Virus record (IMG/VR): IMGVR_UViG_3300009553_000022
Location: 2,630 to 66,629 of that record
Length of the DNA stretch: 64,000 nucleotides
Direction: 5' to 3' (one strand)
From: a virus
In this document: positions 1 to 64,000 of the stretch, piece after piece
Layout: each line of letters starts with the position of its first letter
How positions within the stretch are numbered: the stretch's first letter is position 1
Translations under genes and position numbers: made by a program
Notes under the pieces: generated by a model
Database searches by the model: none
The model's input: the letters and a program-made list of their open reading frames with translations, nothing else
What the model was told of the DNA's origin: nothing

Positions 1-2
1 AT

Positions 3-3000
3 ACAGCCCGGGTATTGGATGCTCGCGGTGTTGGTAGCGCGGCGTTTGATGCGGCTTCTGAACTCGGCAAAGGCGCGGCGCATGGCGGAGCGTACGGCGC
101 CGCATTGGGAGCCGGCACAGCCGAAACCAGCGAGGAACGAGCGCACGCGATCGGCGGGGGTATGGCCCTCGGTGCCGCGGGGCGCGTGGGCATGCGCTAC
201 CTTCCTGCAGGCCGCGCGCACAAGATCGCTCAGATGCAGGCGAACGACCTCGCGTCGTTGTTCGAGCGGTTGGAAGGCCAGGGAACTCGTCCGGAGCTGC
301 TGGACAAGCTGCCGTCTCACGCAGCCGACACACTGGCGGCGTACACTGCGGCCGTCGACCCCAGCCTAAAAGTTACTTTGCACGATGACGCCGGATTCGC
401 CGCTGCCGCCCCTGAGCAACCGAACGCCGCCGCGTTTTACAACCCGAAGACCCACGAGGTCGTTCTGAACCTCGACCGCCTGGGGAGTGCCACCGGCCAC
501 GAACTCGGGCACGCTCTGATGTCTGCCCGCAAGGTGGACGGTGAGGCGCGTCTGGCGATTGATTCCGCTCTCGGCACGGACGGCGTTCTGGCTGCGGCCC
601 GCGAATACGCCGGCCAGTTGGTCGACAACGACCTGAAACGCCAGCCCCCGCCGCTCCCCGGGCAGCCCCCGCCACTTCCGCAGGCTCGCGAGCAGCTCAT
701 TGCGAACAAGATTGCACAGCTGACGCAGGCGCATGGCGGCGACGGCTGGGTGTACTCGGAAATTGTCGCAGACGCAGCGAAGAACCAGATCACACCTGAC
801 CTGTATAAGAATACGCTCCGGCCCTCGATGGCGAAGACCGTGCTGGAAGCCCTGGGCGCCAAGGCCCGCGGGGATCTGGCCGGCATGCTGCCGCCTGGCG
901 CGTTGTTTAGCGACGCTCGGATCTACGGCGGCGACATCGCCAAGATGCTGCAAACGCATCTCCGCGAATCTCACCGCGAAGGCATCAAGCCCACGACCGC
1001 GAAAGAGGAAGGCGTCAACGTCCCGTCTGATCTGCTCGGTAAGCACGCTTCTGTTCCAGTTGGCTCGGATGCCGTGAAGGTTGAAGGTAGCGCGATTGTC
1101 CCCCGGACTCCCGCGGAGGTTCGGCAGATTGAGAAGGCGAGACAGCAGGCTGTGAAGCCGATTGTCGACCAGCAGCCGAAGCCCCAGGGCGACGTAAGTC
1201 CCGAGGTGGCTCCGCGTGTTGGTTCGGATGGTACGGTCGAAGTTCGCGGCACCAAGATCAGCGATCAGATCGCCGGACTCCCGCAGTTTTCGGACGAAGC
1301 CAAACGCATCGCGAAGCAGGTCGAGGATGTGATTGCCGGCGGGCAAGGCGGAATTATTCGGACGTGGTACCAAGCCCTCGGCTCCAGCAAGGTCGGCACC
1401 TGGGCGAAGTCTGTACGTAAGAAGCTCGGCAACTGGTCTGTTTCGCAGGTCGACATTGCGCCGTACGAGTTCCATATTTCCGACGCCAACAACGTTCTTG
1501 TGCGTGGAGTATCCCGGACTGCGGCGGAGCAGAAGCTCGCCCGTTGGCAGCAGGAAGGAAAGCTCGACAAGCTCTGGGGCGGTGACGCGGACGCCTTCAG
1601 AAAGGATCTCCACACCTACCTGCAGAACCACGCCCAAGGACTGCGCGGGGCCGTCAACCTCGGCGACGAAGTCCGGGACGCATTAAATCTATTTGTCACT
1701 GGGCAGGCGTCGAAGTTCAAAGACGCGAACCCACTGCGCGCGGACGTCTCAGGCAAGGACAAGAACGGGATCATCCGCTCCATCCGCCTGGACCGCATGG
1801 CGAACCCTGAGCACGTCGAGGGCAGCCTCCCGCTCGACTGGACAAAGCAACAGCGCAATTTTAGCCCGGCGGGCGACGATCCGGTCGTTGCGGCCGCTCT
1901 CCGAACACCCGGCGGCCAGATCTTCAGCGATCGCTGGCATGGCGGCGCAATGATGCAGATCATGGACGCGGCGGGCCGGGGCGAGCTGAAGGAGCCTGCA
2001 TTTGATTTCGAGAATGTCGCGGATGGTTTCGTCACCAAAAGCGGCAAATTCTTGTCCCGCGAGGAAGCTCTGCAGCACGCGCAGGCCCAGGGGCAACTCC
2101 CGGACAGCGCCCGATTTGAAAACGGGCAGCTGGAGTCCGATGCGTTTGCGGCACAGCGCAGTTTCTCCCCGTCGTCTGACTCTTACATCGACGACGCCCG
2201 CGACGTTTTCGCGAGAGCCCCCTCGCTCCAAACGCTCCGCTTCGACCGCGGAACCGGCGAGTTGATCGATCACAAAGGGGACGTTGTTTCCGAGAACGAC
2301 CTGAAGACGTTGGCACCAGGCGTCGACATGGATCGGGTCCGTGGTGCGGTTGTCACACTGACCGCACTGCAGGAGTGGGAAGCGCGGCAGGGCAATCTGT
2401 TTTCGCAGGTCTCGCAAGCCCCTAAAGCTCCTGGCGAGCCCGTCGAAAACCGTAAGGTGTTATACGCACCGTCGAAAGACAAACTCGGTTTCTATTCCCA
2501 GCTCGAAGAGACGTTAAAAGCGATCCCGCCGAAGTCGTCTCCTGCACAGATTCGCGCCATGTTGCGGCAGGGTGTGAAGGAAAAGGGCAAGCTACTCGCG
2601 AAGCCGGTTAAGGCTGAGGAGATGCGCGATACGAAGGCGCCAGACGGGACGACGTTCGAGGAGTGGCTGAACGAGAACCCGAAGGCGACGCTCGACGAGA
2701 TCAAGTCGTGGGCGCAGGTCAACAAGACGAAGGTATACGCCAATGAAGGCGCGAATAAGATCGAGGGAGAAGAGTATACCTCTGAGCCTGAGCCCGTGCG
2801 GTTTCGCGAGGCTCATTACGTTGAGATCGCGCCTGATCATGTATCAGATCACTTCCGTCAAAAAGTCGAAGACGAGTTTCACGACCAATGGGCCGACGAG
2901 GTGCCGGAGGAAATGACCAGGCCCGAGTTTAAGGAGGAAGTTGTGCGGCGGATTGATGCTTATCTTAACGAGCATCCGGTGCGCGAATGGACCGACAACG

Positions 3001-6000
3001 AGCATGGTTACACGATCCAAGGGTCCAAGGAACAAGGGTACGCTGTATTTACTCCGGACGGCGATGAAGTCGACTCGGAGATCACTCGCTTTAGTCGCGC
3101 AGTCGACGCTGCCAACGAGCACGCGTTTGACGCCATGTCCACGACTGAGCGGCACGACGACGAGATCAGCACAGAGCCCCAGTACAGCTCTTATGTCCTC
3201 GGCAAAGCCGGGGAGAACTACCAGGAAGTTGTTTTTGAAGTGCCGGGGAACCGTCCTGGTTCTGGCTTCGAGAGCAGCCATTTCAGCGGCAACCCGGATT
3301 ACATTTTCCATGCCCGCACGAGTGAATATAAGACGCCGAAGGGCGAGAAGGTTTTCCTGATCGAGGAGACGCAGAGCGATCTGCACCGCGGGGGACGGGA
3401 AGAGGGGTACAAAGATTCGTCAATCGAGCGAAAACGCAAGCAGCTGTCAAACGCCTTCGATGCCCGTAGAGACGCGATCTCCCAGGCGAACCAGATAACA
3501 CCAACTGCTGACTTACAGAAGCTCTTCGCGGACGATCCTGAACTTACTCGCATAAAGGCTGAGAGAGAAAAGCTCCACGAGTCGCAAGGCAAGCTCCCCG
3601 ACGCGCCACTCAAAAAATCCTGGTCCGAGTTCCTTCTGAAGTGGGGTCTTCGTGAGGCTGCGGCTCGCGGCGCGCAGTACCTGGGTTGGGTGACTGGTGG
3701 GCAGACTCAAGAGCACTACAATTTGCGGAAGGAAGTCAAAGAACTGTCCTGGGATGGGAAGACACTCAAGGCGGATCTTGTCCGTGGCGGACAGAGGTCG
3801 TTTCCGGCGGCCAACGAGGAAGAGGTCGCGAAGTACGTTGGGAAGGGCGTTGCGAGTCGGTTGGTAACGGCTGACCTGAAGCCCGAGCCGGCGGTTATGA
3901 CTGAAGCGCAGTGGGCGCAAAAATTCCCTGAGCAGTGGGCAGAATACGCGAAGTCGCACAGTATTGGGCGAGATCCGTCTAGTGCACACTGGAAAGCGGT
4001 TGAACCAGACGGGGCGTCTAGCGGAGTATTTACTTCGCAAGAAGCCGCGGATTTGTGGTCGAAGCGCGTGTCTAGTACGCGATCTGTATCCGGCGGAGGT
4101 CTTGAGATGGGCGGCGAGTGGGCGGTCAACATGTACGACAAGGCCCACGTCAATTTTCTGGAGGATTACGCGAAGTCGCAGGGTTGGCTGAAGGCTCTCG
4201 GCGCGGAGCAGAGCAAGCCCGACCCGAACCAGCTCGAACTCGCCGGCATGCCCGAGCACAAGGCGAAGCGGGCTGTTCGAGACGTGGAGATCATTACGAA
4301 GCATGCCGGATCGGGTCCTTCTGGGGCACGCGGCGAAGGCGAAACTGCGAAGGTTCACGCGATCGCAATCCCGCCCGAGGTTAAGGATCACATCCTCCAC
4401 GAGGGGCAGCCGATGTATTCGCCTAGCAGCGAGCCCGCGGCTCCCGACACGCTGACGGCTCTGCACAACACTTCTGGCGCTGGCATTCTGGCCGCGGCTC
4501 GTATGGGCGGCATTCCCGCCCCGTCGGTGGCTGTTATGAAGCGGGAGCACCCGTTCTCGTCCTTCGGTGACATCACGCTGATCGCGCCGCGCGACGTTGT
4601 GGATCCTGAACACGGCACAAAAGTTTTCGACGCGGACGCGTACACGCCGCGCCAGCCCAAGCCGGAATACGGTCGGATTCGCTCAGCAGCAAAGAGCCAA
4701 CTCCGTAAGCAGTTCGAGGCCGAGGTCAAGCGCCTGGACGATTACAGCAACTTCCACGAGGTCCTTGAGGCATTGGGCGGACAGTACCGGACGCCGAGCA
4801 AGGAAAAGGCTATTGAGGCGATGGGCAACTCTCCCGCCGTTGTGTCTAAGTTCCTTGCCGATACCGGCGGCAACCCGGCTGACGTCTACCGCCGACAGTC
4901 GAAGCCCGGTGCGTCCTCGAACGAGTATTCGACCGAACTCCTTAAGGAACGGGAAACGCTCCGGAAGATTCTGTCGGGCCGGCAAGACGAGTTTAATAGC
5001 TGGGCCGAGAACATCCTGGACCCCGTATTCGGTCAGCCCTTTGTGAAGGTCGGCGGCCAGCGCCTTCCCTACACCGCGGAGAATGTCGCCCGGGCGATGA
5101 CCGGCAAGACCCGAGCCCAAGAGGGCGGGATGACCTACGGCCCCGGGCACGCCCGCGCGTCTGCCTCCCGCCAGTTCGGGTCAGTTCCGGAGATGCACAA
5201 AGCCGAGGGCAACCTCGTCTCTGACGACGATTTCCAGAAGCACCGCGACGCGCAAGAGCCGATCATGGACGCGTACCGGCGGGCGGCGGTCGGAGCAAAT
5301 AACATCGAGCACCGGAGCACCTGGGATAACCTCGACGACGCGATGCGCGTTCTTGGGATGTACTTGCGCGGCGGCAAGAGCGACAGCCCGGCCCGGATGG
5401 CCGCGGCGCTGCGCCGCCACGGGTTCGGAGACGACCCGGAAGTCGTCCAGGCGGCGATCAAAGCTGCAGGCTCCCTCCGCGATGCTCCGACGGAATACTT
5501 CGAGGCCAAGCCGCAACGGGAGGTCAAACTTCCTGAGTTTGTCGGCGCTGTAGTGCCTGAAAAAACCTCTCCGCGGGTCCTGGCTGTGCTGGAGAAATAC
5601 GGCATCCAGGTCGAGACATACAAGAACAGCGAAGACCGGCAAGCTGCGACTGTGCGCCTTCGCGAGAAGCTGGCTGGCGAAGGGCAGGCTGTTCATTTCG
5701 CACCATCAGAGGATGAAGGCTTCTTTTACAAAGCCGATCCGGATCTTCCTGGGCACGATCCTAAATACCGTACCCCGGAGCCTGAAAGGGACCTGCCGGA
5801 CGCCTCAACTGCTCGGAATGCCGGACTGATTCATTACTGGCAGGCTCCAAGCGGGAACCTGTACGACGCCGACCGTTATCATTGGAAATGGGCACGGGAG
5901 CATGTGACAGGCGATGCCGCCGACGCAGTCGAACGGATGATCCGCAATGGCTGGACTAGGATCAACGTCTCGGCTGGTGACAGGATGGTTCTTGTCCAAG

Positions 6001-6251
6001 GCCGGCCGAGTCGAGCCCAAAGGGCGAGGTTAGAAGATTTGGGGTTCAGTGTCGAGCTGCCGGTAATGGACGACAGCGGCATGCTTTTGATTGAGTCGAC
6101 GGGTGAGTTCGGCCAACCCCCGGAATTTTCGCCCAGCGGCACAGCCCCGCAGAAGGGCGGTAAACGTCCCGCCCTCCGCGAGCCTAGGGAACACCTGGCA
6201 CCAGGTCCGGAGCAACCGGACGACGAAGAGAATGAAACCCACATACAATGA
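3..6251 (+). CDS. Giant polyvalent / internal virion (ejection) protein, 5' partial
   Basis: Over 2078 aa, frame open to the window edge. Zincin-like HELGH near the N-terminus, several domains typical of phage large polyvalent proteins (IEETQSD, LHN..GG.P.PS.A..FGDI), and recurrent [FY][SA]P[SA] linkers. Confidence 0.7.
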   Translation, partial: TARVLDARGVGSAAFDAASELGKGAAHGGAYGAALGAGTAETSEERAHAIGGGMALGAAGRVGMRYLPAGRAHKIAQMQANDLASLFERLEGQGTRPELLDKLPSHAADTLAAYTAAVDPSLKVTLHDDAGFAAAAPEQPNAAAFYNPKTHEVVLNLDRLGSATGHELGHALMSARKVDGEARLAIDSALGTDGVLAAAREYAGQLVDNDLKRQPPPLPGQPPPLPQAREQLIANKIAQLTQAHGGDGWVYSEIVADAAKNQITPDLYKNTLRPSMAKTVLEALGAKARGDLAGMLPPGALFSDARIYGGDIAKMLQTHLRESHREGIKPTTAKEEGVNVPSDLLGKHASVPVGSDAVKVEGSAIVPRTPAEVRQIEKARQQAVKPIVDQQPKPQGDVSPEVAPRVGSDGTVEVRGTKISDQIAGLPQFSDEAKRIAKQVEDVIAGGQGGIIRTWYQALGSSKVGTWAKSVRKKLGNWSVSQVDIAPYEFHISDANNVLVRGVSRTAAEQKLARWQQEGKLDKLWGGDADAFRKDLHTYLQNHAQGLRGAVNLGDEVRDALNLFVTGQASKFKDANPLRADVSGKDKNGIIRSIRLDRMANPEHVEGSLPLDWTKQQRNFSPAGDDPVVAAALRTPGGQIFSDRWHGGAMMQIMDAAGRGELKEPAFDFENVADGFVTKSGKFLSREEALQHAQAQGQLPDSARFENGQLESDAFAAQRSFSPSSDSYIDDARDVFARAPSLQTLRFDRGTGELIDHKGDVVSENDLKTLAPGVDMDRVRGAVVTLTALQEWEARQGNLFSQVSQAPKAPGEPVENRKVLYAPSKDKLGFYSQLEETLKAIPPKSSPAQIRAMLRQGVKEKGKLLAKPVKAEEMRDTKAPDGTTFEEWLNENPKATLDEIKSWAQVNKTKVYANEGANKIEGEEYTSEPEPVRFREAHYVEIAPDHVSDHFRQKVEDEFHDQWADEVPEEMTRPEFKEEVVRRIDAYLNEHPVREWTDNEHGYTIQGSKEQGYAVFTPDGDEVDSEITRFSRAVDAANEHAFDAMSTTERHDDEISTEPQYSSYVLGKAGENYQEVVFEVPGNRPGSGFESSHFSGNPDYIFHARTSEYKTPKGEKVFLIEETQSDLHRGGREEGYKDSSIERKRKQLSNAFDARRDAISQANQITPTADLQKLFADDPELTRIKAEREKLHESQGKLPDAPLKKSWSEFLLKWGLREAAARGAQYLGWVTGGQTQEHYNLRKEVKELSWDGKTLKADLVRGGQRSFPAANEEEVAKYVGKGVASRLVTADLKPEPAVMTEAQWAQKFPEQWAEYAKSHSIGRDPSSAHWKAVEPDGASSGVFTSQEAADLWSKRVSSTRSVSGGGLEMGGEWAVNMYDKAHVNFLEDYAKSQGWLKALGAEQSKPDPNQLELAGMPEHKAKRAVRDVEIITKHAGSGPSGARGEGETAKVHAIAIPPEVKDHILHEGQPMYSPSSEPAAPDTLTALHNTSGAGILAAARMGGIPAPSVAVMKREHPFSSFGDITLIAPRDVVDPEHGTKVFDADAYTPRQPKPEYGRIRSAAKSQLRKQFEAEVKRLDDYSNFHEVLEALGGQYRTPSKEKAIEAMGNSPAVVSKFLADTGGNPADVYRRQSKPGASSNEYSTELLKERETLRKILSGRQDEFNSWAENILDPVFGQPFVKVGGQRLPYTAENVARAMTGKTRAQEGGMTYGPGHARASASRQFGSVPEMHKAEGNLVSDDDFQKHRDAQEPIMDAYRRAAVGANNIEHRSTWDNLDDAMRVLGMYLRGGKSDSPARMAAALRRHGFGDDPEVVQAAIKAAGSLRDAPTEYFEAKPQREVKLPEFVGAVVPEKTSPRVLAVLEKYGIQVETYKNSEDRQAATVRLREKLAGEGQAVHFAPSEDEGFFYKADPDLPGHDPKYRTPEPERDLPDASTARNAGLIHYWQAPSGNLYDADRYHWKWAREHVTGDAADAVERMIRNGWTRINVSAGDRMVLVQGRPSRAQRARLEDLGFSVELPVMDDSGMLLIESTGEFGQPPEFSPSGTAPQKGGKRPALREPREHLAPGPEQPDDEENETHIQ

Positions 6252-6468
6252 ATGCTTCATCGCGGCCCTGACCGGACTCCTTGCTGGAGACGCGGGCGGC
6301 CTGGCGGAAAAGGTCGTCCAGGGAGGCGGATTCAACAATCCGTCAGACGCGCGGGAGCAGGCCGCGTATACGCTCGTCCAGGCCGCTAAGGCGATTGCTG
6401 AAGCCGCCGTGTCGGACGCACCGCCTAAACCCCGGGCTGCCCGGGGCTTCACGAGCAAGATCAGTTGA
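6232..6468 (+). CDS. hypothetical protein
   Basis: ATG at 6232; overlaps both flanking genes. Confidence 0.55.
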   Translation: MKPTYNECFIAALTGLLAGDAGGLAEKVVQGGGFNNPSDAREQAAYTLVQAAKAIAEAAVSDAPPKPRAARGFTSKIS

Positions 6469-8000
6469 AGAACGCCCATCAGCACACGATCGATCAAGTA
6501 GTCGGCCTCCGGACCTTGTCGGCTGACGTCAGCGCACGACTCGCTGAGATCGAGAATGAGATCTCAGCGATCGAAGGGGACATTGCCGCCTTGGAGGGCA
6601 TAGTCGGGCCGCCCATGGTCCTGGACACCGGCCCGTCGCCGGGGTATACCAAGATCGCCACCCTCAAGCGCGACGCCGTCGAGCAGTTCTCGGTGCAGGT
6701 GGACGGGCAGCTCAACTTGTTCCATTCCGAAGCGGACACCCAGGGCGTCACGATTAGCTGCAACAAGCGCGGGAAGACTGGCGACGCTAGCGCAGCGCCG
6801 GTTTCCGGGGATTCGATTGTGCAACTGCGGGCATACGCCTGGAATGGCTCGACGTACGGCGCAACTGGACAGATCCAGTTTGTTGCAGGGACGCAGCACA
6901 GCGGATCGACTGCCCAAAGCTACGTGCGTGCGTACGCGGTCCCCCCGTCGTCCACAACAGAGACGGAGGTGCTCCGGGGGACATTCGACTCTTCAGGCAA
7001 TCCGATGCTCACGATGGGAGGCGCGACGTCGAGCTACCCAGCACTGAAGCGCAACGCCGCGTCGTTTGACGTGCGCCTGGCCGACGACTCCGCCTATGCC
7101 GCTTTTACGACGGGTACGTTACTCGCCGCCACGGGCGGGATGATCATGGGGACGACGGACTCGGCGTCGGTCTTCGCATACTCCTTCACCTGCAAAAAGC
7201 GCGGCACTACCGGCGACGCCAATGCGGCAGTTGCGACAGCGTCGGAGGTAGGAAACTTCTCCTGGCAGTCGTGGAATGGCTCGGCTTATGTCACAAACGC
7301 GCTGATGGTGATCAAGACGGAGGAGGCGCAGTCGTCGGGGCATGCTGGCGCGCAAATTAACTTCCGGACCACGGCTGTAGGCTCTGGGTCCGTGACAAAC
7401 GCGGCCTATATCACGGCTTCGCACAACTTCGTAATCGGCGCCACGTCAACCAACGAGCCCGCGTCCCTCGTCAAGGGGCTGGTGCTGGAGGCCGGAACCG
7501 CAGCCACCGGCGACCCGACGTCGGCGGGGGCGGTGTGGGTAGTGTCCGGGGAAATCCAATACCGGACCAGTGGGTCGAACGAGGGATCAGGTCAAACTAA
7601 CCGCGTACACAACCGCGGCGCGCAGCAGGCCGGCGTAGGGACCAACTACACGCTAACGAACTCTGCGGCCCGGGTGACATTCGGCACGACGAATGCAGAG
7701 ATCAACTTACCGACTGCCGGCACGTACTAGATCATCGCGAACGTTTCTTTTAACGCCGGCACGACGTCAGGCGACATCTATTCAGCGGTGCTGCGCAATC
7801 TCACCGACTCGACGGACATTGGATCCGCGAAGCGGTTCACCCAGGCCAGCGCGGCACCGCTCAAGTTCAATACGACGCTGATTGAAGTCGTCACGGTTAC
7901 GGCCCTAAAGGCGGTCGGCATTTTTGCCTACAACGAGACGGCTGCTCGCGGCGCGGTCGAATCAACGACTACCCAGGTCGCGTACGTGAGGCTGTTTTAG
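6465..8000 (+). CDS. Tail fibre / receptor-binding-like protein interrupted by an in-frame TAG at 7728-7730
   Basis: G/S/T-rich beta protein with a duplicated KRGxTGDA..WNGS.Y module. The frame continues ...AGTY*IIANVSF... to TAG at 8000. Confidence 0.6.
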
Positions 8001-8678
8001 CCCGACCTGGATCGACTTCATCCAGTCCGGCGGCGGGGCGAACAGATCGGCCATCTTCTTCGGCGCGACACGGTCCCCGTTCTCGTCTGCCATCCAGATA
8101 AACGTCCAAAAGTCCCCGCTGACGCGGTTCACACAGCCGAGGTCGGTCTTTGCCCCGACTGGGCACGGCCCCATACGGGCGTTGTCCATGAAGTAGAATT
8201 TCCCCTCCCACTGAAAAAGTACGCCGGCGTGGAAGCCCTGGAGACCCCCGAATTGCGACCAGCGGTACAGGATCCGGCGGGCCGGGACGCCTTGCGCCTG
8301 GAGATAGGACACCGTTGTCGTGCTGAAGGGGTCACAATGCATCGGGACCATGTAGTCCGGCAGGTGCTTAAACGACGGCAGCGGGGCAGCCGGGGCACCG
8401 AACGCCAGACTGAGCAGCAACAGAACCAGGGTGAGGATAGGGCCGCCCGCAAACACGGTCTGGATCGTTGCACTTGGGCACTTGCTGCGAACCCGCGCAG
8501 CCGAGACATGGCTCTTGAACTCAAAGGCGTGATCCCGCTTTGTCGTCCACTCCGGGCCGCCTGCGAAGCTGCCATCCCGCACAAAACTACCATCCGCGCT
8601 CCGCGCCCAGCCCGGGCGGGCGGCAACGTACCACGTCTGTTTTAGGTCTCTGCGATATTCAGCCACGATGTACTTCAT
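7962..8678 (-). CDS. Membrane-anchored papain/transglutaminase-like (Cys-His-Asp) protein, moron
   Basis: TM segment ILTLVLLLLSLAFG, then MHCDPF, FHAGVL, YFMDN; has its own promoter. Confidence 0.5.
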   Translation of the reverse strand: MKYIVAEYRRDLKQTWYVAARPGWARSADGSFVRDGSFAGGPEWTTKRDHAFEFKSHVSAARVRSKCPSATIQTVFAGGPILTLVLLLLSLAFGAPAAPLPSFKHLPDYMVPMHCDPFSTTTVSYLQAQGVPARRILYRWSQFGGLQGFHAGVLFQWEGKFYFMDNARMGPCPVGAKTDLGCVNRVSGDFWTFIWMADENGDRVAPKKMADLFAPPPDWMKSIQVGLKQPHVRDLGSR

Positions 8679-8683
8679 ACCGC

Positions 8684-8711
8684 ACAATACGACACTGTCT
8701 GACGTTGTCAA
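8684..8711 (-). promoter_or_regulatory. sigma-70 promoter (TTGACA-N16-TATTGT), near-leaderless, with operator boxes
   Basis: -35 at 8711-8706, -10 at 8689-8684, ATG at 8678. Confidence 0.6.
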
Positions 8712-8738
8712 ACGTGGCTTTTCGTGGTAAGTTACTGA

Positions 8739-9317
8739 ATGCCACGGCTTCGTTTCTTCTCGCTTCTTTTCCTTGCGCCCGCGCTCCTTGTAGGCTGCAT
8801 CGGCCCTCGCCCACTGCGCCCAGGCAACGCCTCCCTTTCCGCCGGCACAAACGGCATTGTGGCCACCGTCCGGCAGCCGGAAAACCCCCAGCAAGCGTCC
8901 TCGCAGCAGATCGAACGGGTCACGGAGACGCGCCCAGACGGCACCGTGCGGGTGACTGAGAAGGCGGGCGCGACCATTGGAGCCGCGCAGAAGGATACGG
9001 CCAGGGAGATCGCCGCGAAGCTTGCCAGCACCCGGCCCGTCCAGATCGTCGGGGTGATCCTAATCCTGGCCGCCTTGGCGATGTTCCACCCAGTTGTTCG
9101 GGCCGTGACCGCCAGCTCAACGCTGCAAATGGTGACCGGCGCCGTTGGGTTGTTCCTCATTTTTGCGCCCGTGGTCGTGGTTGGAAACGAGAAGCTCCTT
9201 CTGGTCCTAGGCATCGCCGGGCCAGCTGCGTACTTCTTCATTCACCGACACGGGAAGTTGCAGGGCTTGGTCGATGCGAATAAAAACGGCATCGACGACC
9301 GGGAGGAAAAACAATGA
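8739..9317 (+). CDS. Lipoprotein-signal plus multi-TM membrane protein (lysis / spanin-like candidate)
   Basis: Lipobox LLVGC and three C-terminal hydrophobic segments. Confidence 0.5.
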   Translation: MPRLRFFSLLFLAPALLVGCIGPRPLRPGNASLSAGTNGIVATVRQPENPQQASSQQIERVTETRPDGTVRVTEKAGATIGAAQKDTAREIAAKLASTRPVQIVGVILILAALAMFHPVVRAVTASSTLQMVTGAVGLFLIFAPVVVVGNEKLLLVLGIAGPAAYFFIHRHGKLQGLVDANKNGIDDREEKQ

Positions 9318-9523
9318 AGATTCTAGACACAGCCCCAGGAAAAGACGGGGCGATCGGACTGTTCGGGATTGCGGCGGCGACAGGAAGCCACTGGATTGCG
9401 CAGCTGGAGCCGTGGCTCGCCCTTGGTTCACACATCTTCGGTTTTGTTGCAGCTGGTCTCTCGGCTGCGCTGCTTGCGCTCCGCTTATGGCGCGCAATCA
9501 AGAAAAGGGGGGACGACAAGTGA
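9314..9523 (+). CDS. Holin-like small membrane protein
   Basis: 69 aa, two hydrophobic segments, basic C-terminus, at the end of the late region. Confidence 0.45.
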   Translation: MKILDTAPGKDGAIGLFGIAAATGSHWIAQLEPWLALGSHIFGFVAAGLSAALLALRLWRAIKKRGDDK

Positions 9524-9666
9524 TCGTCCACGATCATGGCAAGTTCCATGTGCGCTCAGAGAATGGGCGCAAGAACCTGGGCACCTACAAGACGAAGGAG
9601 GAGGCCGTCAAACGGCTTCAGCAGGTCCACTACTTCAAAACCCACCCTAAGAAGGGCGGGAAGTAA
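9520..9666 (+). CDS. small basic hypothetical protein
   Basis: GTGA overlap with the upstream gene; LGTYKTKEEA motif common in phage small proteins. Confidence 0.5.
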   Translation: MIVHDHGKFHVRSENGRKNLGTYKTKEEAVKRLQQVHYFKTHPKKGGK

Positions 9667-10189
9667 GCTTTTCCACCTTCGCGCGATACCAATCGAACCA
9701 CTGCGCCGCGGAGCCTTTGAAGCCCGCGGTTTTTGCGTTTTCGAGGTACTCGTAGATTTCCCCCGACAGGCACGCGCGGAGTAAATAAAACCATTTTGGG
9801 TCATACATGACCGCCAGCTTGTCGGGCCAACAGAGCGCCGACGGCTTTTCTCCACACATGCTCGCCAAGTGCCGCGAGTGAAACAGGCACAGCCGGTACG
9901 CCTGCAAGGCTCTTTGCTCGGCTTCCAACTCTCCCCGGCCTACAACTACCCGGTACCAGAACTTCACCAGCCTCCGCACCAAGCGGCTGCCGCCGACGGG
10001 GTGCAAGCGCCCCTCCTGGCCGTCAATGTTCGGTTGACCCCAGTAACCCCAGTCGTGGACGACAATGCAGAGCCATTCAAAGCCCCGCGGCCAGCACCCC
10101 TGGAATTTCCGCCAGGCCAGGGCAACCGTAACCGGGTGCCAAGCGAATTGGTGGACGCCAAAGAGAAGGCTACGAGTTCCCAGAGTCAT
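9647..10189 (-). CDS. HD-domain phosphohydrolase
   Basis: H...VVHDWG...H...HSRH...PDKL motifs. Confidence 0.6.
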   Translation of the reverse strand: MTLGTRSLLFGVHQFAWHPVTVALAWRKFQGCWPRGFEWLCIVVHDWGYWGQPNIDGQEGRLHPVGGSRLVRRLVKFWYRVVVGRGELEAEQRALQAYRLCLFHSRHLASMCGEKPSALCWPDKLAVMYDPKWFYLLRACLSGEIYEYLENAKTAGFKGSAAQWFDWYRAKVEKLTSRPS

Positions 10190-10530
10190 CAGTCGATGTT
10201 CATGCCGAGGATTTCCCCCGTGTTACGTTCAACGCAGACCGCGCGGTCGTCCCAGAGCTGGTACATCTGCATGTCCTTGATGTTGGTAACTGGTAAGACT
10301 TGACCAATGTGCTCTATGCACCAGTTCTGAGTCGGGCGCAGGACTGAGACGTCTCGGTCTTGGACTCGCGCAGTGAAGATCCGGACTTCGGTGCCTTCCG
10401 CGAGCCAAAGCTTGATGCGATCCACCATCGGCCGGATCGGTTCTCCGATATGCTCGATGCCTTTCCATCCGTCGTAATGCGCAAGCGTTCCGTCGAGGTC
10501 GACGCCGATCCAGCCGTTTCTGTGACTCAT
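10189..10530 (-). CDS. HAD-family phosphatase (PNK 3'-phosphatase-like)
   Basis: VDLDGTL, IFTAR, LWDDRA. Confidence 0.75.
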   Translation of the reverse strand: MSHRNGWIGVDLDGTLAHYDGWKGIEHIGEPIRPMVDRIKLWLAEGTEVRIFTARVQDRDVSVLRPTQNWCIEHIGQVLPVTNIKDMQMYQLWDDRAVCVERNTGEILGMNID

Positions 10531-10979
10531 AAAGTTTCTTTGGCCCAGAGGGCGATAAGTGCGGCGTCAGAGGTGCCGTGGTCCTTTTTACGTTTGAACA
10601 AATCCGCTTGCGCCGGGAACAGCCCGATCGCGACGTCCCGCGTCATCTCCTTGAAGGGCTTCTTGGGCAGCCCCAGTTTCTTCTTCCAGTAGTTCGTCCA
10701 CTTCAGCGGATGAACCTCGATCATTCGTCCGAGGTGCGTTGTGTAGATAGCCCCCTCCGCGACGCCTGTAGACCTTCCGAAGGAAAACACGCTGCAGACA
10801 CCCTCACCTGGGCGCGCATTAACCGCCTCAATCACGACCACGTCGGCCCCTGGGCTGAGTGTCGCGACAGCCCGCGCAATGTCCCGGCGCGCCTTGAAAT
10901 CGCGCATTGCGGTCAGCTTGCCGTCCTCCAAACGGACGCACGCGCCTGAAATACCGGGGTCGATTGAGACGACGATCAT
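10527..10979 (-). CDS. RuvC-like Holliday junction resolvase
   Basis: SIDPG, VIE, DAALIA catalytic motifs. Confidence 0.85.
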   Translation of the reverse strand: MIVVSIDPGISGACVRLEDGKLTAMRDFKARRDIARAVATLSPGADVVVIEAVNARPGEGVCSVFSFGRSTGVAEGAIYTTHLGRMIEVHPLKWTNYWKKKLGLPKKPFKEMTRDVAIGLFPAQADLFKRKKDHGTSDAALIALWAKETL

Positions 10980-11530
10980 ACCGGCACTTCGTCGCGATAC
11001 CCCAGCAACTCGCGTGCATAGCCGCTGAGACGGACCGGGATCTTGAAGATGTCGCGAAACAACCAGATCAGCTTTGCGTGATAGTCTTCGAGCGTGCCGT
11101 CATTGTGGATCGCACAACCGTTTGGCAGGGCTAAAATGTCCTCCCGCGTAAACGTCACGGTGAAATCTTCGGGGACGCCTGGGCGGTCGACCCAAACGAC
11201 ATGATCGAACAGAGGGGCGGCGGCTAAGACCTCGACCTTGTCGCGGCATCCGGTGCAGATGTCTCCTGTGGCAAGGCAGAGCTTCACCAAGAACGCCGGA
11301 TCGCCGCGGCGCATCCAATCACAGTGATCCTTCCAAAACTGCCGGTTGTTGTGGCGCTCGTCGTATGCGGTTTGCGGGTGAACTCCCAGCGCCGATGCGA
11401 CTGACTCTTTCGCGGCCCAGGATGTCGAGCCGGTGTAGCGAAGGCCCAGGTGGGACTCGGCAAACTTTGCGGCTTCGTCTTTCCCTGCGCGGCCCCAGCC
11501 GACGAACAATACTCGTTTATTTCGCTCCAT
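10976..11530 (-). CDS. Deoxynucleoside monophosphate kinase-like P-loop protein
   Basis: GWGRAGKD P-loop, TGCR..E, HNDGTLED. Confidence 0.7.
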   Translation of the reverse strand: MERNKRVLFVGWGRAGKDEAAKFAESHLGLRYTGSTSWAAKESVASALGVHPQTAYDERHNNRQFWKDHCDWMRRGDPAFLVKLCLATGDICTGCRDKVEVLAAAPLFDHVVWVDRPGVPEDFTVTFTREDILALPNGCAIHNDGTLEDYHAKLIWLFRDIFKIPVRLSGYARELLGYRDEVPV

Positions 11531-11711
11531 AGGTTGCGGCAATGTCTGCGTTGACCCCGTCGAGGGCGCCATACGCGGATGTTTGAACGACTTCGGCCAT
11601 GTGGATCCCGCCCTCCGTCAGCTGTAGGAGATCGGCCTGCGTGAACTCGTTCACTCGAACGAATTTGCGGCCGTCCGACAGCTCGATCATGACTGCGACG
11701 GAGAGCTTCAT
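11517..11711 (-). CDS. hypothetical protein
   Basis: Tightly packed ORF in the operon. Confidence 0.55.
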   Translation of the reverse strand: MKLSVAVMIELSDGRKFVRVNEFTQADLLQLTEGGIHMAEVVQTSAYGALDGVNADIAATYGAK

Positions 11712-12031
11712 TGGCTGAAAATTAAGAACTCACCTCGGGACGGGTCGTAAATGACCTCGGAGATCTGGATCCCTTTTTCTGCGAGGGTCTTTAGCATCGC
11801 CTCGAATGCCGGCAGGGAATCCCGCTCGCTGAAGGTGAGAATGCGGGGCAGCGTCCGAACCTCGCCGGCCCGGTCTTTCAACTCAGCGGTGTACATCCGG
11901 CGCTGGATTTCGATCAGCTTGCCGGCAAGTTCCTGGTGCCGCGGAATCAGCGGAGCGAACTCCTTGAAGACCTCGGCGTGTTGTTTGCGGAGATCGGAAA
12001 TCACTTTCCGCCCTCCACATTCCTCGCCCAT
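11708..12031 (-). CDS. hypothetical protein
   Basis: ATGA overlap with the downstream gene. Confidence 0.55.
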   Translation of the reverse strand: MGEECGGRKVISDLRKQHAEVFKEFAPLIPRHQELAGKLIEIQRRMYTAELKDRAGEVRTLPRILTFSERDSLPAFEAMLKTLAEKGIQISEVIYDPSRGEFLIFSQ

Positions 12032-12399
12032 TTCACCGCGAAAGTGTCCGCGAACGATGCGCGTGCCTCCCGTTCGCGTATATAACGCAGCGCGGTCTCG
12101 TGCCGGGTCTCGCCCTCGAATTTCTGCGCTACGGCATACAGAAGCTCGTTATACTGCTCCTGGGCTTTTGACGACTCCGCGGGGCCGGGCGGGGGTTCGT
12201 CCACCGTCCTGTAATTGCAGTCAACGCGGGCGCGGATCTCGTCGAGAAGCTGGCCGGTCGTCGCGTTTCCAAGCCAGGGCTGCGACCAAATCTCTTCGAG
12301 GATCTCCGCGAAGGCTTCCGCCAGCGCAGTGTCCATTACTTTGTGCTTCGTCCACGGCTTACACCATGCCTGCGCAGCTTTCTCCCGTGCCAGTTGCAT
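12001..12399 (-). CDS. hypothetical protein
   Basis: ATG 14 nt after the upstream stop. Confidence 0.55.
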   Translation of the reverse strand: MQLAREKAAQAWCKPWTKHKVMDTALAEAFAEILEEIWSQPWLGNATTGQLLDEIRARVDCNYRTVDEPPPGPAESSKAQEQYNELLYAVAQKFEGETRHETALRYIREREARASFADTFAVKWARNVEGGK

Positions 12400-12413
12400 G
12401 CTCGCTTCTTTGC

Positions 12414-13694
12414 TCACTTGGACACCTCGACCTTCTTCGCCAAGCGCGCCGGCAGGTCGTATGGGATCACGTCCTGAGACGGCGCCGTATGGAGGTTCAG
12501 CTCGTAATTCCAGCTCCGCCCGTGCTTGGGGTGGACTCCAAAAAACAGCTGGAACGGCCGGCAAGGAGTGAAATTGCAGTGCAGGGCGAACTCGTCGTCT
12601 GCGAAAAACGCGCCGTTGATCAGATACCGGCCGACAGCCGTCGAGGCACTAACTCCGCGGTGCTTGTCGCCGACGATGTAATAGTCAGGAGCCTTCTCGC
12701 CGATCGCGTTGTATCGCTGCGTCGTCGCGTTGACTTCCCGGCCCATTGCATGCGCGGGAATGCCGAGGGCCTTGTCGCCGCCGGACAGGTGATCGCCGTG
12801 CGCGATTTTGATCCGAGAGTTGAGGATGTCGAAGACTTGCTGCGCGCCTTCTTCCAGGATGAACTTCGCATTGCCTGGGCCGGACGTTTCGAGCAGGGCC
12901 TGGATCTGGCCGAGGACAATGAAGTCGAAGTTGCTGTAACGGTTCTCCGTTGGCGGCTTCTTCTGGTTCTGCCAACGGCTGTGATTGCCACCAAGACCGC
13001 GACAAACGACTTCCGGGACGACTCGCGACAGCCGCGCAACAAACTGGTAGTACGCCAGCGACGCCAGCAGCACTTGATCCGCCACAAGCCAGCGGTTCGG
13101 GACCTCCTGGCAATGCGACAGCGCACCTTCGACGAGGTCACCGAGGAAAAGGATGTTCAGCCGGCTAATCGGGTTCGCGACGTTCTCCACCAGAAGACGG
13201 CTCACCGTCTGCTCGATGAAATACAGCCGGTCCAGGAATACCCGGGGGTTGTAGTTACCGAAGCCGAGGGTGTGCCCAGGCGTCACAATCTTCCCGACGT
13301 GAGAGTCCGAGATGACAAGGACGGCGTCCTCGGGTTGGCCGGGCTTCCGGCTGGCTTTCAGAGGCGCCGGAATGTTGACCGTAAAGCCGTTGTCGATGCT
13401 CCCGATCACCGCGTCCCGGAACTCGCCGACAATCTCCTGCTCGTGGGCGACGCGTTTCAGCAGCTTCTTGTAACGCCGCGCCGCCTCGTCCGCCTCGCGG
13501 AGCTTGTGATCGTCCCGCGCCTGCTGTAGGTCCTCCTGGAGAGTCGTTTTGTTCGGGGCGGGATTCGACAGCTTGCTGAGCGCGCCGCGCGCCTGGTTCT
13601 CGGTGATCCCGAATTCCTTGGCGATGGCGTGCCGTCCTGCTTTTGGGTTTGCAGCGCGATAGGCTGCGATCTTCTGGATCAATGCTTGGGTCAT
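12414..13694 (-). CDS. Calcineurin-like metallophosphoesterase with N-terminal HTH
   Basis: SDSHVG, LGDLVEG, GNHSR, AHGD, VGDKH motifs. Confidence 0.8.
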   Translation of the reverse strand: MTQALIQKIAAYRAANPKAGRHAIAKEFGITENQARGALSKLSNPAPNKTTLQEDLQQARDDHKLREADEAARRYKKLLKRVAHEQEIVGEFRDAVIGSIDNGFTVNIPAPLKASRKPGQPEDAVLVISDSHVGKIVTPGHTLGFGNYNPRVFLDRLYFIEQTVSRLLVENVANPISRLNILFLGDLVEGALSHCQEVPNRWLVADQVLLASLAYYQFVARLSRVVPEVVCRGLGGNHSRWQNQKKPPTENRYSNFDFIVLGQIQALLETSGPGNAKFILEEGAQQVFDILNSRIKIAHGDHLSGGDKALGIPAHAMGREVNATTQRYNAIGEKAPDYYIVGDKHRGVSASTAVGRYLINGAFFADDEFALHCNFTPCRPFQLFFGVHPKHGRSWNYELNLHTAPSQDVIPYDLPARLAKKVEVSK

Positions 13695-13703
13695 ACAACG
13701 TTC

Positions 13704-13735
13704 TACAGTGTCAGACATCAGCACAAGCTGTACCT
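13704..13735 (-). promoter_or_regulatory. sigma-54-type promoter P1 (degenerate)
   Basis: AGGTACAGCTTGTGCT (GG-N10-GC) followed by GATGTCTGACACTGTA; intergenic. Confidence 0.55.
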
Positions 13736-15558
13736 CATTTCATGTACCGATCGGCGAGTTTTCCTTCGACTCCGAGAGGAAGATCCGGAGCCCACTCCGG
13801 CGGGATCGACATGAGCCGCTCCGCCTCCTTCATTGCCTCGCGTGCGCCCTGGATCGGGACCGCACAAATAAGTTCGTCGTGGCTGTGGAAAATCACCGGG
13901 ATGCCCGCCCGCTCCACGCGGAGGATACCCTCAGCAGCGACGTCTCGGGCCATGCGCTGCGTCACGTTCTCCGTCAGCAGGCCGTGCCACAGTGACGGGA
14001 TCCGCGAGTTGTGGCTCGTGTCTCCCCTGATCTTGAAAGAGCAGTAATTCCCGTCGGCGCATGAGCGCACATGAAAATGTTTCAGCGGGATCCCGTTCGG
14101 CATCATCATGCACAACTCGCGATCCTTGTCGCGGGCAGCCGCGCGGATGTACTCCTTCATCCGGCCCCAGAACGAGGTGATCTTTGGGTTGGCCGCGCGG
14201 AACTGATCCACTTGGGCCTGGAGCTGCGCCTCTGTGTAGTTCAACCCCTCCTTCAGCGCGCCGCGGCCGAACGCCCCGGTGCCGCCGGCATATCCACCTG
14301 ACAAAACGTGAACTTTACACACTTTGCGAAGCCCGTTGTTCTCTTCCTTCAGGACACCGCCGCCCCAGGCCAGCGCGTAGCGCGCATAAGCCTCGTAAAT
14401 TTCCATCCCTTGCCGCATCGCCTGGAGCATGGCCTCATTGCCGGCGAGCCAGTGCAGGCACCGCGGCTCAATCTGCGAGTAGTCGATCAGAGCGAACAGG
14501 CAGCCAGGCGGCGGAATCAAGTACCTCCGCATGTCGATCCCCGCGTCACCCTCGAAATCACCCCACTCCGCCATTTCCTCGGCGAATGCGACTGAGCTGT
14601 CGAGGTTCTGGACGTTGACGCCTGTGCTGCTCCACCGCTTCGTATGGGGCGCCCCGCAATAGCGGAACTCCAGGGGGAAAATGCCGTTGTGGACGCACCT
14701 TTGCAGGGTCTTGAGTTTCTTCTGCTTTGTGTTCGCCCCGCGGAGCGTCCGCATGTTCTTCACGAGCTTCGCCAGCTCCGGGTTGGCCGCCATCCAGCGC
14801 GCACATGCCTCGTCCCGCTTGTCCAGGGACGCAGGAGCCGCGACGCCGTGCCGCGAGCAGTAGTCCCCGAACGCGTCCATACTCAGCGGCTTCCTGTCTT
14901 CGTGAACCCACGGCAGGCAGTTAATCGCCTCAAATCGCAGCCGCTCCAGGTGGGTTAAATCCTCTTCGACCGCGTCTGTGTCAATGTGGACGCCGCGCCG
15001 GTTGATCATCCGTGTGTGCGCTGCAACAGCGGCCTCAATCTCCGGCAGTGGCGGCATCTTCTCCAACATCTGCTTTTCCGTAAGCGAGTCGTTGAGGCAG
15101 TAGTCAACGACTCTCTGCTGCTCGCTGTCGGGTAACGAATTGAAGTCGACCCCCTTCATGCGATCCCGGATCGTTTTATCGACAGAGGTGCCCAGCAGGG
15201 TCTTCGACAGACCGGCAACATTGCTAGGTAACTGCTGGCCGGCCGCCTGATCGAGAAGGCAGTGCCACTCATGAACCGTCTTGCCGTAATGCTTCTCGAA
15301 AAACGCTTGGTCAAAGTTCGAGTGCGCGGCGACAAACTGGAGGTTGGGATCCTTATACCAGGAGTCGCCCAACATCTGCCCCGCTTGTGCCGGTGTGCCG
15401 CAGAATTCCAGATCGTCGGAGACGACCGAGACGAGATACGCGTCGACCGCGGCGACGTAGTTCTTCAGTCCCATTGTGTCGACTGAAATCTCCTTGTCGT
15501 ACGGCGTCTCGAAATCGACGACCACGCACTTGCGGCCAGCAAATTGGATCGGCTTCAT
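13735..15558 (-). CDS. DNA polymerase family A with 3'-5' exonuclease
   Basis: Exo motifs DFET, HSNFD, YCLND; motif A DYSQIEPR, motif B RKVCKVHVLSGGY, motif C HDE. Confidence 0.95.
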   Translation of the reverse strand: MKPIQFAGRKCVVVDFETPYDKEISVDTMGLKNYVAAVDAYLVSVVSDDLEFCGTPAQAGQMLGDSWYKDPNLQFVAAHSNFDQAFFEKHYGKTVHEWHCLLDQAAGQQLPSNVAGLSKTLLGTSVDKTIRDRMKGVDFNSLPDSEQQRVVDYCLNDSLTEKQMLEKMPPLPEIEAAVAAHTRMINRRGVHIDTDAVEEDLTHLERLRFEAINCLPWVHEDRKPLSMDAFGDYCSRHGVAAPASLDKRDEACARWMAANPELAKLVKNMRTLRGANTKQKKLKTLQRCVHNGIFPLEFRYCGAPHTKRWSSTGVNVQNLDSSVAFAEEMAEWGDFEGDAGIDMRRYLIPPPGCLFALIDYSQIEPRCLHWLAGNEAMLQAMRQGMEIYEAYARYALAWGGGVLKEENNGLRKVCKVHVLSGGYAGGTGAFGRGALKEGLNYTEAQLQAQVDQFRAANPKITSFWGRMKEYIRAAARDKDRELCMMMPNGIPLKHFHVRSCADGNYCSFKIRGDTSHNSRIPSLWHGLLTENVTQRMARDVAAEGILRVERAGIPVIFHSHDELICAVPIQGAREAMKEAERLMSIPPEWAPDLPLGVEGKLADRYMK

Positions 15559-15932
15559 TCGCGGGGTACGAGAAGTCCTGCATTCCAGTCACGGCACAGC
15601 GTTGCGAGGGTGCCGTATACCGGTACTCCCAAGCTGTCCGCAAAGTTCACTTCTGCGCGTGCGCCAGAAGACCGAGCCCAGTCATTCGTCAGAAGCACCG
15701 CGTCGCATCGGCGGAGTAACTCAAGATCACCATCAAGCCAAACATCGTCGGGGGCTGCGCCTTGAAAGAAACGTGTATTTGTGTGCGGACAAAGGACTGC
15801 AAACCCGGCATGCCAGGCTTGAAGGGCCAGCTCCTCAGCGCGGCGTATGTTCTGCTCAATCTCCCAGGCGTTTGCTCCCCGGAAGGGGCCTGCGACGTAG
15901 ACAACGAGTTTTCTAACGACGATGTGCGCCAT
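15555..15932 (-). CDS. DUF4406-like / nucleoside 2-deoxyribosyltransferase-fold protein
   Basis: VYVAGPF, CPH, RRCDAV, W..S.GA..E. Confidence 0.75.
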   Translation of the reverse strand: MAHIVVRKLVVYVAGPFRGANAWEIEQNIRRAEELALQAWHAGFAVLCPHTNTRFFQGAAPDDVWLDGDLELLRRCDAVLLTNDWARSSGARAEVNFADSLGVPVYGTLATLCRDWNAGLLVPRE

Positions 15933-15934
15933 AA

Positions 15935-16594
15935 TTAGACGTACGAGATCCCGAGTTGGCGACCAAGGTCGGTAAGCATGTCGGTCGGTGGAACGGCAGG
16001 CGGAGAAAAAGCGGCCCCCGGTTGGGAAGCGGTCGTTTCGCGAGCCGCAGGGGCGGCTGGCGCTGATGGCGCTGGGGGCCTGAAGATGACAAGCATGGAC
16101 GGGAATGGGGCGGAGTCCTTGCATCCGCCAAATTTGAGACGGGACCGGATAAATCGGACCTCGGCGTATGGAAGTATGTAGTCGTGGAAAACCGCTTTGT
16201 CGGTGCGTGATGGGAGCAGCATGACAACAGTCGCGCCCTTCTGGGCCTCGGCCCACGCCTTCACGACAAAATCATCCTGCCCGGCCTTGTACTTCGTGTT
16301 GCAGTGGCCGCGTTGTTTACAACGCTTCTTTTTGCAGTTCGGACTGCACACCGCTTCAGCCTCACTGTACGGCGGGTTTACCCATACCGTGTTTGGCGCC
16401 CACTCCTGCCTGAGTGCGTCATCCTGCTCGGTGAAATACTTCGCGACTTTTGCGTTTTCCGCACTCGCCGCCGCATCGAGCGTAAATCGAAACTCGGCGT
16501 CGAGGGGGAGAAACGTTGTGAGCGGGGTTTCCCAGCTATCGGATCCGCCCGTGTCGGCGGAGGAAAACATCACTTTTTTGTCGTGGTCGTTCAT
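15935..16594 (-). CDS. Phage DNA N6-adenine methyltransferase (Dam-like)
   Basis: WETP, FTLDAAAS, WVNPPYS, LLPSRTD, RLKF. Confidence 0.9.
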   Translation of the reverse strand: MNDHDKKVMFSSADTGGSDSWETPLTTFLPLDAEFRFTLDAAASAENAKVAKYFTEQDDALRQEWAPNTVWVNPPYSEAEAVCSPNCKKKRCKQRGHCNTKYKAGQDDFVVKAWAEAQKGATVVMLLPSRTDKAVFHDYILPYAEVRFIRSRLKFGGCKDSAPFPSMLVIFRPPAPSAPAAPAARETTASQPGAAFSPPAVPPTDMLTDLGRQLGISYV

Positions 16595-16608
16595 GGGTTA
16601 GCGTGTTT

Positions 16609-16640
16609 CACAGTGTCAGACAAGAGCAAACGATGTGCCA
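16609..16640 (-). promoter_or_regulatory. sigma-54 promoter P2
   Basis: TGGCACATCGTTTGCT, near-perfect -24/-12, followed by CTTGTCTGACACTGTG. Confidence 0.8.
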
Positions 16641-16643
16641 CGT

Positions 16644-18774
16644 TTATCGCTTCAGCAGAATCGACTTGGTGATCTTGAAATCCCGCTCCGCGGTGCCCTC
16701 GACGTGCTCGATCCCCGAGTTTTCCATGCGGGCCAGGGTCCGGAGCTGGGTCGAGAAGCGACGCATCTGCCACTGCTGCACGAGGGGCCGCACCGGCTCA
16801 CAGCCAATCATCGCGCTGTATAGTGCTGTGGGGGTGCCGGTCCAGACGTCGGTGTTGTCAAAAACTACCGACTGGCTGGCGAACAACGCGATCAGCTCGT
16901 ACAGGTCGCGCGCTCCGCTCTGTTGCTTGCTGAGTTCGAGCAGTGACGGGTCAAAATAGCTTTCAACACCCGTTCGGCCCCCGATCCAGATCTCCGCGGG
17001 CGGGTTGTATTGCAGCAGCCAGCGGGCGAACATCGCCAGCTCCCGCGCGATCGCCGCCTCGGGGTTCTCCGGCCACTTGCCAGGGAACGCCTGGGCGAGG
17101 AAGAACATGAACTTGTCGCGAGTGTTCTCGTTCACTTCCGGCAACACTGCCGCAGAAGCCGCGTCGCAGTTGAGGGTGCCGAAAACACGGCCGCACCACA
17201 CGAGCGACGCCTTCTTCGGAACTTCGGATGCCGGCTCTGCTCCGGGTTGACGACAAGCCCCTTCAACCGCTGGGCTGCAGACGACGCCTCGCGGTCGTTG
17301 GACGGAGCGTCCTCGTCGTTCATTGCCAGCAGGGCGCACTCGAAAAGCTCGTCATTGAATGCATCCCGCGCTGTCAAATGGCCCCAAGGGTTCGCCGACC
17401 GATACCCAGCCAGGGGCTTAACGACGTGCAGGCACCACAGCGTTTTGCCGGAGTTGACGGGGCCGGCCAGAAACAGCGCCTGACCCATTGTCGGCTTGTG
17501 GTTCAAAACCGACTCGTAGAAACGCTTGTGCCAGGCCATCGCGTGATGAAACCCAGCGCCGTACAGGCTGTGGGCTAGGCTCCAGATGAAGGGAAAGTCG
17601 CGTTCCGGCACGACAAGCTCGACTTGCGCCGGTTGGACAGGGATTAGATTACAGGTGTTTAGCATCCGCCTCCCGTCGATCTCGATCATGCCTGGACGTC
17701 GACAGACGAACGGCGCGGCGTGCTCGACGCGGTTAAATGTGTTGATGTGGTGCAGGACCCGGTGAGCCTCGGAGACTGTTTGTCCTTTGACTTTCTGCGT
17801 CGACAGCCCGCCACAGGCGAGGTGCAGCAGCGTGCTCTCGCGGTCGTAGTCGCGCCAAACGCCGCCGATGTTGATGAAGTAAGTTCGCCCGTCCCAGGCG
17901 GAATCTGCCGCGAGGTTCCCGAGGCTCCTGACCCGGTTCTCGTCGCACCACTTCGCGCCGAAAAGGGCCTCCCAGGACATGAACGGGACATTGCCAGTAA
18001 AGCACAGCATGCCGTCGGGCTTAATCTGGCAGCCGTTCGGGTTGTCTGCCGTCTCGTCCCAGAAACGCGGGCCAAGGTTGTTCACCTCGAACGGACCTTG
18101 CCAGCGACCGGGCCACTTCTCCGCAACCTTCGCCGCGATGACTTCGAGGGGCAGGTTGTCCGTGCTGCCGGTGTGCTTCTTTGCGACGCTGGCCACAACG
18201 CCAAACAACGTCTTCCAGGCGATCGGGGCATTGCCCAAGGCGCGCCACTCGCCCCGTTCGTCCAGACTTGTTCCGGCTTGCACGAAGCCTCGTCAAATCC
18301 GGCAAACGCTGTCGCCAGCTTAAACTTGTCGACGAACGCTTTAATGACTGCCGCGGCGTGCGCGGAGTTCATTACCAGGATCGGGCGCTCGAACAGCCAC
18401 ACGGGCCGGAGCTTGTTGCTGAGCGTGGTTTCCAGAAATGTCGGGCGGAAATCTTCGGGGATCTGCGCGATTAACGCGTCAACGTCTGTCTGCACGACGT
18501 CGTAATCCAGGGCCAGCCCGTTCATTGAATGGGCCTCGTTGCCGCTGCCTACGCGGAGAGTCGGAATGGCCCCACGCACCGCGGAATAAATTTGCCACTG
18601 AAAATCAGGCTTCGCGGTGAGTTCGCGGCGGTCCCGTTTCGGCATCGCCTTGAGTTCGGCAAGCCGCCCCTCGCCCGGGTCATACTTCCAGGGCTCGGCG
18701 AGTTCGCCGGTCTTGGCGCGGAGGTTCGGGAAACAGACAAAAAGGGGCGGCATGTAAAAGGGGAAAGAGGGCAT
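16644..18774 (-). CDS. Primase-helicase (prim-pol N-terminus plus DUF5906/D5-like NTPase), split by two frameshifts
   Basis: LDYD primase-like motif, GPVNSGKT Walker A, MNDED Walker B. Frame changes near 18253 and 17219. Confidence 0.75.
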
Positions 18775-18806
18775 CCGTGCCCTTATTTACTCCGGGAAGG
18801 AGAGCC

Positions 18807-19715
18807 TTACTCGGAAGCTTCACCGTCCTCGCGGACAGTGCTGCCGCGGAGCGCAGCGGCGTAGTGTCGGATCTCGGGGCCGGACTCCTCGCGGAGCACG
18901 TTGACCTCGGGCACCCAGACGGAGAACTTGCCGCCGGTCGTCCGAACGACTTTCATCGTCCAAACGAATTTTTCCAACATGGCGGCCTTGCCTGGGACGA
19001 CAGCCTGCATCTTCGTCTTGCTGTAGATCGGCGTGAAAAAGCGGGAGTATGCGCCACCCGAGCAGTAATACACTGCCGGCGCGTACCGCTTGCCGTCGGC
19101 CTCGATCACAAAGCCGGGGTGCTTGCAGTTGGCGGGTTCTTCCAGGAGCAGGAGAAACTTCGCCGTTTTCTGCCAGCGGAGTTTGACACCGTCCGGGGAG
19201 TAACCGACACCGCCGCCGCACGCCTGGGCTTCTTGCAGCGTGTCGACGATGCGCGACGTCATGCCCTCTTCCATTTCCTCCTTCGTGAGGTTCTCGCGGT
19301 ACTGCGTTTTGACCTTCACCGGAATGAACCGAAGAACCGGGTTATTGGCCGGATTCTGCAGGTCGGGGATCCCGAAGAGGACCTCGTCCGCGTAGAGCGT
19401 GACGCCCTGGTTGAACTTCTTCGCGAGTTCCCCGGAGCCGTTGACGAGCTGGAATCGAGGCACGCGCAAGTCGCTTGCGTCGACTTCGCCCTCGATGCCT
19501 TCGATACCGGAGCCGGCGACGTCGCGGCGAACAGTAACGGCTGTCGAAGCCGTCTGCGTTTCGCCTGCCGGGACGACTTCGGCCGTGAAAGTCGGACCGA
19601 CGCCCAGCTCATGAGCCAAGCGATCCGCGGCGTTTTCGTCAACGGGTAGGTGCGAGGTGTCGGCGGGGGGAGTAGCCGCTTGTGCGGCCGGTTTTCTGAG
19701 TGTTGCTGTAACCAT
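18807..19715 (-). CDS. Putative single-stranded DNA-binding protein
   Basis: DLRVPRFQLV motif, acidic C-terminus, position between primase and DUF2800 nuclease. Confidence 0.55.
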   Translation of the reverse strand: MVTATLRKPAAQAATPPADTSHLPVDENAADRLAHELGVGPTFTAEVVPAGETQTASTAVTVRRDVAGSGIEGIEGEVDASDLRVPRFQLVNGSGELAKKFNQGVTLYADEVLFGIPDLQNPANNPVLRFIPVKVKTQYRENLTKEEMEEGMTSRIVDTLQEAQACGGGVGYSPDGVKLRWQKTAKFLLLLEEPANCKHPGFVIEADGKRYAPAVYYCSGGAYSRFFTPIYSKTKMQAVVPGKAAMLEKFVWTMKVVRTTGGKFSVWVPEVNVLREESGPEIRHYAAALRGSTVREDGEASE

Positions 19716-19743
19716 GTGGTTTTGCGTTGTTGGGGTTTGGTGT

Positions 19744-21117
19744 TTAGGATCCGGAGACTTTCTCCGAAATTGCAGGCGCCGATTTTTCCAAGCGAATCGT
19801 CGCGTACTGGATCAGGCCGTCGGCGCGTGTGAGTAAGTTTTCCGCCGAAAGGGTCATCGCCATGATCTCCTTTGCTTGCTTCTTGGTCGACTTGGCCTCG
19901 CGGGCTTGCTCCTTAGCTTCAGCCAGGATCCGCTTTTTCAGCTTCGGATCGCTAGTCTGATTTGCTTTCACGGTGCCAGACTGTAGCAGACCCTGTGCCA
20001 CGTTGTTTGACATGGCGACGTAGCTGTCCGCGAAAACTGCTTCCAACTTGGTTAGCGCGATGTCGCAGCAGCCCAAAACTTGATCGGGGGTTAAGACGTC
20101 TTTCAGCGCCTCAGCGACAAGCGCCGGCTCGTGAACTGACCGATCCCGCTTCCTGGCGCACGCCTTGATGACAACCTCCTGGCCAGGGGCGACCTCCACG
20201 CGAAGCACGCCGTTAGGTTCCGCCTGGGCTAACTCTAACGCTCTCGCCTTTATCCCACTCTTGCTCTCTTCCAGGAGAGTTTCGAGGCGGTCGAGGATGT
20301 AACACGCCTTGGCGACGTCTTCCGGCGTGTGAATTTCTATCGCGCTGAACGTCGACGGCATCGGCAGCGGCTCAGCCTTCTGAACTGCGACCGCTGCGGT
20401 CTGAACGAGTGCGGGACAACTCCCGGCCCGCGAACAAAAATCGCAATACGGATTGACGTTGAGCGTCGGGTTTGGTTGCTGCGCGCTGCGAATGACCCCT
20501 TGAACGGCTGTAAATATATCATATAACTCCTCCCGGCGAAAGCTGGCCGCGGTCGTTTTGTGCAGTTTCGGCTGCACGAACAGCACACCCAGCTTGCCGA
20601 GCTTCGGGAATTTGTGGAACGATCCGAGCGCGTACGCCTTGCCCTGGTAGTTGACTGCGGCAGGTGGTACGGGTATCCAACCGAACTTATGATCAATCAA
20701 GACGCCCGTCGTTCCATCCTTTAAAATGATCAAAACGTCGAGGTGCCCGGCTGTCAGCTCTTGTCCCGTCGGGTCCGGAACTGTCACCCTGATTTCGTTG
20801 TGGATCTCCTCCCAACCTGCCGCGATCCAACGGTCCATTTCCTTGCATGAGAATGCGAGGAGCGTGTAGTCCTCGTCACTGATCGCGAACTCCCCCGACT
20901 GACTTAATTCGTCCAACGCTGTCAGTGTACGCGTGTGCCGCCCCTCCTTCACACGATCGACCAAAACGTCGGCGAGTTCATGCAAACGGGTACCTTCTCG
21001 GGACGCCTCGGACTCGCCGTCGTTAGGCAAGTAGCCGGGACAAGCTGCATAGGCGTTGAGTTTCGACGGCCCGTAGCGGTGATGCGTTCGGGCGGCGTGG
21101 TTAGGTTGTTCGTTCAT
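19744..21117 (-). CDS. DUF2800 / Cas4-like PD-(D/E)XK exonuclease
   Basis: PSK...CPG, GTRLHE, GHLD..IDHKFG, Q..AYA, C..C...CP. Confidence 0.85.
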   Translation of the reverse strand: MNEQPNHAARTHHRYGPSKLNAYAACPGYLPNDGESEASREGTRLHELADVLVDRVKEGRHTRTLTALDELSQSGEFAISDEDYTLLAFSCKEMDRWIAAGWEEIHNEIRVTVPDPTGQELTAGHLDVLIILKDGTTGVLIDHKFGWIPVPPAAVNYQGKAYALGSFHKFPKLGKLGVLFVQPKLHKTTAASFRREELYDIFTAVQGVIRSAQQPNPTLNVNPYCDFCSRAGSCPALVQTAAVAVQKAEPLPMPSTFSAIEIHTPEDVAKACYILDRLETLLEESKSGIKARALELAQAEPNGVLRVEVAPGQEVVIKACARKRDRSVHEPALVAEALKDVLTPDQVLGCCDIALTKLEAVFADSYVAMSNNVAQGLLQSGTVKANQTSDPKLKKRILAEAKEQAREAKSTKKQAKEIMAMTLSAENLLTRADGLIQYATIRLEKSAPAISEKVSGS

Positions 21118-21331
21118 TTGAAATCACTGGATGAAAGCGCGACGCGTCGAGCTTGAACTCGATCTCCATGTTGTCGCCGTCCCCGCCGTGGATGACAGCG
21201 CCGCTCGTTACGCCCTTCACGCGGATTACCCATTTCCCGTCGCTATAACCCCACGCGGCGCCTTCGAGACTGGCGTACACTTGGATCTTGTGTGGCTTGG
21301 TAGGCAGTCCGTTGTCGTTGTGTGTTCTCAC
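21101..21331 (-). CDS. hypothetical protein
   Basis: GTGA overlap with the helicase stop. Confidence 0.5.
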   Translation of the reverse strand: MRTHNDNGLPTKPHKIQVYASLEGAAWGYSDGKWVIRVKGVTSGAVIHGGDGDNMEIEFKLDASRFHPVISNERTT

Positions 21332-22839
21332 GGTGTTAGGTCTCCGTCGTTGAGTAAGTCGATGCGGTCCGCCTTTGCGCGCACGTTCGTCGCGATGCTC
21401 TCCTCCTCGGTGCCGCGGAAGACCAAAAGGTATTGCTGACTGAAACCGCCGCCATCGCGGTTTACGCGACCAAAGCCCTGCTTCAGCAAGTCGGCGCGAT
21501 CAGGCGGCGAGAACAGGCTTACGCGTTCGGTCTGCTTGAAAGGGTCGTGGAAACCGATCCCGACGCCGCCAGCTGCGGTGTTGGCAACGAGCGCAGGCAG
21601 CCGGTTCCCTTGCATGTCCTTCTCGATGTGCCCGCGGTCTTCGGCGGACGTGTCGCCGTCGAGGATCGGGACCTCGCAACCGAGGGCCTTTGATAAGGCC
21701 GCGGCCAACTGCTTCGCGGTCTCGCGGTAGTTCACGAAGCACACCACGGGGCAGGATTGCGCGTAGTCGACGGCAAACTCCTTCATGTCCGGAACCTTCA
21801 GAAGTTCGAGGGCCTGGCGGGCGCGGATCAGCTTCTCCAGGGCGGTTGCCGCGTCGTCCTGCTGGGCTCGGCGCTGCTGGTACAACTCGGCGATCTCGCC
21901 GGCTAAGCGCCGGGCTTTGTCGGTCGGGTCCAGCAGCCGAGCGTCGATGATGGTCTTCGGGAAGCCCGGAATGTCGGCCTTGCGAAGGCGCGCCGCGCGC
22001 GCGGGAAACAGCGTGGAATTGAGATCCAGAATCGCCTGCCGCGCCTCCGCGGCGACGAGCGGGTCGTCAGAGTTCGCAGGGAATTGAAAGCCTCCGAACA
22101 CGCCGGGCTTTACGCCGTGCTTGAAGAGCCACCACTTGTAGTCGCTCAGACTGTGCAATCCGAGGGCGTACCCGAGGGCTTTGAGTTTCAGCGGTGAGTC
22201 GGCGGCCGTCGCCGACATCGTGTGGACGTATCGGAATTGCCGCTTAGCGGCGATCAGCATTTTGCTTTGCAGGCTAGTAGCGCCAGAGCACCGGTCTACC
22301 TCGTCGAAGATCGCCATCTCGTAGGCCTGCCCCCACTGCCAGCGGCTTCCCCTCGCGCACAAAACTTCGTGGCCAAAGGCGGACTCGGTTTCTCGCGGTC
22401 CCAAGGCCCACCGGCAGTTGTTGGGGCTGTACGCTTCGTCCTCGTCTTCCCGCGCGAGCCGTCGCGTCTCCTGAAACTTCGTCGAGCGCGCCCATTCCGC
22501 GAAAACCTCAAACTCTTTCCACTCGGCGCAGCATTGCAGTTGTATTTCTGCCCACGTCTCGGCGAGGGGCTTTTTGATGTAACGGCTAACACCCCGCGCG
22601 TCTTCGTAATTGATGATCTGGGCCGGGACTCCGACCCGCTCCGACCACTCTTCCCAGGAGGGGATCACGGACTTCGGGCAAAGAATCAGCGGCACGCAGT
22701 CGAGGGCTTGGGCAAGTGCTAACGCACACGGCGTCTTCCCGGTGCCTGTGTCGCTGGCGTCGAGGGCCGCGCGGTTCGTGCGGAGCACCTTCAGCAAGTG
22801 CTCGACGTGCGGCTTCTGATATTCGCGGAGGAAGTTCAA
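21328..22839 (-). CDS. SF2 (SNF2-like) helicase
   Basis: DTGTGKT, DEVD, SAT, GGVG, QGFGRVNR. Confidence 0.9.
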   Translation of the reverse strand: MNFLREYQKPHVEHLLKVLRTNRAALDASDTGTGKTPCALALAQALDCVPLILCPKSVIPSWEEWSERVGVPAQIINYEDARGVSRYIKKPLAETWAEIQLQCCAEWKEFEVFAEWARSTKFQETRRLAREDEDEAYSPNNCRWALGPRETESAFGHEVLCARGSRWQWGQAYEMAIFDEVDRCSGATSLQSKMLIAAKRQFRYVHTMSATAADSPLKLKALGYALGLHSLSDYKWWLFKHGVKPGVFGGFQFPANSDDPLVAAEARQAILDLNSTLFPARAARLRKADIPGFPKTIIDARLLDPTDKARRLAGEIAELYQQRRAQQDDAATALEKLIRARQALELLKVPDMKEFAVDYAQSCPVVCFVNYRETAKQLAAALSKALGCEVPILDGDTSAEDRGHIEKDMQGNRLPALVANTAAGGVGIGFHDPFKQTERVSLFSPPDRADLLKQGFGRVNRDGGGFSQQYLLVFRGTEEESIATNVRAKADRIDLLNDGDLTP

Positions 22840-23039
22840 CCGACCTCCTCGGCTCGGATTTCCTTGGCTCCGATGTCCAGCAGCTCCTGCGCACTGGAGA
22901 AAATCGCGGAAGGCAGATAGTCGTCCAGACGCGCTTTTCGGATCTCAACGACCGCTTCTCCGTAAACCTGTCGGACCCGGAAGAAGTCGGGAAGGCCGTA
23001 CTCAGATTCGGGGCCGAGCTTGAAATATCTCAGACTCAT
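22836..23039 (-). CDS. hypothetical protein
   Basis: Overlaps both neighbours. Confidence 0.5.
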   Translation of the reverse strand: MSLRYFKLGPESEYGLPDFFRVRQVYGEAVVEIRKARLDDYLPSAIFSSAQELLDIGAKEIRAEEVG

Positions 23040-23110
23040 GTCAGCGCAACAAAGAGCAGCATGCCGAGGCCGATCGCAGTGGCGGCCAACCACAGACGGA
23101 AAAATTTCAT
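23036..23110 (-). CDS. 24-aa single-TM peptide
   Basis: MKFFRLWLAATAIGLGMLLFVALT; ATGA overlaps at both ends. Confidence 0.55.
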   Translation of the reverse strand: MKFFRLWLAATAIGLGMLLFVALT

Positions 23111-23325
23111 TCGCCGAACACAGAGCCGCGGGGTTTGATGCCGACGAATCCGGCGACGGACGCGTCGAGGGTCTTGCGCCCTCCATTGTGTACCTCTGTC
23201 GCCGCCTCGATCCGCTCCATGACGAAGCGATCCAGGAGGGCCAGGAAATCGGCGCCGACGCGTTTACCCCGGGCCTTGGCACGGGCTTTAACTTTTGACA
23301 CGACTAGGAACTGTGGTTTTCTCAT
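23107..23325 (-). CDS. Bacterial-type histone-fold protein (in frame with the HNH gene)
   Basis: LVVSKVK...RVGADFLALLDRFV...GGRKTL resembles Bd0055/HBb-like histones; A-rich leader before the ATG. Confidence 0.65.
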   Translation of the reverse strand: MRKPQFLVVSKVKARAKARGKRVGADFLALLDRFVMERIEAATEVHNGGRKTLDASVAGFVGIKPRGSVFGE

Positions 23326-23847
23326 GCTATTTTTGGGTTTATTTTTGCGACTGCGGCGCGTGTTCTGCGCCTGCTCACAAAGTGGGATCCAGCAGCAGTT
23401 ATCTGGGCAGTAGTTTCCGTTGACCTCCCTGCGCTCTATGGTGAGGTCTTCCCGGAAACCGGACCCACGAGCCCACTGAGCGAAAGGAATGAATTCCTCC
23501 CACTCAGGGCAAATCGTGATCCCCCGGCCTCCGTAGCTGTGGAAATTAGGGTCCTTGGGGTTGCGGCAACGCTGCCGCATGTTGGTCCAAACCTTGTGCA
23601 GGGGCGTCTTTGTCTCGCCGTGAACGCGGAACCGGGTCGCGTTAAGCCGGCCTTTTTCTCGGGCGGCGCAGCCGCAAGACGTCGTATTGCCCGCGCGGAG
23701 GTTGTCGAACCTCGCCACAAATTCGGTTCCGCAGTCGCACCGCACTTGCCGGTAACGCGTGGGGAACTGCTGCCCGTGCGTGGCGCCGGGGCCTAGAATG
23801 ACAACCCGCCCGTAACGCTCGGGATCCGATGTTTGTCTAGGTCTCAC
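23107..23847 (-). CDS. HNH-like homing endonuclease, read through in frame into the histone-fold domain
   Basis: CDCG, SCGC, W..MRQRC, YGGRGITICPEW, IER..VNGNY.P.NC.W; GTG at +4 of promoter P3. Confidence 0.75.
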   Translation of the reverse strand: MRPRQTSDPERYGRVVILGPGATHGQQFPTRYRQVRCDCGTEFVARFDNLRAGNTTSCGCAAREKGRLNATRFRVHGETKTPLHKVWTNMRQRCRNPKDPNFHSYGGRGITICPEWEEFIPFAQWARGSGFREDLTIERREVNGNYCPDNCCWIPLCEQAQNTRRSRKNKPKNSMRKPQFLVVSKVKARAKARGKRVGADFLALLDRFVMERIEAATEVHNGGRKTLDASVAGFVGIKPRGSVFGE

Positions 23848-23876
23848 AGCGTCAGACATGAGCAGACGCCGTGCCA
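23845..23876 (-). promoter_or_regulatory. sigma-54 promoter P3, head of the replication operon
   Basis: TGGCACGGCGTCTGCT followed by CATGTCTGACGCTGTG. Confidence 0.8.
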
Positions 23877-23879
23877 CGT

Positions 23880-24120
23880 TTTGAGAACTTAGGGCACCCT
23901 TGAACTAGCCGGCCTGAACTTAGATCCTGGGGTTTTGCCGAAAAGAGTAGGCAAAAACAGAGAAGGGCCGCCGGGGTAAAAACCGCTTGATCTCCTTGTC
24001 AGACGTGGTTTACTACGGCCTGACAGTGTACCGAGTCACACTTTAAACATAATTCTGCGACCCGCGCAATAGCCCCGAAAACCGCTTAATTTTAACCGTA
24101 ACTTGCCGATTGAACTAGCG
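23880..24120. other. Candidate attP / regulatory intergenic region
   Basis: Non-coding, upstream of the integrase. GAACT(T)AG four times, AAAACCGCTT twice, imperfect hairpin at 23997-24025. Confidence 0.35.
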
Positions 24121-24123
24121 TAT

Positions 24124-24372
24124 ATGAGCCACCAACATACATGGGTCCTGGCGGTCCTGGAAGAGGGCCGCGTCAGCCAACACATCGAAATCCGGTCGTT
24201 CCCGTCCCGCCGCGAGGCGCTTCTCGCCCTGGGCAGTTACGGCGAGGCCTGGCCCGGAGAGTCGCAGCAACGGTTCCTAGACGCCGTAAACGGCGATCAA
24301 CTGGACGTTGCCGAAGTCGTCGCGGGGAACAACTTCACTCTGACCTGGACAATCAAATCGACCGCCCTATGA
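24124..24372 (+). CDS. hypothetical protein
   Basis: ATGA overlap with the integrase. Confidence 0.55.
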   Translation: MSHQHTWVLAVLEEGRVSQHIEIRSFPSRREALLALGSYGEAWPGESQQRFLDAVNGDQLDVAEVVAGNNFTLTWTIKSTAL

Positions 24373-25514
24373 GCAGCCGATGGGAAACAACCAAAGTGCC
24401 GGGCATCCGCCGCGACAAAGCGACTGGGATGCTTTACCTGAACAAGAGCGTCAACGGTCGAGTCTACGGCGAGAGCCTGAAGACGACGGACCTCGCGGTC
24501 GCGAAGCAGAAGTTTTTCGCACGCCTCGCGGAGCTGGCAAGCGAGCCCCGCCCGATAGCCCCGAAGCCCGAGCGGTATTCCCTGGGTGAGATCCTCGACA
24601 CTTACGCCGCCCGGCTCGACGCGGAGCACGGCTCCCTCGACCCGAAAACCATCAAGCGGAAGAAGTGGACGCTGTCGACGATCGTCTCGACCTGGGGCGA
24701 AGTGCCGGTCCTCAAGACCCGCGGCGTCGGTAGCTTCCGCAGTCTCCCCGCGAAGCGCGTCAGCTATGACGACCTCCTGGCGTGGCGGAAGCATTTCATC
24801 GACCCGAAGGGCGGCAACTTCAAGCCGTCGTATTTCAACCTCGTCCGCGATGTCCTCGAAGAGGTGTTTGACCTGGCTGTCGAGTTCGGGCAGATCCGCG
24901 AGAATCCCGTTTGTCGTCTCAGCGTCGCAGCGGTGCCCCGCGCGCATTACGTCCTGCCGACTGGTGAACAGTGGGCGGCGATGCTGGCCAAGATCGACAC
25001 GGCGACCGAGGTCGGTCAGAACTGCCGCGACTTGCTCGAAGGGCTGTCGTTGACGGGACTGCGGATCAGCGAGGCGTATGCTCTGCGCGTCGAGATGGTT
25101 GACCTGGAAGCCCGCGAGGTTCGCTTGCCGGCCGCGATTGTCAAAGGCCGTAACGGGCGAAGGAACGGACGGACGATCGATCTTATTCCCGAAGCTCACG
25201 CACTCATGACGCGGCTTGTCGCGACCGCTGGCCCGGACGGGCTGATCTTCAAAGCCGAGGGACGACGCACATTGACGCGCATCTGCAAGGAAGCTGGCTG
25301 GACAGCGAAATTTACTCTCCACTCGTGCCGACATTTCTTCGCGACGCGGATGCTTGAATCGGGCGTGCCGGTACAGACCGTTGCGGAATGGATGGGACAT
25401 CAGGACGGCGGCACGCTGCTACTGAAGACCTACACGCATCTTTGCCGGCGGCATGGGAAGGCGGCTGCGGCGAAGGTTACGATTTTCCCGGGCGAGAAGA
25501 AGGACGCAGTCTAA
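24369..25514 (+). CDS. int: Tyrosine recombinase / integrase
   Basis: TGLRISE, K, HSCRH, MGH, KTY catalytic residues. Confidence 0.92.
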   Translation: MSSRWETTKVPGIRRDKATGMLYLNKSVNGRVYGESLKTTDLAVAKQKFFARLAELASEPRPIAPKPERYSLGEILDTYAARLDAEHGSLDPKTIKRKKWTLSTIVSTWGEVPVLKTRGVGSFRSLPAKRVSYDDLLAWRKHFIDPKGGNFKPSYFNLVRDVLEEVFDLAVEFGQIRENPVCRLSVAAVPRAHYVLPTGEQWAAMLAKIDTATEVGQNCRDLLEGLSLTGLRISEAYALRVEMVDLEAREVRLPAAIVKGRNGRRNGRTIDLIPEAHALMTRLVATAGPDGLIFKAEGRRTLTRICKEAGWTAKFTLHSCRHFFATRMLESGVPVQTVAEWMGHQDGGTLLLKTYTHLCRRHGKAAAAKVTIFPGEKKDAV

Positions 25515-25710
25515 ACGCAAAGGTGCAGATCGCCGAGCAGTGGTCTGTCAACACGCTTAACTGTTCGGCAACTGGAACAGATCCCGCAGCGTTTCCCGTT
25601 ACGGTCTAGCAGCGCGCCTGCCGCCATACGTTCAAGCTCTTCAGGGTTTCAAGTTCCGTCGTGGTAAAACCCGCCCGCGTCGTTTAGTGTGGTAGACGGT
25701 CATTTCGCTT

Positions 25711-25932
25711 TTACGCGGGGTTCGAGTATCGGCCCAGGTCAATCTCCACGCGTTCGCGGACAGTGTCGCAATCCTTGTAAATTGCGGGGATCGACACGGT
25801 CATGCGAACATCCTCGCCGCACTCTGGCCAACCAGGGTAGTGGTCCTCGGCCGAAAGCGTCGCGTCCCACTTCTTTAGCAGTGCGGCCAGTTCGGCCCGG
25901 AATTCGATTTCAACTTGCTGTGATGTCTGCAT
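25711..25932 (-). CDS. hypothetical protein
   Basis: Downstream in the activator operon. Confidence 0.55.
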   Translation of the reverse strand: MQTSQQVEIEFRAELAALLKKWDATLSAEDHYPGWPECGEDVRMTVSIPAIYKDCDTVRERVEIDLGRYSNPA

Positions 25933-26269
25933 ATTTCTGAACGTCCTTCTTCCGCACTAAATACGGCCGGAATGGCTTCAACGAAGCGGTGCAGACTAGG
26001 CACTCCTCCCGTCGGCCTGTGGCTGAACCCTGTTCGTATTCTGGCGGCCCATCAAGAGAGCGGTGCTCCCGGCCCCTTCGGAATTTGTAATTGTCGACGA
26101 TCGCCATTCTCAAGCCGATCACGTACCCGGTGCCGGACTCGCACAGCGGCGTCGGCGAAGCCTGCCGGACACACCCCTGGCCGTGAACGTAGTCACTCAA
26201 AAAGCGTTCGGAGCAAGTCATGCCGTAGGCCGGCCCGTGTTCGATTTTCTGGCCAATGAAATAGTTCAA
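25910..26269 (-). CDS. hypothetical protein
   Basis: TTGA overlap with the activator stop. Confidence 0.5.
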   Translation of the reverse strand: MNYFIGQKIEHGPAYGMTCSERFLSDYVHGQGCVRQASPTPLCESGTGYVIGLRMAIVDNYKFRRGREHRSLDGPPEYEQGSATGRREECLVCTASLKPFRPYLVRKKDVQKYADITAS

Positions 26270-27153
26270 GCTACCTCCTTCAACGTAATCCCAAGAGCTG
26301 CCAGCTTCGCACGGCCCCCATCCCGGTTGACGCCCAGGGCCTCACTAAACTGCGTGACGTTCCCAGCCTCAGCCCAGACAGCCCGCAAGGCGGCCTCGTC
26401 GAGGCATGCGTCCGGTATGGTTCCCAGGAGCAGCAACCGCGACAGCCAGCCGAACAGCTCCCGACAGTTCCCTGTCCAGGGCCGCGTCTGCAGGTCGAGC
26501 AATATCTCCGGCGAGAGCACGGGAACCGGAAGCTTATGCCTCTTCGCTTCGGCTGCGAGGAACTGGGCCGCGAGGGCTCCCAGGTCTTCCGGCCGTTCCC
26601 GCAATGGTGGAATCTCCAGGGTGAAGGCGGCGAGGCGATGATAGAGGTCGGCGCGGAGCTTGCCGGACTTGATTGTGGCGGCTGGGTCGACATTCATCGC
26701 CGCGACGATCCGCACGTCGACAAATTCGTCTCGGTCGCTGCCCAGGGAGCGCACCCGACTATCCTGGAGGGTCCGCAAGAGCTTCGACTGCGCCTGAGCC
26801 GGCATCTCCGACAGCTCGTCGAGGAACAGCGTCCCGCCAGATGCCGCGCGGAACAGGCCCAGCCGCGACGTTACAGAGCCCGTATACGCGCCCCGCTGCG
26901 CGCCGAACAGCTCGCTTTCAATTAAATCGGCAGGAAGCGCCGCACAGTTCAGCGAAACCTTCGGCCCCGCGGCGCGGGGGCTATTGCCGTGGATCAGGTT
27001 CGCGAAGACCTCCTTGCCCGTCCCCGTCTCACCCAGGACGAGAACAGGGACATCAAATTTAGCGAGATGCACAGCCTTACGGGCAAGTGCCTGAATGGCC
27101 GGACTAGCAAAGATAGGGACCAAGCGAGTTTCATAAAGGTGCCGTCCTGGCAA
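26266..27153 (-). CDS. Sigma-54-dependent transcriptional activator (bEBP AAA+ plus Fis-type HTH, no sensor domain)
   Basis: GETGTGKE, LNCAA, ESELFG..RGAYTGS, GGTLFLDE, QSKLLR, RADLYHRL, PPLRER, WTGNCREL; C-terminal GNVTQFSEALGV..KL. Confidence 0.95.
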   Translation of the reverse strand: MPGRHLYETRLVPIFASPAIQALARKAVHLAKFDVPVLVLGETGTGKEVFANLIHGNSPRAAGPKVSLNCAALPADLIESELFGAQRGAYTGSVTSRLGLFRAASGGTLFLDELSEMPAQAQSKLLRTLQDSRVRSLGSDRDEFVDVRIVAAMNVDPAATIKSGKLRADLYHRLAAFTLEIPPLRERPEDLGALAAQFLAAEAKRHKLPVPVLSPEILLDLQTRPWTGNCRELFGWLSRLLLLGTIPDACLDEAALRAVWAEAGNVTQFSEALGVNRDGGRAKLAALGITLKEVA

Positions 27154-27162
27154 GGTTGATGG

Positions 27163-27327
27163 TTAAAGGACGACCTGCTCGCGGACCCGAACGCCGTGGC
27201 GCCGCAGGCTCTCCGACAGTTGGCTGGCGAAGGCATCGGCGTCCTGCCGGGTGTAAAACGTGCCACACTCCCCCCAACCGTCCCACCGGCCAGGGCCTAT
27301 TTTAGTCTCAACAACGTATTGCTTCAT
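27163..27327 (-). CDS. hypothetical 54-aa protein, first gene of the activator operon
   Basis: MKQYVVETK...; ATG just after a -10 element. Confidence 0.55.
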   Translation of the reverse strand: MKQYVVETKIGPGRWDGWGECGTFYTRQDADAFASQLSESLRRHGVRVREQVVL

Positions 27328-27334
27328 GCATGAC

Positions 27335-27415
27335 ACGGTAGCACCATGCACTACGTTGTCAAACGCACGAACACAAAACAATACATTGACAACTCCCGTG
27401 GGCAGCCGATAAACC
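27335..27415. promoter_or_regulatory. Divergent sigma-70 promoters
   Basis: Minus: TTGACA (27362-27357)-N16-TACCGT with TGn. Plus: TTGACA (27386-27391)-N18-TAAACC (weak -10) before ATG 27422. Confidence 0.55.
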
Positions 27416-27421
27416 TGTGGT

Positions 27422-27724
27422 ATGAAAAGCAGCGTACGACAAAAGCCTGACCAAAAAATAGATCGGACGAGACCCGAGCAGTTCGCGGTGCGAATCACGG
27501 ACAACCTGCGGTCGCGTGTCGAGGCCGTCGCCGCAGCCTTATCCAACGAAGCGCAAACGACTACCATATCCGACGTTGCCCGACGCTGTCTAGTCGGGCA
27601 TTTGCCGGTGCTGGAGCGTGAACTCGGGCTTGTTGAAAACCGGCCGCAGTCGGCGGAAACGGATACAACGCAGTGGGTCGCGGAAGCGAAAAAGCGCGCA
27701 ACTAAAGCCAATGCCAAAGTCTAA
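27422..27724 (+). CDS. Ribbon-helix-helix (Arc/CopG-like) regulator, candidate repressor
   Basis: EQFAVRI strand, then helices TDNLRSRVEAVA and TISDVARRCL. Confidence 0.65.
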   Translation: MKSSVRQKPDQKIDRTRPEQFAVRITDNLRSRVEAVAAALSNEAQTTTISDVARRCLVGHLPVLERELGLVENRPQSAETDTTQWVAEAKKRATKANAKV

Positions 27725-27744
27725 CGGGTGGGACAAAAGTAGAA

Positions 27745-28146
27745 TTGCAGAGGCACCGCGGGACGGTATGGATACGGTGCATGCAGATAATCGGCAACCA
27801 GTTTGAACTTTTTTGGGTGAGCGACTCGGACGGATCCGGCTGGACCCTTAGCCGGGCGCTACAAACGCACCTCGGGCTGTCGCATGTCAGCTCGTACGAG
27901 GATGTGCTGGCCGCGGTGCATCCCAGGGACCAGCGGCGCGTCCGGCAGCAACTCGAATCGGCCCGCAGCGCACGGGACGGCATTACGCTGAAGTTCAAGG
28001 TTTGGCTGCCAAGCAACCAGGTTTTTGCCCAGGCGAGGCTAGTCGGCTGGCCGCGGTTCATAAACGGGAATACCTTCCTGGGCCACATCGGTTTTTGGCG
28101 TATCAAACTCCCATCGGCCCCGCCCGATATCGGAGATCTCAACTAA
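27745..28146 (+). CDS. Stand-alone PAS-domain protein
   Basis: FWVSD.DG...S......LG......VHPRDQRRV...FKV...G..G matches a PAS_3-type pattern; start may be ATG 27781. Confidence 0.65.
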   Translation: MQRHRGTVWIRCMQIIGNQFELFWVSDSDGSGWTLSRALQTHLGLSHVSSYEDVLAAVHPRDQRRVRQQLESARSARDGITLKFKVWLPSNQVFAQARLVGWPRFINGNTFLGHIGFWRIKLPSAPPDIGDLN

Positions 28147-28178
28147 ATTGCCTTGCGCTGCACAGCTTTGTATCATCT

Positions 28179-28220
28179 TGTCAAACACAGTTTGACAACG
28201 TCGCACGCATGAACTATTCT
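28179..28220 (+). promoter_or_regulatory. sigma-70 promoter with palindromic operator
   Basis: TGTCAAACA-C-AGTTTGACA; TTGACA-N17-TATTCT. Confidence 0.75.
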
Positions 28221-28243
28221 CCGGGCGTCAGGAAAACAAAATT

Positions 28244-29059
28244 ATGCAAACACTGAACGTCAAGAGCCGAACAATTCTCAGCAATGAAGACCTCAATCGC
28301 ATCGCTCCCAGCATCTTCGCGGAGCACGCGGCTTCCCACCTCACCGAACGTTACGCGTTCTTCCCCACGTCCCGCGTCGTCGACGCTATGCGCGGCGCAG
28401 GATGGAACCCCGTAGCCGCCCAAGAGATGCGCGCCCGTAAGGAAGAACGCCGCGGCTTCCAGACCCACGTCGTCCGCTTCCAGAAGGCCATTCACACGCT
28501 CGCGGTGGGCGACAGCGTCTTCGAGCTGATCCTGAAAAACGCGCATGATGGCGGCTGCTCCTGGCAGATGCACGCCGGTCTCTACCGCGCGACCTGTGCC
28601 AACGGCATGGTCGTCTCCGAAGGCGTCTCGCAGCAGGCCAACATCCGGCACAGCGGGCGGGAAATCGACGAGATCATCAGCAACAGCTTCAGCATCGCTG
28701 AACGCCTGCCCCTCATGGCCGAGCACGTTGGCAAATTCAGCAGCCGACTCCTCACCGACACCGAAGCTCGCACCTTCGCGGCGGGTGCCCTGGCCCTTCG
28801 CTACGAGGCCAACGAGGCGCCGATCAAGGCCGAGGCCCTCTTGACCGCCCGCCGGGCTGGCGACGTCGGAAACGACCTCTGGCGCACGTTCAACCGCGTT
28901 CAGGAAAACCTGATGCGCGGCAAGCAACGCGGGTACAAGATTACGGCCGCCAGCCGGGGCTTTCTGCGCAAGGTCAGCACCCGCCCGGTCACCGCGATCA
29001 ACGAAGATCTGCGTATCAATAAGGAACTTTGGAGCCTCGCCGAGAGCTTCTCGGCATAA
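28244..29059 (+). CDS. DUF932/DUF945 family protein
   Basis: APSIFA...RY.F.PT, H.VRF, NAHDG, GLYR..CANG, LW..FN.VQEN, N..LW.LA. Confidence 0.85.
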   Translation: MQTLNVKSRTILSNEDLNRIAPSIFAEHAASHLTERYAFFPTSRVVDAMRGAGWNPVAAQEMRARKEERRGFQTHVVRFQKAIHTLAVGDSVFELILKNAHDGGCSWQMHAGLYRATCANGMVVSEGVSQQANIRHSGREIDEIISNSFSIAERLPLMAEHVGKFSSRLLTDTEARTFAAGALALRYEANEAPIKAEALLTARRAGDVGNDLWRTFNRVQENLMRGKQRGYKITAASRGFLRKVSTRPVTAINEDLRINKELWSLAESFSA

Positions 29060-29129
29060 TTTACTCACGGGCGGCTGGCCCTGTGCAATCCTCCCAATTC
29101 AGCCCGCCCCAAATAGCCCACCTCAAAAC

Positions 29130-29161
29130 AAGGCCCTGCACCCACAGGGCCTTTTCTTTTT
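29130..29161 (+). terminator. Rho-independent terminator
   Basis: AAGGCCCTG-loop-CAGGGCCTT followed by a T tract. Confidence 0.75.
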
Positions 29162-29212
29162 GTCAAATTGTGTCTGACAGAGTTTGACAAAGTAACCTAA
29201 GCGGATTAGGAT
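29161..29212 (+). promoter_or_regulatory. sigma-70 leaderless promoter with three tandem boxes
   Basis: Boxes at 29161, 29171 and 29181; TTGACA-N17-TAGGAT-N6-ATG. Confidence 0.75.
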
Positions 29213-29218
29213 ACCGGC

Positions 29219-30019
29219 ATGGGAACGACAACCGAAAAACTCCTCCGCTGGGCCGACTACATCGTGATCAACACCTCGGCGGGCAAAGACTCGCAGGCGA
29301 TGATGGACTACGTTTGCCGCCTCGCATTTTCAGCCGGCATGCTGCACAAGGTCGTCGCCGTCCACGCCGACCTGGGCCGCGTCGAATGGAAGGGCACCCG
29401 CGAGCTGGCCGAGGAGCACGCCAAGTACTACGGCATTCCGTTCCACGTCGTCCGTCGCGAGAAGGGCGACCTCCTGGAGCAGGTCGAGGCGCGCGGCATG
29501 TGGCCGGACAGCGGCAACCGCTACTGCACCAGCGACCAGAAGCGCGACCAAGTGGCCAAGTTCCACACGCAGCTTTCCCTCAAACCGGTTGTCCCCGGGC
29601 GCCGCGTCCGCATCCTTAACTGCATGGGCTTCCGCAAAGACGAGAGCCCGGCCCGCGCGAAACGCCGCCCTGTCCAGGCGGACAGCCGCACGACAAACGG
29701 CAAGAAGGCCGTGCTGAACTGGCTCCCGATCCACACCTGGAGCGTCGATCTCGTCTGGAGCACGATCCGCGCCTCCGGCGTCCCCCATCATTACGCCTAC
29801 GACAAGGGCATGCCCAGGCTGTCCTGCTGCTTCTGCATCTTCGCCCCTAAGGACGCCTTGGTCATCGCAGGCCGGGAGAACCCGGAGCTTCTCGCGGAGT
29901 ACGTGCGGGTCGAGGCGAAGATCGGCCACAGCTTCCGAAACAAATTCAAGATCGCGGAGGTCCAGGAGGCGATCGCCGCAGGCTACCAACCCAAGAACGT
30001 TCAAAACTGGACAATGTAA
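29219..30019 (+). CDS. PAPS-reductase-family (PP-loop) protein
   Basis: SAGKDS, RYCT...K, GFR.DES..R, LPI..W, RLSCCFC. Confidence 0.85.
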   Translation: MGTTTEKLLRWADYIVINTSAGKDSQAMMDYVCRLAFSAGMLHKVVAVHADLGRVEWKGTRELAEEHAKYYGIPFHVVRREKGDLLEQVEARGMWPDSGNRYCTSDQKRDQVAKFHTQLSLKPVVPGRRVRILNCMGFRKDESPARAKRRPVQADSRTTNGKKAVLNWLPIHTWSVDLVWSTIRASGVPHHYAYDKGMPRLSCCFCIFAPKDALVIAGRENPELLAEYVRVEAKIGHSFRNKFKIAEVQEAIAAGYQPKNVQNWTM

Positions 30020-30909
30020 TGAAAGCTGTTGATTTATTCGCGGGCGCTGGCGGGTTCTCCACTGGCGCGAAGATGGCCGGCGTCGATGTCGTATGGGCGG
30101 CGAACCACTGGCGCGCAGCCGTCGACTGTCATGCGGCGAATCACCCCAGCGTCGCGCACATGTGCCAGGACCTGCATCAAGCCGACTGGAATCAGGTCCC
30201 AGCGCACGACGTCCTGCTGGCGTCTCCGTCCTGCCAGGGGCATGCCAAGGCCCGCGGGAAGGAGCGGCCCCACCACGACGCCGCGCGGTCTACCGCCTGG
30301 GCCGTCGTCTCCTGCGCCGAGGTTCACCGCCCGGAATTTGTCGTTGTCGAGAATGTCCCCGAGTTTCGGCGCTGGCTCCTTTACCCGGCGTGGACGCAGG
30401 CGATGAACGCCCTGGGCTACTCCACCGCGGAGCACGTTATCAACGCCGCCGACCACGGCGTCCCTCAATCCCGCGTGCGCCTGTTCGTCGTATGCTCGCG
30501 GAGCAAGGCGCCCCTGCAGCTGAAGTTCCAGCCGAAGGCCCACGTCCCGGCTAGCTCGTTCATCACAGCCCCAGGGACGACTCCCGTCAGCTCGCTGTGC
30601 GCCCGTTCCCAGGCCCGCATAGCAAACGGCCGCGCGGAGCACGGCAGCCGGTTTCTCATGGCTTATTTTGGCACGGAGAAGGGCGGGCGGAGCCTTAACG
30701 CACCCCTCGGCACCGTCACCACGCGCGACCGGTACGCCCTGGTCGACGGCGACAACTGCCGGATCCTGACCGTTGACGAGTACCGGCAGGCAATGGGGTT
30801 CCCCGACTACCAGCTGCCGGCCAACAAGAAGCTCGCGAAGCACCTGCTCGGCAACGCGGTTTGTCCGCCTGTGGCCCGCGATATCCTCCTGCAACTGGCT
30901 AAGAACTAG
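30019..30909 (+). CDS. DNA cytosine-C5 methyltransferase
   Basis: DLFAGAGG, SPSCQG, VENV, PQSR.R, GNAV. Confidence 0.92.
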   Translation: MKAVDLFAGAGGFSTGAKMAGVDVVWAANHWRAAVDCHAANHPSVAHMCQDLHQADWNQVPAHDVLLASPSCQGHAKARGKERPHHDAARSTAWAVVSCAEVHRPEFVVVENVPEFRRWLLYPAWTQAMNALGYSTAEHVINAADHGVPQSRVRLFVVCSRSKAPLQLKFQPKAHVPASSFITAPGTTPVSSLCARSQARIANGRAEHGSRFLMAYFGTEKGGRSLNAPLGTVTTRDRYALVDGDNCRILTVDEYRQAMGFPDYQLPANKKLAKHLLGNAVCPPVARDILLQLAKN

Positions 30910-30914
30910 GCCTT

Positions 30915-30976
30915 TGTGAGACACGGTAAAATAATGTCAGACAACGTTTGACAACGTAACCGAACCGGCTTAGGAT
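30915..30976 (+). promoter_or_regulatory. sigma-70 promoter with tandem boxes
   Basis: TGTCAGACA-A-CGTTTGACA; TTGACA-N17-TAGGAT. Confidence 0.75.
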
Positions 30977-30985
30977 AGCGACGCA

Positions 30986-31255
30986 ATGAGCAAGAAACTC
31001 TGGACCGGAAAGACCGCGAGACAAGAACTGTTCAGCTTCGTGCAGATACGCGCTGCGGCGAGCGACTGGGACATAAACGACGCCTTCGAGAGTGTCCTAG
31101 ACGGCGCGGAAGGCTGCCCAGACGGGTCGCTGAAACGCGAGATGCTGCGTTACTGGGAAGGCCTCGACTGGCGCGCCCAGGGGCGTCTCATCAGCGAAAT
31201 TCGAGCCGCCGTACGCCGTGGCGACCGCCTCGCGGGCCTTAAAATCCAACGCTAA
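30986..31255 (+). CDS. hypothetical early protein
   Basis: ATG just after the promoter. Confidence 0.6.
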   Translation: MSKKLWTGKTARQELFSFVQIRAAASDWDINDAFESVLDGAEGCPDGSLKREMLRYWEGLDWRAQGRLISEIRAAVRRGDRLAGLKIQR

Positions 31256-31263
31256 CAAACAAG

Positions 31264-31851
31264 ATGAACACACCCACAGACACCGAAATCGCGGACCTAC
31301 TACGTCAAACCACCTTGCCGAACGGCCAGGCGTTACGCCCACCGCAGAGAATGCACGGCTACATCGACTCTGATTACGGCTGGGAACTGTACACGGTGTT
31401 CAGCGAGAACAGGCGCCTTTGCACGGCGCTGTCAATCCGCACGCCGCGGGGAGCCGGCGACAAGATCGAGGCCCTGTACGTCGAAGTGGACAGCATCAAA
31501 CGCGGGCGTCGGCGGACCTTCGCGTCGCAAGAGAAAGTCGACCTGAATCAGCCCGCCTGGCAGGGCGCGCTGGTCTCCGCAATTCTCCGCGCGTACTCTG
31601 GCATGGACTCCTTACACACTTCCAAAGCCAACCGCATCCAGGCGCAGCGCGATGCCGAGGCTAGCCGCGAGGCCTTCGGGGAAGAGATCACGAAGCTGAC
31701 CGGCACTTACGTCGGCAGCTGGCAAGTGCTAAAGGGGGCGGAAGGCGCCCCTGTGGGCATCAGCCGGCAATACAACATCCACGGCAACACCGCTGCCGAG
31801 GTCGTGGCGAAGATGAAAGCGATCGAAGCGATCCTGATGGAGGGCCAATGA
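31264..31851 (+). CDS. hypothetical early protein
   Basis: A-rich leader; ATGA overlap downstream. Confidence 0.6.
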   Translation: MNTPTDTEIADLLRQTTLPNGQALRPPQRMHGYIDSDYGWELYTVFSENRRLCTALSIRTPRGAGDKIEALYVEVDSIKRGRRRTFASQEKVDLNQPAWQGALVSAILRAYSGMDSLHTSKANRIQAQRDAEASREAFGEEITKLTGTYVGSWQVLKGAEGAPVGISRQYNIHGNTAAEVVAKMKAIEAILMEGQ

Positions 31852-32048
31852 AAAAGACCTTTCGAGAATTTTACGAGCTGGCCAAAAAACTTAACCGCCA
31901 ACGCGGCGGCGACGACTGGAACTTTGACCACGACAACCGCCTGGATGTGACGCAGGGACACGGCGGGGTGAGTCTCAGTTGGTTCGACCGCGCCCGCGGC
32001 ATATATCGGCGTAGCTACGTCCGAGGCGCCATCCTAATCAAGCCATGA
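31848..32048 (+). CDS. hypothetical protein
   Basis: Translationally coupled ORF. Confidence 0.55.
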   Translation: MKKTFREFYELAKKLNRQRGGDDWNFDHDNRLDVTQGHGGVSLSWFDRARGIYRRSYVRGAILIKP

Positions 32049-32263
32049 TTCAAGTCGTCGCAATTTATTCCTGGGAGGGGTGGGACGCCGTCAAGGTGCT
32101 TGTGGATGGAAAGCCGTTTCTGGCCTACCCGTCCGGCTCCTTACGTATCCGCTGGCGGATTCCCGGAAAAGAGCTGACCGCCCAGGCGCGGCGAGCCGTC
32201 GGGCGCGCGATCTGGAAAGCGCACGAAGACCCGAAAACGCCTCGATTTAAGACCAAGCCATGA
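32045..32263 (+). CDS. hypothetical protein
   Basis: Translationally coupled ORF. Confidence 0.55.
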   Translation: MIQVVAIYSWEGWDAVKVLVDGKPFLAYPSGSLRIRWRIPGKELTAQARRAVGRAIWKAHEDPKTPRFKTKP

Positions 32264-32349
32264 AACTGAGCGGCGCCGAACGCGCCAAGTATCAAATGGC
32301 CGTCCGCAACCGGGAATCCTATGTCGGAACCTTGTCCGCATAACTGCAC

Positions 32350-32553
32350 ATGACCGTCGAGACCTTCCAGCCCCGTTTTATCGCCGCGGCCAAGCTGCCC
32401 GCACTCGCGAACCTGTGGCACCTGTCCCGCGCAGCCGCCAGCGGCCGGCACGAAAGGCTTCTCTGGACCTCCAAACACTTCGCAAACGAGAACCCCGAAG
32501 TTTCGCCCACAGCCGCATACAAAGACCTCTGCGACTGGCTGGCGTGGAACTAA
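32350..32553 (+). CDS. hypothetical protein
   Basis: Packed ORF. Confidence 0.5.
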   Translation: MTVETFQPRFIAAAKLPALANLWHLSRAAASGRHERLLWTSKHFANENPEVSPTAAYKDLCDWLAWN

Positions 32554-32566
32554 CACCGCAACCGCT

Positions 32567-33037
32567 ATGAACTACGCCAAACTTGGAACCGTCTCGCACG
32601 GCACAATGAACCCCGAGCATCTGCTGCGCAGGCTCTCCGCCGAACTCAAGCACCAGCTCGACCGCAATCCGCAATGGTGCGCGGAGCACCCGGCCGTATC
32701 GCGCCGGCTGAAGGAACTCGCCAGCGTCGCCGAGGTAGTCGGCTCAGACAACGACGACGCGTCGGAGACTGTAAGCGAACTCTTCGATCTCCTCGACAAC
32801 TTCGCCCCGCCGTACACGTCCTTCTGCTCTCACCCAGGCGACGGCTCGGACTTCGGGTACTGGCCGCACGACATCGAGAGCATCAAGGAGGACATCGACT
32901 TTAGCTCCTCCGCGGAGGCCGAGTACCCGCCGACCGACTTCGCCGGCGAATGGCTTCATATCAACGAGCGCGGCAACTGCACGCTCTACACCCGCAGCGA
33001 GGCGGGCCGGGATACGGAGCTTTGGTCTCTTGTCTAA
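32567..33037 (+). CDS. hypothetical protein (GTVSHGT...HPGDGSDFGYW)
   Basis: Motifs recurrent in phage early proteins. Confidence 0.65.
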   Translation: MNYAKLGTVSHGTMNPEHLLRRLSAELKHQLDRNPQWCAEHPAVSRRLKELASVAEVVGSDNDDASETVSELFDLLDNFAPPYTSFCSHPGDGSDFGYWPHDIESIKEDIDFSSSAEAEYPPTDFAGEWLHINERGNCTLYTRSEAGRDTELWSLV

Positions 33038-33067
33038 CACTGCAACACAACATCAAACACAAACTAT

Positions 33068-33307
33068 ATGGACACCATCGAATACGAACAAGGCTACGAC
33101 GAAGGTTACGACGCAGGCCGCGCGGGGGGCTACTCGGACGGCTACTCAGACGGCGTCGCGCACGCCCAGACCAGCACGCCGGCCCACCGGGTCGCGCAGT
33201 ACGTCGACAACCGCGCCGGTGCGAACGGGGCTGTGGCCCTGATCTTCGCGGCTGTGGTCATCGACCTCGGGATCATCGCCAGCGTCATCTACTACCTGGC
33301 GCGATGA
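33068..33307 (+). CDS. Small membrane protein with GYxxG repeats
   Basis: GYDEGYDAG...; C-terminal TM. Confidence 0.6.
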   Translation: MDTIEYEQGYDEGYDAGRAGGYSDGYSDGVAHAQTSTPAHRVAQYVDNRAGANGAVALIFAAVVIDLGIIASVIYYLAR

Positions 33308-33675
33308 CAGTCGACGAGCTGATCGAAGCGGTCGCGGCGCGAGTCACGACAACGGACTTGCGCCTCGACTCAAAACTGCATGCTCAAATGGCCCTCGACT
33401 TCAACCAGACCCGCGCGGAGCGGGAATACCACGAAGCCCGCGCGCGTGAACTGACACCGTTCCATGTCGAACCCGGCGCGCCATGCCCGTTCTGCTGCAA
33501 GAAGCCGACCCGGCTGGCGTGGACCTGGGAGCACCTCTCCCAATGTTATGCAAAAACGAAACCGCCCACGCATTCGCCGCACCTGGGGCACGCTACGACC
33601 AACGACCCGAGTCAAACCGTCAGCCAAGCGGTACAACCGCCGTTTACTCAAAATGGCCCTTTTACCGCGCAGTGA
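33304..33675 (+). CDS. hypothetical zinc-finger-like protein
   Basis: CPFC...H...C. Confidence 0.45.
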   Translation: MTVDELIEAVAARVTTTDLRLDSKLHAQMALDFNQTRAEREYHEARARELTPFHVEPGAPCPFCCKKPTRLAWTWEHLSQCYAKTKPPTHSPHLGHATTNDPSQTVSQAVQPPFTQNGPFTAQ

Positions 33676-33678
33676 ATT

Positions 33679-33831
33679 ATGAAACCTCTCGAACAAATCA
33701 AAACCTATTTCGCCGTCATTGGCCGGCAAGGCGGGCTCGTGAAGTCGAAGCAGAAGGCTATCGCCTCGCGGCTCAACGGCGCGAAGGGTGGACGCCCCCG
33801 CAGGAAGATTTTGGGCGCGTCGCCCAAGTAA
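33679..33831 (+). CDS. Small basic KGG/AT-hook protein
   Basis: GRQGG.VKS..K..ASR.NGAKGGRPR. Confidence 0.6.
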   Translation: MKPLEQIKTYFAVIGRQGGLVKSKQKAIASRLNGAKGGRPRRKILGASPK

Positions 33832-33842
33832 CCCCAAACCCA

Positions 33843-34226
33843 ATGAAGAAAACCACACTGACGGTGCTCGCCATGATGGCGGCAGTTATTACGGCCACGG
33901 CTGGCGTCAAACAAATCGGCGAAATTAATGGCGTGAAGATCTACCGGATCCGCACTGCCAGCCTGTTCGCCCCTAGCAGCACGACAATCGTCGCGGCGAA
34001 CACCAATGCGCCCGGCTCGTTGGAAGTGCTGAACGGCGTCGGCAACCCTGGCTTTGTGCCGGCAGTCGCGAACGCGGGTGGAATGGCGGGCGGCGCCGCC
34101 CTCCTGCGTCCGGCTCGTTCGAGCACGAACGTCGAGCAGTCCGGCGCGTCGAGCGCCACAGCGACCGCCACGTCCACGGGCGGCGGCGACCGACAGAACG
34201 GCAGCATCCATCACAACGGCAACTAA
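33843..34226 (+). CDS. Secreted hypothetical protein
   Basis: Signal peptide MKKTTLTVLAMMAAVITATA. Confidence 0.6.
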   Translation: MKKTTLTVLAMMAAVITATAGVKQIGEINGVKIYRIRTASLFAPSSTTIVAANTNAPGSLEVLNGVGNPGFVPAVANAGGMAGGAALLRPARSSTNVEQSGASSATATATSTGGGDRQNGSIHHNGN

Positions 34227-34378
34227 GCGTAACGAGCCCCACGGACGGGGCGCGCCCCTTTTATGGAATACCCAGAATGCTACAGTCACGCGCAGCCGGA
34301 GGCGCAGCAGGCTTTGCGCGACTACCTCAACGACAAGATTTCCGAAGGCGACCTAATCAGGCTAGCCGCAACAATCCT

Positions 34379-34588
34379 ATGACCGACCAACGACTCAAAG
34401 AGTGGAATGCAACATTTCCGCCTGGCTCGCCGTGCATCCTTCGCCTGGACGACGGCAGCGAAATTCAAACCCGCACACGCAGTAAGGCGTGGAGGCTCGG
34501 CCACGGTACGGTTGTCGTCTCGCTGGCAGGCCAGTCCGGCGGCTGGCTCCTCGGACGCCTCAAGATGATGGAAACCCACAAGCTCTAA
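34379..34588 (+). CDS. hypothetical protein
   Basis: WN...PPG...TRTRS.AW.LG.G motif. Confidence 0.6.
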   Translation: MTDQRLKEWNATFPPGSPCILRLDDGSEIQTRTRSKAWRLGHGTVVVSLAGQSGGWLLGRLKMMETHKL

Positions 34589-34592
34589 CCCT

Positions 34593-35207
34593 ATGGCCCA
34601 ACGTGAATATTCGTACGCGGCTGCCTTCATCGCTTTCGCGAAGGGGGACAAGCTCGAAGACATCAGCGAGACCCTCGGCATCCCGCTGCAAACCCTCCGC
34701 AACAAGTCCCGCGATGAGTGCTGGCGCAAGCTGGCCACGCAGCTGCAACAGAGCATCGTCCCCCTGTCTTCCCCGAAGTCCGCGGAGCGCGATATCGAGC
34801 GCATCAAGAAGAACCGCGAGGACAACATCCGCCTGGCTGAGAAGCTCCGGGTCGACGCGGAGCGCGTGATTGACGCCCTGCTGGATAACACGCTGACCAT
34901 TGAGCACGTCAACAGCAAGGGGCTCATCACAAACAGGCGCCCGAACATCCAGGACCGCACAGCTCTTGCCGGCTACGTCAAGACGATCGCAGAGACGCTA
35001 TACAGAGCGCATGGCGACGTTCTCCTGGCCCGCGAGACGGACGCCCTGCCCCAGCAGGCTGCCCAGGTCGTAATCAACCTACCCGCCGCGATAGCCCGGC
35101 CCCGCGCGGAGCGCGAGCTGGTCGACGACGCGAAGCCGATCATCGAGCTGAGACCTCCACAACAGGCCGAGGCCGTAACAGTCACCCGAACACCCGAACA
35201 GCAATGA
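34593..35207 (+). CDS. HTH protein, terminase small subunit-like
   Basis: N-terminal LEDISETLGIPLQTLRN....W, coiled coil, beta-rich tail. Confidence 0.45.
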   Translation: MAQREYSYAAAFIAFAKGDKLEDISETLGIPLQTLRNKSRDECWRKLATQLQQSIVPLSSPKSAERDIERIKKNREDNIRLAEKLRVDAERVIDALLDNTLTIEHVNSKGLITNRRPNIQDRTALAGYVKTIAETLYRAHGDVLLARETDALPQQAAQVVINLPAAIARPRAERELVDDAKPIIELRPPQQAEAVTVTRTPEQQ

Positions 35208-35464
35208 AACTATTCTTAATCGACCGAATTGACCGCGTGGATTACGGCGAATTTGACGGCGCCGTCGTCGCCGCGCCAGACGAGGAGACTGCGCGCAACA
35301 TGCACCCAAGGGACGGCCAGCCTGTTGCCTGGGACGAGAAGCCTTACGCAAACGGGCTTCCTAACTGGGCCTTCACCCCGCACAACGTCCAGGTAACGTA
35401 TATTGGGGAAGCTAAGGAAGGCACGGCGGCCGGCGTTGTCCTCAGCAGTTACAGAGCGGGTTGA
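35204..35464 (+). CDS. hypothetical protein
   Basis: Y..FD.AVV.A..E..AR..HP, IG.A motifs. Confidence 0.65.
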   Translation: MKLFLIDRIDRVDYGEFDGAVVAAPDEETARNMHPRDGQPVAWDEKPYANGLPNWAFTPHNVQVTYIGEAKEGTAAGVVLSSYRAG

Positions 35465-35469
35465 TACTT

Positions 35470-35730
35470 ATGAGCCCATACGACGCCATTACCCAGCGCC
35501 TCCGACAAATCCTCAGGCCGCGCGGCGACGAAACTCTAATCGAGACCGCGGAGCGTGTAGTCAAAGAGAATGAAGCACTCCGCGAGTGCCTCGGCATAGC
35601 GATTAGTCGGATCGCGGAGCTGGAGAAGCAGCTCGCCGACATCAAAGAATGCAACTGCGACGTGTGCCAGTGCTACGGCGTCGGTGCCTGTCAGCAGGAC
35701 GATCCGGACTGGGACCCTCAAGAGATATGA
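35470..35730 (+). CDS. hypothetical coiled-coil / Cys protein
   Basis: Packed ORF. Confidence 0.5.
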   Translation: MSPYDAITQRLRQILRPRGDETLIETAERVVKENEALRECLGIAISRIAELEKQLADIKECNCDVCQCYGVGACQQDDPDWDPQEI

Positions 35731-35966
35731 AACGCCTCGAACAAAGACCCCGCGACCTGATTTTGCGGAACGCGATGCGCCTGCTGCGCGCTAAGTACAG
35801 AGGGCGGCCCGCCTGGGCGCTTGTCCAAGACATCACCGGCTTCGGCTGCACCTACTCAATGGAGGTTTGCCGCGAACTCGGGATCAACCCTTGCAACCCG
35901 TTCAAAGAGTTCCCTGTGAAAGGCTACGCGGGCAGGGTTGTGCTGTGCGAGTTCAACGAGGAATGA
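35727..35966 (+). CDS. hypothetical protein
   Basis: ATGA overlaps. Confidence 0.55.
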   Translation: MKRLEQRPRDLILRNAMRLLRAKYRGRPAWALVQDITGFGCTYSMEVCRELGINPCNPFKEFPVKGYAGRVVLCEFNEE

Positions 35967-36196
35967 AGTTTGTCCCACCCAAGCCGCCTGTCTGCTGCGG
36001 CAAACCAGCGAAGCCTTACATGGAGAAGTACGGTAAGCCGTGCCACTCTACCGAGATGGGATTTCGTTGCGTCGTGTGCAAACGATCAAGGCTGCCGTAC
36101 GACCTACCAGGCGATGCCTGGTTGCCGTTTGTCCCGTTCACTCCGGAGCAGCAGGCGAATTACGAAGAGAATCTGCGGGCTGAGGGACTGGCGTAG
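35963..36196 (+). CDS. zinc-ribbon hypothetical protein
   Basis: CCG...CVVC. Confidence 0.5.
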   Translation: MKFVPPKPPVCCGKPAKPYMEKYGKPCHSTEMGFRCVVCKRSRLPYDLPGDAWLPFVPFTPEQQANYEENLRAEGLA

Positions 36197-36419
36197 GGTA
36201 GTGGCAGGCGTAGCAAAGAAACTGCGGGCCGGTGAAGATGATCCAAGACAGGGGGTAAGCGGAGTCTGGTCAGTCTACGCGTACGGCTTTAGAGAGAATG
36301 TGCCGATCGTACGGTACCGTGGGGTCCTTAGATGACCGATTAGTGTACGTCAGGCCGCTGGAGGAGTGCGATCTCTGTCACGACCTTTACCAAATAGTGA
36401 GCGAGGTGCGCTCGGTAGT

Positions 36420-36719
36420 TCAAACAGGCGTGCATACACGGGAGGGGACATACTTCTCGCAAAATGCCTCGTCCGTCATGCTGAAGACGCGGTCTCCATC
36501 CTTCACGATCCAGGCGGTCCCAATGCCCACGTCCTTCGAGCCGCGTATGTAAACCTTCGCGGAGTACACCCTGCCCTTCTCGGGGTTGTGCATCGCCGCG
36601 CATATAGAGAGGCCAAACGGCATAGGCTCACCGCGCAAGAGTATGTCTTCAGCGGCCTTCTGGGTGAACTGGATCGCCTCGACTGCGTGGGGTTTGGTGA
36701 CGTAGTTTTGTGGTTTCAT
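36420..36719 (-). CDS. hypothetical protein
   Basis: Y..KP..VEAIQ...WIVK...F...Y. Confidence 0.6.
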   Translation of the reverse strand: MKPQNYVTKPHAVEAIQFTQKAAEDILLRGEPMPFGLSICAAMHNPEKGRVYSAKVYIRGSKDVGIGTAWIVKDGDRVFSMTDEAFCEKYVPSRVCTPV

Positions 36720-36925
36720 GTGTCGCACTCCGGGCACCCGCGCACTGTTTGCCGATCGCAGTGACAGACGGAGCGCCGTTTCTTCTTCTTCTTCGGCCCC
36801 CAGTTGATAGAGTCGTAGTTGTTGCGGTACTGGTCGGACCGGTTATTGCGCGGCGAGTCGCCTTTGCCCGGCCCTGTCTTTGTCGTGGGGCCGTATTCAG
36901 GTCCGTATAGGTCTCCGGGTTTCAT
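36716..36925 (-). CDS. hypothetical protein
   Basis: GKGD.PR...Y..NYD.I motif. Confidence 0.55.
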   Translation of the reverse strand: MKPGDLYGPEYGPTTKTGPGKGDSPRNNRSDQYRNNYDSINWGPKKKKKRRSVCHCDRQTVRGCPECDT

Positions 36926-37146
36926 TTCGATTTTAGATAATCTGGGTTTTGAATTAGGTCGACCACACACTCGAAAATTTCGTCGTGGGACTCACCGTCG
37001 CCGATGCTGTACCACCAGTCCGCAAAGCCGCCGATGCTATCCAGCTCATGAAAGACTTTCCACGCCACCTTCCGCGCGGGATCAAGTGGCAGCGTGTGCA
37101 GCAGCCTGCCCTCCTTGCGGGCCTTGTAGATCTCGGAGTAGGTCAT
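36922..37146 (-). CDS. hypothetical protein
   Basis: ATGA overlaps. Confidence 0.55.
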   Translation of the reverse strand: MTYSEIYKARKEGRLLHTLPLDPARKVAWKVFHELDSIGGFADWWYSIGDGESHDEIFECVVDLIQNPDYLKSK

Positions 37147-37412
37147 TGCGGTTTAGAACAGGGGCAGTGCGCGGCGTGTATGACGCTGCTGCCGCGGGAG
37201 AGGTAGACGTGCCCTTCGTGGTGCAACTCGACGAGGCCCAGGGAGGGGATTAGTACGCACCAGGCGTTTGTCTGCGGCGCTGGCGCCTCGGGGACTGGCG
37301 TGGGGGCGCAGGTCACCAGATAGACGCCGACAAGCGCAAGCGGAATCAGCAGAATGGAGGCGGCGGCGAGTGCGAGGGTTTTCAGAAATTTCATGGGAGG
37401 TTTCACTTCCAT
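37143..37412 (-). CDS. membrane-anchored hypothetical protein
   Basis: TM segment; H...CPC at the C-terminus. Confidence 0.55.
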   Translation of the reverse strand: MEVKPPMKFLKTLALAAASILLIPLALVGVYLVTCAPTPVPEAPAPQTNAWCVLIPSLGLVELHHEGHVYLSRGSSVIHAAHCPCSKPQ

Positions 37413-37618
37413 ACGAAAGAGGTTTGCCCGTTCGTGGGGTTGATCGCCCAGTACGCCGCGCCGTGCGCGATCGCATCCCGCTGCCAGCCCGAGACGGTGC
37501 CAGCCGCGCCGACAATCACGCCCAGGCCGACGCCCAGAACAAAAACGACGAGTACGGCGGTACCATCAAGAAGGGGATCAGAGCGCATAAATATGGTCAG
37601 TGGGCGGCTTCCGCCCAC
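37403..37618 (-). CDS. small membrane protein
   Basis: TM segment; start uncertain. Confidence 0.5.
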   Translation of the reverse strand: MGGSRPLTIFMRSDPLLDGTAVLVVFVLGVGLGVIVGAAGTVSGWQRDAIAHGAAYWAINPTNGQTSFVWK

Positions 37619-38364
37619 GGCGCATCGTCGGGGTCGGGATGGTATCCGATGGTTAGGATCTGCGTTGCGATCTCCGTGCCGGATTCTCTGAACGCGCCAG
37701 CTGGGACGTCTTCACGCTCCCACTCGTAGCCGTCCAGAACGTCGTCCCACTCGTCCAGATGCCCAGGCGCGACGATGGCGACAAGGCGGCCCCCATCAGC
37801 GAGCCACTTGAGCGCGTGCGTGACGTGCTTGATGTCAGAGCCCCGCGTAAAGGGCGGGTTCATCACGATGCGGCTGTACTTGATGGCGGGCGGGGGCAGA
37901 GTGAGGAAGTCGGCGATCTCCACCGTGCGCTCTTCGCCCTCCAGGTGTTTCTCGTTCTCGGGGTTCAGCTCGATGCAATAGACCCATGACGCACCAGCTC
38001 CCAGGCAGGCACGCGCGAGCGCGCCCTGTCCAGCCGAAGGCTCAAGGACGACATGCTCATCGAGAGAGGCAAGCGCGGCCACTCGCTCGGCCAGATGCGG
38101 CGGCGTATAGAATGCCTGGAACTTCTTGCGCTCGTCGATGGAGACGCCGCTGCCGAGCATCGCGGACAGCTTCGCTGTCGGACACGACTCAAATAGATGG
38201 CCCTTGCCGCGCTTCCACCTTCCACCAGCAGCGCGCAGAGCCTTGTCGACGGCCTCATACAGTGGGCGCGGCAACTGTGCGTCGGGGAGGCATACAGCGT
38301 TGCCGACGACTGTTGCACCGCGGAGCACGTCCGCAACTTCGGGGGAGATTTTAACGTCGGCCAT
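37597..38364 (-). CDS. SAM-dependent N6-adenine DNA methyltransferase-like protein
   Basis: FYTP, LEPSAGQG, MNPPF, F.ESGT. Confidence 0.85.
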   Translation of the reverse strand: MADVKISPEVADVLRGATVVGNAVCLPDAQLPRPLYEAVDKALRAAGGRWKRGKGHLFESCPTAKLSAMLGSGVSIDERKKFQAFYTPPHLAERVAALASLDEHVVLEPSAGQGALARACLGAGASWVYCIELNPENEKHLEGEERTVEIADFLTLPPPAIKYSRIVMNPPFTRGSDIKHVTHALKWLADGGRLVAIVAPGHLDEWDDVLDGYEWEREDVPAGAFRESGTEIATQILTIGYHPDPDDAPWAEAAH

Positions 38365-38367
38365 AGG

Positions 38368-38727
38368 TCAGGGGACGATGATGGGAGAAGACGCCTGGGC
38401 CTTCGGCGCGCGGCGGCGGCGCTGGAGAATGGCCTCGCACCACGCAGCCGCGACAGCAGCCACCTGGACGAGTTCTGTATACAGCTGGCGGTCTCGCTCC
38501 TCCTCGGTCGTCAGGACGCCGTTGCGGTAGTCACACAGCGCACGGGCGACTTCCCCGTTCTCCTCCGCGAGGACAGTGTAGCGCGCCTCGTCCAAGACGT
38601 TGGGGGCCGCACAGGTCCAGGCAAATTTGCCTGACTTGCATAGAACCTCCTGGCGCTCGCGCTCCGCGATGATGTCGTTCAGGACGGCTAGGCGAGCCGC
38701 GGCTCCGAGTTTGTCAGTGTCAGTCAC
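38368..38727 (-). CDS. MazG-like nucleotide pyrophosphohydrolase
   Basis: ER.RQ, LAEENGEVA, ELVQVAAVA..W.E; GTG at +4 of P4. Confidence 0.7.
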   Translation of the reverse strand: MTDTDKLGAAARLAVLNDIIAERERQEVLCKSGKFAWTCAAPNVLDEARYTVLAEENGEVARALCDYRNGVLTTEEERDRQLYTELVQVAAVAAAWCEAILQRRRRAPKAQASSPIIVP

Positions 38728-38777
38728 AGTCCCAGACATGAGCAGCCGGTGTGCCAACGTTTGACGCTGTCAGACAG
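38725..38777 (-). promoter_or_regulatory. sigma-54 promoter P4 with upstream boxes
   Basis: TGTCTGACAGCGTCAAACGT-TGGCACACCGGCTGCT-CATGTCTGGGACTGTG. Confidence 0.75.
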
Positions 38778-39353
38778 TGGTGTGCAGTGTCGAGGCCTGA
38801 ATGTTAGGCACGTCTAATATTGTTAGGCTGTATTATACCCGGCGCGGAGCGCGTGAAAATCACGCAGGTAAGTGTGCCATTTTGTCTCACTGCGCAGTTT
38901 TTGCACAGTGCCGGTTGTGTGTGTGCACGGACCCAGTAGCCCCGCGGGAGCACGATTCAGCCCCCACATCGCCGCCGCAGCCCGCCCGGACCCGGCGCCG
39001 ACCCTGGGCGTCAACGGGTTAGGCGCGCTCCGCGGCGAGGCCTGGGGCGCTCACACTTGTAGTAAGGGTGTGCGCGACGGCGGCTAAGACGCTGAGGCTG
39101 AGGGGCATATCCCCCGCGGAGCACGCTTGAACTAGGGAGGGGAACTAGCGCGAACGTTAACGGTAGCGCGGTCCCCAGGCGCAACCCACCGCGGAGCACG
39201 TAAGGTGTTGATAATAAACCGATTCCCCCCGAGACCCCCGGGGAAGGGAACCCCCGGCGGGGGCAGAGGGACCGAATTTTTGAATTTTGGCCGGTCAGAA
39301 AGTCCGCGGCGCGCTCCGCGAGGGGCTTGCAGGCGGAAAGCGGGTTCTCAGGC

Positions 39354-39503
39354 AAAAGGCGGAAATTTTGCCAAAAACAGGGGGGAGGTCCCTCCCATAC
39401 CATCTAGTAAGAATAATATAATAATAATAATAAAATAATATTATTACTAGTAATGGAGTAGGGAGCCACTTCCCCCCTGTTTTGGCCGAAATTCCCGCCT
39501 TTT
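39354..39503. repeat. About 65-bp imperfect inverted repeat around an (AAT)n core; candidate origin or terminus
   Basis: AAAAGGCGG..CCAAAA(A)CAGGGGG..CTAGTAA..AATAATAT mirrored on the right arm. Confidence 0.75.
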
Positions 39504-39507
39504 CGTG

Positions 39508-39544
39508 TTGCACGGTGTCAAACGGCGTGTTACAGTGTCTGAAG
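39508..39544 (+). promoter_or_regulatory. sigma-70 promoter with boxes
   Basis: TTGCAC-N17-TACAGT with TGn; boxes at 39516, 39526 and 39536. Confidence 0.5.
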
Positions 39545-39548
39545 TCTT

Positions 39549-40250
39549 ATGTGTCCTGTTAGAATCGTGTCTGTTGACGTCGAAAAGCTCGGGCGCTGGC
39601 CCGGTCTCCGGCCCGACTACGTGGAGCTTGGCCAGGAGTTTGATTCCATCGCTGCGCTTGGGCGGGCGTTCGGTTACCCGCCCAGGTCGCTTCAGCTTAG
39701 AGACAAGCCGCTGCGGCTTCACTGCGGTGTCACGATTCAGTTCACTGACGTCCCGGTACCGACGAGGCAGGAGATCCGCGACGAGTGTGTGCGCCTCCTG
39801 GAGTCTGGTGACCCTGCGACAATACAGCGGGCAGCCTTACGTGCCGCGTTTGCGGTGCGGTTCGGTCTAGTCGACGAGGGCCGGCAGAACTGCCCGGCTG
39901 ATCGGATGTATCGGACGCTGCAAGATGCCGGTGCGCTCCGCGACGTCGAGCGCCTTTTCGACCACAGGCACTACTTCCGTCGTGAGAACACGGCGGTGCT
40001 GGTGACGCAGCCGTATGGGCTCGGGCGCGCGGAGGATCCGACGTTGCACGAGTGGGCAGCCCGGTTTGGGATCGTGGTTTCAGGGGAGGACGAGTGGTCG
40101 TTTCACTATCCCGGCCAGACGTCGCTGATTATGTTCGAGCTGGACTTGCCGGCCGTCCGGCGTCTGGGTGTGACCGCCTACCGCACCCAGCGTAAAGCCC
40201 GACGCGAAGAGAACATCGCCGCATTGCGACGCCACCACAATCTCGTATGA
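39549..40250 (+). CDS. hypothetical protein
   Basis: DH...LVTQPY...SFHYPG.T. Confidence 0.6.
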   Translation: MCPVRIVSVDVEKLGRWPGLRPDYVELGQEFDSIAALGRAFGYPPRSLQLRDKPLRLHCGVTIQFTDVPVPTRQEIRDECVRLLESGDPATIQRAALRAAFAVRFGLVDEGRQNCPADRMYRTLQDAGALRDVERLFDHRHYFRRENTAVLVTQPYGLGRAEDPTLHEWAARFGIVVSGEDEWSFHYPGQTSLIMFELDLPAVRRLGVTAYRTQRKARREENIAALRRHHNLV

Positions 40251-40648
40251 ATCCGCCTCAACTCGCTCGCTGGAACGGCTCCGCATGGGAGCCCCTGGAC
40301 GTCTCGCCGGAGTGCCTGAAGATCGTCGACCTAATACTCGGGCTCCCGGGAAGCAGAAACTCCGTTGTCAACGGACAGCCGCCGCCCGTGCCGCACAAAC
40401 CCGGGCGCCCCGCGGAGCCCGTGTGCGTGGAGGAGGTCGATGACGCGGCTTATGCCTCCTGGTGTGAGAAGCACCCCGGCGCGAAGCCCGTGGACCTGAG
40501 CACGGTCTGGAGCAGTGGTGCGGAAGGCTCGGCTCACCTGGGATACGCCTCGGCGAACTATCTCGCCTGTCGGCTGGCCGGCAAGCGCAGCGTCAAGCTG
40601 GGCTGTGGTGTGACGGTTTGCTACGTGAAACACTCCCGATTCGACTAA
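40247..40648 (+). CDS. hypothetical protein
   Basis: ATGA overlap. Confidence 0.5.
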   Translation: MNPPQLARWNGSAWEPLDVSPECLKIVDLILGLPGSRNSVVNGQPPPVPHKPGRPAEPVCVEEVDDAAYASWCEKHPGAKPVDLSTVWSSGAEGSAHLGYASANYLACRLAGKRSVKLGCGVTVCYVKHSRFD

Positions 40649-40767
40649 ACAGTGCACGCCTGCCTGAACTACTCGGCCCACATGTACCGCTGCTGCTGGC
40701 TTTGCCGGAAGCGCCTCACACCGACGATCGTTTGTAACTGGTGTTGGCTAGGTACTTGGTCTGATTT

Positions 40768-40811
40768 TGTCTGACACTGTGGCACGGCGTCTGCTCATGT
40801 CTGGAGGTGTG
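40768..40811 (+). promoter_or_regulatory. sigma-54 promoter P5
   Basis: TGTCTGACACTG-TGGCACGGCGTCTGCT-CATGTCTGGAGGTGTG. Confidence 0.8.
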
Positions 40812-41015
40812 AGCAAGCAACTAACACGAAGCAGCGTCAAAGCAATGAAGCCGGCCGAGCAGGCCGCGGCGTACTTCGCTGACAACACGGCGATGTATGT
40901 AACCAACGATCGGCCCGGCCCCAGCCTGCGAGCGCAAGAAGCGTTCTGGAACGACTGGCAGGAGGCCCTGGACACCTGGAAGGCGACGCTGCCTCGCGAC
41001 CGTTTCTCCGTATGA
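40809..41015 (+). CDS. hypothetical protein
   Basis: GTG at +4 of P5. Confidence 0.55.
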   Translation: MSKQLTRSSVKAMKPAEQAAAYFADNTAMYVTNDRPGPSLRAQEAFWNDWQEALDTWKATLPRDRFSV

Positions 41016-41347
41016 GCACGACCACAACTGCACTCCGATTTGGCGGCGACGACTTGGAAGTCGCGTTCTGGCAGTTCCACGAGGAAAACCCTCAGGTGTA
41101 TTCGCTGCTGCGCGACGAGGCGTTGAAGAAGCGCCGTGCTGGTGCGACGAAGCTCGGCATTGCGAAGCTGTACGAGCAAATCCGCTGGGAGATGGCCCAC
41201 GGCGTCATTCCTGAGGACGATTGTTTCGTCCTGAACAACAATCACCGCGCGCTGTATGCCCGCTTCTTGATGGAGCAAGAGCCGGAGTTGAGAGGCTTCT
41301 TCGAGATCCGAACTCGGGTCAGCACCCGCCCGCCCGTATGCGCGTAA
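41012..41347 (+). CDS. conserved phage protein
   Basis: F..FH..NP.VY...IRW...NNN....YAR. Confidence 0.65.
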   Translation: MSTTTTALRFGGDDLEVAFWQFHEENPQVYSLLRDEALKKRRAGATKLGIAKLYEQIRWEMAHGVIPEDDCFVLNNNHRALYARFLMEQEPELRGFFEIRTRVSTRPPVCA

Positions 41348-41628
41348 CCGTCAACGTTCGGCAAGAAGAGATCGACAAAGGCGAACGCTGCTCAGCCTGC
41401 AACTGCGCTGTCGCCCTGGCTGTGCTCCGCGCGGTGCCCGATGCGACGCATGTCCGGGTTGAAGGGGCTCTGACACGGCAGACGATCTGCATCTACGCGC
41501 CGGCCTGGAACCCCTCGACTGTCACTATCTGCTCCCCGGAGTCCGTCGGGCGTTTTGTTGACGCCTACGACAAGAGCCTGCCTGTCGCCCCGTTCTCGTT
41601 CGACATCGAAATCCCGGATTTTGAATGA
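41338..41628 (+). CDS. conserved phage protein
   Basis: V....I..G......C.VALA. Confidence 0.6.
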   Translation: MRVTVNVRQEEIDKGERCSACNCAVALAVLRAVPDATHVRVEGALTRQTICIYAPAWNPSTVTICSPESVGRFVDAYDKSLPVAPFSFDIEIPDFE

Positions 41629-42089
41629 GCCCGCATCTTCGATACCTCTCTTACCTGATCCGCCACAAGTGGTTTGTCTTTGTGGCCGGCCTCAAAGTCG
41701 GCGCGCCGCTGTGGCGTTTAATCATCCACGACTGGTCAAAGTCTTTGCCCTCGGAGTGGCTCGCCTACGTCGAGAGCTTTTACGGCGGACACAACCCACG
41801 CCCCCAGTGGGTGAAGGAAGATTTTGACCGCGCTTGGCTGCGTCACCAACACCGCAACGATCACCATTGGCAGCACTGGGTCCTTCGCAACGACGACGGT
41901 TCGACCAAGCCGCTGCAGATGCCGATCGCCTGCGCCGAGGAGATGGTTGCGGACTGGGCCGGCGCGGGCCGCGCAATTACTGGCAAGTGGGAGGTTGCGG
42001 CATGGTATGCCAAGAACCACGAGAAGATCCTTCTGCACCCGAACACTGCCGCAGTCGTCGACGCCATGCTGAAAGTGTATTTCCCGTGA
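41625..42089 (+). CDS. HD-like (DUF5662-like) phosphohydrolase
   Basis: HKWFV, IHDWSK, H..RN.HHW, EMVADW. Confidence 0.75.
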   Translation: MSPHLRYLSYLIRHKWFVFVAGLKVGAPLWRLIIHDWSKSLPSEWLAYVESFYGGHNPRPQWVKEDFDRAWLRHQHRNDHHWQHWVLRNDDGSTKPLQMPIACAEEMVADWAGAGRAITGKWEVAAWYAKNHEKILLHPNTAAVVDAMLKVYFP

Positions 42090-42484
42090 ACATCGAAACT
42101 CACACCATCGCCGGGACTGCAACCGGGCGGCCCAGTTGTGTTGAAAATAATCAGTCTCCAGTCGCCTGGACGCTCGTTGCTGGGCTGGCGTTTGCGGTCG
42201 ACCTGGAAGAGAAGGCCGCGAAAGTCGGGCTGCATGTCGCCCTCGGCGGTGGCGTGCTGTATCGAGGTTACTCCTGCAAGGATCTCGACGTGATCATTTA
42301 CCCGAACGGGCCGATTGATCCGAACTGGCAGGAGACCGCGATCAAATTCATCGACGAGCATGTCGGCAAGTCGATTCGCTGCACGCGTGATCGCGACGTC
42401 GCCACCAACAAGCACGTCCGGACCGCGCGAATCGCAAACGGCGACTTCGCTGGCAAACGCGTCGATTTCTTTTTGCTCTCGTGA
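42086..42484 (+). CDS. Pol-beta-fold nucleotidyltransferase-like protein
   Basis: LGGGVL..G.S.KDLD...VDFF. Confidence 0.6.
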   Translation: MNIETHTIAGTATGRPSCVENNQSPVAWTLVAGLAFAVDLEEKAAKVGLHVALGGGVLYRGYSCKDLDVIIYPNGPIDPNWQETAIKFIDEHVGKSIRCTRDRDVATNKHVRTARIANGDFAGKRVDFFLLS

Positions 42485-42544
42485 AAATCCTGATGATGCT
42501 CGCCCTGCTAACCCTGCTGCTCTGGCGGATATTCGACAAATAAT

Positions 42545-42694
42545 ATGCCCAACAACAACCCTCCAACTGACTGGCTCCGCGTTGCGCTGAAACTCTTCGT
42601 GGGGTTCGGCATTATGTGCGTCGCCGTCGGCGCCGCGACCCTCTTCGCCCACTTCATTGCGCTGCTCGCGGGCATCCTGGGAGGAGTGCTTTGA
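42545..42694 (+). CDS. small membrane protein
   Basis: 49 aa, hydrophobic; TTGA overlap downstream. Confidence 0.5.
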   Translation: MPNNNPPTDWLRVALKLFVGFGIMCVAVGAATLFAHFIALLAGILGGVL

Positions 42695-43101
42695 AAGAGT
42701 ACGTCGCCGGATTTTTGTTCTCCACCGACCGCAGCCGGGTCGTTCTGATCTGCAAAGAGAAACCCGCCTGGCAGGCCGGCAAGCTGAACGGAGTCGGCGG
42801 GAAGATCGAGCGCGACGAGCTGCCGCATCAGGCCATGCGCCGCGAGTTCTTCGAGGAAACCGGCGCGAAGACTTGCGTCTCGGACTGGCACCACTTCTGC
42901 AGGTACCAGGGTGAGGATTGTGTCGTGCATTTCTTCCGTGCCTTTAAAGATCTCGAAGTCGAGTCAGTGACGAGCGAGCTTGTGCGCTGGTACTACGTCC
43001 GTGAACTGAACACATACCCCACGCTGCCTAACCTCTCCTGGCTGGTGCCGTTTGCCCTCGACGAAACGCTGTCGCATTCTGAGGTCTACGAGGTGGCTTA
43101 A
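42691..43101 (+). CDS. NUDIX hydrolase
   Basis: GGKIERDE.....MRREFFEETG; Shine-Dalgarno GGAGGAG. Confidence 0.9.
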   Translation: MKEYVAGFLFSTDRSRVVLICKEKPAWQAGKLNGVGGKIERDELPHQAMRREFFEETGAKTCVSDWHHFCRYQGEDCVVHFFRAFKDLEVESVTSELVRWYYVRELNTYPTLPNLSWLVPFALDETLSHSEVYEVA

Positions 43102-43107
43102 CCGCCC

Positions 43108-43122
43108 GAAGTGTGGTATATT
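43108..43122 (+). promoter_or_regulatory. Extended -10 motif GAAGTGTGGTATATT (class-3 promoter)
   Basis: Same motif at 48274 and, with 2 mismatches, at 62466. Confidence 0.5.
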
Positions 43123-43144
43123 TCCCGCGTTCCAGAAGGAGGCA

Positions 43145-43600
43145 ATGAAAGTCTGCGGCATGACAGGGGATCAGGTCCAGGGCCTTGTCCGTTACTGGCA
43201 GGAAAAGCTGCGACTGCGTGATTGGGACATATCGGTTGAGTTCGTCGACCCGCGCGATATTCCGGACAGCTGGGGATCGAATGAGTATGAGGCGGACTTG
43301 CTCCGCGCCAAGATCAAGATTTCGACGGACCAGCCGTCGATGCGGTGCTTAATCGACACGATATGCCACGAACTGTTGCATCTGATGTTTCACCTGGCGG
43401 AGCCGGAAACCCCGGAGATGCGGATCACCGAGCAGGGTATTGTCCGAATTGCACCGGTCTTGGCAGAATTTTACCTCGGATCCCTTCCTTCCACGAAACG
43501 CTGCGAAGGAAATTGCAGATCATCCGCGGCGCGCAAAAAAGTTTCGCGCAAGCGTTCCGGAAGATCGACGTCGACGCGTCGGAAGTTCGGCGCTGGTTGA
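43145..43600 (+). CDS. Zinc metallopeptidase-like (HExxH) protein
   Basis: W...LRL.DWDI, CHELLH; Shine-Dalgarno AGGAGG. Confidence 0.6.
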   Translation: MKVCGMTGDQVQGLVRYWQEKLRLRDWDISVEFVDPRDIPDSWGSNEYEADLLRAKIKISTDQPSMRCLIDTICHELLHLMFHLAEPETPEMRITEQGIVRIAPVLAEFYLGSLPSTKRCEGNCRSSAARKKVSRKRSGRSTSTRRKFGAG

Positions 43601-43926
43601 TCGGTGAGGCGTGGCCAAGTCGTCGGCGCATGGAGCAGATCGATGCGCTGTATGAATGGTGCTGGAGGAAGTCGAGGCGAAGAACCGAGTTCCGCAGCGT
43701 GCGCCACTATCGCGACAAGGCGATGAAGGAAGGCCCGAAGTTCGACGCCCAGGGGAACCCGATTCCGCTGCCGAAGCCTCCGCCGCGAAAAGCGAAGGCG
43801 GCTTGTTTCAAACTGCCTGAAGCGCCGGCCCGTTACGTGGTCGACGAGAAAATTTTTGATGCTGGTGAATACAAACCAACCGATCCGTCCGCTCCCGGCG
43901 CCCTGGAGGTGCCCGCTGTGCGGTAG
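43345..43926 (+). CDS. XRE-like HTH protein (start uncertain)
   Basis: VDASEVRRWL.G...P; overlaps the upstream ORF. Confidence 0.4.
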   Translation: MLNRHDMPRTVASDVSPGGAGNPGDADHRAGYCPNCTGLGRILPRIPSFHETLRRKLQIIRGAQKSFAQAFRKIDVDASEVRRWLIGEAWPSRRRMEQIDALYEWCWRKSRRRTEFRSVRHYRDKAMKEGPKFDAQGNPIPLPKPPPRKAKAACFKLPEAPARYVVDEKIFDAGEYKPTDPSAPGALEVPAVR

Positions 43927-44072
43927 CGGCATGGCGCCGCATGCGGATCGATGCCCGTGCAACGGGCCGTATCCGAAGCCGCCTGGACCTTACGAGTACG
44001 TTCCGCCGGCTCCAGGACTGCCGGGACCTTACGAGTGCTTTCCGCCACCGTGGATCGCCTGGTGCTAATTTT

Positions 44073-44249
44073 ATGGCAAACCCAACATACTCAAGCGCGA
44101 CGAATCCTGGCAAAGGGTCCGAAGGGCGCCAAATCGAAAACAAGAAACGTGTTCAAAACACCGGCTACGCTCATGCGGCCGCGCTGAAGGGTCCGATCAA
44201 GACGACCCCCAAACGCTGCCCAGGCAGCCGCAACACCGCGGGGAAGTGA
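44073..44249 (+). CDS. small basic protein
   Basis: GTGA overlap downstream. Confidence 0.45.
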   Translation: MANPTYSSATNPGKGSEGRQIENKKRVQNTGYAHAAALKGPIKTTPKRCPGSRNTAGK

Positions 44250-44419
44250 AGAAGGCCGGGCGACCGCGCGGACCGCATCGAGTGTTCGTAACCGTCACCG
44301 TGTTACCCTCGACGCTGGCTTCGCTCGACCGCTTGGTGTTTGCCCTGGGGAAGAAGCTTTCCCGGGGCCGGCTCCTCGACCTCGTGCTCCCCGTAATCGA
44401 GAACGACCTGAACAAATGA
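44246..44419 (+). CDS. AT-hook plus RHH-like small DNA-binding protein
   Basis: MKKAGRPRG..RVFVTVTV..LASLD..SRGRLLD. Confidence 0.5.
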   Translation: MKKAGRPRGPHRVFVTVTVLPSTLASLDRLVFALGKKLSRGRLLDLVLPVIENDLNK

Positions 44420-44557
44420 TCCGCTTCAACCGCAATCTGCTCCTGCCGAGCTTTTGTGTCGACCTGTGCTGGCATTCCGGCCCGCGCCGCCTGCCCACGC
44501 TCCACATCCACCTTTGGCGCTGGTCGCTGACCGTCAACTCGCCATGGGATCATCTCA

Positions 44558-44611
44558 TGTCTGACATTGACTGAAACCGTGGCACGGTAGCTGCTCTTGT
44601 CTGACACTGTG
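44558..44611 (+). promoter_or_regulatory. sigma-54 promoter P6
   Basis: TGGCACGGTAGCTGCT (44580-44595) followed by CTTGTCTGACACTGTG; upstream box at 44558. Confidence 0.8.
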
Positions 44612-44836
44612 AAACGTCTACTGACACAAGTTCGCATCTGGTTGATGCGGTATCACGCGGAGTTCCTCCTGCAACGCGTTCTCGCCGAAATCGATCGGAT
44701 CGATGCGATCCAATACGCGAACATTCGTCGCGATCGCGAAATCATTCGTCTTTCCCAAGAAGCCGACAAACTCGAAGCCTCCCTTGACGCGGAGAGCCGA
44801 CGCCGCAAACGCGCCTTCTTGGAACTCCCGGACTAG
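44609..44836 (+). CDS. hypothetical coiled-coil protein
   Basis: GTG at +4 of P6. Confidence 0.55.
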   Translation: MKRLLTQVRIWLMRYHAEFLLQRVLAEIDRIDAIQYANIRRDREIIRLSQEADKLEASLDAESRRRKRAFLELPD

Positions 44837-44915
44837 TGCCGCCTTTGGGGCCGCTGAGGTTTTGTCCAGCGCGAAGGGTCCAGACGTAAACTGCACCACC
44901 CCAATAAAATTTCGT

Positions 44916-45191
44916 ATGCCTCCTTTGGTCGCAAAGCCCCCCGCCGTTCTCGGCGTCAAGCAACGCAAAACCCTCCGGGTCGACATGCCGACGCTTCCGC
45001 CCGGCGCCGTCATCCGCGCGACGGATCGCAACTACGTGATCCAGCGAAACGGTTCCTGGGTGCGCCGCGACCGCGAGGAGGAGCTGCCAGCCCGCAAGTC
45101 CATGGTTTATCTGGCGCACCCCTCCCGGCCGCCGTACGTCCACCGAACCAAAACAACCGCGGATCCGATCCCATTCAACGTGGCGCGTTGA
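44916..45191 (+). CDS. hypothetical protein
   Basis: R.Y.....GSW.R; TTGA overlap downstream. Confidence 0.45.
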   Translation: MPPLVAKPPAVLGVKQRKTLRVDMPTLPPGAVIRATDRNYVIQRNGSWVRRDREEELPARKSMVYLAHPSRPPYVHRTKTTADPIPFNVAR

Positions 45192-45202
45192 TTCCTACAC
45201 CT

Positions 45203-45964
45203 ATGAAATACCTCAGCTGCCTGCTGTTGTTCGTACTCACTGCGTTCTCAACCCCCGCGGCAACGAGTTCCGCCGCGATCCAACACGTCCAGGCGGTGTC
45301 TGTCACCGTGATCGCTGGCCGGTCGGCGGGAAGTGGTACGCTGATTACCCGCACGAACCCCGCGGGCAAGGAGTTTACCCTGTGCCTGACGGCGGGGCAT
45401 GTCATTGAGGGCAGCGTCGGTGCCGGTGCCCACTCTGTCACGAACCACGCGGCCGTCATCCCGCCAATTCCGTTTCCCCTCGCCTCACCGAGCAGTTCGG
45501 CTGCCGTCCAGGTTATGACCACGATCACAGAGGGCGACCGCATCGTCGGTTGTACGCTCATTGACGCCGTCGTCGTTGCGTTCTCTCCTGCGGATCAGGA
45601 CGACATCGCTATATTGTTGCTTCGGAAAATCGTACGCCATCCGGACGTTAGATTTGGGACGGACAAGGCGCCGTCGATCGGGACCCCGCTTATGCATGTC
45701 GGATCGATGATGGGGCCGTTTGGCGCTGGAAGCTTCACGACAGGCGTCTTGTCTCAGACCGGGCGCGTGATGTTTGACGTGGAATTCGATCAGACGAGTT
45801 GTACAGCACTCCCCGGCTCTTCGGGCGGCGGGGTGTTCGACGAGTCCGGCACCTATGTCGGTATGCTGGTGAGAGGATCGGCAGCGACGGTCAACTTTAC
45901 CGTGCCGGTGCGCCGGCTTCGGGCCTGGGCCAAGTCGCAGGGCATCCCCTGGTTGTTCCCATGA
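45203..45964 (+). CDS. Secreted trypsin-like serine protease
   Basis: Signal peptide; LTAGH, DIAIL, PGSSGGG catalytic triad. Confidence 0.85.
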   Translation: MKYLSCLLLFVLTAFSTPAATSSAAIQHVQAVSVTVIAGRSAGSGTLITRTNPAGKEFTLCLTAGHVIEGSVGAGAHSVTNHAAVIPPIPFPLASPSSSAAVQVMTTITEGDRIVGCTLIDAVVVAFSPADQDDIAILLLRKIVRHPDVRFGTDKAPSIGTPLMHVGSMMGPFGAGSFTTGVLSQTGRVMFDVEFDQTSCTALPGSSGGGVFDESGTYVGMLVRGSAATVNFTVPVRRLRAWAKSQGIPWLFP

Positions 45965-46674
45965 GCCCGACCGAAATACCGCCTGGATTCTGTCGATTGC
46001 CGATTGATGTATTGGCTTACCAGGAGGTCGTCATCCAGAACTGTTACCGCCTGCCAACATCCGTCCCGCCTGGGCAGGTAGCCGTCGACATCGGCGCGCA
46101 CATCGGCTGTTTCACTTGCGAGGCGCTTGACCGGGGCTTTGACCGCGTCTTTTCCTTCGAGGCCGACCCTCGGAACTTTTCCCAGCTCTGCCGGAACGCG
46201 GTTCGTCGGCCCGACGCGCGTCGCGCAGAGCTGCAATGGGGTGCCGTGTGGCGGTCCGACAAGCCTTTGACTGATCTCCGAATGGCCTGGCAGTTCGATC
46301 CGAACGTCCGCGAGACGAACACAGGCGGCGGGTCGGTGGCACTGAGCTTCGGATCTGGCGACTTGGTCCCGGGGCACTCGCTCCGCAGCGTCTTCCAGCG
46401 CCTCGACCAACTCAAGATCCCCCGGATTAATTTTCTCAAGCTGGACTGCGAGGGCTCCGAGTTTCCGATCCTTTACTCCGCGCCGGACCTACTCGATCGC
46501 GTCGACCGCATCGCAGCAGAGCTTCACGACAACCTGCCTTGGAAATCTGACGCGCTCGTCGACGGCTTCGAGAATACTGAAGAGGCCGTGCACAGCTTTC
46601 TTCGGTCGCACGGATTCACAACCGAACGCGCCGACGGATTCCCAAACCGCCCTTATTTGTTCGCGGAGCGATAA
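45961..46674 (+). CDS. FkbM-family methyltransferase
   Basis: VDIGAHIG, FEAD, LKLDCEGSE, ELH. Confidence 0.88.
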   Translation: MSPTEIPPGFCRLPIDVLAYQEVVIQNCYRLPTSVPPGQVAVDIGAHIGCFTCEALDRGFDRVFSFEADPRNFSQLCRNAVRRPDARRAELQWGAVWRSDKPLTDLRMAWQFDPNVRETNTGGGSVALSFGSGDLVPGHSLRSVFQRLDQLKIPRINFLKLDCEGSEFPILYSAPDLLDRVDRIAAELHDNLPWKSDALVDGFENTEEAVHSFLRSHGFTTERADGFPNRPYLFAER

Positions 46675-48275
46675 TGCCCGAATCGGATGCCGACCTCACC
46701 GCCCTTCCGTCTGATGCGCTTTCCGCAGAGGAACGTCGTCGGCTGACGGCGCAGCCCGCCTCTACTCTTGCGGACTGGTACAAGCCCTCGAAATCAATCT
46801 CGGAGTTCCACGCCTCTCGCGCACGCATACGCTGCTTAGTCGGCGCTCGTGGAACGGGGAAGACAACTGCGATCGCAGTCGACTGCGTCGGTCACATTAC
46901 CCACAACCCAGGCGCAAAAGCGTACATTCTCCGGAAGACCCAAGAGTCTAATGAGAGCACCACCCAGGAGACTTTTGAGGAAGTTTTCTCGAAGTGTGGT
47001 TATACCGATACCGGCCTGTCGCTGTTTAAGAAGATCGAAGGTGGCAAATACTACAGGGTTCCCTCGGCGGAAGCGATTCGACTGTTCACGATCTTCCTAA
47101 ACAAAAAACCAAACAAAACACAGATCCTTCAGTGGTTGGAGACGATCGGAAATCGGTTTTGCGGGCATATCCATTTCAGCGGTGTTCCGGACGCGTCGAA
47201 ACGCGACAGCCGTTTTCGTGGCTACGAATGCAGTTATTTGGTTTTCGTCGAGGCCGACCAGCTCGTCGAGGCGGATTTTCAGATGGCCCAGCTTTGTCTG
47301 CGCTGGAAAGACGCGTACGGGAAACAGATCGGAGACTACTCGTGCATCCTGGACACTAACCCGCCCGGCACGAAGCACTGGATCGCCAAGTTCGAGGCCG
47401 ACAGCAAGACCCGCTCAGATGTGCAGTTTTGGCACCTGCACATTGACGAAAACGCCCACAATCTCCCCGAGGGCTACGTCGAAAACGCTAAGCGTGTGTA
47501 TGCGCGCCGCCCGGCGATGTACAAGCGGATGATCGAGGGCCAGTACGCCGACGCCTTCGATGGGGAGCCCGTGCTCTGGGCGTTTACGGAAGAGCACGCC
47601 TACGACGATCTCCCCTGGCCCCGCGGTGCCTACCTGGTTCGTGGTTGGGACTTCGGTACGAGCAACTCAGTGATTTTCTCGGCCTACTGGTCCGAGGGGC
47701 CAGACGAGTACTGGTGGGATTTGTGGGAGCACTACGCGGAAATGTCCGACGTCGAGCGCCAGTGCCGCGCCGCGTGGGACATCACGAAGGAAGTTTTCCC
47801 GTTCTGGAATGACCGCTCGATATGTTCCGGCGTTCTCGATGCTTGCGACCCCGCCGGGAATGCGAAGACTGATAAGGGCAGCTCGATTGCCGTGCTCAAC
47901 ACGCACAGCATATACCCGAAGTTTTCGACCAAGCACCGCAGTCTGCCGGTGACTCTCGCCGCGTATAACCGGATCCTGGAGAAAAAAGACCGCTTCGGGC
48001 GCCTCATTTATCGGATCGACCGGAAGAATTGCGAGCGCCTATACCTGGGCTCCGCCGGCGGCTACCGTTACCCCACCGAGAAGGAGGTCGGCTATAAGTC
48101 CGGCGAGCCCGGCAAGGGGCCGGATTTCGGCAATTACGACCACGTTGTTGACGCCTCCCGGTACGCGAAGGTCAATTTCCTGCGCCTAATGAAGGTCGAA
48201 ATGGAGGCCATGCAGAAGCCGGTCGGTCGTCTGGCTGCTAAAACATCCGTGAACCCCGCTAGAAGCTGGCGCTGA
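46674..48275 (+). CDS. terL: Terminase large subunit
   Basis: GARGTGKT, FVEADQ, DTNPP, GWDFG, DPAG, DHVVDASRY. Confidence 0.9.
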   Translation: MPESDADLTALPSDALSAEERRRLTAQPASTLADWYKPSKSISEFHASRARIRCLVGARGTGKTTAIAVDCVGHITHNPGAKAYILRKTQESNESTTQETFEEVFSKCGYTDTGLSLFKKIEGGKYYRVPSAEAIRLFTIFLNKKPNKTQILQWLETIGNRFCGHIHFSGVPDASKRDSRFRGYECSYLVFVEADQLVEADFQMAQLCLRWKDAYGKQIGDYSCILDTNPPGTKHWIAKFEADSKTRSDVQFWHLHIDENAHNLPEGYVENAKRVYARRPAMYKRMIEGQYADAFDGEPVLWAFTEEHAYDDLPWPRGAYLVRGWDFGTSNSVIFSAYWSEGPDEYWWDLWEHYAEMSDVERQCRAAWDITKEVFPFWNDRSICSGVLDACDPAGNAKTDKGSSIAVLNTHSIYPKFSTKHRSLPVTLAAYNRILEKKDRFGRLIYRIDRKNCERLYLGSAGGYRYPTEKEVGYKSGEPGKGPDFGNYDHVVDASRYAKVNFLRLMKVEMEAMQKPVGRLAAKTSVNPARSWR

Positions 48276-48288
48276 AGTGTGGTATATT
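48274..48288 (+). promoter_or_regulatory. Extended -10 motif (class-3 promoter)
   Basis: GAAGTGTGGTATATT. Confidence 0.5.
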
Positions 48289-48315
48289 AGGCGGTCCCAG
48301 TTCGGAGGTTCTCTT

Positions 48316-48753
48316 ATGCCTGATCCAATGCCTATGCCCACGCCCGCGGAAGATGCGAAACCGGCCCAGCCGGCGCCGTCCCTCTATCTCAACGAGAAGG
48401 ACCTCGACAACTTCGGACTGCACGACTGCGTTCCCGGTGAGAAGTACACCGCGACGATCGACTTCACTGTAACCGGCATGGATGCGCCGAGTAATGGCGA
48501 AGCCAGCAAGCGAATCGAAATCGACAAGATGTCCGACATCCAGCCGCACCAGGGCGCGGGCGACGTCGCCGCTCCGGAGACGATGGAAGAGGGATTGCCG
48601 ATCGACGCCGAACCCGTTCCCGACGAGGCGGAGCCCACGGAAGAGCCCGACGGCGAAGAGGACGCCGGCGACATGTCGAAGCCGTATATTCGGCGCAAGG
48701 CGAAGAAACCCTCGCAGTTCCCGGTGGACGTCAAGAAGCTTCAACGACTCTGA
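48316..48753 (+). CDS. acidic hypothetical protein
   Basis: Shine-Dalgarno GGAGG. Confidence 0.6.
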   Translation: MPDPMPMPTPAEDAKPAQPAPSLYLNEKDLDNFGLHDCVPGEKYTATIDFTVTGMDAPSNGEASKRIEIDKMSDIQPHQGAGDVAAPETMEEGLPIDAEPVPDEAEPTEEPDGEEDAGDMSKPYIRRKAKKPSQFPVDVKKLQRL

Positions 48754-48756
48754 TCC

Positions 48757-49050
48757 ATGCTCCCGAACCTATTTTCTGGTCCGTCCATGCCCGGGGCCGT
48801 CCCTGGCTCCCTTCCGCCGTCCACTACCGGGCAGGTCACCGCGCCGCCGCCAGCTGCGGCGCCGCCCGTTTCGTCGCCCCTCGCGGGGCCGATGATGCCT
48901 GGGCCGCTCGCCCCGTCTGAACCCGACTACATGGTTGAGAGGCAGGAAGACGGCACGTTGTTGATTCGGATCAAAAACCCGGACGGGACGCCTGGCGTTG
49001 TGGTCAAACACATGCCGCCGATCAAGCAGGCCGGAGCACCAGCCCGGTAA
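48757..49050 (+). CDS. Pro-rich hypothetical protein
   Basis: Packed ORF before the portal. Confidence 0.55.
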   Translation: MLPNLFSGPSMPGAVPGSLPPSTTGQVTAPPPAAAPPVSSPLAGPMMPGPLAPSEPDYMVERQEDGTLLIRIKNPDGTPGVVVKHMPPIKQAGAPAR

Positions 49051-49066
49051 GTAACGCCTCCCACCT

Positions 49067-51163
49067 GTGGATCGCTTCTTAGCCCGCCGTCTAGAGACCG
49101 ACGAAGACTTTCAAAAGAAGGTCTCCAGGTTGGCGAAGGACTATCTCGGGCTAGGTCAGCAGTCTGTCACGTACTACACCGAGGAGTTCGATCAAGCACA
49201 CGATCTGCTGATGTGCTACGCGCCCCTGTCGAAGGCCGACTTGGAGCAACTCGAACGCGGCCACCCAAAGCGTTTTATCCTGCCGATGTCGGCGACGCAG
49301 ATCACGACGATGACAACGTTCATCGCGCAGATGCTGTTCGGCGACACGCAGCCCTGGAAGGTGGAAGGACGCGGACCCGAAGACGAGGCAAGCGCCGAAC
49401 ACGTCAATCAACTTCTTCGCTGGAACGCCGAGCAGCAGCCGTCTTACCTGCTCGGGTACCTCTGGGTGCAAGACATTCTTACGTACAACCGGGGAATTCG
49501 GTACAACTCCTGGCAACCGGTCTATGAGACCGAGGTCGTGAATGTGGAGATTGAGGACCCCGAGGACCTGGACGAAGAGGGCAATCCGAAAAAGTACACG
49601 CGGCCAGCGAAGCGCCGCAAAGAAGTCGCGGCGTACAACCACATCCACCTTGTAAGCCCGTACGAGTTTGTTTGCGATCCGTCGATTCCTCTTTGGCGAT
49701 TTCAGCAGGGCCGTTTCGCTGGTCATCGGACTCTGATCCCGTGGCTGGAGCTTGAGAAACGATCTCGGCTGTCGCCCGATCATCCGTCGTACGTCCTGCC
49801 AAGCGCCGTCGGGAAGCTGAAGAAGAAAAAGAAGACCGACGCGGGCAATATCGGCATGGGCACGATCGTCGCCGGGGGCGGCGCGGCTACGAGGGTCAGC
49901 GCGACCACTTCCCGGACTGCGTTTGAGCGCAATCGGTCGAACGCCAACCCGGATACAACCGCCGACAAAAACGACGCTGGGATCGTCGAGTGCCACGAGC
50001 TTTACATCCGGCTGATCCCGTCCGACAACGAACTTTATGAGGGCGACGAGCAGGTCATTTTCCAGGTGCTCGTCGGGAATCAAGACGTGGTTCTTGCGAT
50101 CAACGAGTCGCCGAACAAGCACGACCAGTACCCATATTCCGCGGCTGAAGGGCGCCCGTCGGCGTATTATCAGTACTCCCCGAGCTGGTTGATGATGCTG
50201 AAGCCGATCCAGGATTACATCGATTACCTCGAAAACCGCCGGCAGCAGTCCATCGCGCGCACCTCGGGCAACATGTTCATTGTCCGGCCCGACAAGGTCA
50301 ACATCGCCGACTTTATGGACCCGGACAAGGACGGCCTGCTGATCCCGATCCTTCCCGACGCGACGTCGGACCGGCTCGACGACATCGTCAAGCAAGTTCC
50401 GGTCACCGACCTGACTCAGCAGTTTCGCCAGGAGATTCAAGACTTCACAGCGTTCTCTGAGACCGTCACGGGTGTGAACGCGCCAATGCAGGGCGCAATG
50501 ACCGACGACACGACCGCGACCCAGTACGTCGGGACCCAGCAAATGTCTGCGGGTCGTCTGTCGTCCGTCGCGAGGTTGATCAGCGTTCAGGGCCTTGTCC
50601 CGGAAACGCGTCAGATCGTTTCTAATTTCCAGCAGTTCTTGACGACGCCGATGTCTCTTCGGTTCGTCCCGAACGGGGTCGACGGGGCCTCGACGTTCCA
50701 CGGTCAGCGGGCTCTGGACGTCTCGCCTGACACGATTCAAGGACAGTTTGATTTCATCGCGCACGACGGCAGCCTGCCAGGCACCGACGCGCGGAAGGTT
50801 GCTGCGATCTCCCGGCTGTTGGAGCTGGTGCCGGTCGTACCGCAGTACTTCCAGCCCGCCCCTGGCAACATCGACGCCCGCGCCTTGATTCTGGCCGGGG
50901 CCAAGGCCGCCGGCTTACAAGTCGAAAACTTCCAATTTACGCCGGACACCGCCGCCCAGGAGGCCGCTGCCACAATGCCGCCCGCGCCGCCGGAAGGTGC
51001 CCCGCCCGGCCCGGAATCCCCGGCGACCGAGCCTGTGCCCACTTTGCCCGACCTTGTCGGAACTCCGCCAGCTAACCAAGGCCCAGGCCGGCCCCCGACC
51101 CCGACTATGTCGGAGTTGCCGTCTGCCGAGCCTCTCCAAGTCCGCCCGCAGAACGCGTATTAA
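49067..51163 (+). CDS. Portal protein
   Basis: 698 aa after terL; P22/SU10-like features (DP, TG..A...G, TAT); Pro-rich tail. Confidence 0.8.
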   Translation: MDRFLARRLETDEDFQKKVSRLAKDYLGLGQQSVTYYTEEFDQAHDLLMCYAPLSKADLEQLERGHPKRFILPMSATQITTMTTFIAQMLFGDTQPWKVEGRGPEDEASAEHVNQLLRWNAEQQPSYLLGYLWVQDILTYNRGIRYNSWQPVYETEVVNVEIEDPEDLDEEGNPKKYTRPAKRRKEVAAYNHIHLVSPYEFVCDPSIPLWRFQQGRFAGHRTLIPWLELEKRSRLSPDHPSYVLPSAVGKLKKKKKTDAGNIGMGTIVAGGGAATRVSATTSRTAFERNRSNANPDTTADKNDAGIVECHELYIRLIPSDNELYEGDEQVIFQVLVGNQDVVLAINESPNKHDQYPYSAAEGRPSAYYQYSPSWLMMLKPIQDYIDYLENRRQQSIARTSGNMFIVRPDKVNIADFMDPDKDGLLIPILPDATSDRLDDIVKQVPVTDLTQQFRQEIQDFTAFSETVTGVNAPMQGAMTDDTTATQYVGTQQMSAGRLSSVARLISVQGLVPETRQIVSNFQQFLTTPMSLRFVPNGVDGASTFHGQRALDVSPDTIQGQFDFIAHDGSLPGTDARKVAAISRLLELVPVVPQYFQPAPGNIDARALILAGAKAAGLQVENFQFTPDTAAQEAAATMPPAPPEGAPPGPESPATEPVPTLPDLVGTPPANQGPGRPPTPTMSELPSAEPLQVRPQNAY

Positions 51164-51166
51164 GGC

Positions 51167-51209
51167 GTTTGACACGTTGGCACGGAGTCTGCTCCTGTCT
51201 AACGCTGTG
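51167..51209 (+). promoter_or_regulatory. sigma-54 promoter P7, upstream of scaffold/capsid genes
   Basis: GTTTGACACGT-TGGCACGGAGTCTGCT-CCTGTCTAACGCTGTG. Confidence 0.8.
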
Positions 51210-51428
51210 AAACTAATGCCAATAGATCACGAAGCGGAGCGTCGTGTATTATCGACGCTCCCGAATTCTCCCGCCCATGCCGTGATCCACAACGCGCTGG
51301 CTCGTGATATTGAGGCAGCTCGGTCCAAGTTGGAAACCTGCAGCAGCGCCGAGTTGTGCCAGATTCAGGCTGAAATTTTAGTCCGCCGGCAGCTCGTCGG
51401 CTGGCTTGCAACGACCCACAAACGCTAA
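51207..51428 (+). CDS. small protein between portal and scaffold
   Basis: GTG at +4 of P7; helical. Confidence 0.55.
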   Translation: MKLMPIDHEAERRVLSTLPNSPAHAVIHNALARDIEAARSKLETCSSAELCQIQAEILVRRQLVGWLATTHKR

Positions 51429-51429
51429 T

Positions 51430-52659
51430 ATGGATCCCAAACCCAACACACCCCCGTCTAAACCCGCGTCGGCGCCGTCTCCGGCGGCCACGCCAGCCGC
51501 TACAGCGCCGAAGCCTGCCGCAGCTCCGCGCCCGGCTTCGACCACGCCGAAGCCCGCCGCGGCCAAGCCGGCTGAGACCCCCCGCAACGACAAGGGGCAG
51601 TTCGCACAAGGTCCGCGACCCAAGTCTGCGCCGATGAGTGCCCGGAAGGCGCTGGGTCTGCCCGAGGATCCGTCGAAGACCGTCGCGACAATCGTCGACG
51701 GCGCACGAAAAAACCTCAAGGCGGTTCACTCCTACCACAACGTTCCGGATCCTGCCGCGCCGGCCACTCCGCCGCCAGCTCCTGCGGCCCCGGACGCCCC
51801 GGTTGAGGTGACGCCGCCCGCCGAAGACCCAGCCGCTCCTGCGGCGCCTGCGGTCAGCCCGCCGCCTGCGAAGGTGAAGATCGGCGACAAGGAATATACG
51901 ACCGAGGAATTGACTGCCCGGATGGCCGAGCTGGAGCAAGCCGCCAAGCCTGCCGCTGCCCCACCGGCACCTGCAGCGCCGCCCGCGGAGCCGCCGCGGC
52001 AGATGACGCCGGAAGAACTCAAAGCGGCGGAAGAAAAATGGGTGACGGAAACCGCGAAAGAGTTCGCTCCGCCCATTACGGAGGCCGAACTTGACACGAT
52101 CCTCGCTGGCGGTAAGGACGCTGTGGCCGCGATGGCTGCGATCCGGTCCCGCGACATCGCGACGGCCCTCCTGGCTGCGCGCAAGGACATTTCGGCGTTG
52201 ATCGCCCCGGAGCTGGCTAAAATCGGGCCGATCGCGGCTCATTTCGAGCAGCTTCAGCGGTATACGGCCACGCAAGAGTTTGTCCAGGAGTACCCGGACT
52301 TCGCACCGCATGTGGATTTGGCTGTCAGCGTGGCGGAGCAGCTCATGGAGAAGTACCCCGAGCAGTTCTTCGCCCTGACGGACGCTCAGCGCCGCGCCGA
52401 GGTTGCCCGGCAAACCGACGTGATCCTGAGCGCGAACTTCAAGCGGTTCAATCCTAACGCGACTGGCACCTGGCGCGACGCCGCGAAGCCTGCCGCCGCT
52501 CCGCCGGCTGCGCCCGTTCCCTCGCCGACGCCCGCCGCTCCGCCGGCTGCGCCCGTTCCCCCGCCGGTTCGGCCGCTGGCGAGCAATCCGCCGTCGTCTC
52601 AGTCTGGCGCCGCAGCTCCGGACTTCCAGTCTTCTGTGGCCCGCAGCTTGCGTAAGTGA
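51430..52659 (+). CDS. Capsid scaffolding protein (putative)
   Basis: P/A-rich, RNDKGQF, KVKIGDKEYT.EEL; position. Confidence 0.65.
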   Translation: MDPKPNTPPSKPASAPSPAATPAATAPKPAAAPRPASTTPKPAAAKPAETPRNDKGQFAQGPRPKSAPMSARKALGLPEDPSKTVATIVDGARKNLKAVHSYHNVPDPAAPATPPPAPAAPDAPVEVTPPAEDPAAPAAPAVSPPPAKVKIGDKEYTTEELTARMAELEQAAKPAAAPPAPAAPPAEPPRQMTPEELKAAEEKWVTETAKEFAPPITEAELDTILAGGKDAVAAMAAIRSRDIATALLAARKDISALIAPELAKIGPIAAHFEQLQRYTATQEFVQEYPDFAPHVDLAVSVAEQLMEKYPEQFFALTDAQRRAEVARQTDVILSANFKRFNPNATGTWRDAAKPAAAPPAAPVPSPTPAAPPAAPVPPPVRPLASNPPSSQSGAAAPDFQSSVARSLRK

Positions 52660-53147
52660 TGAGCGACTCCGCGGAGTTTTTGAGTCGCCCGGACCCGTTG
52701 GCGTCGTTTGCCGCCTGGTATTTGTCTACTGTGCGCGGCGACCTGGGCAACGTTCCGCACCAAGCCGTCGAGAAGATCGAGATCGGCTCGGCGATCACGC
52801 TGTTTCGTTCGCCGCCGTTCCTGGTTGAACTCCTCTTGTTCCACCCGAATACGGTGATCAAGCCGCACTCACACCCTGATGTTGACACGGTCGTCGTGTA
52901 TATCTGCGGCGACATGTCGTTGACGGTCGCGGGCCAGGAGCTTTTTCCGCTCGGGTCTACCAACGTACAGCCTGACGGCGGCTCGAACCGTCGCGGGATT
53001 CCGGTGCGCTTTCCTCCTGGCGTCGTCCACTCCGGGCAGATCGGAGCGACCGGAGGCGCGCTGCTGTCAATTCAGCGGTGGCTGGCCGGAGAGCCCACGT
53101 CTGTAAAAAACAACTGGCGAGGAGAAGACGGGTCGACACAAGGATGA
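52656..53147 (+). CDS. Cupin-fold protein
   Basis: PHSHPDVD...PPGVVH. Confidence 0.65.
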   Translation: MMSDSAEFLSRPDPLASFAAWYLSTVRGDLGNVPHQAVEKIEIGSAITLFRSPPFLVELLLFHPNTVIKPHSHPDVDTVVVYICGDMSLTVAGQELFPLGSTNVQPDGGSNRRGIPVRFPPGVVHSGQIGATGGALLSIQRWLAGEPTSVKNNWRGEDGSTQG

Positions 53148-53890
53148 AAATTTACATCTCAGCGCACAACCGCAAGCCTGAGTTGCTGCGAATCAACTCA
53201 CTCGTGTTTGACACTCTTCGCGTCGGGTTCCCCACTGCGGAGATTGAGATCTGGGGGAACGGTCGGGACGAAGCACTTAATTTGCATTGGCTGGAGCAAG
53301 CTGCCCGCGTCGAGGGCAAGTTTGTTTTGAGGGACGAGCAGACGTACGGAGAACGGATCCAGGAGTGGATCGACCGCATGGACGAACCTTTCGTCATCTG
53401 CGACACCGACATCGTCTTTTATGACAACATGGAAACGGTCGAGTGGAAGGGGCCGCTCCACGGCTGCCATGTGCCGGCGTTTCATTGCCCGTTTGCGAAG
53501 ACCCGGACTGTGGATCGCTTGCACACGCACCTGCTGTACTTTGATCCGACCCAGATCAGGAAGTCGATTTCGCGTGTGCGAACAGTTATCCCCGACAACT
53601 ACCTGACTCCCTGGGCAGACATGATCCTGCCTGCGCGAGTACCGCACCGGTCCGGATGGCAGTTTTACGACATCGCCGCGGCACTGTACCACACCGTCGG
53701 CGGGTACGCGTTCACGCCGGAAATCCGGGACCGGTACAGTCATCTGAACTGTGGTACGATTAGCGATCTCGTCGGTTCCTCCGTCGGTTTGGATCTCACC
53801 GCCGCGCACCAAGCAATCGCCGAAAACCCCGAGCTGGGCCGCGGCATCTGGCGGAAACAAGACGAATTCTTCAAACAGTACGCAGTATGA
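53144..53890 (+). CDS. Glycosyltransferase-like (GT-A) protein
   Basis: ICDTDIVF DxD motif. Confidence 0.55.
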   Translation: MKIYISAHNRKPELLRINSLVFDTLRVGFPTAEIEIWGNGRDEALNLHWLEQAARVEGKFVLRDEQTYGERIQEWIDRMDEPFVICDTDIVFYDNMETVEWKGPLHGCHVPAFHCPFAKTRTVDRLHTHLLYFDPTQIRKSISRVRTVIPDNYLTPWADMILPARVPHRSGWQFYDIAAALYHTVGGYAFTPEIRDRYSHLNCGTISDLVGSSVGLDLTAAHQAIAENPELGRGIWRKQDEFFKQYAV

Positions 53891-54510
53891 AACACAGCAT
53901 TTTCTTAGGCATGCCGATGTATGGCGCCGTTCACGGCGACGCCGCGATCTCTATGATGGCTGTGGCGGCCCGAGCCGCTGCGACGAACGTTCTCCGCGGA
54001 GTCGAGGGAAACTTTTTTGGTGCCCTCGGCGAAGCACGCAACCAGCTCGTAAAGTCGGCTCTCAGTTCTGGGGCCAGTCACATACTCTTCCTTGACGCTG
54101 ACATGGTCGTCCCGTCGGACGCCCCGCGTCTGCTGCTGAAACATAACCTGCCGGTCGTGTCGGCGCTATACTTCGAGCGCGTACCTCCGTTCAAGCCGAT
54201 CGTGGGTAGGGTGTCCGAGAACCCGCGTTGCGGCGATTATCTGGATTATCCGCCCGGGGTTTCTGAAGTCGGTCTTGTTGGCTGCGGATGCTTGCTCGTG
54301 AACCTAGATGTCTTCCGGAAGATTGCTGACCACCTGAAGGCCGAGGAGTGGTTTACGTTTTTCTCCAAGCGTGCGGGCGAGGACATCAGCTTTTGCAAGC
54401 TGTGCCGCGACCTGGGGATCAAGATGTACCTCGACGCCGATGTGAAGTGTGATCACGTCGCACAGTTGCTCGTCGGCGAGGCGGATTTCAAGAAGGCGTT
54501 TGATCGGTGA
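53887..54510 (+). CDS. Glycosyltransferase family 2
   Basis: ARNQLV, LFLDAD, G.GCLL, GEDISFC, H. Confidence 0.8.
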   Translation: MKHSIFLGMPMYGAVHGDAAISMMAVAARAAATNVLRGVEGNFFGALGEARNQLVKSALSSGASHILFLDADMVVPSDAPRLLLKHNLPVVSALYFERVPPFKPIVGRVSENPRCGDYLDYPPGVSEVGLVGCGCLLVNLDVFRKIADHLKAEEWFTFFSKRAGEDISFCKLCRDLGIKMYLDADVKCDHVAQLLVGEADFKKAFDR

Positions 54511-54530
54511 TCGGTTCGGCATTTCCTAAT

Positions 54531-54578
54531 AAAAGATCTATCGCCCGGTGACGGGCTCTAGCGCCGGGATCTTTTTTG
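54531..54578 (+). terminator. Hairpin plus T tract upstream of the capsid gene
   Basis: CCCGGTG...CGCCGGG-ATC-T7. Confidence 0.45.
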
Positions 54579-54682
54579 GGTTAGGTTACAGGCGTCCAAG
54601 ATACCGCTGATCGCGCCAAGGAGCGATTGGGCGGCTCTTCAAAAAAGTTCGGGGCTTCTGTCCCCCAAAAAGAAAACGCACT

Positions 54683-55894
54683 ATGTCCGCCATTTCAGGT
54701 CTCCTCTCCACCGCCGAAGCCGCAACCAACGAGTTGGTCGGGGAGTTCCAGGAAACGATCTTCGTCCGCAACAGCCGCGGTTTCAACGTCGGATCGACCC
54801 TCTTCGGTCTCATGAGCCGCCTTGACAACGAAGGCGCCGAGAACCTGGAGTACAACTGGTTTGAACGCGATCCCGTCCGCAAGACGGTCTACGCCCAAGC
54901 TACCGCGACGTCTTCGATCACCGCGCTGACCTTCAGCGACACTGCTACCGGTGCCGCGGGGACCGTCAACTTCCTTTTGCACGCCGGTATGGTCCTGATG
55001 GACGACCGGACGCGTGAGTATGTCAAGGTCACGGCGACCCCGACCGACACGACCAACACGATCACCGTCACCCGCGGTTTTGCCAACACCGCCGCGACGA
55101 TCAACGCTGGTGATACGTTCACGATCGTTACCCTGGGCAAGGGTGAAGGTTCGGATCCCGTCCGCGCGGCGTACGAGAATCCCTCCACGCTCACGAACTA
55201 CATTCAGACCTTCAACTCGACTGTCGAGCTGACCAATGCCTTCAAAGGCAGCGTTCTCCGCACGGACATCGAGGGGCCTCTGAACGATCGCCGACTGCAG
55301 GCGCTCGAAAAAATTTCCCGCGACATCGAGTTTGCGTACCTGCTCGGGGCCAAGAAGAAAACCGCCTCGACCAGCAACGCCGGTTTTGAATACTTCACCG
55401 GTGGAGTCTACCAGGGCCTCGTCGACGCTGCTCTGACGAGCAACGTCCAGGACGGCGCGTCGATCACGCTCGCCAACTTCAACGCCTGGCTGCAGAACGT
55501 GCTGCCTTACGGCTCCGACGCGAAGCTCGCTTTCGCCGGCCCCCAGGCTTACTCCGCTATTTCCACGTTCGCGAACACCGGGACCAACGGTTACCGGATC
55601 ATGCAGAACGAAACGGTTTTCGGCATGCACATCCAGGTTATCAACACGCCCTTCGGCGAGCTGAACCTGGCGCAACATCCACTCCTCCGCGAGGCCGTCG
55701 GTCTCCGTGACTGGATGTTCGTCCTCGACCTCCCGCACCTGACTCAGAAGGTGTTTGAGAAGCTCTTCCTGGAAGACAACATCCAGAGCAACGGAGTTGA
55801 TTCCTACAAGGAGCAGTTCCGCGCGAAGTTGGGTTTGCGGATGAAATTCCCGAACGCCTTCGGGGTCATCTACGACCTTACCACCATCACGTAA
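54683..55894 (+). CDS. Major capsid protein (DUF5309/SU10-like)
   Basis: Y.WFE, NYIQTF, DIEFAYL.G, TGG, FG......TPFG.L.L..HP. Confidence 0.85.
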   Translation: MSAISGLLSTAEAATNELVGEFQETIFVRNSRGFNVGSTLFGLMSRLDNEGAENLEYNWFERDPVRKTVYAQATATSSITALTFSDTATGAAGTVNFLLHAGMVLMDDRTREYVKVTATPTDTTNTITVTRGFANTAATINAGDTFTIVTLGKGEGSDPVRAAYENPSTLTNYIQTFNSTVELTNAFKGSVLRTDIEGPLNDRRLQALEKISRDIEFAYLLGAKKKTASTSNAGFEYFTGGVYQGLVDAALTSNVQDGASITLANFNAWLQNVLPYGSDAKLAFAGPQAYSAISTFANTGTNGYRIMQNETVFGMHIQVINTPFGELNLAQHPLLREAVGLRDWMFVLDLPHLTQKVFEKLFLEDNIQSNGVDSYKEQFRAKLGLRMKFPNAFGVIYDLTTIT

Positions 55895-55897
55895 GCG

Positions 55898-56164
55898 ATG
55901 GCGAAGGCCGTCATGGAAGCGAAGGCCGCGGTCGATCTCGTATCGCCTGCCCTTTCTCGACCAGAAGAGAAGCCGGCCCCGGCTCCCGAACCTCCCCGCA
56001 AGTCCTGGCGGTTCGTGAACAATAAAAGCTGGTGGCAGGAGCTGGCCCTAAGAGACGGGTCGAAACTAAAATTCCCGTCGCAAGAGTTCGTCACTGAAGA
56101 CGCAACACTTGCGGCACAACTGACCGAACTTGTCGCTAAGGGCATCCTGTGCGACGGAAACTGA
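55898..56164 (+). CDS. hypothetical virion-associated protein
   Basis: Follows the capsid gene. Confidence 0.55.
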   Translation: MAKAVMEAKAAVDLVSPALSRPEEKPAPAPEPPRKSWRFVNNKSWWQELALRDGSKLKFPSQEFVTEDATLAAQLTELVAKGILCDGN

Positions 56165-56170
56165 TAGATT

Positions 56171-56332
56171 ATGGCAAACGAACCCAAAAAGGGCGCAAAC
56201 AAGAGCGGCGTGACTCACAAGGAATACGTCGCAGTGATCGGCGGCATTCCGCCCAAGAAAACCGTTCGCGAGATCGATGCGGATGTCAAGCCGCGCGCCA
56301 ATGGCCGCGCTCCTGGCTCCGTTCGGAAGTAA
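56171..56332 (+). CDS. small basic protein
   Basis: 53-aa ORF before the terminator. Confidence 0.45.
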   Translation: MANEPKKGANKSGVTHKEYVAVIGGIPPKKTVREIDADVKPRANGRAPGSVRK

Positions 56333-56374
56333 GCAACCCGGCCCGCGCGCTCCGCGCGTAAACGCAATTTCGCA

Positions 56375-56416
56375 GGCCGCGGGCGTATTATCACGCTCGC
56401 GGTCCTTTTTCTTTTC
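56375..56416 (+). terminator. Rho-independent terminator
   Basis: GGCCGCGGGCGT-loop-ACGCTCGCGGTC followed by a T tract. Confidence 0.65.
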
Positions 56417-56418
56417 CT

Positions 56419-57054
56419 ATGACCCTCGCAGACCTGAACGGCCTCATGGTAACGGGCGTGAGCCGGACCGACATTACTGCCAACGGTTCGGACGACTATT
56501 CGTCTTTCCTCAACGAGGCGCAGAGGGCGATCTGTCAGCGCCGGTCGTTCAAGTGGATGCGGACGAGTGCTGATCTGACTATCCCAGCCGGCGATGTCGC
56601 CGTCACGCTGCCGGAGAACTTCAAGGAGCTGACGAAAGGGCGCACGCCTGTGGTTCAGGTCGATTCGTCCCAGGATCCCGAGGTTCTTACTCCTGTCGAT
56701 GTCTGGACTCTGGAAAAGCAGCAACGTCGCGGGATGACGGCCCCGTTTTTGACTGTCCGCCTGGACACGACAACCGACCCGCCCCAGCTCGCGCTACTGG
56801 CCTCGTTTGACACTGACGTCGACCTTCGTGTCAGTTACTACGCCTTCCCGGACGACCTCGTCGAGGATGGCGACGAGAACCGACTCACGGTCGATCATCC
56901 CCACATGCTGCTGAACAAGGCCAAGGCTCTCGCGTTCGCCTCTGTGAACGATGCGACCACTCGGGATTTTGAGGAGTTGTTTGAGAGCCAGTTTAAGGTA
57001 GTCGCGGGCTTTGACGCCTACTCCAGTTTGTCGGGCACAGTTTCGAGGATGTAA
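56419..57054 (+). CDS. Head-tail adaptor / tail tubular protein A-like
   Basis: MTLADL, FLNEAQR.I, LP..F, Y...P..L; position. Confidence 0.7.
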   Translation: MTLADLNGLMVTGVSRTDITANGSDDYSSFLNEAQRAICQRRSFKWMRTSADLTIPAGDVAVTLPENFKELTKGRTPVVQVDSSQDPEVLTPVDVWTLEKQQRRGMTAPFLTVRLDTTTDPPQLALLASFDTDVDLRVSYYAFPDDLVEDGDENRLTVDHPHMLLNKAKALAFASVNDATTRDFEELFESQFKVVAGFDAYSSLSGTVSRM

Positions 57055-57058
57055 TCTT

Positions 57059-57814
57059 ATGGCAATTTTCACCGATACCGATCCGTCTGATTCTGACAGC
57101 GTGCGCCTGGGCGCGCAGCAAATCCGCGAGCTGAAGGAGATCCTCAACAACACGTTGGGGCTGCTTTACACGCTGTCGCCGGTCGACGACCCCGAGGGTT
57201 CCGCGGCTGCCGTCGCCGGAGGTGTTTCGCAAACGATGATCGCGGATTTGGCGATCTCGTCTGGCAAGTTGGCTGCCAATGCTGTCACCACCGCAAAGAT
57301 CACCGATAGCAACGTCACCACTGCGAAGATCGCTGACTCGAATGTCACCACTGCGAAGATCGCTGACTCGAATGTCACCACTGCGAAGATCGCTGACTCG
57401 AATGTCACCACTGCGAAAATTGCGGCCGGTACGAACGGGCAAGTTCTGGTCACGTCTGGCGGAGCCGCCACTTGGGGCTCGGCCCTGCAAGCAACCGCGA
57501 ACCAGTCGATCGGCAGTGCTGCCGAGGCGATCAACCTCTCAGTCGCGCATGGGCTGGCTGCGGTGCCGAAGTATGCGGAGTGGGTGCTGGTCTGCACCGA
57601 CGCCGGGGGCGACGCCGGGTACTCGCAGAATGACGAAGTGTCGATCGTGTCCAACCACGAGAACAACTCGCAGGTGACGACCTGGCGCGACGCGACGAAC
57701 GTTGGCGTTTCATTCACGTCTGGGCTCTCGTTAAAGGTTTACAACAAGTCGACGCAGGCCCTCACCAGTATCTCGCGTTCCAAGTGGCGCGCGAAAGCTT
57801 ACTTCTCTCTGTAA
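57059..57814 (+). CDS. Tail fibre / structural protein with DSNVTTAKIA repeats
   Basis: GAQQIR.LK N-terminus; tandem 10-aa repeats. Confidence 0.65.
   Translation: MAIFTDTDPSDSDSVRLGAQQIRELKEILNNTLGLLYTLSPVDDPEGSAAAVAGGVSQTMIADLAISSGKLAANAVTTAKITDSNVTTAKIADSNVTTAKIADSNVTTAKIADSNVTTAKIAAGTNGQVLVTSGGAATWGSALQATANQSIGSAAEAINLSVAHGLAAVPKYAEWVLVCTDAGGDAGYSQNDEVSIVSNHENNSQVTTWRDATNVGVSFTSGLSLKVYNKSTQALTSISRSKWRAKAYFSL
57278..57424 (+). repeat. 30-nt coding tandem repeat, about 5 copies
   Basis: GTCACCACTGCGAAGATCGCTGACTCGAAT units. Confidence 0.9.
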
Positions 57815-60800
57815 TGCGGCGCAAACGCCCTCTCCAAGTGCGAGTCGCGGCCCCTTCCCGGGGCCTCGTTACCCGCTTGCCTCCCGAGCTGGCCGACAAG
57901 CTGAAGCCGAACGACGTAAACCGCACATGTGTCGTTGCGCAAAACGTCCGTTTCGAGGATGGCGTGGTCGCTGCGGCGCCTGGGTTCGAGCAGGTCGAAA
58001 TGAGCGACAGCCTCGCGACTACGTTGCTGCACCATTGGACGCTGAACGAAGCTAGTGAGACGCGGGTTGACGTACACGGCGACAACGACATGGAGGATTT
58101 CGGCGGGTTCCCTACGAGCGCGACAGCGGGGAAGTTCGACGACGCGGCGAATTTTCAGGATGTCGCCTCGGACGACATTGCTTTGCGGACCAACAGCGCG
58201 CTTGCTCTGGTTGACGGGAGCGATTTGACGGTCACAGGCTGGTTTCGATTCACCGGCGGCGCGGGAGTCCTGCACTTGTTTGGTGTACCCGACGCTTTCG
58301 ATCTCGCGATTGAGAGCCAGAAGCTCGCCTTTTACGCCTGGGATACGCTGAACAGTTCGGTTCGGGTTGAGTCGGCGTCGTTGTCGCCGAGCACTATTTA
58401 TTTTTTCGCGGCCACGATTGAAAGTGGCAACGAGATCTCGATCCGGGTCAACGCCGCGACTGCGGTTACGGACAACTTCAGCGGCATTTCCACATTTCCG
58501 GGCCGGCCTGTTATTGGCGGCGCCTCGGGTAGTAGCGGCTCCGGCGGCTTCTGGCTCGATTCTCTGAGCGTCTTCTCGTCCGTACTGTCGACGGCCGAAA
58601 TTGATCGGCTTTACAACTCTGGCGACGGCCTTGACTACCCTTTCCTCGGCGGAGTGTTCTACACGATCCACCAAGCCGACTACCTGCAGAGTCCGGACAA
58701 TCCGCTCTTCTTCTGCAACCTCTCGCACATTTATCTGGCGACGCGGAGCTACTCCGCCAGCCCGCGCACGTTCAGCGTTGTGCTGACGGATCTCTTTGAG
58801 GCAGACGCCCCGACCAGTGCCGAACTTCGCTGGCACGCCTGCGATTTCTTCAATCGAGTAGTCTTTGCAGCCGACGGCGTGACGCCGCAGCAGTATTTGA
58901 CGGGAGTCGCGACGAGTGACTTGCCCGGCCTTCCGTCCAACGCCGATTACGCTGGAGTAACCGCGTTCGCGGGGCACTTGCTGCTGTGGAGCGGCGTTAC
59001 CCTGAAATGGTGCGACCTCAACGACGCGACGAACTGGATCCCAGTCGCTGAGACCGTAACCACGAACAGCCTTGCGGTCGCGACGGGAGGCTTTACGCAG
59101 CCTTCCCTGGGCAATACGACCTCGGTCTTCTACGTCGACGACGCTCCGACGGGCTGGGTTGTCGGGATGTTTGTTCGCATCGAGCACAGTACGGCGTCCG
59201 TCAGCTACTACGCTGTTGCGTCAATCTCGCCGTTTCTGTCCCTGACTGCGACTAGTGTCGCCAGCTCTCAGACCGCGACCGGGTCCGCGACAACGGCGAT
59301 TTTTATAACCGAGCCCGTCGAGTGGGAGGCCGGCACGATCGTTGTCGTGGGGTCGAGTATTTTGACTGTGGCGGATTCAGCGGAAGCGTCGACAGACGCC
59401 TGGATCGTGTACGCTGATGCCACCGTCACGGCGGGCTCTCCGCGAACTGTCACGGGATTGATTCTCTCGTCACAGGATACGGACCTCGCCGTCGACGATT
59501 ACATTTCTATCGGCCCGAACACGATCCCGGGCCGAGACGTCTATAAGATCACCGCAATCTCGACCGATACCTCGACGGGCAAAGTCAAGCTGAACTTGAG
59601 CCAGGTCGGAAATTCCGGCACTGGTTCTAATCCGCTCGGCGACGCGGCGACGATTGTAGACGGCTCTGTCGTTGTCCGTCAGCCGTGGGTTTCGCTCACC
59701 AATGCCGGGAGCAACGTCACGGTCTCGGCTTCGACGACGATCTCTGAGAAGTACGGCCTGACGCTCACGCTGCAGGATCTGACCGGTGCCCAGGCCGGCG
59801 GCACTATCAGCGCCGGCGCGACTCTCGTGCCTCTGGAAGCGAATGAGGCCGGAGAAGCGCAGTTTGTCGGGAACGACGACAACGGCGATATTTTGGAGGT
59901 CGTGCCGGTGGGCGAGTATGCGGTTTCGCTGAAGGCGCGGTCGGTCTCGTCGGTCCAGTACGTCGGGAGGCAACAGGGCGTTTTCTTCCGCCGCACCGAG
60001 TTGCGCAGCGACGGGCTGCTTGCACGGAATGCCTGGGCAAAGTTGGGCGATTCGCGGATCGCGTTCCTCGGGCGCAAAGAGCTGTACGTCTACTCCGGCG
60101 GGCAGTCGGCGGAGCCGGTTTGCCAACAGTTCACGCGGCAGCTGTACGCGGAGCTTGATCGCGCCCGCCTGGGCGAGGCGTTTGCGTTCCACAACGAGCT
60201 GCGAAATGAGCTTTGGCTTGTCTACCCCACCATCGGCGGCGGGCAGAAGGTTCTGATCTGGAATCATCTGGAGGATACCGCAACCATCGACGACTACGAG
60301 ACCGATTCGGGACATCTCACAACGGCCGCCCAAGCCGACTGGAGTACGGATCCCGTATGGTCCGACACAGTCGGAAGCTGGGAGAGCCTTGAAGATGGTG
60401 TGACTTGGTCGAGCCTCACCGCGTCGGGCGAGCAGCTGCTGACGCTGATCGCGAACGGGCTCGGCACCGTGGCCGTGCAGGGCGAGGTGTGGAATCGAGA
60501 CGGAGACGGATACGACTGTGTCGCGGAAACCTGCGACTACGACTTCGGCGACTCGGAAGCGTTCAAGTACGTTGACGCCGTCCGTGTGGTTTTCGATCGG
60601 GGCACCGACAACGTCGAGCGGCTAGTTTATGTGCAGATCGGCACGCGGAAAGACTCCTTGTCGCCGGTCGTCTACAGCGCCCGGCACGCAATCAACATCT
60701 CTGACGCGCAGTCGCAGCCGGTGAAGGTCAACCCAGGCGGCGCGGGCCGGTTTATTCGGCTCCGGTTCACTTCTGAGGATCCCGATGTGAAGTGGAGGAT

Positions 60801-60843
60801 CTCCGGCTTCGAGATCATCGCGCGGGCCGGCAATACGTACTGA
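57814..60843 (+). CDS. Tail nozzle / stabilization protein (P22 gp10-like) with LamG-like insertion
   Basis: QNVRF..G N-terminus, propeller-like core, GRFIRLRF C-terminus; LamG-like HWTL.E..LS..EI..LY. Confidence 0.65.
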   Translation: MRRKRPLQVRVAAPSRGLVTRLPPELADKLKPNDVNRTCVVAQNVRFEDGVVAAAPGFEQVEMSDSLATTLLHHWTLNEASETRVDVHGDNDMEDFGGFPTSATAGKFDDAANFQDVASDDIALRTNSALALVDGSDLTVTGWFRFTGGAGVLHLFGVPDAFDLAIESQKLAFYAWDTLNSSVRVESASLSPSTIYFFAATIESGNEISIRVNAATAVTDNFSGISTFPGRPVIGGASGSSGSGGFWLDSLSVFSSVLSTAEIDRLYNSGDGLDYPFLGGVFYTIHQADYLQSPDNPLFFCNLSHIYLATRSYSASPRTFSVVLTDLFEADAPTSAELRWHACDFFNRVVFAADGVTPQQYLTGVATSDLPGLPSNADYAGVTAFAGHLLLWSGVTLKWCDLNDATNWIPVAETVTTNSLAVATGGFTQPSLGNTTSVFYVDDAPTGWVVGMFVRIEHSTASVSYYAVASISPFLSLTATSVASSQTATGSATTAIFITEPVEWEAGTIVVVGSSILTVADSAEASTDAWIVYADATVTAGSPRTVTGLILSSQDTDLAVDDYISIGPNTIPGRDVYKITAISTDTSTGKVKLNLSQVGNSGTGSNPLGDAATIVDGSVVVRQPWVSLTNAGSNVTVSASTTISEKYGLTLTLQDLTGAQAGGTISAGATLVPLEANEAGEAQFVGNDDNGDILEVVPVGEYAVSLKARSVSSVQYVGRQQGVFFRRTELRSDGLLARNAWAKLGDSRIAFLGRKELYVYSGGQSAEPVCQQFTRQLYAELDRARLGEAFAFHNELRNELWLVYPTIGGGQKVLIWNHLEDTATIDDYETDSGHLTTAAQADWSTDPVWSDTVGSWESLEDGVTWSSLTASGEQLLTLIANGLGTVAVQGEVWNRDGDGYDCVAETCDYDFGDSEAFKYVDAVRVVFDRGTDNVERLVYVQIGTRKDSLSPVVYSARHAINISDAQSQPVKVNPGGAGRFIRLRFTSEDPDVKWRISGFEIIARAGNTY

Positions 60844-60844
60844 A

Positions 60845-62017
60845 ATGCCGATCGAAGTCCCAAAAATTGTTTTGCCGGCGCCGCTCCGCCAAGCCCGGAA
60901 CGAGGCGGAACGGAACAACGTCTTGCTGAGGTTTACTCGCGAGACTGAATCGGCCTTTAAGGGCCTGGTTGATAGTCACGGCAATCTTATTTCTTCCATA
61001 AACACCCTGGAGGAAGATGTCGCATCTCTCCGGGAGACAGTTGAGGCTCTTCCCGCCGGGGGAACGGGTGCGGCCGGCCCGCCAGGACCTCCAGGGGCGC
61101 AAGGGCCGCCGGGGGCGGACGGTGCTGATGGCGCGGACGGTGCTGATGGCGCGGACGGCACGCCAGCCGCAAGCGAGATCCGATACTCCGACGGCCGGGC
61201 GGTCGAGTTCTTTGACGACTACGCTGCCGGCTCGATCTCCACGTTCGACAAGGGGCTAGGATTCGATACGAACGGCGTAGGCACCGGCTGCACGATCGTC
61301 TCTAAAACGATGGTATCGGGACAAGTGCATAACCGGCTTGCGATTAATCAGGGTCAGTACGGGCGAAAACTTCCCTGGGGCAACGACTGGGGCCGTATCC
61401 AGATCGCGATGATGCTGCGGATCAATCGGGGCTCCACTTTCAGCGGCGGCGCCTCTTATTTTGGTGTTTGTTCCGGTACTATGAACATGGTCGCGTCTTC
61501 CAGCACCGACAACTTTGCGGGGGTGAAGACGGGCCAAAACTCGAATGACTTCACTTATACGACCGGCACGCGGATGAATTACTTCGATCACAATCCGACG
61601 TTTCGGTTTGTGACGCGCCGCGGAACGACGAACACCGACCGGACGTCGGGGTCCGGCTCCGCGGGGCGGGCGATCTCGGCGGACGAGGGTTATATCTCGC
61701 TGCACTTCCTGGAGATCAGCCGGCCAGCGTTCGCCTCCGCCGGGTCGTCGATCACTTATACGTTCGGGCGGAGTTTAGTGTCGGGCACAATGGTCGAGCA
61801 TTCGTCTGCCAAGACAGTGCTTATGGACGTGCTACACCAGGAAACCCTGTCGACGGTCGGAGCCGGGTCTATGGTTGCCCTGCTCACAGGCGCCGCGAAC
61901 AACACGACTTCCTACTCTTTTGACGAGAGCACGGGAGAGCTGGACACCTTTAATGTCAGCTGGGTTGAAACTTTTGACCTGGAGATCGCCGCCCTGGGCA
62001 TCCGCAAGGTCTACTGA
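60845..62017 (+). CDS. Collagen-like tail fibre protein
   Basis: Coiled coil, GxY repeats (GPP, GAD), beta-rich C-terminus. Confidence 0.7.
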   Translation: MPIEVPKIVLPAPLRQARNEAERNNVLLRFTRETESAFKGLVDSHGNLISSINTLEEDVASLRETVEALPAGGTGAAGPPGPPGAQGPPGADGADGADGADGADGTPAASEIRYSDGRAVEFFDDYAAGSISTFDKGLGFDTNGVGTGCTIVSKTMVSGQVHNRLAINQGQYGRKLPWGNDWGRIQIAMMLRINRGSTFSGGASYFGVCSGTMNMVASSSTDNFAGVKTGQNSNDFTYTTGTRMNYFDHNPTFRFVTRRGTTNTDRTSGSGSAGRAISADEGYISLHFLEISRPAFASAGSSITYTFGRSLVSGTMVEHSSAKTVLMDVLHQETLSTVGAGSMVALLTGAANNTTSYSFDESTGELDTFNVSWVETFDLEIAALGIRKVY

Positions 62018-62415
62018 TTTTTTGCGACCGCGTTCGTTTCGGCCGTATAAACGAATATATCGGCCCGAAACAGAAACTTCCCCTCGCCTGGCAGCGCCAT
62101 TCCGACGCCGTTCTTGTTGATCGCACCCCAGCCTCCCCGCTCCCCCGCATAGCTGTAAGAAAAGAGCATGCCGTCCGCACCCCGCAAACACGCCTCGTGT
62201 ACGAACTGCTTTTGTACTTTCAGCTCAGCCTCGCGGGAATCGAGCCGGGTATAGGTCGCGATCAGCTTGTACGGACGGTCAGGCCTTGTATCGCCCTGGA
62301 ACGTCATAACCCCCGACACCCGGGCTCTCGGGGTAGCGTCATAAACATAGTTGTCAGTACTCGCGCACCCGCCGCACGCCGCGGCGGCCAGCCCCAGGAG
62401 CATAAGCCTCTTCAT
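62011..62415 (-). CDS. Lipoprotein moron (possible superinfection exclusion)
   Basis: Lipoprotein signal, A...GADG; antisense within the late region. Confidence 0.55.
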   Translation of the reverse strand: MKRLMLLGLAAAACGGCASTDNYVYDATPRARVSGVMTFQGDTRPDRPYKLIATYTRLDSREAELKVQKQFVHEACLRGADGMLFSYSYAGERGGWGAINKNGVGMALPGEGKFLFRADIFVYTAETNAVAKNQ

Positions 62416-62465
62416 GATTGTCTTATCGGACAGTTAGACCCCTTTTTCAACTGTTTTTCCACCCC

Positions 62466-62480
62466 GAAACGTGGTATATT
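62466..62480 (+). promoter_or_regulatory. Extended -10 motif (class-3 promoter)
   Basis: GAAACGTGGTATATT. Confidence 0.5.
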
Positions 62481-62490
62481 AAGCGAACCC

Positions 62491-62904
62491 TTGGAGTCCG
62501 AGCACCCTCAGATCGATGTAGATGCGCTTTTGTCCGATGTCGCCGGCGGCGACCCGGGCGCTTTGGAGTTTTGCCGGGCGTACTTCGCCTTTGCTCACCT
62601 GACGGACGACGCGGTCGACCAGCAGGTCCGGAACCGGTGGACGATGTCTCAAGTGTCAAATACGTGCCTCCGGCTGGCGGCGGCGTTAAGTACCGGGTTC
62701 TTCCAGGCGCATAAGGATTACCTGATCGCGCTGATCGAAATGTCGACGCTGGCATACCTGGAGTCGGAAGAAGCGGCCGAGGGGCCGGCGCAGAGGTTCC
62801 TTGCAACCGAGTACTTTAACGTGCTACTGGGCGTTGCTCGGATTGTAGGGGGTTTTGACCACGCCCGCGCCGTCGCCGCAAGGTGGAGGTTCGCCCGTGG
62901 ATAG
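62491..62904 (+). CDS. DDxxD helical protein (isoprenoid-synthase-like), paralog 1
   Basis: GDP.A.EF...H..DDAVD; start uncertain. Confidence 0.55.
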   Translation: MESEHPQIDVDALLSDVAGGDPGALEFCRAYFAFAHLTDDAVDQQVRNRWTMSQVSNTCLRLAAALSTGFFQAHKDYLIALIEMSTLAYLESEEAAEGPAQRFLATEYFNVLLGVARIVGGFDHARAVAARWRFARG

Positions 62905-63343
62905 CCTGCGGGATTTTGAGCTGGTGGCAAATGGGGACCCGAGCGCCGTCGAGTTCGCTTGCGTGGTGTTTAAGTTCCTCCACGAGATCGATGACGCGTG
63001 GGATATGGATCAGCCACTAAGCAAGGAGTTTTTCGTACGGACAATGCTGGAAATGGTTGTTGTTTTGGCCAAAAACCATTTTTGGCTGGCCCACCGGTCC
63101 GCGTTGTTCGGCTTGTTGCAGCTCGCCTTCTTGGGTTGGGAGGCTGGTGACGAGTGGAAAGCGCGGACCGGCCATGACCGAGTTGCCGCCGAGGTAATCA
63201 AGTCCGCCTACAAACAAATTTTGTGGTTCGTCGCTGTGCAGTGTCACGGGCTCGACGGCGCGAGAGCGGTGAAGCAGCAACTTGAGTGCTTCAACTACGA
63301 TTTAGAGGATTCCAATGTTCTACCAGCACCCCAATACGTCTAA
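62897..63343 (+). CDS. DDxxD helical protein, paralog 2
   Basis: GDP.A.EF...H..DDAWD; Shine-Dalgarno GGAGG. Confidence 0.6.
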   Translation: MDSLRDFELVANGDPSAVEFACVVFKFLHEIDDAWDMDQPLSKEFFVRTMLEMVVVLAKNHFWLAHRSALFGLLQLAFLGWEAGDEWKARTGHDRVAAEVIKSAYKQILWFVAVQCHGLDGARAVKQQLECFNYDLEDSNVLPAPQYV

Positions 63344-63539
63344 CGGCGCGCTCCGCGGGGCCGGATCGTCGCTTTTGATGAATTACCTGAAGCCGCTCGG
63401 GCAGCAACAGCCCGCGCAGCCCGGCCCGGCTCCCGCGGCGGCCCCGGCACCCGGCCAACCACAGCAACCCCCGCCCTCGTCTGGGTTTTCTCCTGACGTG
63501 GCTCACCAGCAAAGCGGCGGGCTGCTCCGAAATCTCTAA
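63315..63539 (+). CDS. Q/P-rich small protein
   Basis: Packed ORF. Confidence 0.45.
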   Translation: MFYQHPNTSNGALRGAGSSLLMNYLKPLGQQQPAQPGPAPAAAPAPGQPQQPPPSSGFSPDVAHQQSGGLLRNL

Positions 63540-63553
63540 CCGAGGAGTCCAGC

Positions 63554-64000
63554 ATGTCCTACGGGTCAACAAGTTATAAAACATATCAAAACAAGGTTTA
63601 CGATCCGCTCGGAGCGTCGCAGCAGTTCACGAAGAAGGGGAAACCGATGCAGGGATGGACCGGCGCGGTTCCGATGCGGAGTGAGATTTTTGACACGCTG
63701 ACGAAGTACCGCCCGCAGGGACAGGAGGCCGCGGCAGGTGTTGCGGGGGCGGCGCGGGATGCCGCTGCAAACCCTGGATGGGCCGCCGCGTCGCGGCTGG
63801 CTTCGGATCAGATCGCCGGCAAATATCTGCACGGCTCGCCTGAATTTAGCGCGGGGATCGACGCAATGCGGGGGGCCGCTGCGAACGAGGCCGCGGATAA
63901 CGCCGCGAACATCCGAAGCGGGTTCGCTCGTAACGGCGTGGCTTTTGGGACGGCAAACCAGCAAGCCGAGGCCGCTAACGCTGCGGCGGCGACTGCCAAG
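63554..64000 (+). CDS. Internal virion / DNA-entry protein, 3' partial
   Basis: Shine-Dalgarno GAGGAG, ATG at 63554, Ala/Gly-rich frame open to the window edge. Confidence 0.6.
   Translation, partial: MSYGSTSYKTYQNKVYDPLGASQQFTKKGKPMQGWTGAVPMRSEIFDTLTKYRPQGQEAAAGVAGAARDAAANPGWAAASRLASDQIAGKYLHGSPEFSAGIDAMRGAAANEAADNAANIRSGFARNGVAFGTANQQAEAANAAAATAK

Follow-up and report, generated by a model that had tools for sequence, protein, structure and literature searches.

Genome organization and promoter-headed units

The window, meaning the whole stretch of 64,000 nucleotides analysed here, belongs to the 66.6-kb contig (G000) of a tailed phage from soil and rhizosphere. The phage genome is probably complete, and little of it is likely to be missing because the contig ends are contiguous in a relative, G001; the CheckV completeness, on the other hand, is 76%. 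It is GC-rich, many of its proteins have no assigned family, and no tRNA genes were found on the contig. The phage is probably temperate, since it carries a tyrosine integrase gene. Alignments of the capsid and terminase proteins revealed no prophage relatives in species-representative genomes. The original prediction, made from the letters of the window, saw no phage RNA polymerase or sigma factor, and domain searches agree, with no Sigma70_r2, T7-type RNA polymerase or Sigma54_DBD domain found on the contig.

The features considered below are collected in Table 1. They include eight copies of a sigma-54-type promoter element, a small operon for a bacterial enhancer-binding protein (bEBP) and a set of putative early promoters.

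Table 1. Promoters and genes discussed in the text, numbered from the first letter of the window
Feature	Coordinates	Strand	Details
Sigma-54-type promoter 1	13701..13740	-	43.8 bits; 28.7 leave-one-out
Sigma-54-type promoter 2	16606..16645	-	TGGCACATCGTTTGCT; 59.2 bits; sole site with full TTGC
Sigma-54-type promoter 3	19966..20005	-	TGGCACAGGGTCTGCT at 19985-20000; 50.0 bits
Sigma-54-type promoter 4	23842..23881	-	TGGCACGGCGTCTGCT; 58.0 bits
Tyrosine integrase	24141..25514	+	PF00589, E=5.1e-19
Activator operon	25711..27327	-	54-aa ORF 27163-27327, bEBP, 119-aa ORF 25910-26269, 73-aa ORF 25711-25932
Phage bEBP, 285 aa	26266..27123	-	ORF open to 27153
Candidate sigma-70-type early promoter of the activator operon	27335..27364	-	GTTTGACAACGT box at 27353-27364
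Three early sigma-70-type promoters with common GTTTGACAAMGT box	28190..30976	+	listed singly below
Early promoter TTGACA-17-TATTCT	28192-28220	+	GTTTGACAACGT box at 28190
Early promoter TTGACA-17-TAGGAT	29184-29212	+	GTTTGACAAAGT at 29182
Early promoter TTGACA-17-TAGGAT	30948-30976	+	GTTTGACAACGT box at 30946
Sigma-54-type promoter 5	38722..38761	-	45.5 bits; syntenic site G001:2009(-)
Sigma-54-type promoter 6	40775..40814	+	TGGCACGGCGTCTGCT; 46.3 bits; syntenic site G001:4188(+)
Sigma-54-type promoter 7	44575..44614	+	56.3 bits; syntenic site G001:6761(+)
Sigma-54-type promoter 8	51173..51212	+	53.2 bits; syntenic site G001:14394(+)

Promoter 1 overlaps the stop codon of the DNA polymerase A gene and is followed by an exonuclease, dNMP kinase and resolvase block. 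Promoter 2 begins 4 nt past the upstream stop codon and precedes a methyltransferase, deoxyribosyltransferase and DNA polymerase A block. Promoter 3 is found within the 3' part of a DUF2800/PD-(D/E)XK ORF (19744-21117), which is conserved over its full length in the relative G006; downstream of this promoter are a conserved gene for a 270-aa protein and primase-like genes. Behind promoter 4, the upstream DNA of which is non-coding, lies a replication block with HNH endonuclease, helicase and DUF2800 genes. Promoter 5 has a TGTCTGACA box just 5' of its -24 element and is followed by a gene without assigned function and a DNA methyltransferase-like gene. Promoter 6, with a degenerate tandem copy (20.9 bits) 30 nt upstream, precedes a block of small genes, among them one for a NUDIX hydrolase. 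Genes for a 75-aa ORF, a peptidase, an FkbM methyltransferase, the large terminase and the portal protein are located downstream of promoter 7, and promoter 8, positioned 15 nt past the portal stop codon, is followed by a 73-aa ORF and then by the head, major capsid and tail genes. The functions originally assigned to the promoter-headed blocks are broadly right.

The sigma-54-type promoter family

The pattern TGGCAC-N6-TGCT has seven exact matches in the window against 0.12 expected, and none of 100 shuffled windows contains seven or more. Across the whole 66,629-bp contig, 7 of the 33 TGGCAC hexamers are followed by N6-TGCT. A position weight matrix (PWM) of the extended element retrieves exactly eight sites, scoring 43.8-59.2 bits, with the following best match at 20.9 bits and a maximum of 10.1 bits over 10 random genomes. 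The motif thus stands clear of shuffled and random controls. Seven sites had been proposed, each as a 16-mer with correct position and strand (six of them match TGGCAC-N6-TGCT exactly), but the total is eight, promoter 3 having been overlooked.

All eight sites have GG-N10-GC and TGCT, seven have TGGCAC and one has the full TTGC. The -12 element reads CTGCT in six sites, GTGCT at 13735 and the full TTGCT solely at 16640. The sites at 23876 (-) and 40780 (+) are identical 16-mers. The most divergent -24 element, AGGTAC, is that of promoter 1 at 13735 (-), where GG, TGCT and the entire downstream block GTCTGACACTGTA are nevertheless retained. Promoter 1 is counted in the family because of its PWM score (Table 1). 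Every one of the eight sites is oriented with the genes that follow it, as had been claimed for the original seven. Those seven also lie at gene boundaries, as predicted, whereas the overlooked eighth is inside an ORF.

Further constraints emerge when the eight sites are compared with five from G001. In these 13 sites GG, the A of TGGCAC and TGCT are invariant, while the spacers vary. Fixed positions separated by a free spacer are, judging from this alignment, the pattern of a signal read by a protein, unlike that of a copied repeat. A second conserved block, GTCTGAC-N-CTGTG, spans the predicted transcription start from -8 to +10. It contains two invariant positions, and its conservation equals that of the -24/-12 elements. 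Such a block is no feature of sigma-54 promoters, and given its conservation a factor besides sigma-54 may be involved. A GTG at +4 opens an in-frame ORF of at least 68 codons at six of the eight window sites and at four of the five G001 sites.

Sigma-54 activators usually bind about 70-200 bp upstream of the promoter. When 8-mers were surveyed over 300 nt upstream of each of the 13 sites, nothing resembling a common enhancer site turned up at that distance (~70-200 bp), and the sole common element is a TGTCWGACA box directly adjoining the core promoter. The same palindrome is also found at sigma-70-type promoters. The activator might act from solution or from proximal sites. CCGCGGAGCRC was considered as a general enhancer and rejected, being an abundant motif that is nonetheless upstream of few promoters. 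The aligned DNA contigs contain too few variants to judge the constraint on the promoters.

The phage-encoded activator

The original prediction of a complete bEBP at 26266-27153 holds as far as the gene is concerned, but translation more likely starts from the TTG at 27123, because the sole orthologue, P0002, begins there. The protein matches PF00158 with E=4.7e-59 and 199 bits (cut-off 20.2) over residues 16-179 and 168 profile positions, and by sequence it is a true member of the sigma-54 activator family. It contains the AAA+ sigma-54 interaction domain with its lid and has no N-terminal sensor domain. The Walker A motif (GETGTGKE) and the DE of Walker B (D102/E103) are invariant columns in an alignment of 36 sequences. 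The L1 loop reads GAYTGS rather than GAFTGA, keeping the T but with F replaced by Y and the final A by S; in P0002 it reads GAFSGA. A passage in PMC3105312 describes the HrpS loop, which resembles that of the phage protein, as always GAYTGA, and in the part of PMC6615313 that deals with loop variants both GAYTGA and GAFSGA are reported to be functional.

The AlphaFold model of the activator has a pLDDT of 91.8, and its best Foldseek matches are FlrC, NtrC1, FleQ, ZraR and PspF (E ~1e-27, TM 0.78-0.9). At the C-terminus, the model contains three helices (238-253, 256-263 and 267-276; pLDDT ~77-88) resembling a Fis-type helix-turn-helix (HTH). In an alignment with bacterial relatives this part falls on their HTH region, differing in the region of the recognition helix, and the central plus DNA-binding chain of ZraR aligns with the model over 294 columns. 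Pfam HTH_8 gave no match at the activator C-terminus even at E<=10. Two contigs from independent runs cover the activator gene and are near-identical to the window, X2 over 25454-26821 and X3 over 25980-27144.

Putative early promoters

The activator shares its operon with three small ORFs (54, 119 and 73 aa) for which a family search returned no match. The candidate promoter of this operon consists of the GTTTGACAACGT box, a 16-nt spacer and an extended -10 element, TGcTACCGT (the -10 and the spacing were read by eye), with the ATG of the first ORF ~7 nt past the -10. Three putative early promoters on the opposite strand share a common box with it and head DUF932, PAPS-reductase-like, C5-methylase and small early genes. 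The 12-mer box has five exact matches in the window and seven within one mismatch, against 0.31 expected. A scan for the sigma-70 consensus found six promoters versus 4.1 +/- 1.7 in shuffled sequences, that is, no overall enrichment, and did not list the activator-operon promoter. The claim of early promoters is therefore made on account of the shared 12-mer box and not of the consensus scan. As the box facing the activator operon is the early-promoter box, the proposal that the activator is produced from sigma-70 early promoters is strengthened.

Relatives and co-occurrence of activator and motif

G001, which shares 35-96% protein identity with G000, is the sole relative carrying the promoters. 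It has sites at the syntenic junctions of four window sites and an extra one in an inserted segment. Five more distant relatives have neither PF00158 (0/5) nor the motif (0/5). Among these five is a 69.6-kb record with a completeness rating of 100% and the same replication and structural modules. Inspection of repeated 10-mers in G006 and G004 revealed no obvious replacement promoter motif. The expected co-occurrence in related contigs is thus borne out, in that G001 keeps the syntenic sites and all five distant relatives are without both components. Within the clade it rests on one genome, since G001 is a fragment without the region where the activator would lie.

On a broader scale, 94 motif matches were counted around 79 viral bEBP homologues, versus 13 matches to a reversed-pattern control, which suggests that pairing of a bEBP with such promoters may be common in uncultured phages. 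P0002, encoded on a 48.7-kb contig and 69-73% identical to the activator, is the only orthologue among the matches listed. In a metagenome scan with the two-sequence activator alignment, generic bacterial bEBPs dominated the matches listed, with 51% as the best identity among them, and members of the clade may have escaped it. The same alignment retrieved 80 loci from viral contigs at 33-52% identity, with no clade-mate among them, and single-protein scans with the DNA polymerase and with the helicase found no relatives. A search of the phage database with the activator gave 66 matching records, none of which reached 60% identity; among the rows listed there are many bacterial contigs entered as phage, and one match, MT121960.1, has almost no annotation. 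A second extended DNA pattern matched only G001 and two small unrelated fragments, which have one identical site each and no PF00158 and were treated as uninformative. G002, with a single site located at the end of a contig and no proteins in common, was set aside.

A proposed phage-made activator for host sigma-54

The design of an activator acting on sigma-54 promoters is familiar from bacteria. We propose, with a probability of about 0.78, that here a phage-made bEBP drives the eight promoters through host sigma-54, an interpretation that the sequence evidence as a whole supports. Host sigma-70 polymerase would read the early region (~27.3-36 kb) from promoters with the common GTTTGACAAMGT -35 box. 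One of these would face left into the small operon for a sensor-less enhancer-binding ATPase of the PspF/HrpS style. Meanwhile, closed complexes of the host sigma-54 (RpoN) holoenzyme would wait on the eight near-consensus -24/-12 promoters until the phage ATPase remodels them by ATP hydrolysis. Four leftward replication and nucleotide-metabolism units would be switched on in this way, as would four units for modification, small genes, packaging and virion genes. The phage-specific block GTCTGAC-N-CTGTG would place a GTG at ~+4, in most cases the codon at which the first gene starts, yielding near-leaderless transcripts.

Other explanations have to be weighed against this one. Host enhancer-binding proteins might fire the eight promoters, the phage ATPase being directed at other targets, for example host sigma-54 genes. 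The record of Pseudomonas phage YuA (NC_010116) offers a parallel, as it has three annotated and active -24/-12 promoters and no activator gene, so that host activators must serve there; in addition, tblastn matched the activator to no Pseudomonas phage record, and the sequences upstream of the promoters revealed no enhancer site specific for the phage protein. We consider this unlikely all the same, because activator and motif are together here and both absent from five of five relatives, the motif clusters around viral bEBP genes generally, and activation is most simply explained by a sensor-less activator expressed from an early promoter. A different phage factor, such as a polymerase, a sigma-like protein or a DNA-binding regulator, could instead read the ~40-nt element through its GTCTGAC-CTGTG block, the likeness to -24/-12 being coincidental. 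The strong conservation of that block, the palindrome shared with sigma-70-type promoters and the many phage proteins without family are in line with such a factor. What makes it very unlikely is that TGGCAC and TGCT, separated exactly as in sigma-54 promoters, vary little or not at all across 13 sites with variable spacers, that the genome also encodes a genuine sigma-54 activator, that no polymerase or sigma domains were found on the contig and that the relatives without activator are also without motif.

Finally, the element might be no promoter at all but a repeated module-boundary sequence, for instance a recombination or homing site or a structural repeat independent of transcription. 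The sites are indeed found at module junctions, one adjoins the HNH endonuclease gene and the extra G001 site lies within an inserted segment. Yet strict co-orientation with genes at eight of eight sites, the in-frame GTG codons opening ORFs in both genomes and the protein-read character of fixed positions with a free spacer render this hardly credible.

Phages redirect host transcription by their own polymerases, sigma factors, anti-sigma factors and antiterminators, and sigma-54 promoters are silent without an activator. If the phage bEBP does drive the eight promoters, an own enhancer-binding ATPase with matching promoters before most genes would add a further takeover strategy. We suggest more tentatively that the early-made, sensor-less ATPase might be the single switch, or master lock, for eight otherwise silent promoters driving essentially all replication and virion genes, with a phage-specific palindromic operator and near-leaderless GTG starts making the circuit self-contained, nearly leak-free and independent of sigma-70. 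Silence gated by an activator would suit a lysis-lysogeny lock and be attractive for tightly gated synthetic circuits.

Comparison with known systems

Use of host sigma-54 is documented for one phage group, that of YuA, there without a phage activator; strict dependence of YuA on host sigma-54 is reported in passages of PMC5053324 (citing Ceyssens 2008) and bioRxiv 10.1101/2023.10.13.562163. Like the phage described here, YuA is tailed, has no RNA polymerase of its own and uses -24/-12 promoters for particle genes. However, its three sites all fall within the structural region, versus eight uniform near-consensus sites here that include replication genes, and they are loose GG-N10-GC sequences, with no TGGCAY-N6-TGCW in the 50 kb of YuA examined. 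The capsid protein of the window matches seven phage records, none from a Pseudomonas phage and none reaching 30% identity, and megablast of 20 kb gave no match. Judged by these comparisons, the phage is unrelated to YuA and not of Yuavirus type.

Our literature searches retrieved no publication in which a phage encodes a genuine bEBP together with promoters or a regulon of its own. The genome-wide regulon of such a protein is what appears to be new here, and the earlier statement that no characterised phage cascade has this design stands for a regulon run by an own bEBP but not for dependence on host sigma-54, of which YuA is an example.

PspF and HrpS resemble the phage activator in having an AAA+ sigma-54 domain, a short C-terminal helical tail of DNA-binding-like type and no N-terminal regulatory domain. 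In the AAA+ core the identity to these bacterial proteins is only ~40-45%, and no PspA- or HrpV-like partner was identified. Unlike them, the activator is phage-borne and apparently controls phage genes. Among phage proteins, Htm (Gp204) of Mosigvirus AV110 is an AAA+ protein with a bEBP-like structure that is proposed to act on sigma-54 polymerase (bioRxiv 10.64898/2026.10.06.757011); as its authors describe it, Htm has no GAFTGA loop and no C-terminal HTH and acts on host genes. By contrast, the activator described here belongs fully to PF00158, its loop is intact and the phage has promoters to match.

Sigma-54-type promoters of the phage

Eight sites on the contig form a single family of -24/-12 promoters (Table). 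Seven of them carry TGGCAC-N6-TGCT exactly, versus 0.12 expected in the window, and none of 100 shuffles contained seven or more; over the whole contig, N6-TGCT follows 7 of the 33 TGGCAC hexamers. The original prediction listed seven sites. Six of these are exact, the one at 13735(-) reads AGGTAC..GTGCT, with a degenerate -24 but the remainder as in the family, and the seventh exact site, 19985–20000(-), had been missed. Alignment of the sites reveals a conserved element of ~40 nt, (a)aacg-TGGCAC-N6-TGCT-c-N-tGTCTGAC-N-CTGTGaaa. G001, a related phage contig, carries the same element; over its sites and those of the present phage, 13 in total, the GG and A of TGGCAC as well as TGCT are invariant and the spacers vary. 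A position weight matrix trained on these 13 sites sets apart exactly eight sites on the contig, with scores of 43.8–59.2 bits (28.7–55.2 in leave-one-out), versus 20.9 bits for the runner-up and a peak of 10.1 bits in ten random genomes, in agreement with the predicted enrichment over controls. All eight sites are oriented with the gene downstream. Seven are placed at gene boundaries; of these, one overlaps the polymerase-gene stop codon, one begins 4 nt past a stop, one 15 nt past the portal stop, and four have non-coding DNA upstream. These promoters would depend on RpoN.

The ORF containing the eighth site is conserved at full length in G006, a more distant relative. The final 75 codons of the ORF share the frame of the GTG at +4 of this site, so that the promoter could also yield a separate C-terminal product. 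Two further matches are set apart from the family. The runner-up is a degenerate copy upstream of the 40780 promoter; its CTGTG overlaps the TGGCAC of that promoter, and this overlap points to a tandem duplication. The other, TGGCACCACTTCTGCA, lacks the downstream block and is probably a chance match or a cryptic sigma-54 site.

Features of the phage genome (window coordinates)
Position	Strand	Feature
13735	-	Sigma-54-type promoter, degenerate -24
16640	-	Sigma-54-type promoter
19985–20000	-	Sigma-54-type promoter, full family member, inside 3' part of DUF2800/PD-(D/E)XK ORF
23876	-	Sigma-54-type promoter
38756	-	Sigma-54-type promoter
40780	+	Sigma-54-type promoter
44580	+	Sigma-54-type promoter
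51178	+	Sigma-54-type promoter
40750–40789	+	Degenerate element copy, 30 nt upstream of 40780 promoter
42886–42901	+	TGGCACCACTTCTGCA, within NUDIX hydrolase ORF
8702–8713	-	GTTTGACAAMGT, exact
27353–27364	-	GTTTGACAAMGT, exact
28190–28201	+	GTTTGACAAMGT, exact
29182–29193	+	GTTTGACAAMGT, exact
30946–30957	+	GTTTGACAAMGT, exact
19181	+	GTTTGACAAMGT, one mismatch
39512	-	GTTTGACAAMGT, one mismatch
13709–13717		TGTCWGACA, sequence match
16614–16622		TGTCWGACA, sequence match
29171–29179		TGTCWGACA, sequence match
30935–30943		TGTCWGACA, sequence match
38768–38776		TGTCWGACA, sequence match
40768–40776		TGTCWGACA, sequence match
44558–44566		TGTCWGACA, sequence match
44598–44606		TGTCWGACA, sequence match
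16644–17339		ORF, primase-like region
17132–18283		ORF, primase-like region
18082–18774		ORF, primase-like region
27781–28146	+	121-aa protein, early operon
38780–39560		Longest non-coding stretch
Contig start–6251	+	Giant 2,424-aa protein

The phage-encoded activator

The ORF at 26266–27153(-), identified in the original prediction as a complete activator gene, indeed encodes a sigma-54 interaction domain (PF00158, E=4.7e-59) followed by the AAA lid, with intact Walker A and Walker B motifs, the latter at D102/E103. Translation more likely begins at the TTG at 27123 (285 aa), since the sole close orthologue, P0002, starts there. Only a handful of residues precede the AAA+ core, leaving no sensor domain; P0002 (301 aa, 69–73% identity) is sensor-less too. 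The homologue search yielded 7,835 proteins at E≤1e-10 from 8,000 scored; among the 120 listed, only P0002 is close, the others listed being bacterial proteins of at most 55% identity. An AlphaFold model built from 36 sequences has a mean pLDDT of 91.8, and structure comparison matches it best with the FlrC, NtrC1, FleQ, ZraR and PspF activator domains. The sigma-54 contact loop reads GAYTGS. In an excerpt on HrpS, a functional sensor-less activator, the loop is given as always GAYTGA (PMC3105312), and an excerpt of another report lists GAYTGA and GAFSGA as variants that still function (PMC6615313). The C-terminus folds into three helices in the model and aligns with the Fis-type helix-turn-helix (HTH) of bacterial relatives. 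The Pfam HTH_8 profile did not detect it, and we therefore regard DNA binding by this tail as likely, no firmer. X2 and X3, near-identical contigs from two independent runs, provide coverage of the gene; thus, the activator gene belongs to the phage and does not stem from an assembly chimera.

Putative early promoters

A second promoter family can be made out in the early region. Its box, GTTTGACAAMGT, occurs in five exact copies and seven within one mismatch, versus 0.31 expected. The copies at 28190, 29182 and 30946(+) provide the TTGACA of TTGACA-17-TATTCT or TTGACA-17-TAGGAT promoters. Another exact copy, at 27353(-), faces the activator operon and is followed, as read by eye, by a 16-nt spacer and the extended -10 TGcTACCGT; the consensus scan for sigma-70 promoters did not list this candidate. 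The box shared with the early promoters supports early synthesis of the activator by host sigma-70 polymerase, as the original prediction proposed. Divergent from the activator operon is the gene for a stand-alone 121-aa protein, a possible trans-acting sensor; its match to PAS_3 is weak and falls short of the cut-off (E=0.0059).

Predicted starts and a palindromic block

With the C of TGC taken as -12, the predicted transcription start is the variable base in GAC-N-CTGTG, placing a GTG at +4. The starts predicted for the eight promoters lie near 13709, 16614, 19974, 23850, 38730, 40806, 44606 and 51204, or as much as 3 nt further downstream. This GTG begins an ORF of at least 68 codons at six of the eight window sites and at four of the five G001 sites. 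At 16640 the resulting ORF has only 6 codons, with its stop overlapping the methyltransferase ATG, and at 13735 it is replaced by GTA, with an in-frame ATG at +16. Between the two phages, the GTG-encoded N-termini are conserved at syntenic sites; this, together with the ORFs that the GTG opens, argues that translation starts at the GTG and that the predicted transcripts would be nearly leaderless. Early transcripts look leaderless too, since an ATG lies just 6–9 nt past the -10 at 29184 and 30948. The four-base Shine-Dalgarno core precedes just 25 of the 92 called genes, versus 17.6% of random positions. Taken with the leaderless starts, the count hints that the host relies only weakly on Shine-Dalgarno sequences.

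At the core of the downstream block is TGTCWGACA, a perfect palindrome of 9 bp. There are ten TGTCNGACA sites where about one is expected, and eight have W at the centre. In three sigma-54-type promoters the palindrome occupies about -8 to +1, the others having near-matches; it also lies immediately upstream of -24 in three promoters, and immediately upstream of the -35 box in two sigma-70-type early promoters. Located at both promoter types, it is a likely operator, probably read either by another phage regulator or by the activator through its own tail.

Relatives and the proposed cascade

G001 is a 35-kb fragment (56% complete) with proteins 35–96% identical to those of this phage, syntenic with window 40.4–64 kb and the contig start. 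Four of its five promoter sites are at junctions matching 38756(-), 40780(+), 44580(+) and 51178(+), and the extra one is within an inserted segment; the expected activator region is absent from the fragment. In five more distant relatives (capsid proteins 46–56% identical), neither PF00158 nor TGGCAY-N6-TGCW was found (0/5 each). These include G006 (69.6 kb; completeness rated at 100%) and G004 (completeness 77%), which by tblastn share the helicase/DUF2800/primase-like/polymerase and terminase/portal/capsid modules. Thus, activator and motif are co-present and co-absent. A scan with the clade alignment yielded 80 viral loci with activator homologues. In the 79 scanned (1.26 Mb; L004, a provirus edge, was left out), the -24/-12 pattern occurs 94 times versus 13 for the reversed-pattern control, with at least one match in 42 loci and three or more in 15; the 37 without a match may include some host flanks. 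Among L114–L192 (IMG/VR) are many ~50-kb contigs of 28–50% G+C with a short activator gene and 3–9 motifs within 10 kb, one often directly after that gene.

Six-frame searches of the contig found neither Sigma70_r2 nor Sigma54_DBD, nor a T7-type RNA polymerase, the latter search being weak because its profile was silent in control genomes too. Pfam and PHROG scans of the submitted proteins, including 2,082 window residues of the giant protein, detected no polymerase or sigma domain, consistent with the original prediction. We favour, at a probability of roughly 0.8, a cascade in which host sigma-70 polymerase would transcribe the early region and the activator. This sensor-less protein would in turn open the sigma-54 closed complexes at all eight promoters and thereby activate replication, modification and packaging genes as well as those of the virion. 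Counted against this mechanism are the non-canonical loop and HTH of the activator, the presence of both parts in just one genome of the clade, and the fact that an 8-mer survey of the 300 nt upstream of the 13 sites found no shared distal enhancer. The evidence is all computational; the promoter family and its activator are real features of this genome, and the original prediction is supported.

An excerpt from the literature describes phage use of host sigma-54 as "rare" but "not unprecedented". In the GenBank record of phage YuA, the structural region carries three annotated -24/-12 promoters, and no gene is annotated as an activator; unlike the near-consensus sites here, these are only loose matches. 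No Pseudomonas phage record matching the activator was found. Htm of a T4-like phage, according to an excerpt of its description, is similar in fold to bacterial enhancer-binding proteins, without the GAFTGA loop and HTH (bioRxiv 10.64898/2026.10.06.757011). The original statement that no characterized phage cascade of this design is known must be qualified by YuA, but our literature search turned up no report of a phage that combines a bona fide activator with a regulon of its own. Sigma-54-dependent transcription is already known for a phage; the version predicted here adds an activator borne by the phage, reaches genome-wide and comes with a distinctive extension of the promoters.

Genome context

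The window represents bases 2630–66629 of a 66,629-bp virus record with 61% G+C. CheckV estimates 76% completeness, and neither tRNA genes nor a terminal repeat were found on the contig. The last and first 1,500 bases, when joined, align to G001 as one collinear 2,334-bp segment; the ends thus adjoin each other in a relative, and this genome is probably complete and circular. Encoded proteins include tyrosine integrase, DNA polymerase A, helicase, DUF2800 nuclease, exonuclease, methyltransferases, large terminase, portal and major capsid protein. No close cultured phage was found: the capsid protein matches seven records, every one below 30% identity, and megablast with 20 kb matched none. Four independent runs from soil or rhizosphere contain near-identical contigs. 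Encoded after the tail genes, the giant protein shares 61% identity with its counterpart in G001; a nuclease domain, PBECR5 (E=1.5e-24), was detected in it, but not a polymerase domain. In contigs of three other runs, there is an extra G behind 17216 and another behind 18253. The overlapping primase-like ORFs are therefore probably a single longer gene, interrupted in the window either by two single-base differences or by errors in the assembly. The longest non-coding stretch holds at least five copies of CCGCGGAGCRC, which occurs some 22 times genome-wide, and an AT-rich (AAT)n core between inverted G+C-rich arms, making it a candidate replication origin or packaging site.

Follow-up and report, generated by a model that had tools for sequence, protein, structure and literature searches.

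The window analysed here covers 64 kb of the 66.6 kb of an IMG/VR record and belongs to a temperate soil phage with an SU10-like head module, an integrase and a DNA polymerase A. On the minus strand of the window lies the gene of a bEBP (Table 1), which is read as a protein of 295 aa from a TTG at 27153. The first-pass annotation had described it as an activator without a sensor, and a gene of this kind is indeed present: residues 16-179 align with the Pfam family Sigma54_activat (PF00158), starting at position 4 of the profile, with an E of 4.7e-59 and 199.3 bits (curated cut-off 20.2), and AAA_lid_14 matches residues 185-259, so that no more than 15 residues precede the AAA+ core and an N-terminal sensor domain is missing. 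The true start is probably the TTG at 27123, which would leave only 5 residues ahead of the AAA+ core, because in a sister phage (L251) the corresponding gene starts with a GTG that aligns with codon 11 of the window gene and is preceded, four codons 5′, by an in-frame TGA. Residues 1-10 of the longer frame are disordered in the model (pLDDT 40). The TTG start codon is weak, and no clear ribosome-binding site goes with it. In the public annotation the gene (P0001, 268 aa) begins at an internal GTG that is not conserved in the sister phage. Of 120 aligned rows, 21 have at most 40 residues ahead of the AAA+ core.

Table 1. Features of the bEBP locus and extended sigma-54 promoters, in window coordinates
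Feature	Position	Strand	Basis or remark
bEBP gene	26266..27153	-	TTG 27153, 295 aa; probable start TTG 27123, 285 aa
Walker A GETGTGKE (residues 41-48)	27010..27033	-	alignment
L1 loop contacting sigma-54, GAYTGS (residues 88-93)	26875..26892	-	exact loop in 3/120 rows
Walker B LFLDEL (D112, E113)	26812..26829	-	alignment
Sensor I region VAAMN (T to M) and arginine-finger region RADLYHRL	26632..26706	-	alignment
Sensor II WTGNCREL (R231)	26455..26478	-	alignment
C-terminal three-helix unit, degenerate Fis-type HTH (helices 253-263, 266-273, 277-286)	26296..26397	-	alignment and models
54-aa ORF, same operon, directly 5′ of bEBP; no family assigned	27163..27327	-	41% identity in sister phage
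Sigma-70-like promoter of bEBP operon (TTGACA, 16 nt, TACCGT)	27335..27362	-	read from sequence
Two small downstream operon ORFs (119 aa and 73 aa)	25711..26269	-	no family found
Divergent small gene, ribbon-helix-helix (RHH)-like (lead only)	27422..27724	+	Atlas: MetJ, CB_ParB_C, RHH_1, 0.93-0.95
Stand-alone PAS-domain protein	27781..28146	+	53% identity in sister phage
Tyrosine integrase, convergent with bEBP operon	24369..25514	+	start inferred from L251 homologue
Extended sigma-54 promoter, 5′ of Dam methylase and DNA polymerase A block	16604..16640	-	syntenic with L251 19099
Extended sigma-54 promoter, within 3′ end of DUF2800/PD-(D/E)XK gene	19964..20000	-	syntenic with L251 15681
Extended sigma-54 promoter, 5′ of HNH-like gene and replication block	23840..23876	-	syntenic with L251 12483
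Extended sigma-54 promoter	38720..38756	-	motif match
Extended sigma-54 promoter, head of rightward late block	40780..40816	+	motif match
Extended sigma-54 promoter, 5′ of protease, methyltransferase and terminase genes	44580..44616	+	motif match
Extended sigma-54 promoter, between portal gene and capsid gene block	51178..51214	+	motif match

Motifs and fold of the activator

The Walker A and B motifs, arginine fingers and sensor II had been called intact, and they fall in invariant columns of a 41-row alignment (G41, E42, G44, G46, K47 and E48; D112 and E113; R167, R173 and R187; R231), with R185 in a nearly invariant column that is kept in at least 90% of the rows. The sigma-54 contact loop does read GAYTGS, as first reported, but its presentation as a notable alteration does not hold. 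The loop retains the aromatic residue and the Thr of the GAFTGA type, two cellular bEBPs among the 119 other aligned rows carry the same sequence, and in HrpS, an active protein, the loop is always GAYTGA (PMC3105312, in the passage available). GAYTGS is a natural minority variant with nothing special about it. The changes of AATN to AAMN and of WPGNVREL to WTGNCREL are each unique to the window protein among the 120 rows; together with DLYHRL they make three conserved motifs that are altered here and kept in the sister phage. The AAA+ part is modelled with high confidence (pLDDT 90.1), and its closest fold is that of NtrC4 (3dzd; Z 30.6, rmsd 1.9 Å over 245 residues), followed by FlrC, NtrC1, FleQ and PspF.

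The C-terminal tail, GNVTQFSEALGVNRDGGRAKLAALGI, matches the Fis-type HTH of homologues column by column (GN..(A)A..LGI.R.TL..KL...GI). The usual T/L of R.TL is replaced by G/G, L273 and G274 occupy nearly invariant columns, and the linker between lid and HTH measures about 10 residues against 20-50 in relatives, which bears out the initial description of a short-linked HTH with an altered recognition helix. The tail forms three helices in both structure models. Pfam HTH_8 (PF02954) matched neither the whole bEBP at E up to 0.01 nor, with the limit relaxed to E 10, its last 77 residues. A search with just the C-terminal 68 residues as query returned no protein other than that of the window. 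With the tail alone, Foldseek ranked the TyrR DNA-binding domain first (prob 0.99, E 0.26), with Fis and the DNA-binding domains of NtrC4 and NtrC1 among the other top rows; none reached E 0.001, and a VIA fold comparison (Z at most 4.5) was likewise not significant. Between window and sister, dN amounts to 0.14 in the core, 0.30 in the HTH and 0.48 in the linker. The tail being more constrained than the linker and modelled as a three-helix unit, a loss of DNA specificity is argued against.

The bEBP operon and its surroundings

The sigma-70-like promoter of the operon, which a strict promoter scan did not list, has TGc ahead of its -10 element and ends 7 nt 5′ of the ATG; its counterpart in the sister phage reads TGcTACAAT and lies 5 nt ahead of the ATG there. 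The start of the 119-aa downstream ORF overlaps the stop of the bEBP gene (TTGA). No Pfam match was obtained for the divergent RHH-like gene, and profile searches of the bEBP neighbours revealed neither a PspA nor an HrpV family member. The 54-aa and PAS-domain proteins are candidates, and candidates only, for a trans-acting partner of the bEBP.

No rpoN is found on the phage record, and a Pfam scan of 66 ORFs detects neither an RNA polymerase nor a sigma gene. Rfam gave no match, a scan for tRNA genes was negative for both the window and L251, and a search for RNA evidence did not find the phage in any RNA run. A piece of 43 nt in the sister phage, absent from the window, is identical to tRNA-Val genes of Verrucomicrobiota, and all five Verrucomicrobiota genomes checked among those with the matching tRNA-Val encode a Sigma54_DBD protein. 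This piece of the sister phage makes a sigma-54-bearing host plausible. Prophages related by their capsid were found neither in genome_contigs nor in any of 401 sampled Verrucomicrobiota genomes.

Predicted extended sigma-54 promoters

The motif TGGCAC-N5-YTGCW occurs eight times in the window against 0.14 expected, a number reached by none of 100 shuffles. Seven of these matches share a common extended promoter of 45 bp, with the consensus [T/C]GGCAC-N5-YTGCT followed by GTCTGACaCTGTGAAAC, and in the whole 66.6-kb record the extended form GGCACN5YTGCTNNNGTCT is likewise found seven times versus none for the reversed control. All seven are co-oriented with downstream replication and structural genes; three of the seven in the genome lie within 10 kb of the bEBP gene. 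In three phage records, all 14 promoter instances have GG and GC canonically spaced. Used as a search key, the extended promoter returned 120 genome and 40 viral matches, nearly all of them chance occurrences or ordinary sigma-54 promoters, with only the fragment G001 being related.

A distal enhancer was not found in the 14 regions searched upstream of the promoters, where only the TGTCTGACA palindrome family stood out, being present in 10 of the 14 regions versus a control maximum of 9. These palindromes are promoter-proximal, at -8 and at -38 to -48. The RHH-like protein is a candidate for binding them.

Relatives and selection

In L251 the bEBP is 68-69% identical and has the same neighbours and gene order, and the 20.9 kb of this phage contain three extended promoters, all at syntenic places. 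The first-pass annotation had considered that the activator might be absent from related phages that keep the promoters; L251 retains both. The fragment G001, whose capsid protein is 96% identical, has four extended promoters, all on the plus strand. Five capsid relatives at a greater distance (46-56% identical; one is 100% and one 77% complete, the others 8-33%) showed neither a Sigma54_activat gene nor a promoter match. The sample consists of only two phages and one fragment.

A phylogeny had been proposed as a check for a phage-specific clade, and in a quick tree the bEBP pair (Q and P0002) forms a clade of its own, with 100% SH-aLRT and a stem of 0.55. The nearest cellular bEBPs are about 50% identical, the best in species-representative genomes 51-52%, and a search of IMG/VR with the phage's own record left out gave no close relative. 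Among isolated phages 66 records match, all below 60% identity, the top rows being bacterial contigs filed as phage. One apparent relative (L252, 64% identity over 87 residues) was rejected, as it has GAFTGA and an upstream domain and is a cellular bEBP of the ordinary kind. Between window and sister dN is 0.23 versus a dS of 1.83, and the gene is intact in four other soil or rhizosphere runs, the differences being T160A and one synonymous change. Since the pair forms its own long-branched clade and is under purifying selection, the sequences argue against the recent truncated host capture that had been considered at first.

Discussion

We favour, with reasonable though not full confidence, the view that the bEBP is the early-expressed master activator of sigma-54 transcription of this phage, working with the host RNA polymerase. 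The phage would probably run most of its lytic programme through the alternative sigma factor of its host. Observed are the anatomy of the gene, its fold, the enrichment and orientation of the promoter motif, and synteny and co-occurrence; that the protein is an active ATPase and that transcription depends on sigma-54, as well as its timing and the mode of DNA binding, are what we infer. The earlier notion of a streamlined activator in a phage agrees with the viral record, the absent sensor domain and the seven extended promoters in the same genome.

According to our model, the bEBP operon would be transcribed from its sigma-70-type early promoter. The protein would then assemble into an AAA+ ring whose GAYTGS loops engage sigma-54 in closed complexes at the seven phage promoters, and ATP hydrolysis would open these promoters, turning on the leftward replication block and the rightward packaging and virion block. 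Because the bEBP is devoid of a sensor domain, control would most likely reside in whether it is made at all, via the early promoter, perhaps gated by the RHH-like protein at TGTCTGACA; a trans-acting partner of the bEBP could provide an alternative. With no distal enhancer found, two situations are the most likely for the short-linked HTH: it holds the ring near the promoter, or it is dispensable and activation occurs from solution.

A bolder version, which we put forward tentatively, has nearly the whole lytic programme depend on the host sigma-54 polymerase, with a minimal bEBP as the single switch and activation without distal enhancers. Two modes might be envisaged, both equally tentative: the HTH could dock the ring on TGTCTGACA, or the ring could act from solution while an RHH repressor bound to the same palindromes gates the melting region. 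If true, sigma-54 promoters would here have a compact design that dispenses with enhancers, and phages would have a lysis-lysogeny switch of a new type.

The bEBP might instead serve mainly to reprogramme host sigma-54 genes, by lysogenic conversion or takeover, while host bEBPs serve the phage promoters. Lack of a sensor domain and the failure to find a distal enhancer make promiscuous action from solution conceivable, and mis-activation of host RpoN genes, as suggested in the first-pass annotation, could occur as well. A bEBP without DNA binding has been used as a promiscuous activator (PMC3844500, in the passage available), and the promoters of phage YuA are sigma-54-dependent (PMC10914365, likewise in part), and no Pseudomonas phage is among the tblastn matches to our bEBP. 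On the other hand, seven dedicated promoters are co-inherited with the gene, its position is in an early lytic-type operon beside the switch region and not that of a moron, and its HTH is under constraint, so we regard host reprogramming as the main role of the bEBP as unlikely. Another phage or host factor could also read the 45-bp elements, which would then be mere look-alikes of -24/-12 promoters, with the bEBP being unrelated cargo or acting elsewhere. Such a factor is suggested by the extent of conservation, which at about -31 to +12 exceeds the known reading of sigma-54 by roughly 20 bp, and by the TGTCTGACA palindromes that also adjoin the sigma-70-like promoters at 29171 and 30935. The invariably canonical GG/GC spacing in the three phage records speaks against it, as do the restriction of the motif to the bEBP clade and its close kin, the five more distant relatives being devoid of it, and the lack of a Pfam-detectable polymerase or sigma gene among the scanned ORFs; we consider it quite improbable.

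It seems very improbable that the protein is what is left of a captured host regulator, inactive or in decay. The substitutions at sensor I (T to M), in WPGNVREL and in the HTH core, the weak start codon and an HTH that escapes Pfam might be taken as signs of decay. However, two phages keep the frame open, dN between them lies far below dS, the same sequence recurs in four further samples, the AAA+ domain is confidently modelled, and neither the Walker A and B motifs nor the arginine fingers nor sensor II is missing.

As master activator of its phage, the bEBP would differ from the known systems that it resembles. PspF of E. coli likewise has no sensor domain; PspA controls it in trans, and it acts from upstream enhancer sites. 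Both proteins have the AAA+ core right at the N-terminus and a C-terminal HTH, and the folds match (2c9c; Z 27.6, rmsd 2.3 Å over 231 residues), but the phage protein scores 201.6 bits with NCBIfam phageshock_pspF, under the cut-off of 443.55, and is no equivalog. It is phage-borne and has GAYTGS, a much shorter linker and HTH and no PspA-like neighbour that we could find; moreover, it is proposed to serve at least seven promoters, for which no distal sites were found. HrpR and HrpS of Pseudomonas syringae form a co-dependent pair for one chromosomal promoter, in contrast to the single phage gene here. They are also sensor-less, and the HrpS loop has the Y (GAYTGA; PMC3105312, in the passage available) but not the final S. 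In Pseudomonas phage YuA, -24/-12 promoters lie ahead of late genes and host sigma-54 is needed (PMC10914365, in the part citing Ceyssens et al. 2008). Promoters of this type, as predicted from sequence motifs, occur in our phage on both replication and structural modules, and unlike YuA it brings its own activator. The AAA+ protein Htm (Gp204) of Mosigvirus AV110 is structurally similar to bEBPs but is described, in the available part of the preprint, as having an altered Walker B and neither a GAFTGA loop nor an HTH (bioRxiv 10.64898/2026.10.06.757011), whereas the present protein appears to have all canonical bEBP motifs as well as cognate promoters.

In the literature we found no described phage with both a bEBP and a genome-wide set of cognate promoters. 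Sigma-54 promoters are fully silent without an activator, and a phage that pairs them with its own always-on activator would gain a tight all-or-none lytic switch. If confirmed, bEBP and promoter (~285 aa and ~45 bp) would make up a natural minimal pair that could serve as an orthogonal expression module and for testing whether activation can be enhancer-independent or promoter-proximal, and the rpoN status of the host would be expected to govern susceptibility to such phages.

Relatives of the bEBP are encoded in 304 IMG/VR stretches. In the best 79 of these loci (1.07 Mb), strict promoter matches number none in 69, one in 10, and two or more in none. The gut phage record MT121960, in which no promoter match was found with one mismatch allowed, encodes a sensor-less bEBP-type protein of 304 aa with GAFTGA. 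The profile of phrog_7998, a PHROG family listed with unknown function, matches the bEBP with an E value of 2.8e-43.

A set of predicted sigma-54-type promoters

The −24/−12 motif TGGCAC-N5-YTGCW was found eight times where 0.14 matches were expected, a count that none of 100 shuffles reached. Seven of the eight share the extension ...AAACG TGGCAC N5 YTGCT ca TGTCTGACaCTGTGAAAC and are oriented like the genes downstream, and the extended pattern occurs exactly seven times in the whole record versus 0 for a reversed control; the eighth match, without the extension, is probably due to chance (see the table). At five of the seven promoters an ORF of 68-246 codons starts with the GTG inside the conserved element CTGTGAAAC, which would imply leaders of only a few nucleotides there. 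In L251, a metagenome locus carrying DNA of a sister phage, the counterpart of this element reads CTGTTGAAC and the genes begin 30-40 nt further on.

A 9-mer search for enhancers, with random controls, covered the 260 bp preceding each of 14 promoters in three phage records, and no distal enhancer was found. The sole motif family standing out was TGTC[A/T][A/G]ACA, present in 10 of the 14 upstream regions against a control maximum of 9. This palindrome occupies −8, within the conserved downstream element, several promoters having a further copy at −38 to −48, and it is in excess both in the window (30 observed, 8.6 expected) and in L251 (15 observed, 2.8 expected). It is also located just 5′ of the −35 element of two sigma-70-like promoters, in the context TGTCWGACA-N4-TTGACA-N17-TAGGAT. 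The form TGTCTGACA recurs at sigma-54 promoters. By analogy with the MetJ and Arc operators, the 9-bp palindrome would fit a ribbon-helix-helix (RHH) dimer better than a dimer of Fis-type helix-turn-helix (HTH) domains.

Coordinates of features in the window and, where stated, in other loci
Feature	Position	Strand	Remark
bEBP ORF	26266..27153	-	295 aa from TTG start
CCAGGACGGCA then ATGAA	27124-27150	-	between 54-aa ORF and bEBP start
Same element, L251	about 9995-10027		
bEBP operon promoter	27328-27362	-	TTGACA / TGcTACCGT
Promoter counterpart, L251	about 9800-9830		TGcTACAAT
RHH-like small protein	27422-27724	+	divergent from bEBP operon
PAS protein	27781-28146	+	stand-alone, two genes from bEBP
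PAS protein, L251	9028-9372	-	
Extended promoters	23861, 19985, 16625		head leftward replication block
Extended promoter	38741		heads short leftward unit
Extended promoters	40780, 44580, 51178		head rightward packaging and virion block
Motif match without extension	42886		within NUDIX gene
ORFs opened by GTG of CTGTGAAAC	23847, 38727, 40809, 44609, 51207		68-246 codons
Palindrome TGTCTGACA	13709, 29171, 30935, 38768, 40768, 44558		9 bp
Sigma-70-like promoters with palindrome	29184, 30948		
PBECR5-domain protein	15-6251	+	>2078 aa, open at window start
Stretch skipped in contigs X2, X4	30731-30946		214 bp, TTAT instead
tRNA-Val sequence, L251	12295-12337		43 nt, beside integrase
bEBP-like protein, MT121960	19770-20684		304 aa, adjoins primase-like gene

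The activator protein

The sensor-less sigma-54 activator described in the first-pass annotation was confirmed as to ORF, Pfam domains and motifs, and the protein belongs to the bacterial enhancer-binding protein (bEBP) family. Residues 16-179 match Sigma54_activat (E 4.7e-59) and residues 185-259 the bEBP lid domain (Pfam), while residues 14-253 can be aligned with the solved structures of FleQ, NifA, NtrC1, ZraR and PspF. Many named bEBPs of NCBIfam, among them NorR, NifA, NtrC and PspF, match the central part only, all far below the equivalog cut-off. Walker A (G41-E48), Walker B (D112, E113), R167, R173, R187 and the sensor II residue R231 occupy invariant columns of a 41-row alignment, and the R185 column is nearly invariant. 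The AlphaFold model built from this alignment (mean pLDDT 90.1) has residues 1-10 disordered and C-terminal helices at 253-263, 266-273 and 277-286; its AAA+ part superimposes on NtrC4 (3dzd) with a Z of 30.6 and an rmsd of 1.9 Å over 245 residues, FlrC, NtrC1, FleQ and PspF being close runners-up.

The sole close relative in a collection of 5.8 billion proteins, 69% identical, is the sister-phage bEBP P0002, whose DNA was found in L251. This bEBP has a GTG start, whose counterpart in the window is codon 11 (TTG at 27123), and an in-frame TGA four codons 5′ of it; for this reason the window protein probably comprises 285 aa, with about 5 residues ahead of the AAA+ core. In the public annotation (P0001, 268 aa) the gene starts at an internal GTG, a codon that is GTC in L251, and this start would delete a helix modelled with confidence. 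Whichever start is used, a sensor domain is absent. The conserved element CCAGGACGGCA is followed by an ATG whose frame is not that of the bEBP and differs between the two phages.

The first-pass annotation also singled out the GAYTGS loop as a notable alteration, a view not borne out by a survey of the window protein and its 119 best database matches. Among these 120 rows GAFTSA (45) and GAFTGA (33) prevail, followed by GAFTDA (11), GAFSGA (9), GAFTNA (6), GSYTGA (4), GAYTGS, GAYTGA and GSFTGA (3 each) and other loops (3), and GAYTGS is shared with two cellular proteins. At most 40 residues precede the AAA+ core in 21 of the 120, and HrpS, a known bEBP equally devoid of a sensor, has a loop that is invariably GAYTGA according to PMC3105312. 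Given these loop counts, the HrpS loop and the short N-termini, loop and missing sensor are ordinary bEBP variants. Found in the window protein alone among the 120 are AAMN (versus AATN) and WTGNCREL (versus WPGNVREL), the sister protein retaining the canonical forms.

The last 32 residues match the Fis-type HTH of homologues column for column, and the T and L that usually follow its conserved R are replaced by G and G in the window and by A and A in the sister. Lid and HTH are joined by about 10 residues, compared with 20-50 in relatives, and Pfam HTH_8 gave no score for the window protein. Modelled alone, the last 55 residues form three helices (pLDDT 76.8); Foldseek lists the DNA-binding domain of TyrR (prob 0.99, E 0.26), Fis and the corresponding domains of NtrC4 and NtrC1 at the top, with no row reaching E 0.001, and VIA-align gave a Z of at most 4.5. 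We call this tail a degenerate Fis-type HTH, its membership being putative.

The bEBP operon and candidate partners

The operon consists of a 54-aa ORF, the bEBP and two small ORFs. It lacks an extended sigma-54-type site and has a sigma-70-like promoter, which ends 7 nt 5′ of the first ATG, its L251 counterpart lying 5 nt 5′ of the ATG. So short a distance to the start of the 54-aa ORF, 5-7 nt in the two phages, suggests a leaderless or near-leaderless mRNA. The 54-aa ORF, directly 5′ of the bEBP and conserved in the sister phage, and the PAS protein (Pfam PAS_3 E 0.0055; Atlas 0.97, TM 0.74-0.79; 53% identity between the phages) are candidate trans partners of the bEBP. The PAS protein might be a trans-acting sensor for the bEBP or for the RHH-like protein, for which Atlas gives MetJ, ParB_C and RHH_1 as leads at 0.93-0.95.

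Co-inheritance and origin

The L251 neighbourhood is that of the window (PAPS reductase, DUF932, PAS protein, RHH-like protein, 54-aa ORF, bEBP, integrase, helicase), and its three promoters, CGGCAC-N5-YTGCT-gGTGTCTGACACTGTTGAAC, are each syntenic with window 23861, 19985 and 16625. An IMG/VR search with the capsid protein yielded six relatives. The closest (G001, capsid 96% identical) is a 35-kb fragment whose four promoter matches all lie on the + strand; a bEBP is absent from that fragment. The other five (46-56% identical; completeness 100, 77, 33, 15 and 8%) contain neither Sigma54_activat (0/5) nor the promoter pattern (0/5). Because L251 has both and these remoter relatives have neither, activator and promoter set appear to occur together as a lineage trait.

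A phylogeny had been proposed in the first-pass annotation, and a quick IQ-TREE run on 120 AAA+ cores indeed places both phage bEBPs in a clade of their own (SH-aLRT 100%, stem 0.55 changes per site), with neighbours unresolved in this tree. The best cellular identities are about 50%; a sample of 401 Verrucomicrobiota genomes gave 41-50%. For the pair of phage genes dN comes to 0.23 and dS, which is saturated, to 1.83; the core has the lowest dN (0.14), followed by the HTH (0.30), the lid (0.41) and the linker (0.48). Four further runs, from rhizosphere or soil, also yielded contigs with the gene, differing by T160A and one synonymous change. The long-stemmed clade, the cellular identity of about 50%, dN below dS and these additional contigs speak strongly against a recent or broken host capture.

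Comparison with known systems

Phage YuA uses sigma-54 promoters, as stated in the passage of PMC10914365 that cites Ceyssens 2008; no Pseudomonas phages are among the bEBP matches. Htm of Mosigvirus AV110 is described in bioRxiv 10.64898/2026.10.06.757011 as bEBP-like but without loop and HTH, whereas the window protein has the GAYTGS loop. The latter also matches phrog_7998, a PHROG family of unassigned function. The human-gut phage record MT121960 encodes a sensor-less bEBP-like protein with GAFTGA but a Walker A reading GETGTDKE; TGGCAC-N5-TTGCW has no site in that record. IMG/VR holds 304 bEBP-encoding stretches, and the best 79 loci have at most one strict promoter match each. Searches of openly available full-text literature listed no paper describing a phage bEBP that has a promoter regulon of its own.

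The first-pass reading as a streamlined phage activator gains strong contextual support from the predicted promoter set and the sister phage; its loop is an ordinary variant. The setting would be new: a putative phage-borne master activator with a genome-wide set of predicted sigma-54 promoters and no distal enhancers found in the regions searched.

Phage genome and host

The window covers bases 2630-66629 of a linear IMG/VR record of 66,629 bp (CheckV completeness 76%). Among structural and packaging genes Pfam identified SU10-type portal, major capsid and adaptor proteins plus a large terminase. Replication is represented by DNA polymerase A, a helicase and a nuclease of the PD-(D/E)XK type, and modification by the Dam and C5 methylases together with a PAPS-reductase-like protein; DUF932 and a tyrosine integrase are present as well. 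The phage is temperate; Sigma54_DBD (rpoN) was not found on the record, and the phage must depend on a host sigma factor.

No tRNA gene or fragment was found in the window. The 43 nt in L251 perfectly match the 5′ half of tRNA-Val(GAC) genes and likely represent an attachment site. At least 120 stretches of species-representative genomes match them, and among the 80 matches listed every one with a title is labelled Verrucomicrobiota, mostly Chthoniobacterales or Spartobacteria; Sigma54_DBD is encoded in five of five such genomes checked. This offers a lead to a Verrucomicrobiota host, for the sister phage only.

The PBECR5 nuclease-domain protein, which also weakly matches a PHROG of 3513 positions and unassigned function, probably serves as a large protein of the virion or of ejection. 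The stretch skipped in contigs X2 and X4, from two other runs, is a natural deletion variant; without this stretch the C5 methylase gene loses its end, and the palindrome at 30935 is gone.

Follow-up and report, generated by a model that had tools for sequence, protein, structure and literature searches.

A divergent promoter region with a sigma-54 activator and a single-domain PAS protein, possibly the early-control region of a temperate soil phage

The locus described here might be the divergent early-control region of a temperate soil phage whose replication and morphogenesis genes are run by sigma-54, and we tentatively read it as such. It lies in a window of 64,000 nt, meaning the whole stretch of DNA that was analyzed, which is part of a viral record of 66.6 kb with an estimated completeness of 76%. 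On the minus strand, the ORF of a 54-aa protein (27163..27327) comes first in a leftward operon and is followed by a sensor-less sigma-54 activator, or bEBP (26266..27153), and on the plus strand the gene of a 100-aa protein (27422..27724) is followed, on the same strand and after a gap of 56 nt, by that of a 121-aa stand-alone PAS protein of the PAS_3 type (27781..28146). Between the two arms are two putative sigma-70-type promoters, P_L (27335..27362, minus strand) and P_R (27386..27413, plus strand), recognized by their motifs and conservation. A check of synteny, as the earlier note on this DNA had proposed, found the arrangement of four genes and two promoters kept in all three related loci. 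A tyrosine integrase (24369..25514, plus strand; Pfam Phage_integrase, E 3.3e-19; phrog_1, E 3e-38) is convergent with the leftward operon, and the related L002 phage has its integrase in the same position; a candidate attP lies at 23880-24130. It is only from this integrase and from the geometry of the locus that we infer a role in a lysis-lysogeny switch.

The back-to-back TTGACA hexamers pointed out previously are present at 27357-27391, one on the minus strand (27362-27357) and the other on the plus strand (27386-27391) with a separation of 23 bp, and the hexamers, the -10 boxes, and the start codons are all kept in two related metagenomic phages, L001 and L002. In P_L, a spacer of 16 nt separates the -35 hexamer from the -10 box TACCGT (27340-27335), and the counterparts read TTGACA-16-TACACT in L001 and TTGACA-16-TACAAT in L002. 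The P_L mRNA is predicted to be leaderless, or nearly so, because the ATG of the 54-aa ORF lies only 7 nt past the -10 box. P_R also has a 16-nt spacer, which precedes a -10-like GATAAA (27408-27413); the ATG of the 100-aa gene at 27422 follows 8 nt past this box, and both CATTGACA and CCGATAAAC show no change across three loci. A generic sigma-70 scan listed neither of the divergent promoters, and therefore the support for them comes from conservation and family resemblance. P_L shares sequence with the 12-mer GTTTGACAACGT, which, counted as GTTTGACAAMGT, has five exact copies in the window against 0.00 expected, and it is one of the four occurrences of the pattern TTGACA-16/17-TAnnnT-4..10-ATG, for which 0.02 were expected. 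The next early promoter on the right (TTGACA at 28192-28197, -10 TATTCT) drives a DUF932 gene, ahead of which no terminator is predicted, and its -35 is overlapped by the palindrome TTGTCAAAC-ACA-GTTTGACAA (28178..28220, plus strand). Members of the shared element family lie over the -35 of five early promoters and over the start region of the sigma-54 promoters, and the 9-bp palindrome TGTCNGACA occurs in 10 copies against 0.95 expected, with half-sites phased at 10 bp.

The geometry recalls the CI/Cro region of lambda, where the divergent start sites are ~82 bp apart and the cI mRNA from PRM is leaderless: the present region also has divergent promoters, with start sites ~94 bp apart, an integrase nearby, and one transcript that would be leaderless. 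It differs from lambda in that no gene lies between the promoters, the record holds no HTH-S24 repressor, and a sigma-54 activator, not an antiterminator, would stand at the head of the lytic arm.

The leftward arm has the composition given in the earlier note, the 54-aa ORF and then the bEBP, which matches Pfam Sigma54_activat at E 4.7e-59 (profile positions 4-167 of 168), AAA_lid_14 at 8.2e-10, and phrog_7998 at E 2.8e-43. Its AAA+ sigma-54 interaction domain has a GAFTGA-type loop in the form GAYTGS, within FGAQRGAYTGSV, and the same variant is found in locus L054. No N-terminal regulatory domain (receiver, GAF, PAS, or V4R) was found, the AAA+ domain beginning at residue 16 of the longest ORF, and the protein is sensor-less in the manner of PspF and HrpS. 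Translation probably begins 10-27 codons or so into ORF 26266..27153; the gene as called in the database has 268 aa. Reading by eye and the consensus of homologues point to a Fis-like C-terminal helix-turn-helix, and Pfam HTH_8 was undetected in the protein. The nearest relative is a protein of the L002 phage with 69% identity, and cellular bEBPs are ~50% identical; 66 cultured-phage records with a match were set aside because all were <60% identical and many were bacterial contigs filed as phage. L001 and L002 each encode a 53-aa homologue in the corresponding position, and 21 aligned columns are invariant. The 54-aa protein matched no family in Pfam, PHROGs, NCBIfam, or PADLOC, the last of which returned nothing for the 100-aa and PAS proteins either, and an Atlas search with it gave nothing above 0.88.

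Cognate -24/-12 promoters occur in the same genome. The pattern TGGCAC-N5-YTGCW has 8 exact matches against 0.14 expected, every one of them on the same strand as its downstream genes, and seven of the eight have extended common flanks including an 18-bp element, itself found nine times at <=3 mismatches against 0.03 expected. The match at 42886 was rejected as a chance occurrence because its flanks differ from the shared ones and a NUDIX-like ORF encloses it. The putative promoter at 23841..23876 (minus strand), composed of TGGCACGGCGTCTGCT and then the TGTCTGAC...GTGAGAC element, stands ahead of HNH, helicase, and replication genes, and further motif matches are located at 16605-16640, 19985-20000, and 38709-38756 on the minus strand and at 40780-40795, 44580-44615, and 51178-51213 on the plus strand. 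Together they precede HNH, helicase, nuclease, and PolA genes as well as terminase, portal, and head genes. In the L002 phage the corresponding sequence is CGGCAC-N5-YTGCT, followed downstream by the same element. A search upstream of the sigma-54 promoters for an enhancer motif of the bEBP gave no common 8-mer beyond the TGTCTGAC family. Because these promoters lie ahead of both replication and structural genes, the bEBP is probably the lytic master activator, and its control in trans is plausible because it is without a sensory domain. The sensor-less bEBPs PspF and HrpR/S are controlled in trans.

That no HTH-S24 CI repressor is visible despite the integrase, as had been remarked earlier, holds for the ~76%-complete record. 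Six-frame searches across the 66.6-kb record were negative for Peptidase_S24 (PF00717), HTH_3 (PF01381), and HTH_31 (PF13560) at E<=1, with controls positive in 12-14 of 14 genomes, and also for HTH_17; twenty further ORFs matched no DNA-binding family. A CI of the lambda type, in which HTH_3 is joined to Peptidase_S24, was rejected as there is no such match in the record. A completeness of ~76% leaves the lack of a CI-type gene unproven for the phage as a whole, and with many ORFs of unknown function in the record another repressor may exist. A search of 185,579 species genomes turned up no integrated copy, no RNA run was among the sequencing runs listed as containing the locus, and the Logan contigs of four DNA runs gave only fragments without a host junction, which are uninformative on integration or expression.

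Besides the bEBP, the 100-aa protein is the sole candidate DNA binder in the region, and it is probably a small DNA-binding protein, for which we suspect an RHH fold; its N-terminal arm is basic, as is a conserved helix at the C-terminus. The homologues in L001, L002, and P0005 have 59-67% identity and keep the N-terminal 22 residues, which supports the 100-aa form, and the single non-synonymous difference between the L001 and L002 genes, against eight synonymous ones, indicates purifying selection. In the reading of the rightward arm as an RHH gene followed by a PAS-like gene, the second part was confirmed. The RHH architecture is an N-terminal beta-strand, paired in the dimer, and then two helices, and no family or structure test confirmed this label: none of the four members matched Pfam at E<=10, NCBIfam gave no match, a PDB profile search was without a sequence match, and the AF2 monomer is poor (pLDDT 56.7) and all helical, as can happen with obligate dimers. 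RHH_1 was also not found in a six-frame search of the record. The Atlas feature matches at 0.93-0.95 (MetJ, 8 of 30; CB_ParB_C, 2; RHH_1, 1) fall into the one clan of MetJ, RHH_1, and CB_ParB_C, which is a lead only. The protein resembles Arc and Mnt of P22, and MetJ, in being of repressor size with a basic N-terminal arm and in belonging to a phage control region, and the candidate operators, short palindromes or tandem repeats phased at ~10 bp, are like theirs; it is unlike them in that no sequence or structure test puts it in the RHH superfamily. In P22, the target of Arc and Mnt is an antirepressor, and neither is the primary switch. The literature on RHH immunity repressors of temperate phages, in the portions available, contained nothing relevant. 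The rightward pair heads the rightward early genes, which is the place of a Cro-like rather than a CI-like gene.

The PAS fold proposed for the downstream protein was borne out by modeling. The AF2 model (pLDDT 81.9, pTM 0.73) has strands at residues 7-14, 20-23, 68-76, 81-94, and 98-109 and helices at 25-31, 39-43, and 48-64, and on the definition of a PAS fold as a five-stranded antiparallel beta-sheet (B-A-I-H-G) with C/D/E/F helices in ~100-120 residues, the 121-aa protein falls within the PAS domain superfamily. Foldseek against the PDB gave 72 matches at E<=1e-3, all those listed being PAS/LOV, with probability 1.00 and TM 0.6-0.7 to PAS domains, and VIA-align superimposed the model on 3h9w with Z 14.3 and an rmsd of 2.8 over 106 aligned residues, all 50 rows being PAS/LOV. 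The fold covers residues 1-112 of 121 and leaves no further domain, so that the protein is, as modeled, a genuine single-domain PAS; a VqmA-type receptor with PAS and HTH in one polypeptide was rejected on this ground. The VHPRD motif that had drawn attention to the gene occupies residues 46-50. The start is most likely the ATG at 27781, giving 121 aa, and not the TTG at 27745, because the database gene call and both homologues begin there.

Pfam PAS_3 (PF08447) matched residues 39-86 of the 133-aa form with 17.4 bits and E 0.0055, below the gathering cut-off of 25.6, and a profile of the family reached 196 proteins at E<=1e-3, with E values down to 7e-18. Among the best 150 of these 196, the 149 besides the family's own cluster are all 297-2528 aa long, and six of eight sampled matches are multi-PAS_3 proteins. 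The sub-cut-off score and the reach of the profile to such proteins therefore indicate a divergent relative of PAS_3 rather than a scored member, and the protein is homologous to the PAS_3 repeats of sensor kinases. Proteins that consist of a single PAS domain are exemplified by PYP and the short LOV proteins PF5-LOV and VVD, and short LOVs are among the structural matches. Unlike them, the protein in the window is of the PAS_3 type by sequence and has no Cys for attachment; the three family members have 0, 0, and 1 Cys, none conserved, and the lack of Cys in the window's protein excludes a covalent chromophore of the LOV or PYP type. Identity as a LOV/PYP photoreceptor was thus rejected. Only two relatives were found in metagenome contigs, and none in viral contigs, genome contigs, or cultured-phage records. 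Invariant residues occupy 34 of the 50 positions in strands A, H, and I, against 8 of 38 in the C/D/E and F helices, and such high conservation of the N- and C-terminal strands suggests a conserved phage-encoded partner.

A comparison of L001 with L002 shows how the PAS gene departs from its surroundings. Their 100-aa proteins share 99 of 100 residues, but their PAS proteins are only 61% identical and synonymous change between the PAS genes is saturated. At the DNA level, the PAS core has 46-56% identity and is, with what follows, the only strongly divergent stretch, while the flanking bEBP, 53-aa, RHH-like, and DUF932 genes have 86-100%, apart from one 50-nt bin over the start of the 53-aa gene that dips to 74%. 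The occurrence of the same 100-aa protein with such different PAS alleles in near-identical phages suggests that the PAS core behaves as a swappable cassette, and the 99% versus 61% identity with saturated synonymous change indicates that the two proteins do not co-evolve tightly. The divergence of the core would be expected equally of a swappable input module and of an accessory gene at a site of frequent recombination. It is conceivable, if somewhat doubtful, that the PAS gene is an accessory gene (moron) acting on the host or competing phages, with a Cro-like 100-aa protein and a maintenance repressor that is encoded elsewhere or supplied as a host factor. The contrast between core and flanks would agree with this, as would the Imm_superinfect gene (E 4.3e-19) that takes the same slot in L002, directly after the PAS gene and on the same strand, the hydrophobic C-terminal tail of the L001 PAS protein, the existence of small uncharacterised PAS proteins in other uncultured phages, the position of the rightward pair at the head of the early genes, and the incompleteness of the record. 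It is harder to reconcile with the PAS gene directly following the 100-aa gene in all three loci, with the conserved terminal strands and the phage-encoded partner they suggest, with the failure to match any known defence family, and with the finding of no alternative repressor candidate in the record. Three points count against the switch model that we describe below: the loose co-evolution of the 100-aa and PAS proteins, the location of the PAS gene in the kind of recombination hot spot where accessory genes are typically found, and the Cro-like rather than CI-like position of the rightward pair.

The order and sizes of the rightward pair, a small DNA binder with a tail and then a protein of ~120 aa, separated by 56 nt on one strand, are also those of a type II-like toxin-antitoxin system, that is, an RHH antitoxin with a disordered C-terminal tail and a 121-aa toxin partner. 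This seems very improbable because the partner is a PAS protein by fold and profile and not a known toxin fold, neither protein matches PADLOC or Pfam toxin families, and the 100-aa protein is nearly constant while the partner alleles differ by 39%.

Given a bEBP without a regulatory domain, the PAS protein might instead be its anti-activator until a signal arrives, as in NifL/NifA, PspA/PspF, and HrpV/HrpS, with the 100-aa protein only setting promoter levels. The divergent operons always occur together, and the NifL PAS domain is, with Z 10.7, one of the many PAS domains to which the model aligns. We nevertheless consider this unlikely. The PAS gene shares its transcript with the 100-aa gene and not with the bEBP, whose operon has a conserved candidate partner of its own in the 54-aa protein; in 78 other viral loci with a bEBP, no relative of the PAS protein lies within 6 kb; hhalign of the PAS family with the PAS domain of one PAS-bearing bEBP (P0254) gave a probability of 0.1; and NifL acts via a C-terminal domain that is absent here. 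The known pairs share with the present locus an AAA+ sigma-54 activator that is potentially set by a separate protein, but NifL is a large multidomain protein with PAS domains, in contrast to a bare PAS domain here, and all three pairs are cellular, whereas this activator is phage-borne and appears to drive replication and late genes. When the bEBP, two 100-aa chains, and the PAS protein as partner were modeled as a complex, the score was 0.27, with the mark at 0.32, and we drew no evidence from it.

From the genes, the PAS and bEBP folds, the promoter motifs, and the synteny observed here, we infer binding partners, repression, sensing, and lysogeny control as follows, and assign the switch model as a whole, with the bEBP as the lytic arm and the 100-aa and PAS proteins as the opposing arm, a probability of roughly 0.4. 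Both sigma-70-type promoters would yield leaderless transcripts. P_L would provide the 54-aa protein and the sensor-less bEBP, which with host sigma-54 would turn on at least seven phage promoters as the lytic master activator, and P_R would provide a small, probably RHH-like DNA-binding protein and the single-domain PAS_3 protein. The 100-aa protein would act as a repressor of P_L and probably of further promoters bearing the shared TGTCTGAC/TGTCAAAC element, although this repeated element could alternatively be a binding site of the bEBP or an intrinsic part of the promoter or leader. The PAS protein would be a protein-interaction or signal-input subunit of the 100-aa protein, its conserved beta-sheet (strands A, H, and I) docking either on the bEBP or on the 100-aa protein, at its conserved C-terminal tail, and its variable helical half setting the input. 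The superinfection-immunity gene that comes after this pair in L002 speaks for the model as well. The more specific idea put forward in the earlier note was a switch independent of SOS in which the PAS protein reads a small-molecule or redox cue and acts on the RHH protein or the bEBP. Extended to a swappable PAS module that gates one or the other, with exchange of the PAS core changing the cue, it seems improbable to us in this complete form.

To our knowledge, few phage decision circuits sense signals other than DNA damage, the VqmA of VP882 and arbitrium being the known cases. VqmA_Phage of vibriophage VP882 is a PAS-HTH quorum-sensing receptor for the ligand DPO that launches lysis via the antirepressor Qtip, according to the available portion of its description (PMC8284805). 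As far as that portion allows a comparison, the present locus would be similar in that a phage PAS protein is placed to couple lysis-lysogeny to a small molecule and not to SOS alone, but VqmA_Phage has its own HTH and the ligand DPO, whereas here a PAS domain of 121 aa stands alone with a separate DNA binder, and the two have no sequence relation beyond the PAS fold. Concerning phage sigma-54 activators, the available portions of the literature offered a sigma-54 regulator in one phage, annotated in passing (PMC3391216), a bEBP-like protein that lacks the GAFTGA loop (bioRxiv 10.64898/2026.10.06.757011), and nothing further. A lytic programme that apparently relies on host sigma-54 and a phage-made activator is thus a strategy that has hardly been described. 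If the PAS protein gates the switch, the locus would represent a compact split sensor-effector design with an exchangeable input, tractable with four small genes, two promoter types, and a laboratory sigma-54 host. Otherwise, the phage would still offer a clean set of sigma-54 promoters and leaderless early promoters.

The divergent organization proposed in the earlier note was confirmed at the nucleotide level. A back-to-back pair of TTGACA hexamers, at 27362-27357 (-) and 27386-27391 (+) with 23 bp between them, belongs to a leftward promoter, P_L, and a rightward promoter, P_R, neither of which was among those listed by a generic promoter scan. In P_L, a 16-nt spacer separates the hexamer from TACCGT, and the ATG of a 54-aa ORF (27327-27163, -) comes 7 nt later; in P_R, GATAAA lies 16 nt past the hexamer and 8 nt ahead of the ATG at 27422 (+) of a gene for a 100-aa protein. 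Two related metagenomic phage loci, L001 (1.7 kb) and L002 (20 kb), keep all of the hexamers, -10 boxes, and start codons, and their P_L -10 boxes are closer to consensus (TACACT and TACAAT, respectively). The compound pattern TTGACA-16/17-TAnnnT-4..10-ATG has 4 matches versus 0.02 expected, at 8676-8711 (-), 27325-27362 (-), 29184-29221 (+), and 30948-30988 (+), so that promoter calls and start codons back each other; because the ATG lies only 4 to 10 nt past the -10 box, the early transcripts look leaderless, which points to a host that translates such mRNAs well. The P_L -35 hexamer sits within GTTTGACAACGT, the local form of a 12-mer, GTTTGACAAMGT, that occurs in five exact copies in the window (0.00 expected), the other four of which, at 8702 (-), 28190, 29182, and 30946, lie ahead of other early genes.

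The leftward genes are likewise as described. The 54-aa ORF has 53-aa homologues at the equivalent position in both relatives, and it matched no family in the searches run. The gene that follows it (26266-27153, -) is, judged from its sequence, a true sigma-54 activator (bEBP) with a Sigma54_activat match at E 4.7e-59 and a GAYTGS loop, and it lacks an N-terminal sensory domain. Against an expectation of 0.14, the pattern TGGCAC-N5-YTGCW has 8 exact matches, all of them oriented with their downstream genes, and an extended form, ...AAACG-TGGCAC-N5-YTGCT-NN-TGTCTGACACTGTGAAAC, is common to seven of them, at 16625 (-), 19985 (-), 23861 (-), 38741 (-), 40780 (+), 44580 (+), and 51178 (+). A ninth, degenerate copy is found at 13700 (-), and L002 has the same promoter build but with CGGCAC. 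On the left, these promoters lie ahead of the replication genes, and on the right, ahead of the packaging and head genes, so that the phage bEBP very probably acts as master activator of both the middle and the late programme via the sigma-54 of the host; no sigma-54 gene is encoded in the viral record. The eighth match, at 42886, lacks the extended form and probably arose by chance.

The 18-bp element TGTCTGACACTGTGAAAC, which stands directly after the -12 box, is found in 9 copies at ≤3 mismatches versus 0.03 expected. Inverted, it provides the -35 of sigma-70-type promoters (GTTTGACAACGTCAGACA at 8696-8713), and just upstream of such promoters lie either partial copies of the element in a 10-bp phase or the palindrome TGTCNGACA, which occurs 10 times versus 0.95 expected. 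We prefer to regard the element as a candidate operator of the 100-aa protein, since a 10-bp phasing of short palindromes is suited to RHH proteins; alternatively, it may be where the bEBP binds, or be intrinsic to the promoter or leader. At 16590-16625 (-), the element that follows the sigma-54 promoter contains a conserved GTG that starts a 6-codon mini-ORF, and the stop of this mini-ORF and the start codon of the next gene overlap as ATGA; this arrangement may represent near-leaderless translational coupling or be meaningless.

The 100-aa gene (27422-27724, +), called an RHH gene in the earlier note, is indeed rightward and conserved: its homologues are 59-67% identical and keep the first 22 residues, which supports the 100-aa form over a 78-aa database call. 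The RHH fold itself found less support. The protein has no match in Pfam, NCBIfam, or PDB sequences, RHH_1 was not found in a six-frame search of the viral record, and the AF2 monomer was poor and all helical, although a monomer model tells nothing about an obligate dimer. The sole positive sign is a language-model neighbour search, a lead by the tool's own rating, where neighbours fall in one clan (MetJ 8 of 30, CB_ParB_C 2, and RHH_1 1). At somewhat better than even odds, the protein is a small DNA binder, for which an RHH fold is plausible.

The adjacent gene (27781-28146, +) most likely starts at ATG 27781 (121 aa), where the database call and both homologues also begin. Its AF2 model, built from only three input sequences, has a pLDDT of 81.9 and the canonical order of strands and helices. 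Foldseek against the PDB returned 72 chains at E<=1e-3, all of those listed being PAS/LOV domains, and an independent all-against-representatives alignment matched a PAS/PAC sensor domain (Z 14.3, rmsd 2.8, 106 residues), with 50 of 50 rows PAS/LOV, among them the PAS domain of NifL (Z 10.7). Pfam PAS_3 scored 17.4 bits, under the family cut-off. Searched against 1.84 billion representatives, a profile of the three sequences matched 196 proteins at E<=1e-3; among the best 150, all 149 outside its own cluster have 297-2528 aa and several matched stretches, and 8 sampled matches comprised six multi-PAS_3 proteins and two spurious BNR-repeat proteins. By model and profile, the lone PAS-like protein is therefore a PAS domain, and the stand-alone family has three known sequences. 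Having no Cys, the protein is excluded from covalent LOV- or PYP-type photochemistry. Conservation within the family is high in strands A, H, and I and the HPRD motif (38/54 positions) and low in the C/D/E and F helices (8/38), a pattern that fits a conserved docking sheet and a variable input half.

The synteny check proposed in the earlier note gave the same gene order in L001 and L002 as in the window: integrase, variable small genes, bEBP (-), 53-aa (-), 100-aa (+), PAS (+), and DUF932 (+). DNA identity between the two relatives is 86-100% across the bEBP, 53-aa, 100-aa, and DUF932 genes, apart from one 50-nt bin (74%) that covers the 53-aa gene start, and falls to 46-56% within the PAS gene. 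Their 100-aa proteins share 99/100 residues, with 8 synonymous changes, whereas their PAS proteins share 70/114, with codons changed at 37 of the 70 identical residues. Such saturated codon change between near-identical flanks marks the PAS core as an old allele moved by recombination, rather than a recently diverged gene. The core and the slot after it form a hypervariable cassette (L001 851-1250 versus L002 about 10060-10700); the slot of L002 holds an extra superinfection-immunity gene (Imm_superinfect, E 4.3e-19), and the L001 PAS protein bears a hydrophobic C-terminal tail. A sensor role for the PAS protein is a reasonable hypothesis, but the conserved strands and variable helices, together with the divergence between L001 and L002, fit equally well an accessory gene at a recombination hot spot.

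The viral record is linear, with 66,629 bases, a completeness estimate of 76%, a GC content of 60.7%, and no tRNA genes, and several rhizosphere and soil metagenome runs contain near-identical DNA. The left arm (-) carries family-A DNA polymerase, DUF2800/PD-(D/E)XK nuclease, helicase, and HNH endonuclease genes, and the right arm (+) large terminase, portal, major head, and tail-fibre genes; a tyrosine integrase gene (24369-25514, +) and the PAS/bEBP region lie between them. A candidate attP at 23880-24130, upstream of the integrase gene, includes an AT-rich stretch and the repeats CTAGTTCAA (23900 and 24110, -) and AAAACCGCTT (23981 and 24079), and the corresponding position in L002 also has CTAGTTCAA twice. 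Residues 101-150 of the helicase ORF (21328-22839, -) match HNH-endonuclease PHROGs and resemble the adjacent free-standing HNH gene (23107-23877); this may be an inserted or shared domain. At 29219-30909 (+), one early promoter serves a PAPS-reductase-like gene, with a match to BrxP at E 6.8e-17 and weak ones to SspD and DndC, and a C-5 cytosine methyltransferase gene; the pair probably has a DNA-modification or anti-restriction function. A 2078-aa ORF occupies 15-6251 (+) at the left end of the window.

That no HTH-S24 CI repressor is visible held true: with positive controls, six-frame searches of the whole record, from which a quarter of the genome is possibly missing, found no Peptidase_S24, HTH_3, HTH_31, or HTH_17, and no DNA-binding family was found in 20 further ORFs, many ORFs of the record being functionally unassigned. 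The sequence features of the locus are real and conserved, and they suggest a switch in which two divergent leaderless early transcripts would establish opposing arms. The left arm would yield the bEBP, which would activate the sigma-54 promoters, and the right arm the PAS protein together with a small DNA binder of repressor type. The 100-aa protein would repress P_L and related promoters, and the PAS protein would serve it, or alternatively the bEBP, as a protein-interaction or signal subunit; we infer every binding step in this scheme. Sensor-less bEBPs are controlled in trans in PspF/PspA, HrpS/HrpV, and NifA/NifL. The closest functional precedent is VqmA_Phage of VP882, whose PAS domain binds an autoinducer and triggers lysis (PMC8284805). 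PAS and HTH are fused in VqmA_Phage, whereas PAS and the putative DNA binder are separate genes here. Our searches of the open-access literature turned up neither a phage switch described as containing a stand-alone PAS protein nor a phage reported to combine a bEBP of its own with a set of sigma-54 promoters. Phage-borne sigma-54 regulators are mentioned only in passing (PMC3391216), and a T4-type bEBP-like protein without the GAFTGA loop has recently been described (bioRxiv 10.64898/2026.10.06.757011).

Relatives of the bEBP with 33-57% identity are encoded in 78 other viral contigs of IMG/VR, some of which may include host DNA; within 6 kb of the gene, relatives of the PAS, 100-aa, or 54-aa proteins were found in 0/78. 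In a simple ORF and motif screen, the bEBP ORF was short (235-304 aa) and without a large N-terminal domain in 22/78, and 19 of these 22 had a GAFTGA-type loop. From such sequences, sensor-less bEBPs carried by phages look widespread and little described, and most of the lytic programme of the present phage seems to depend on the sigma-54 of its host together with its own bEBP.
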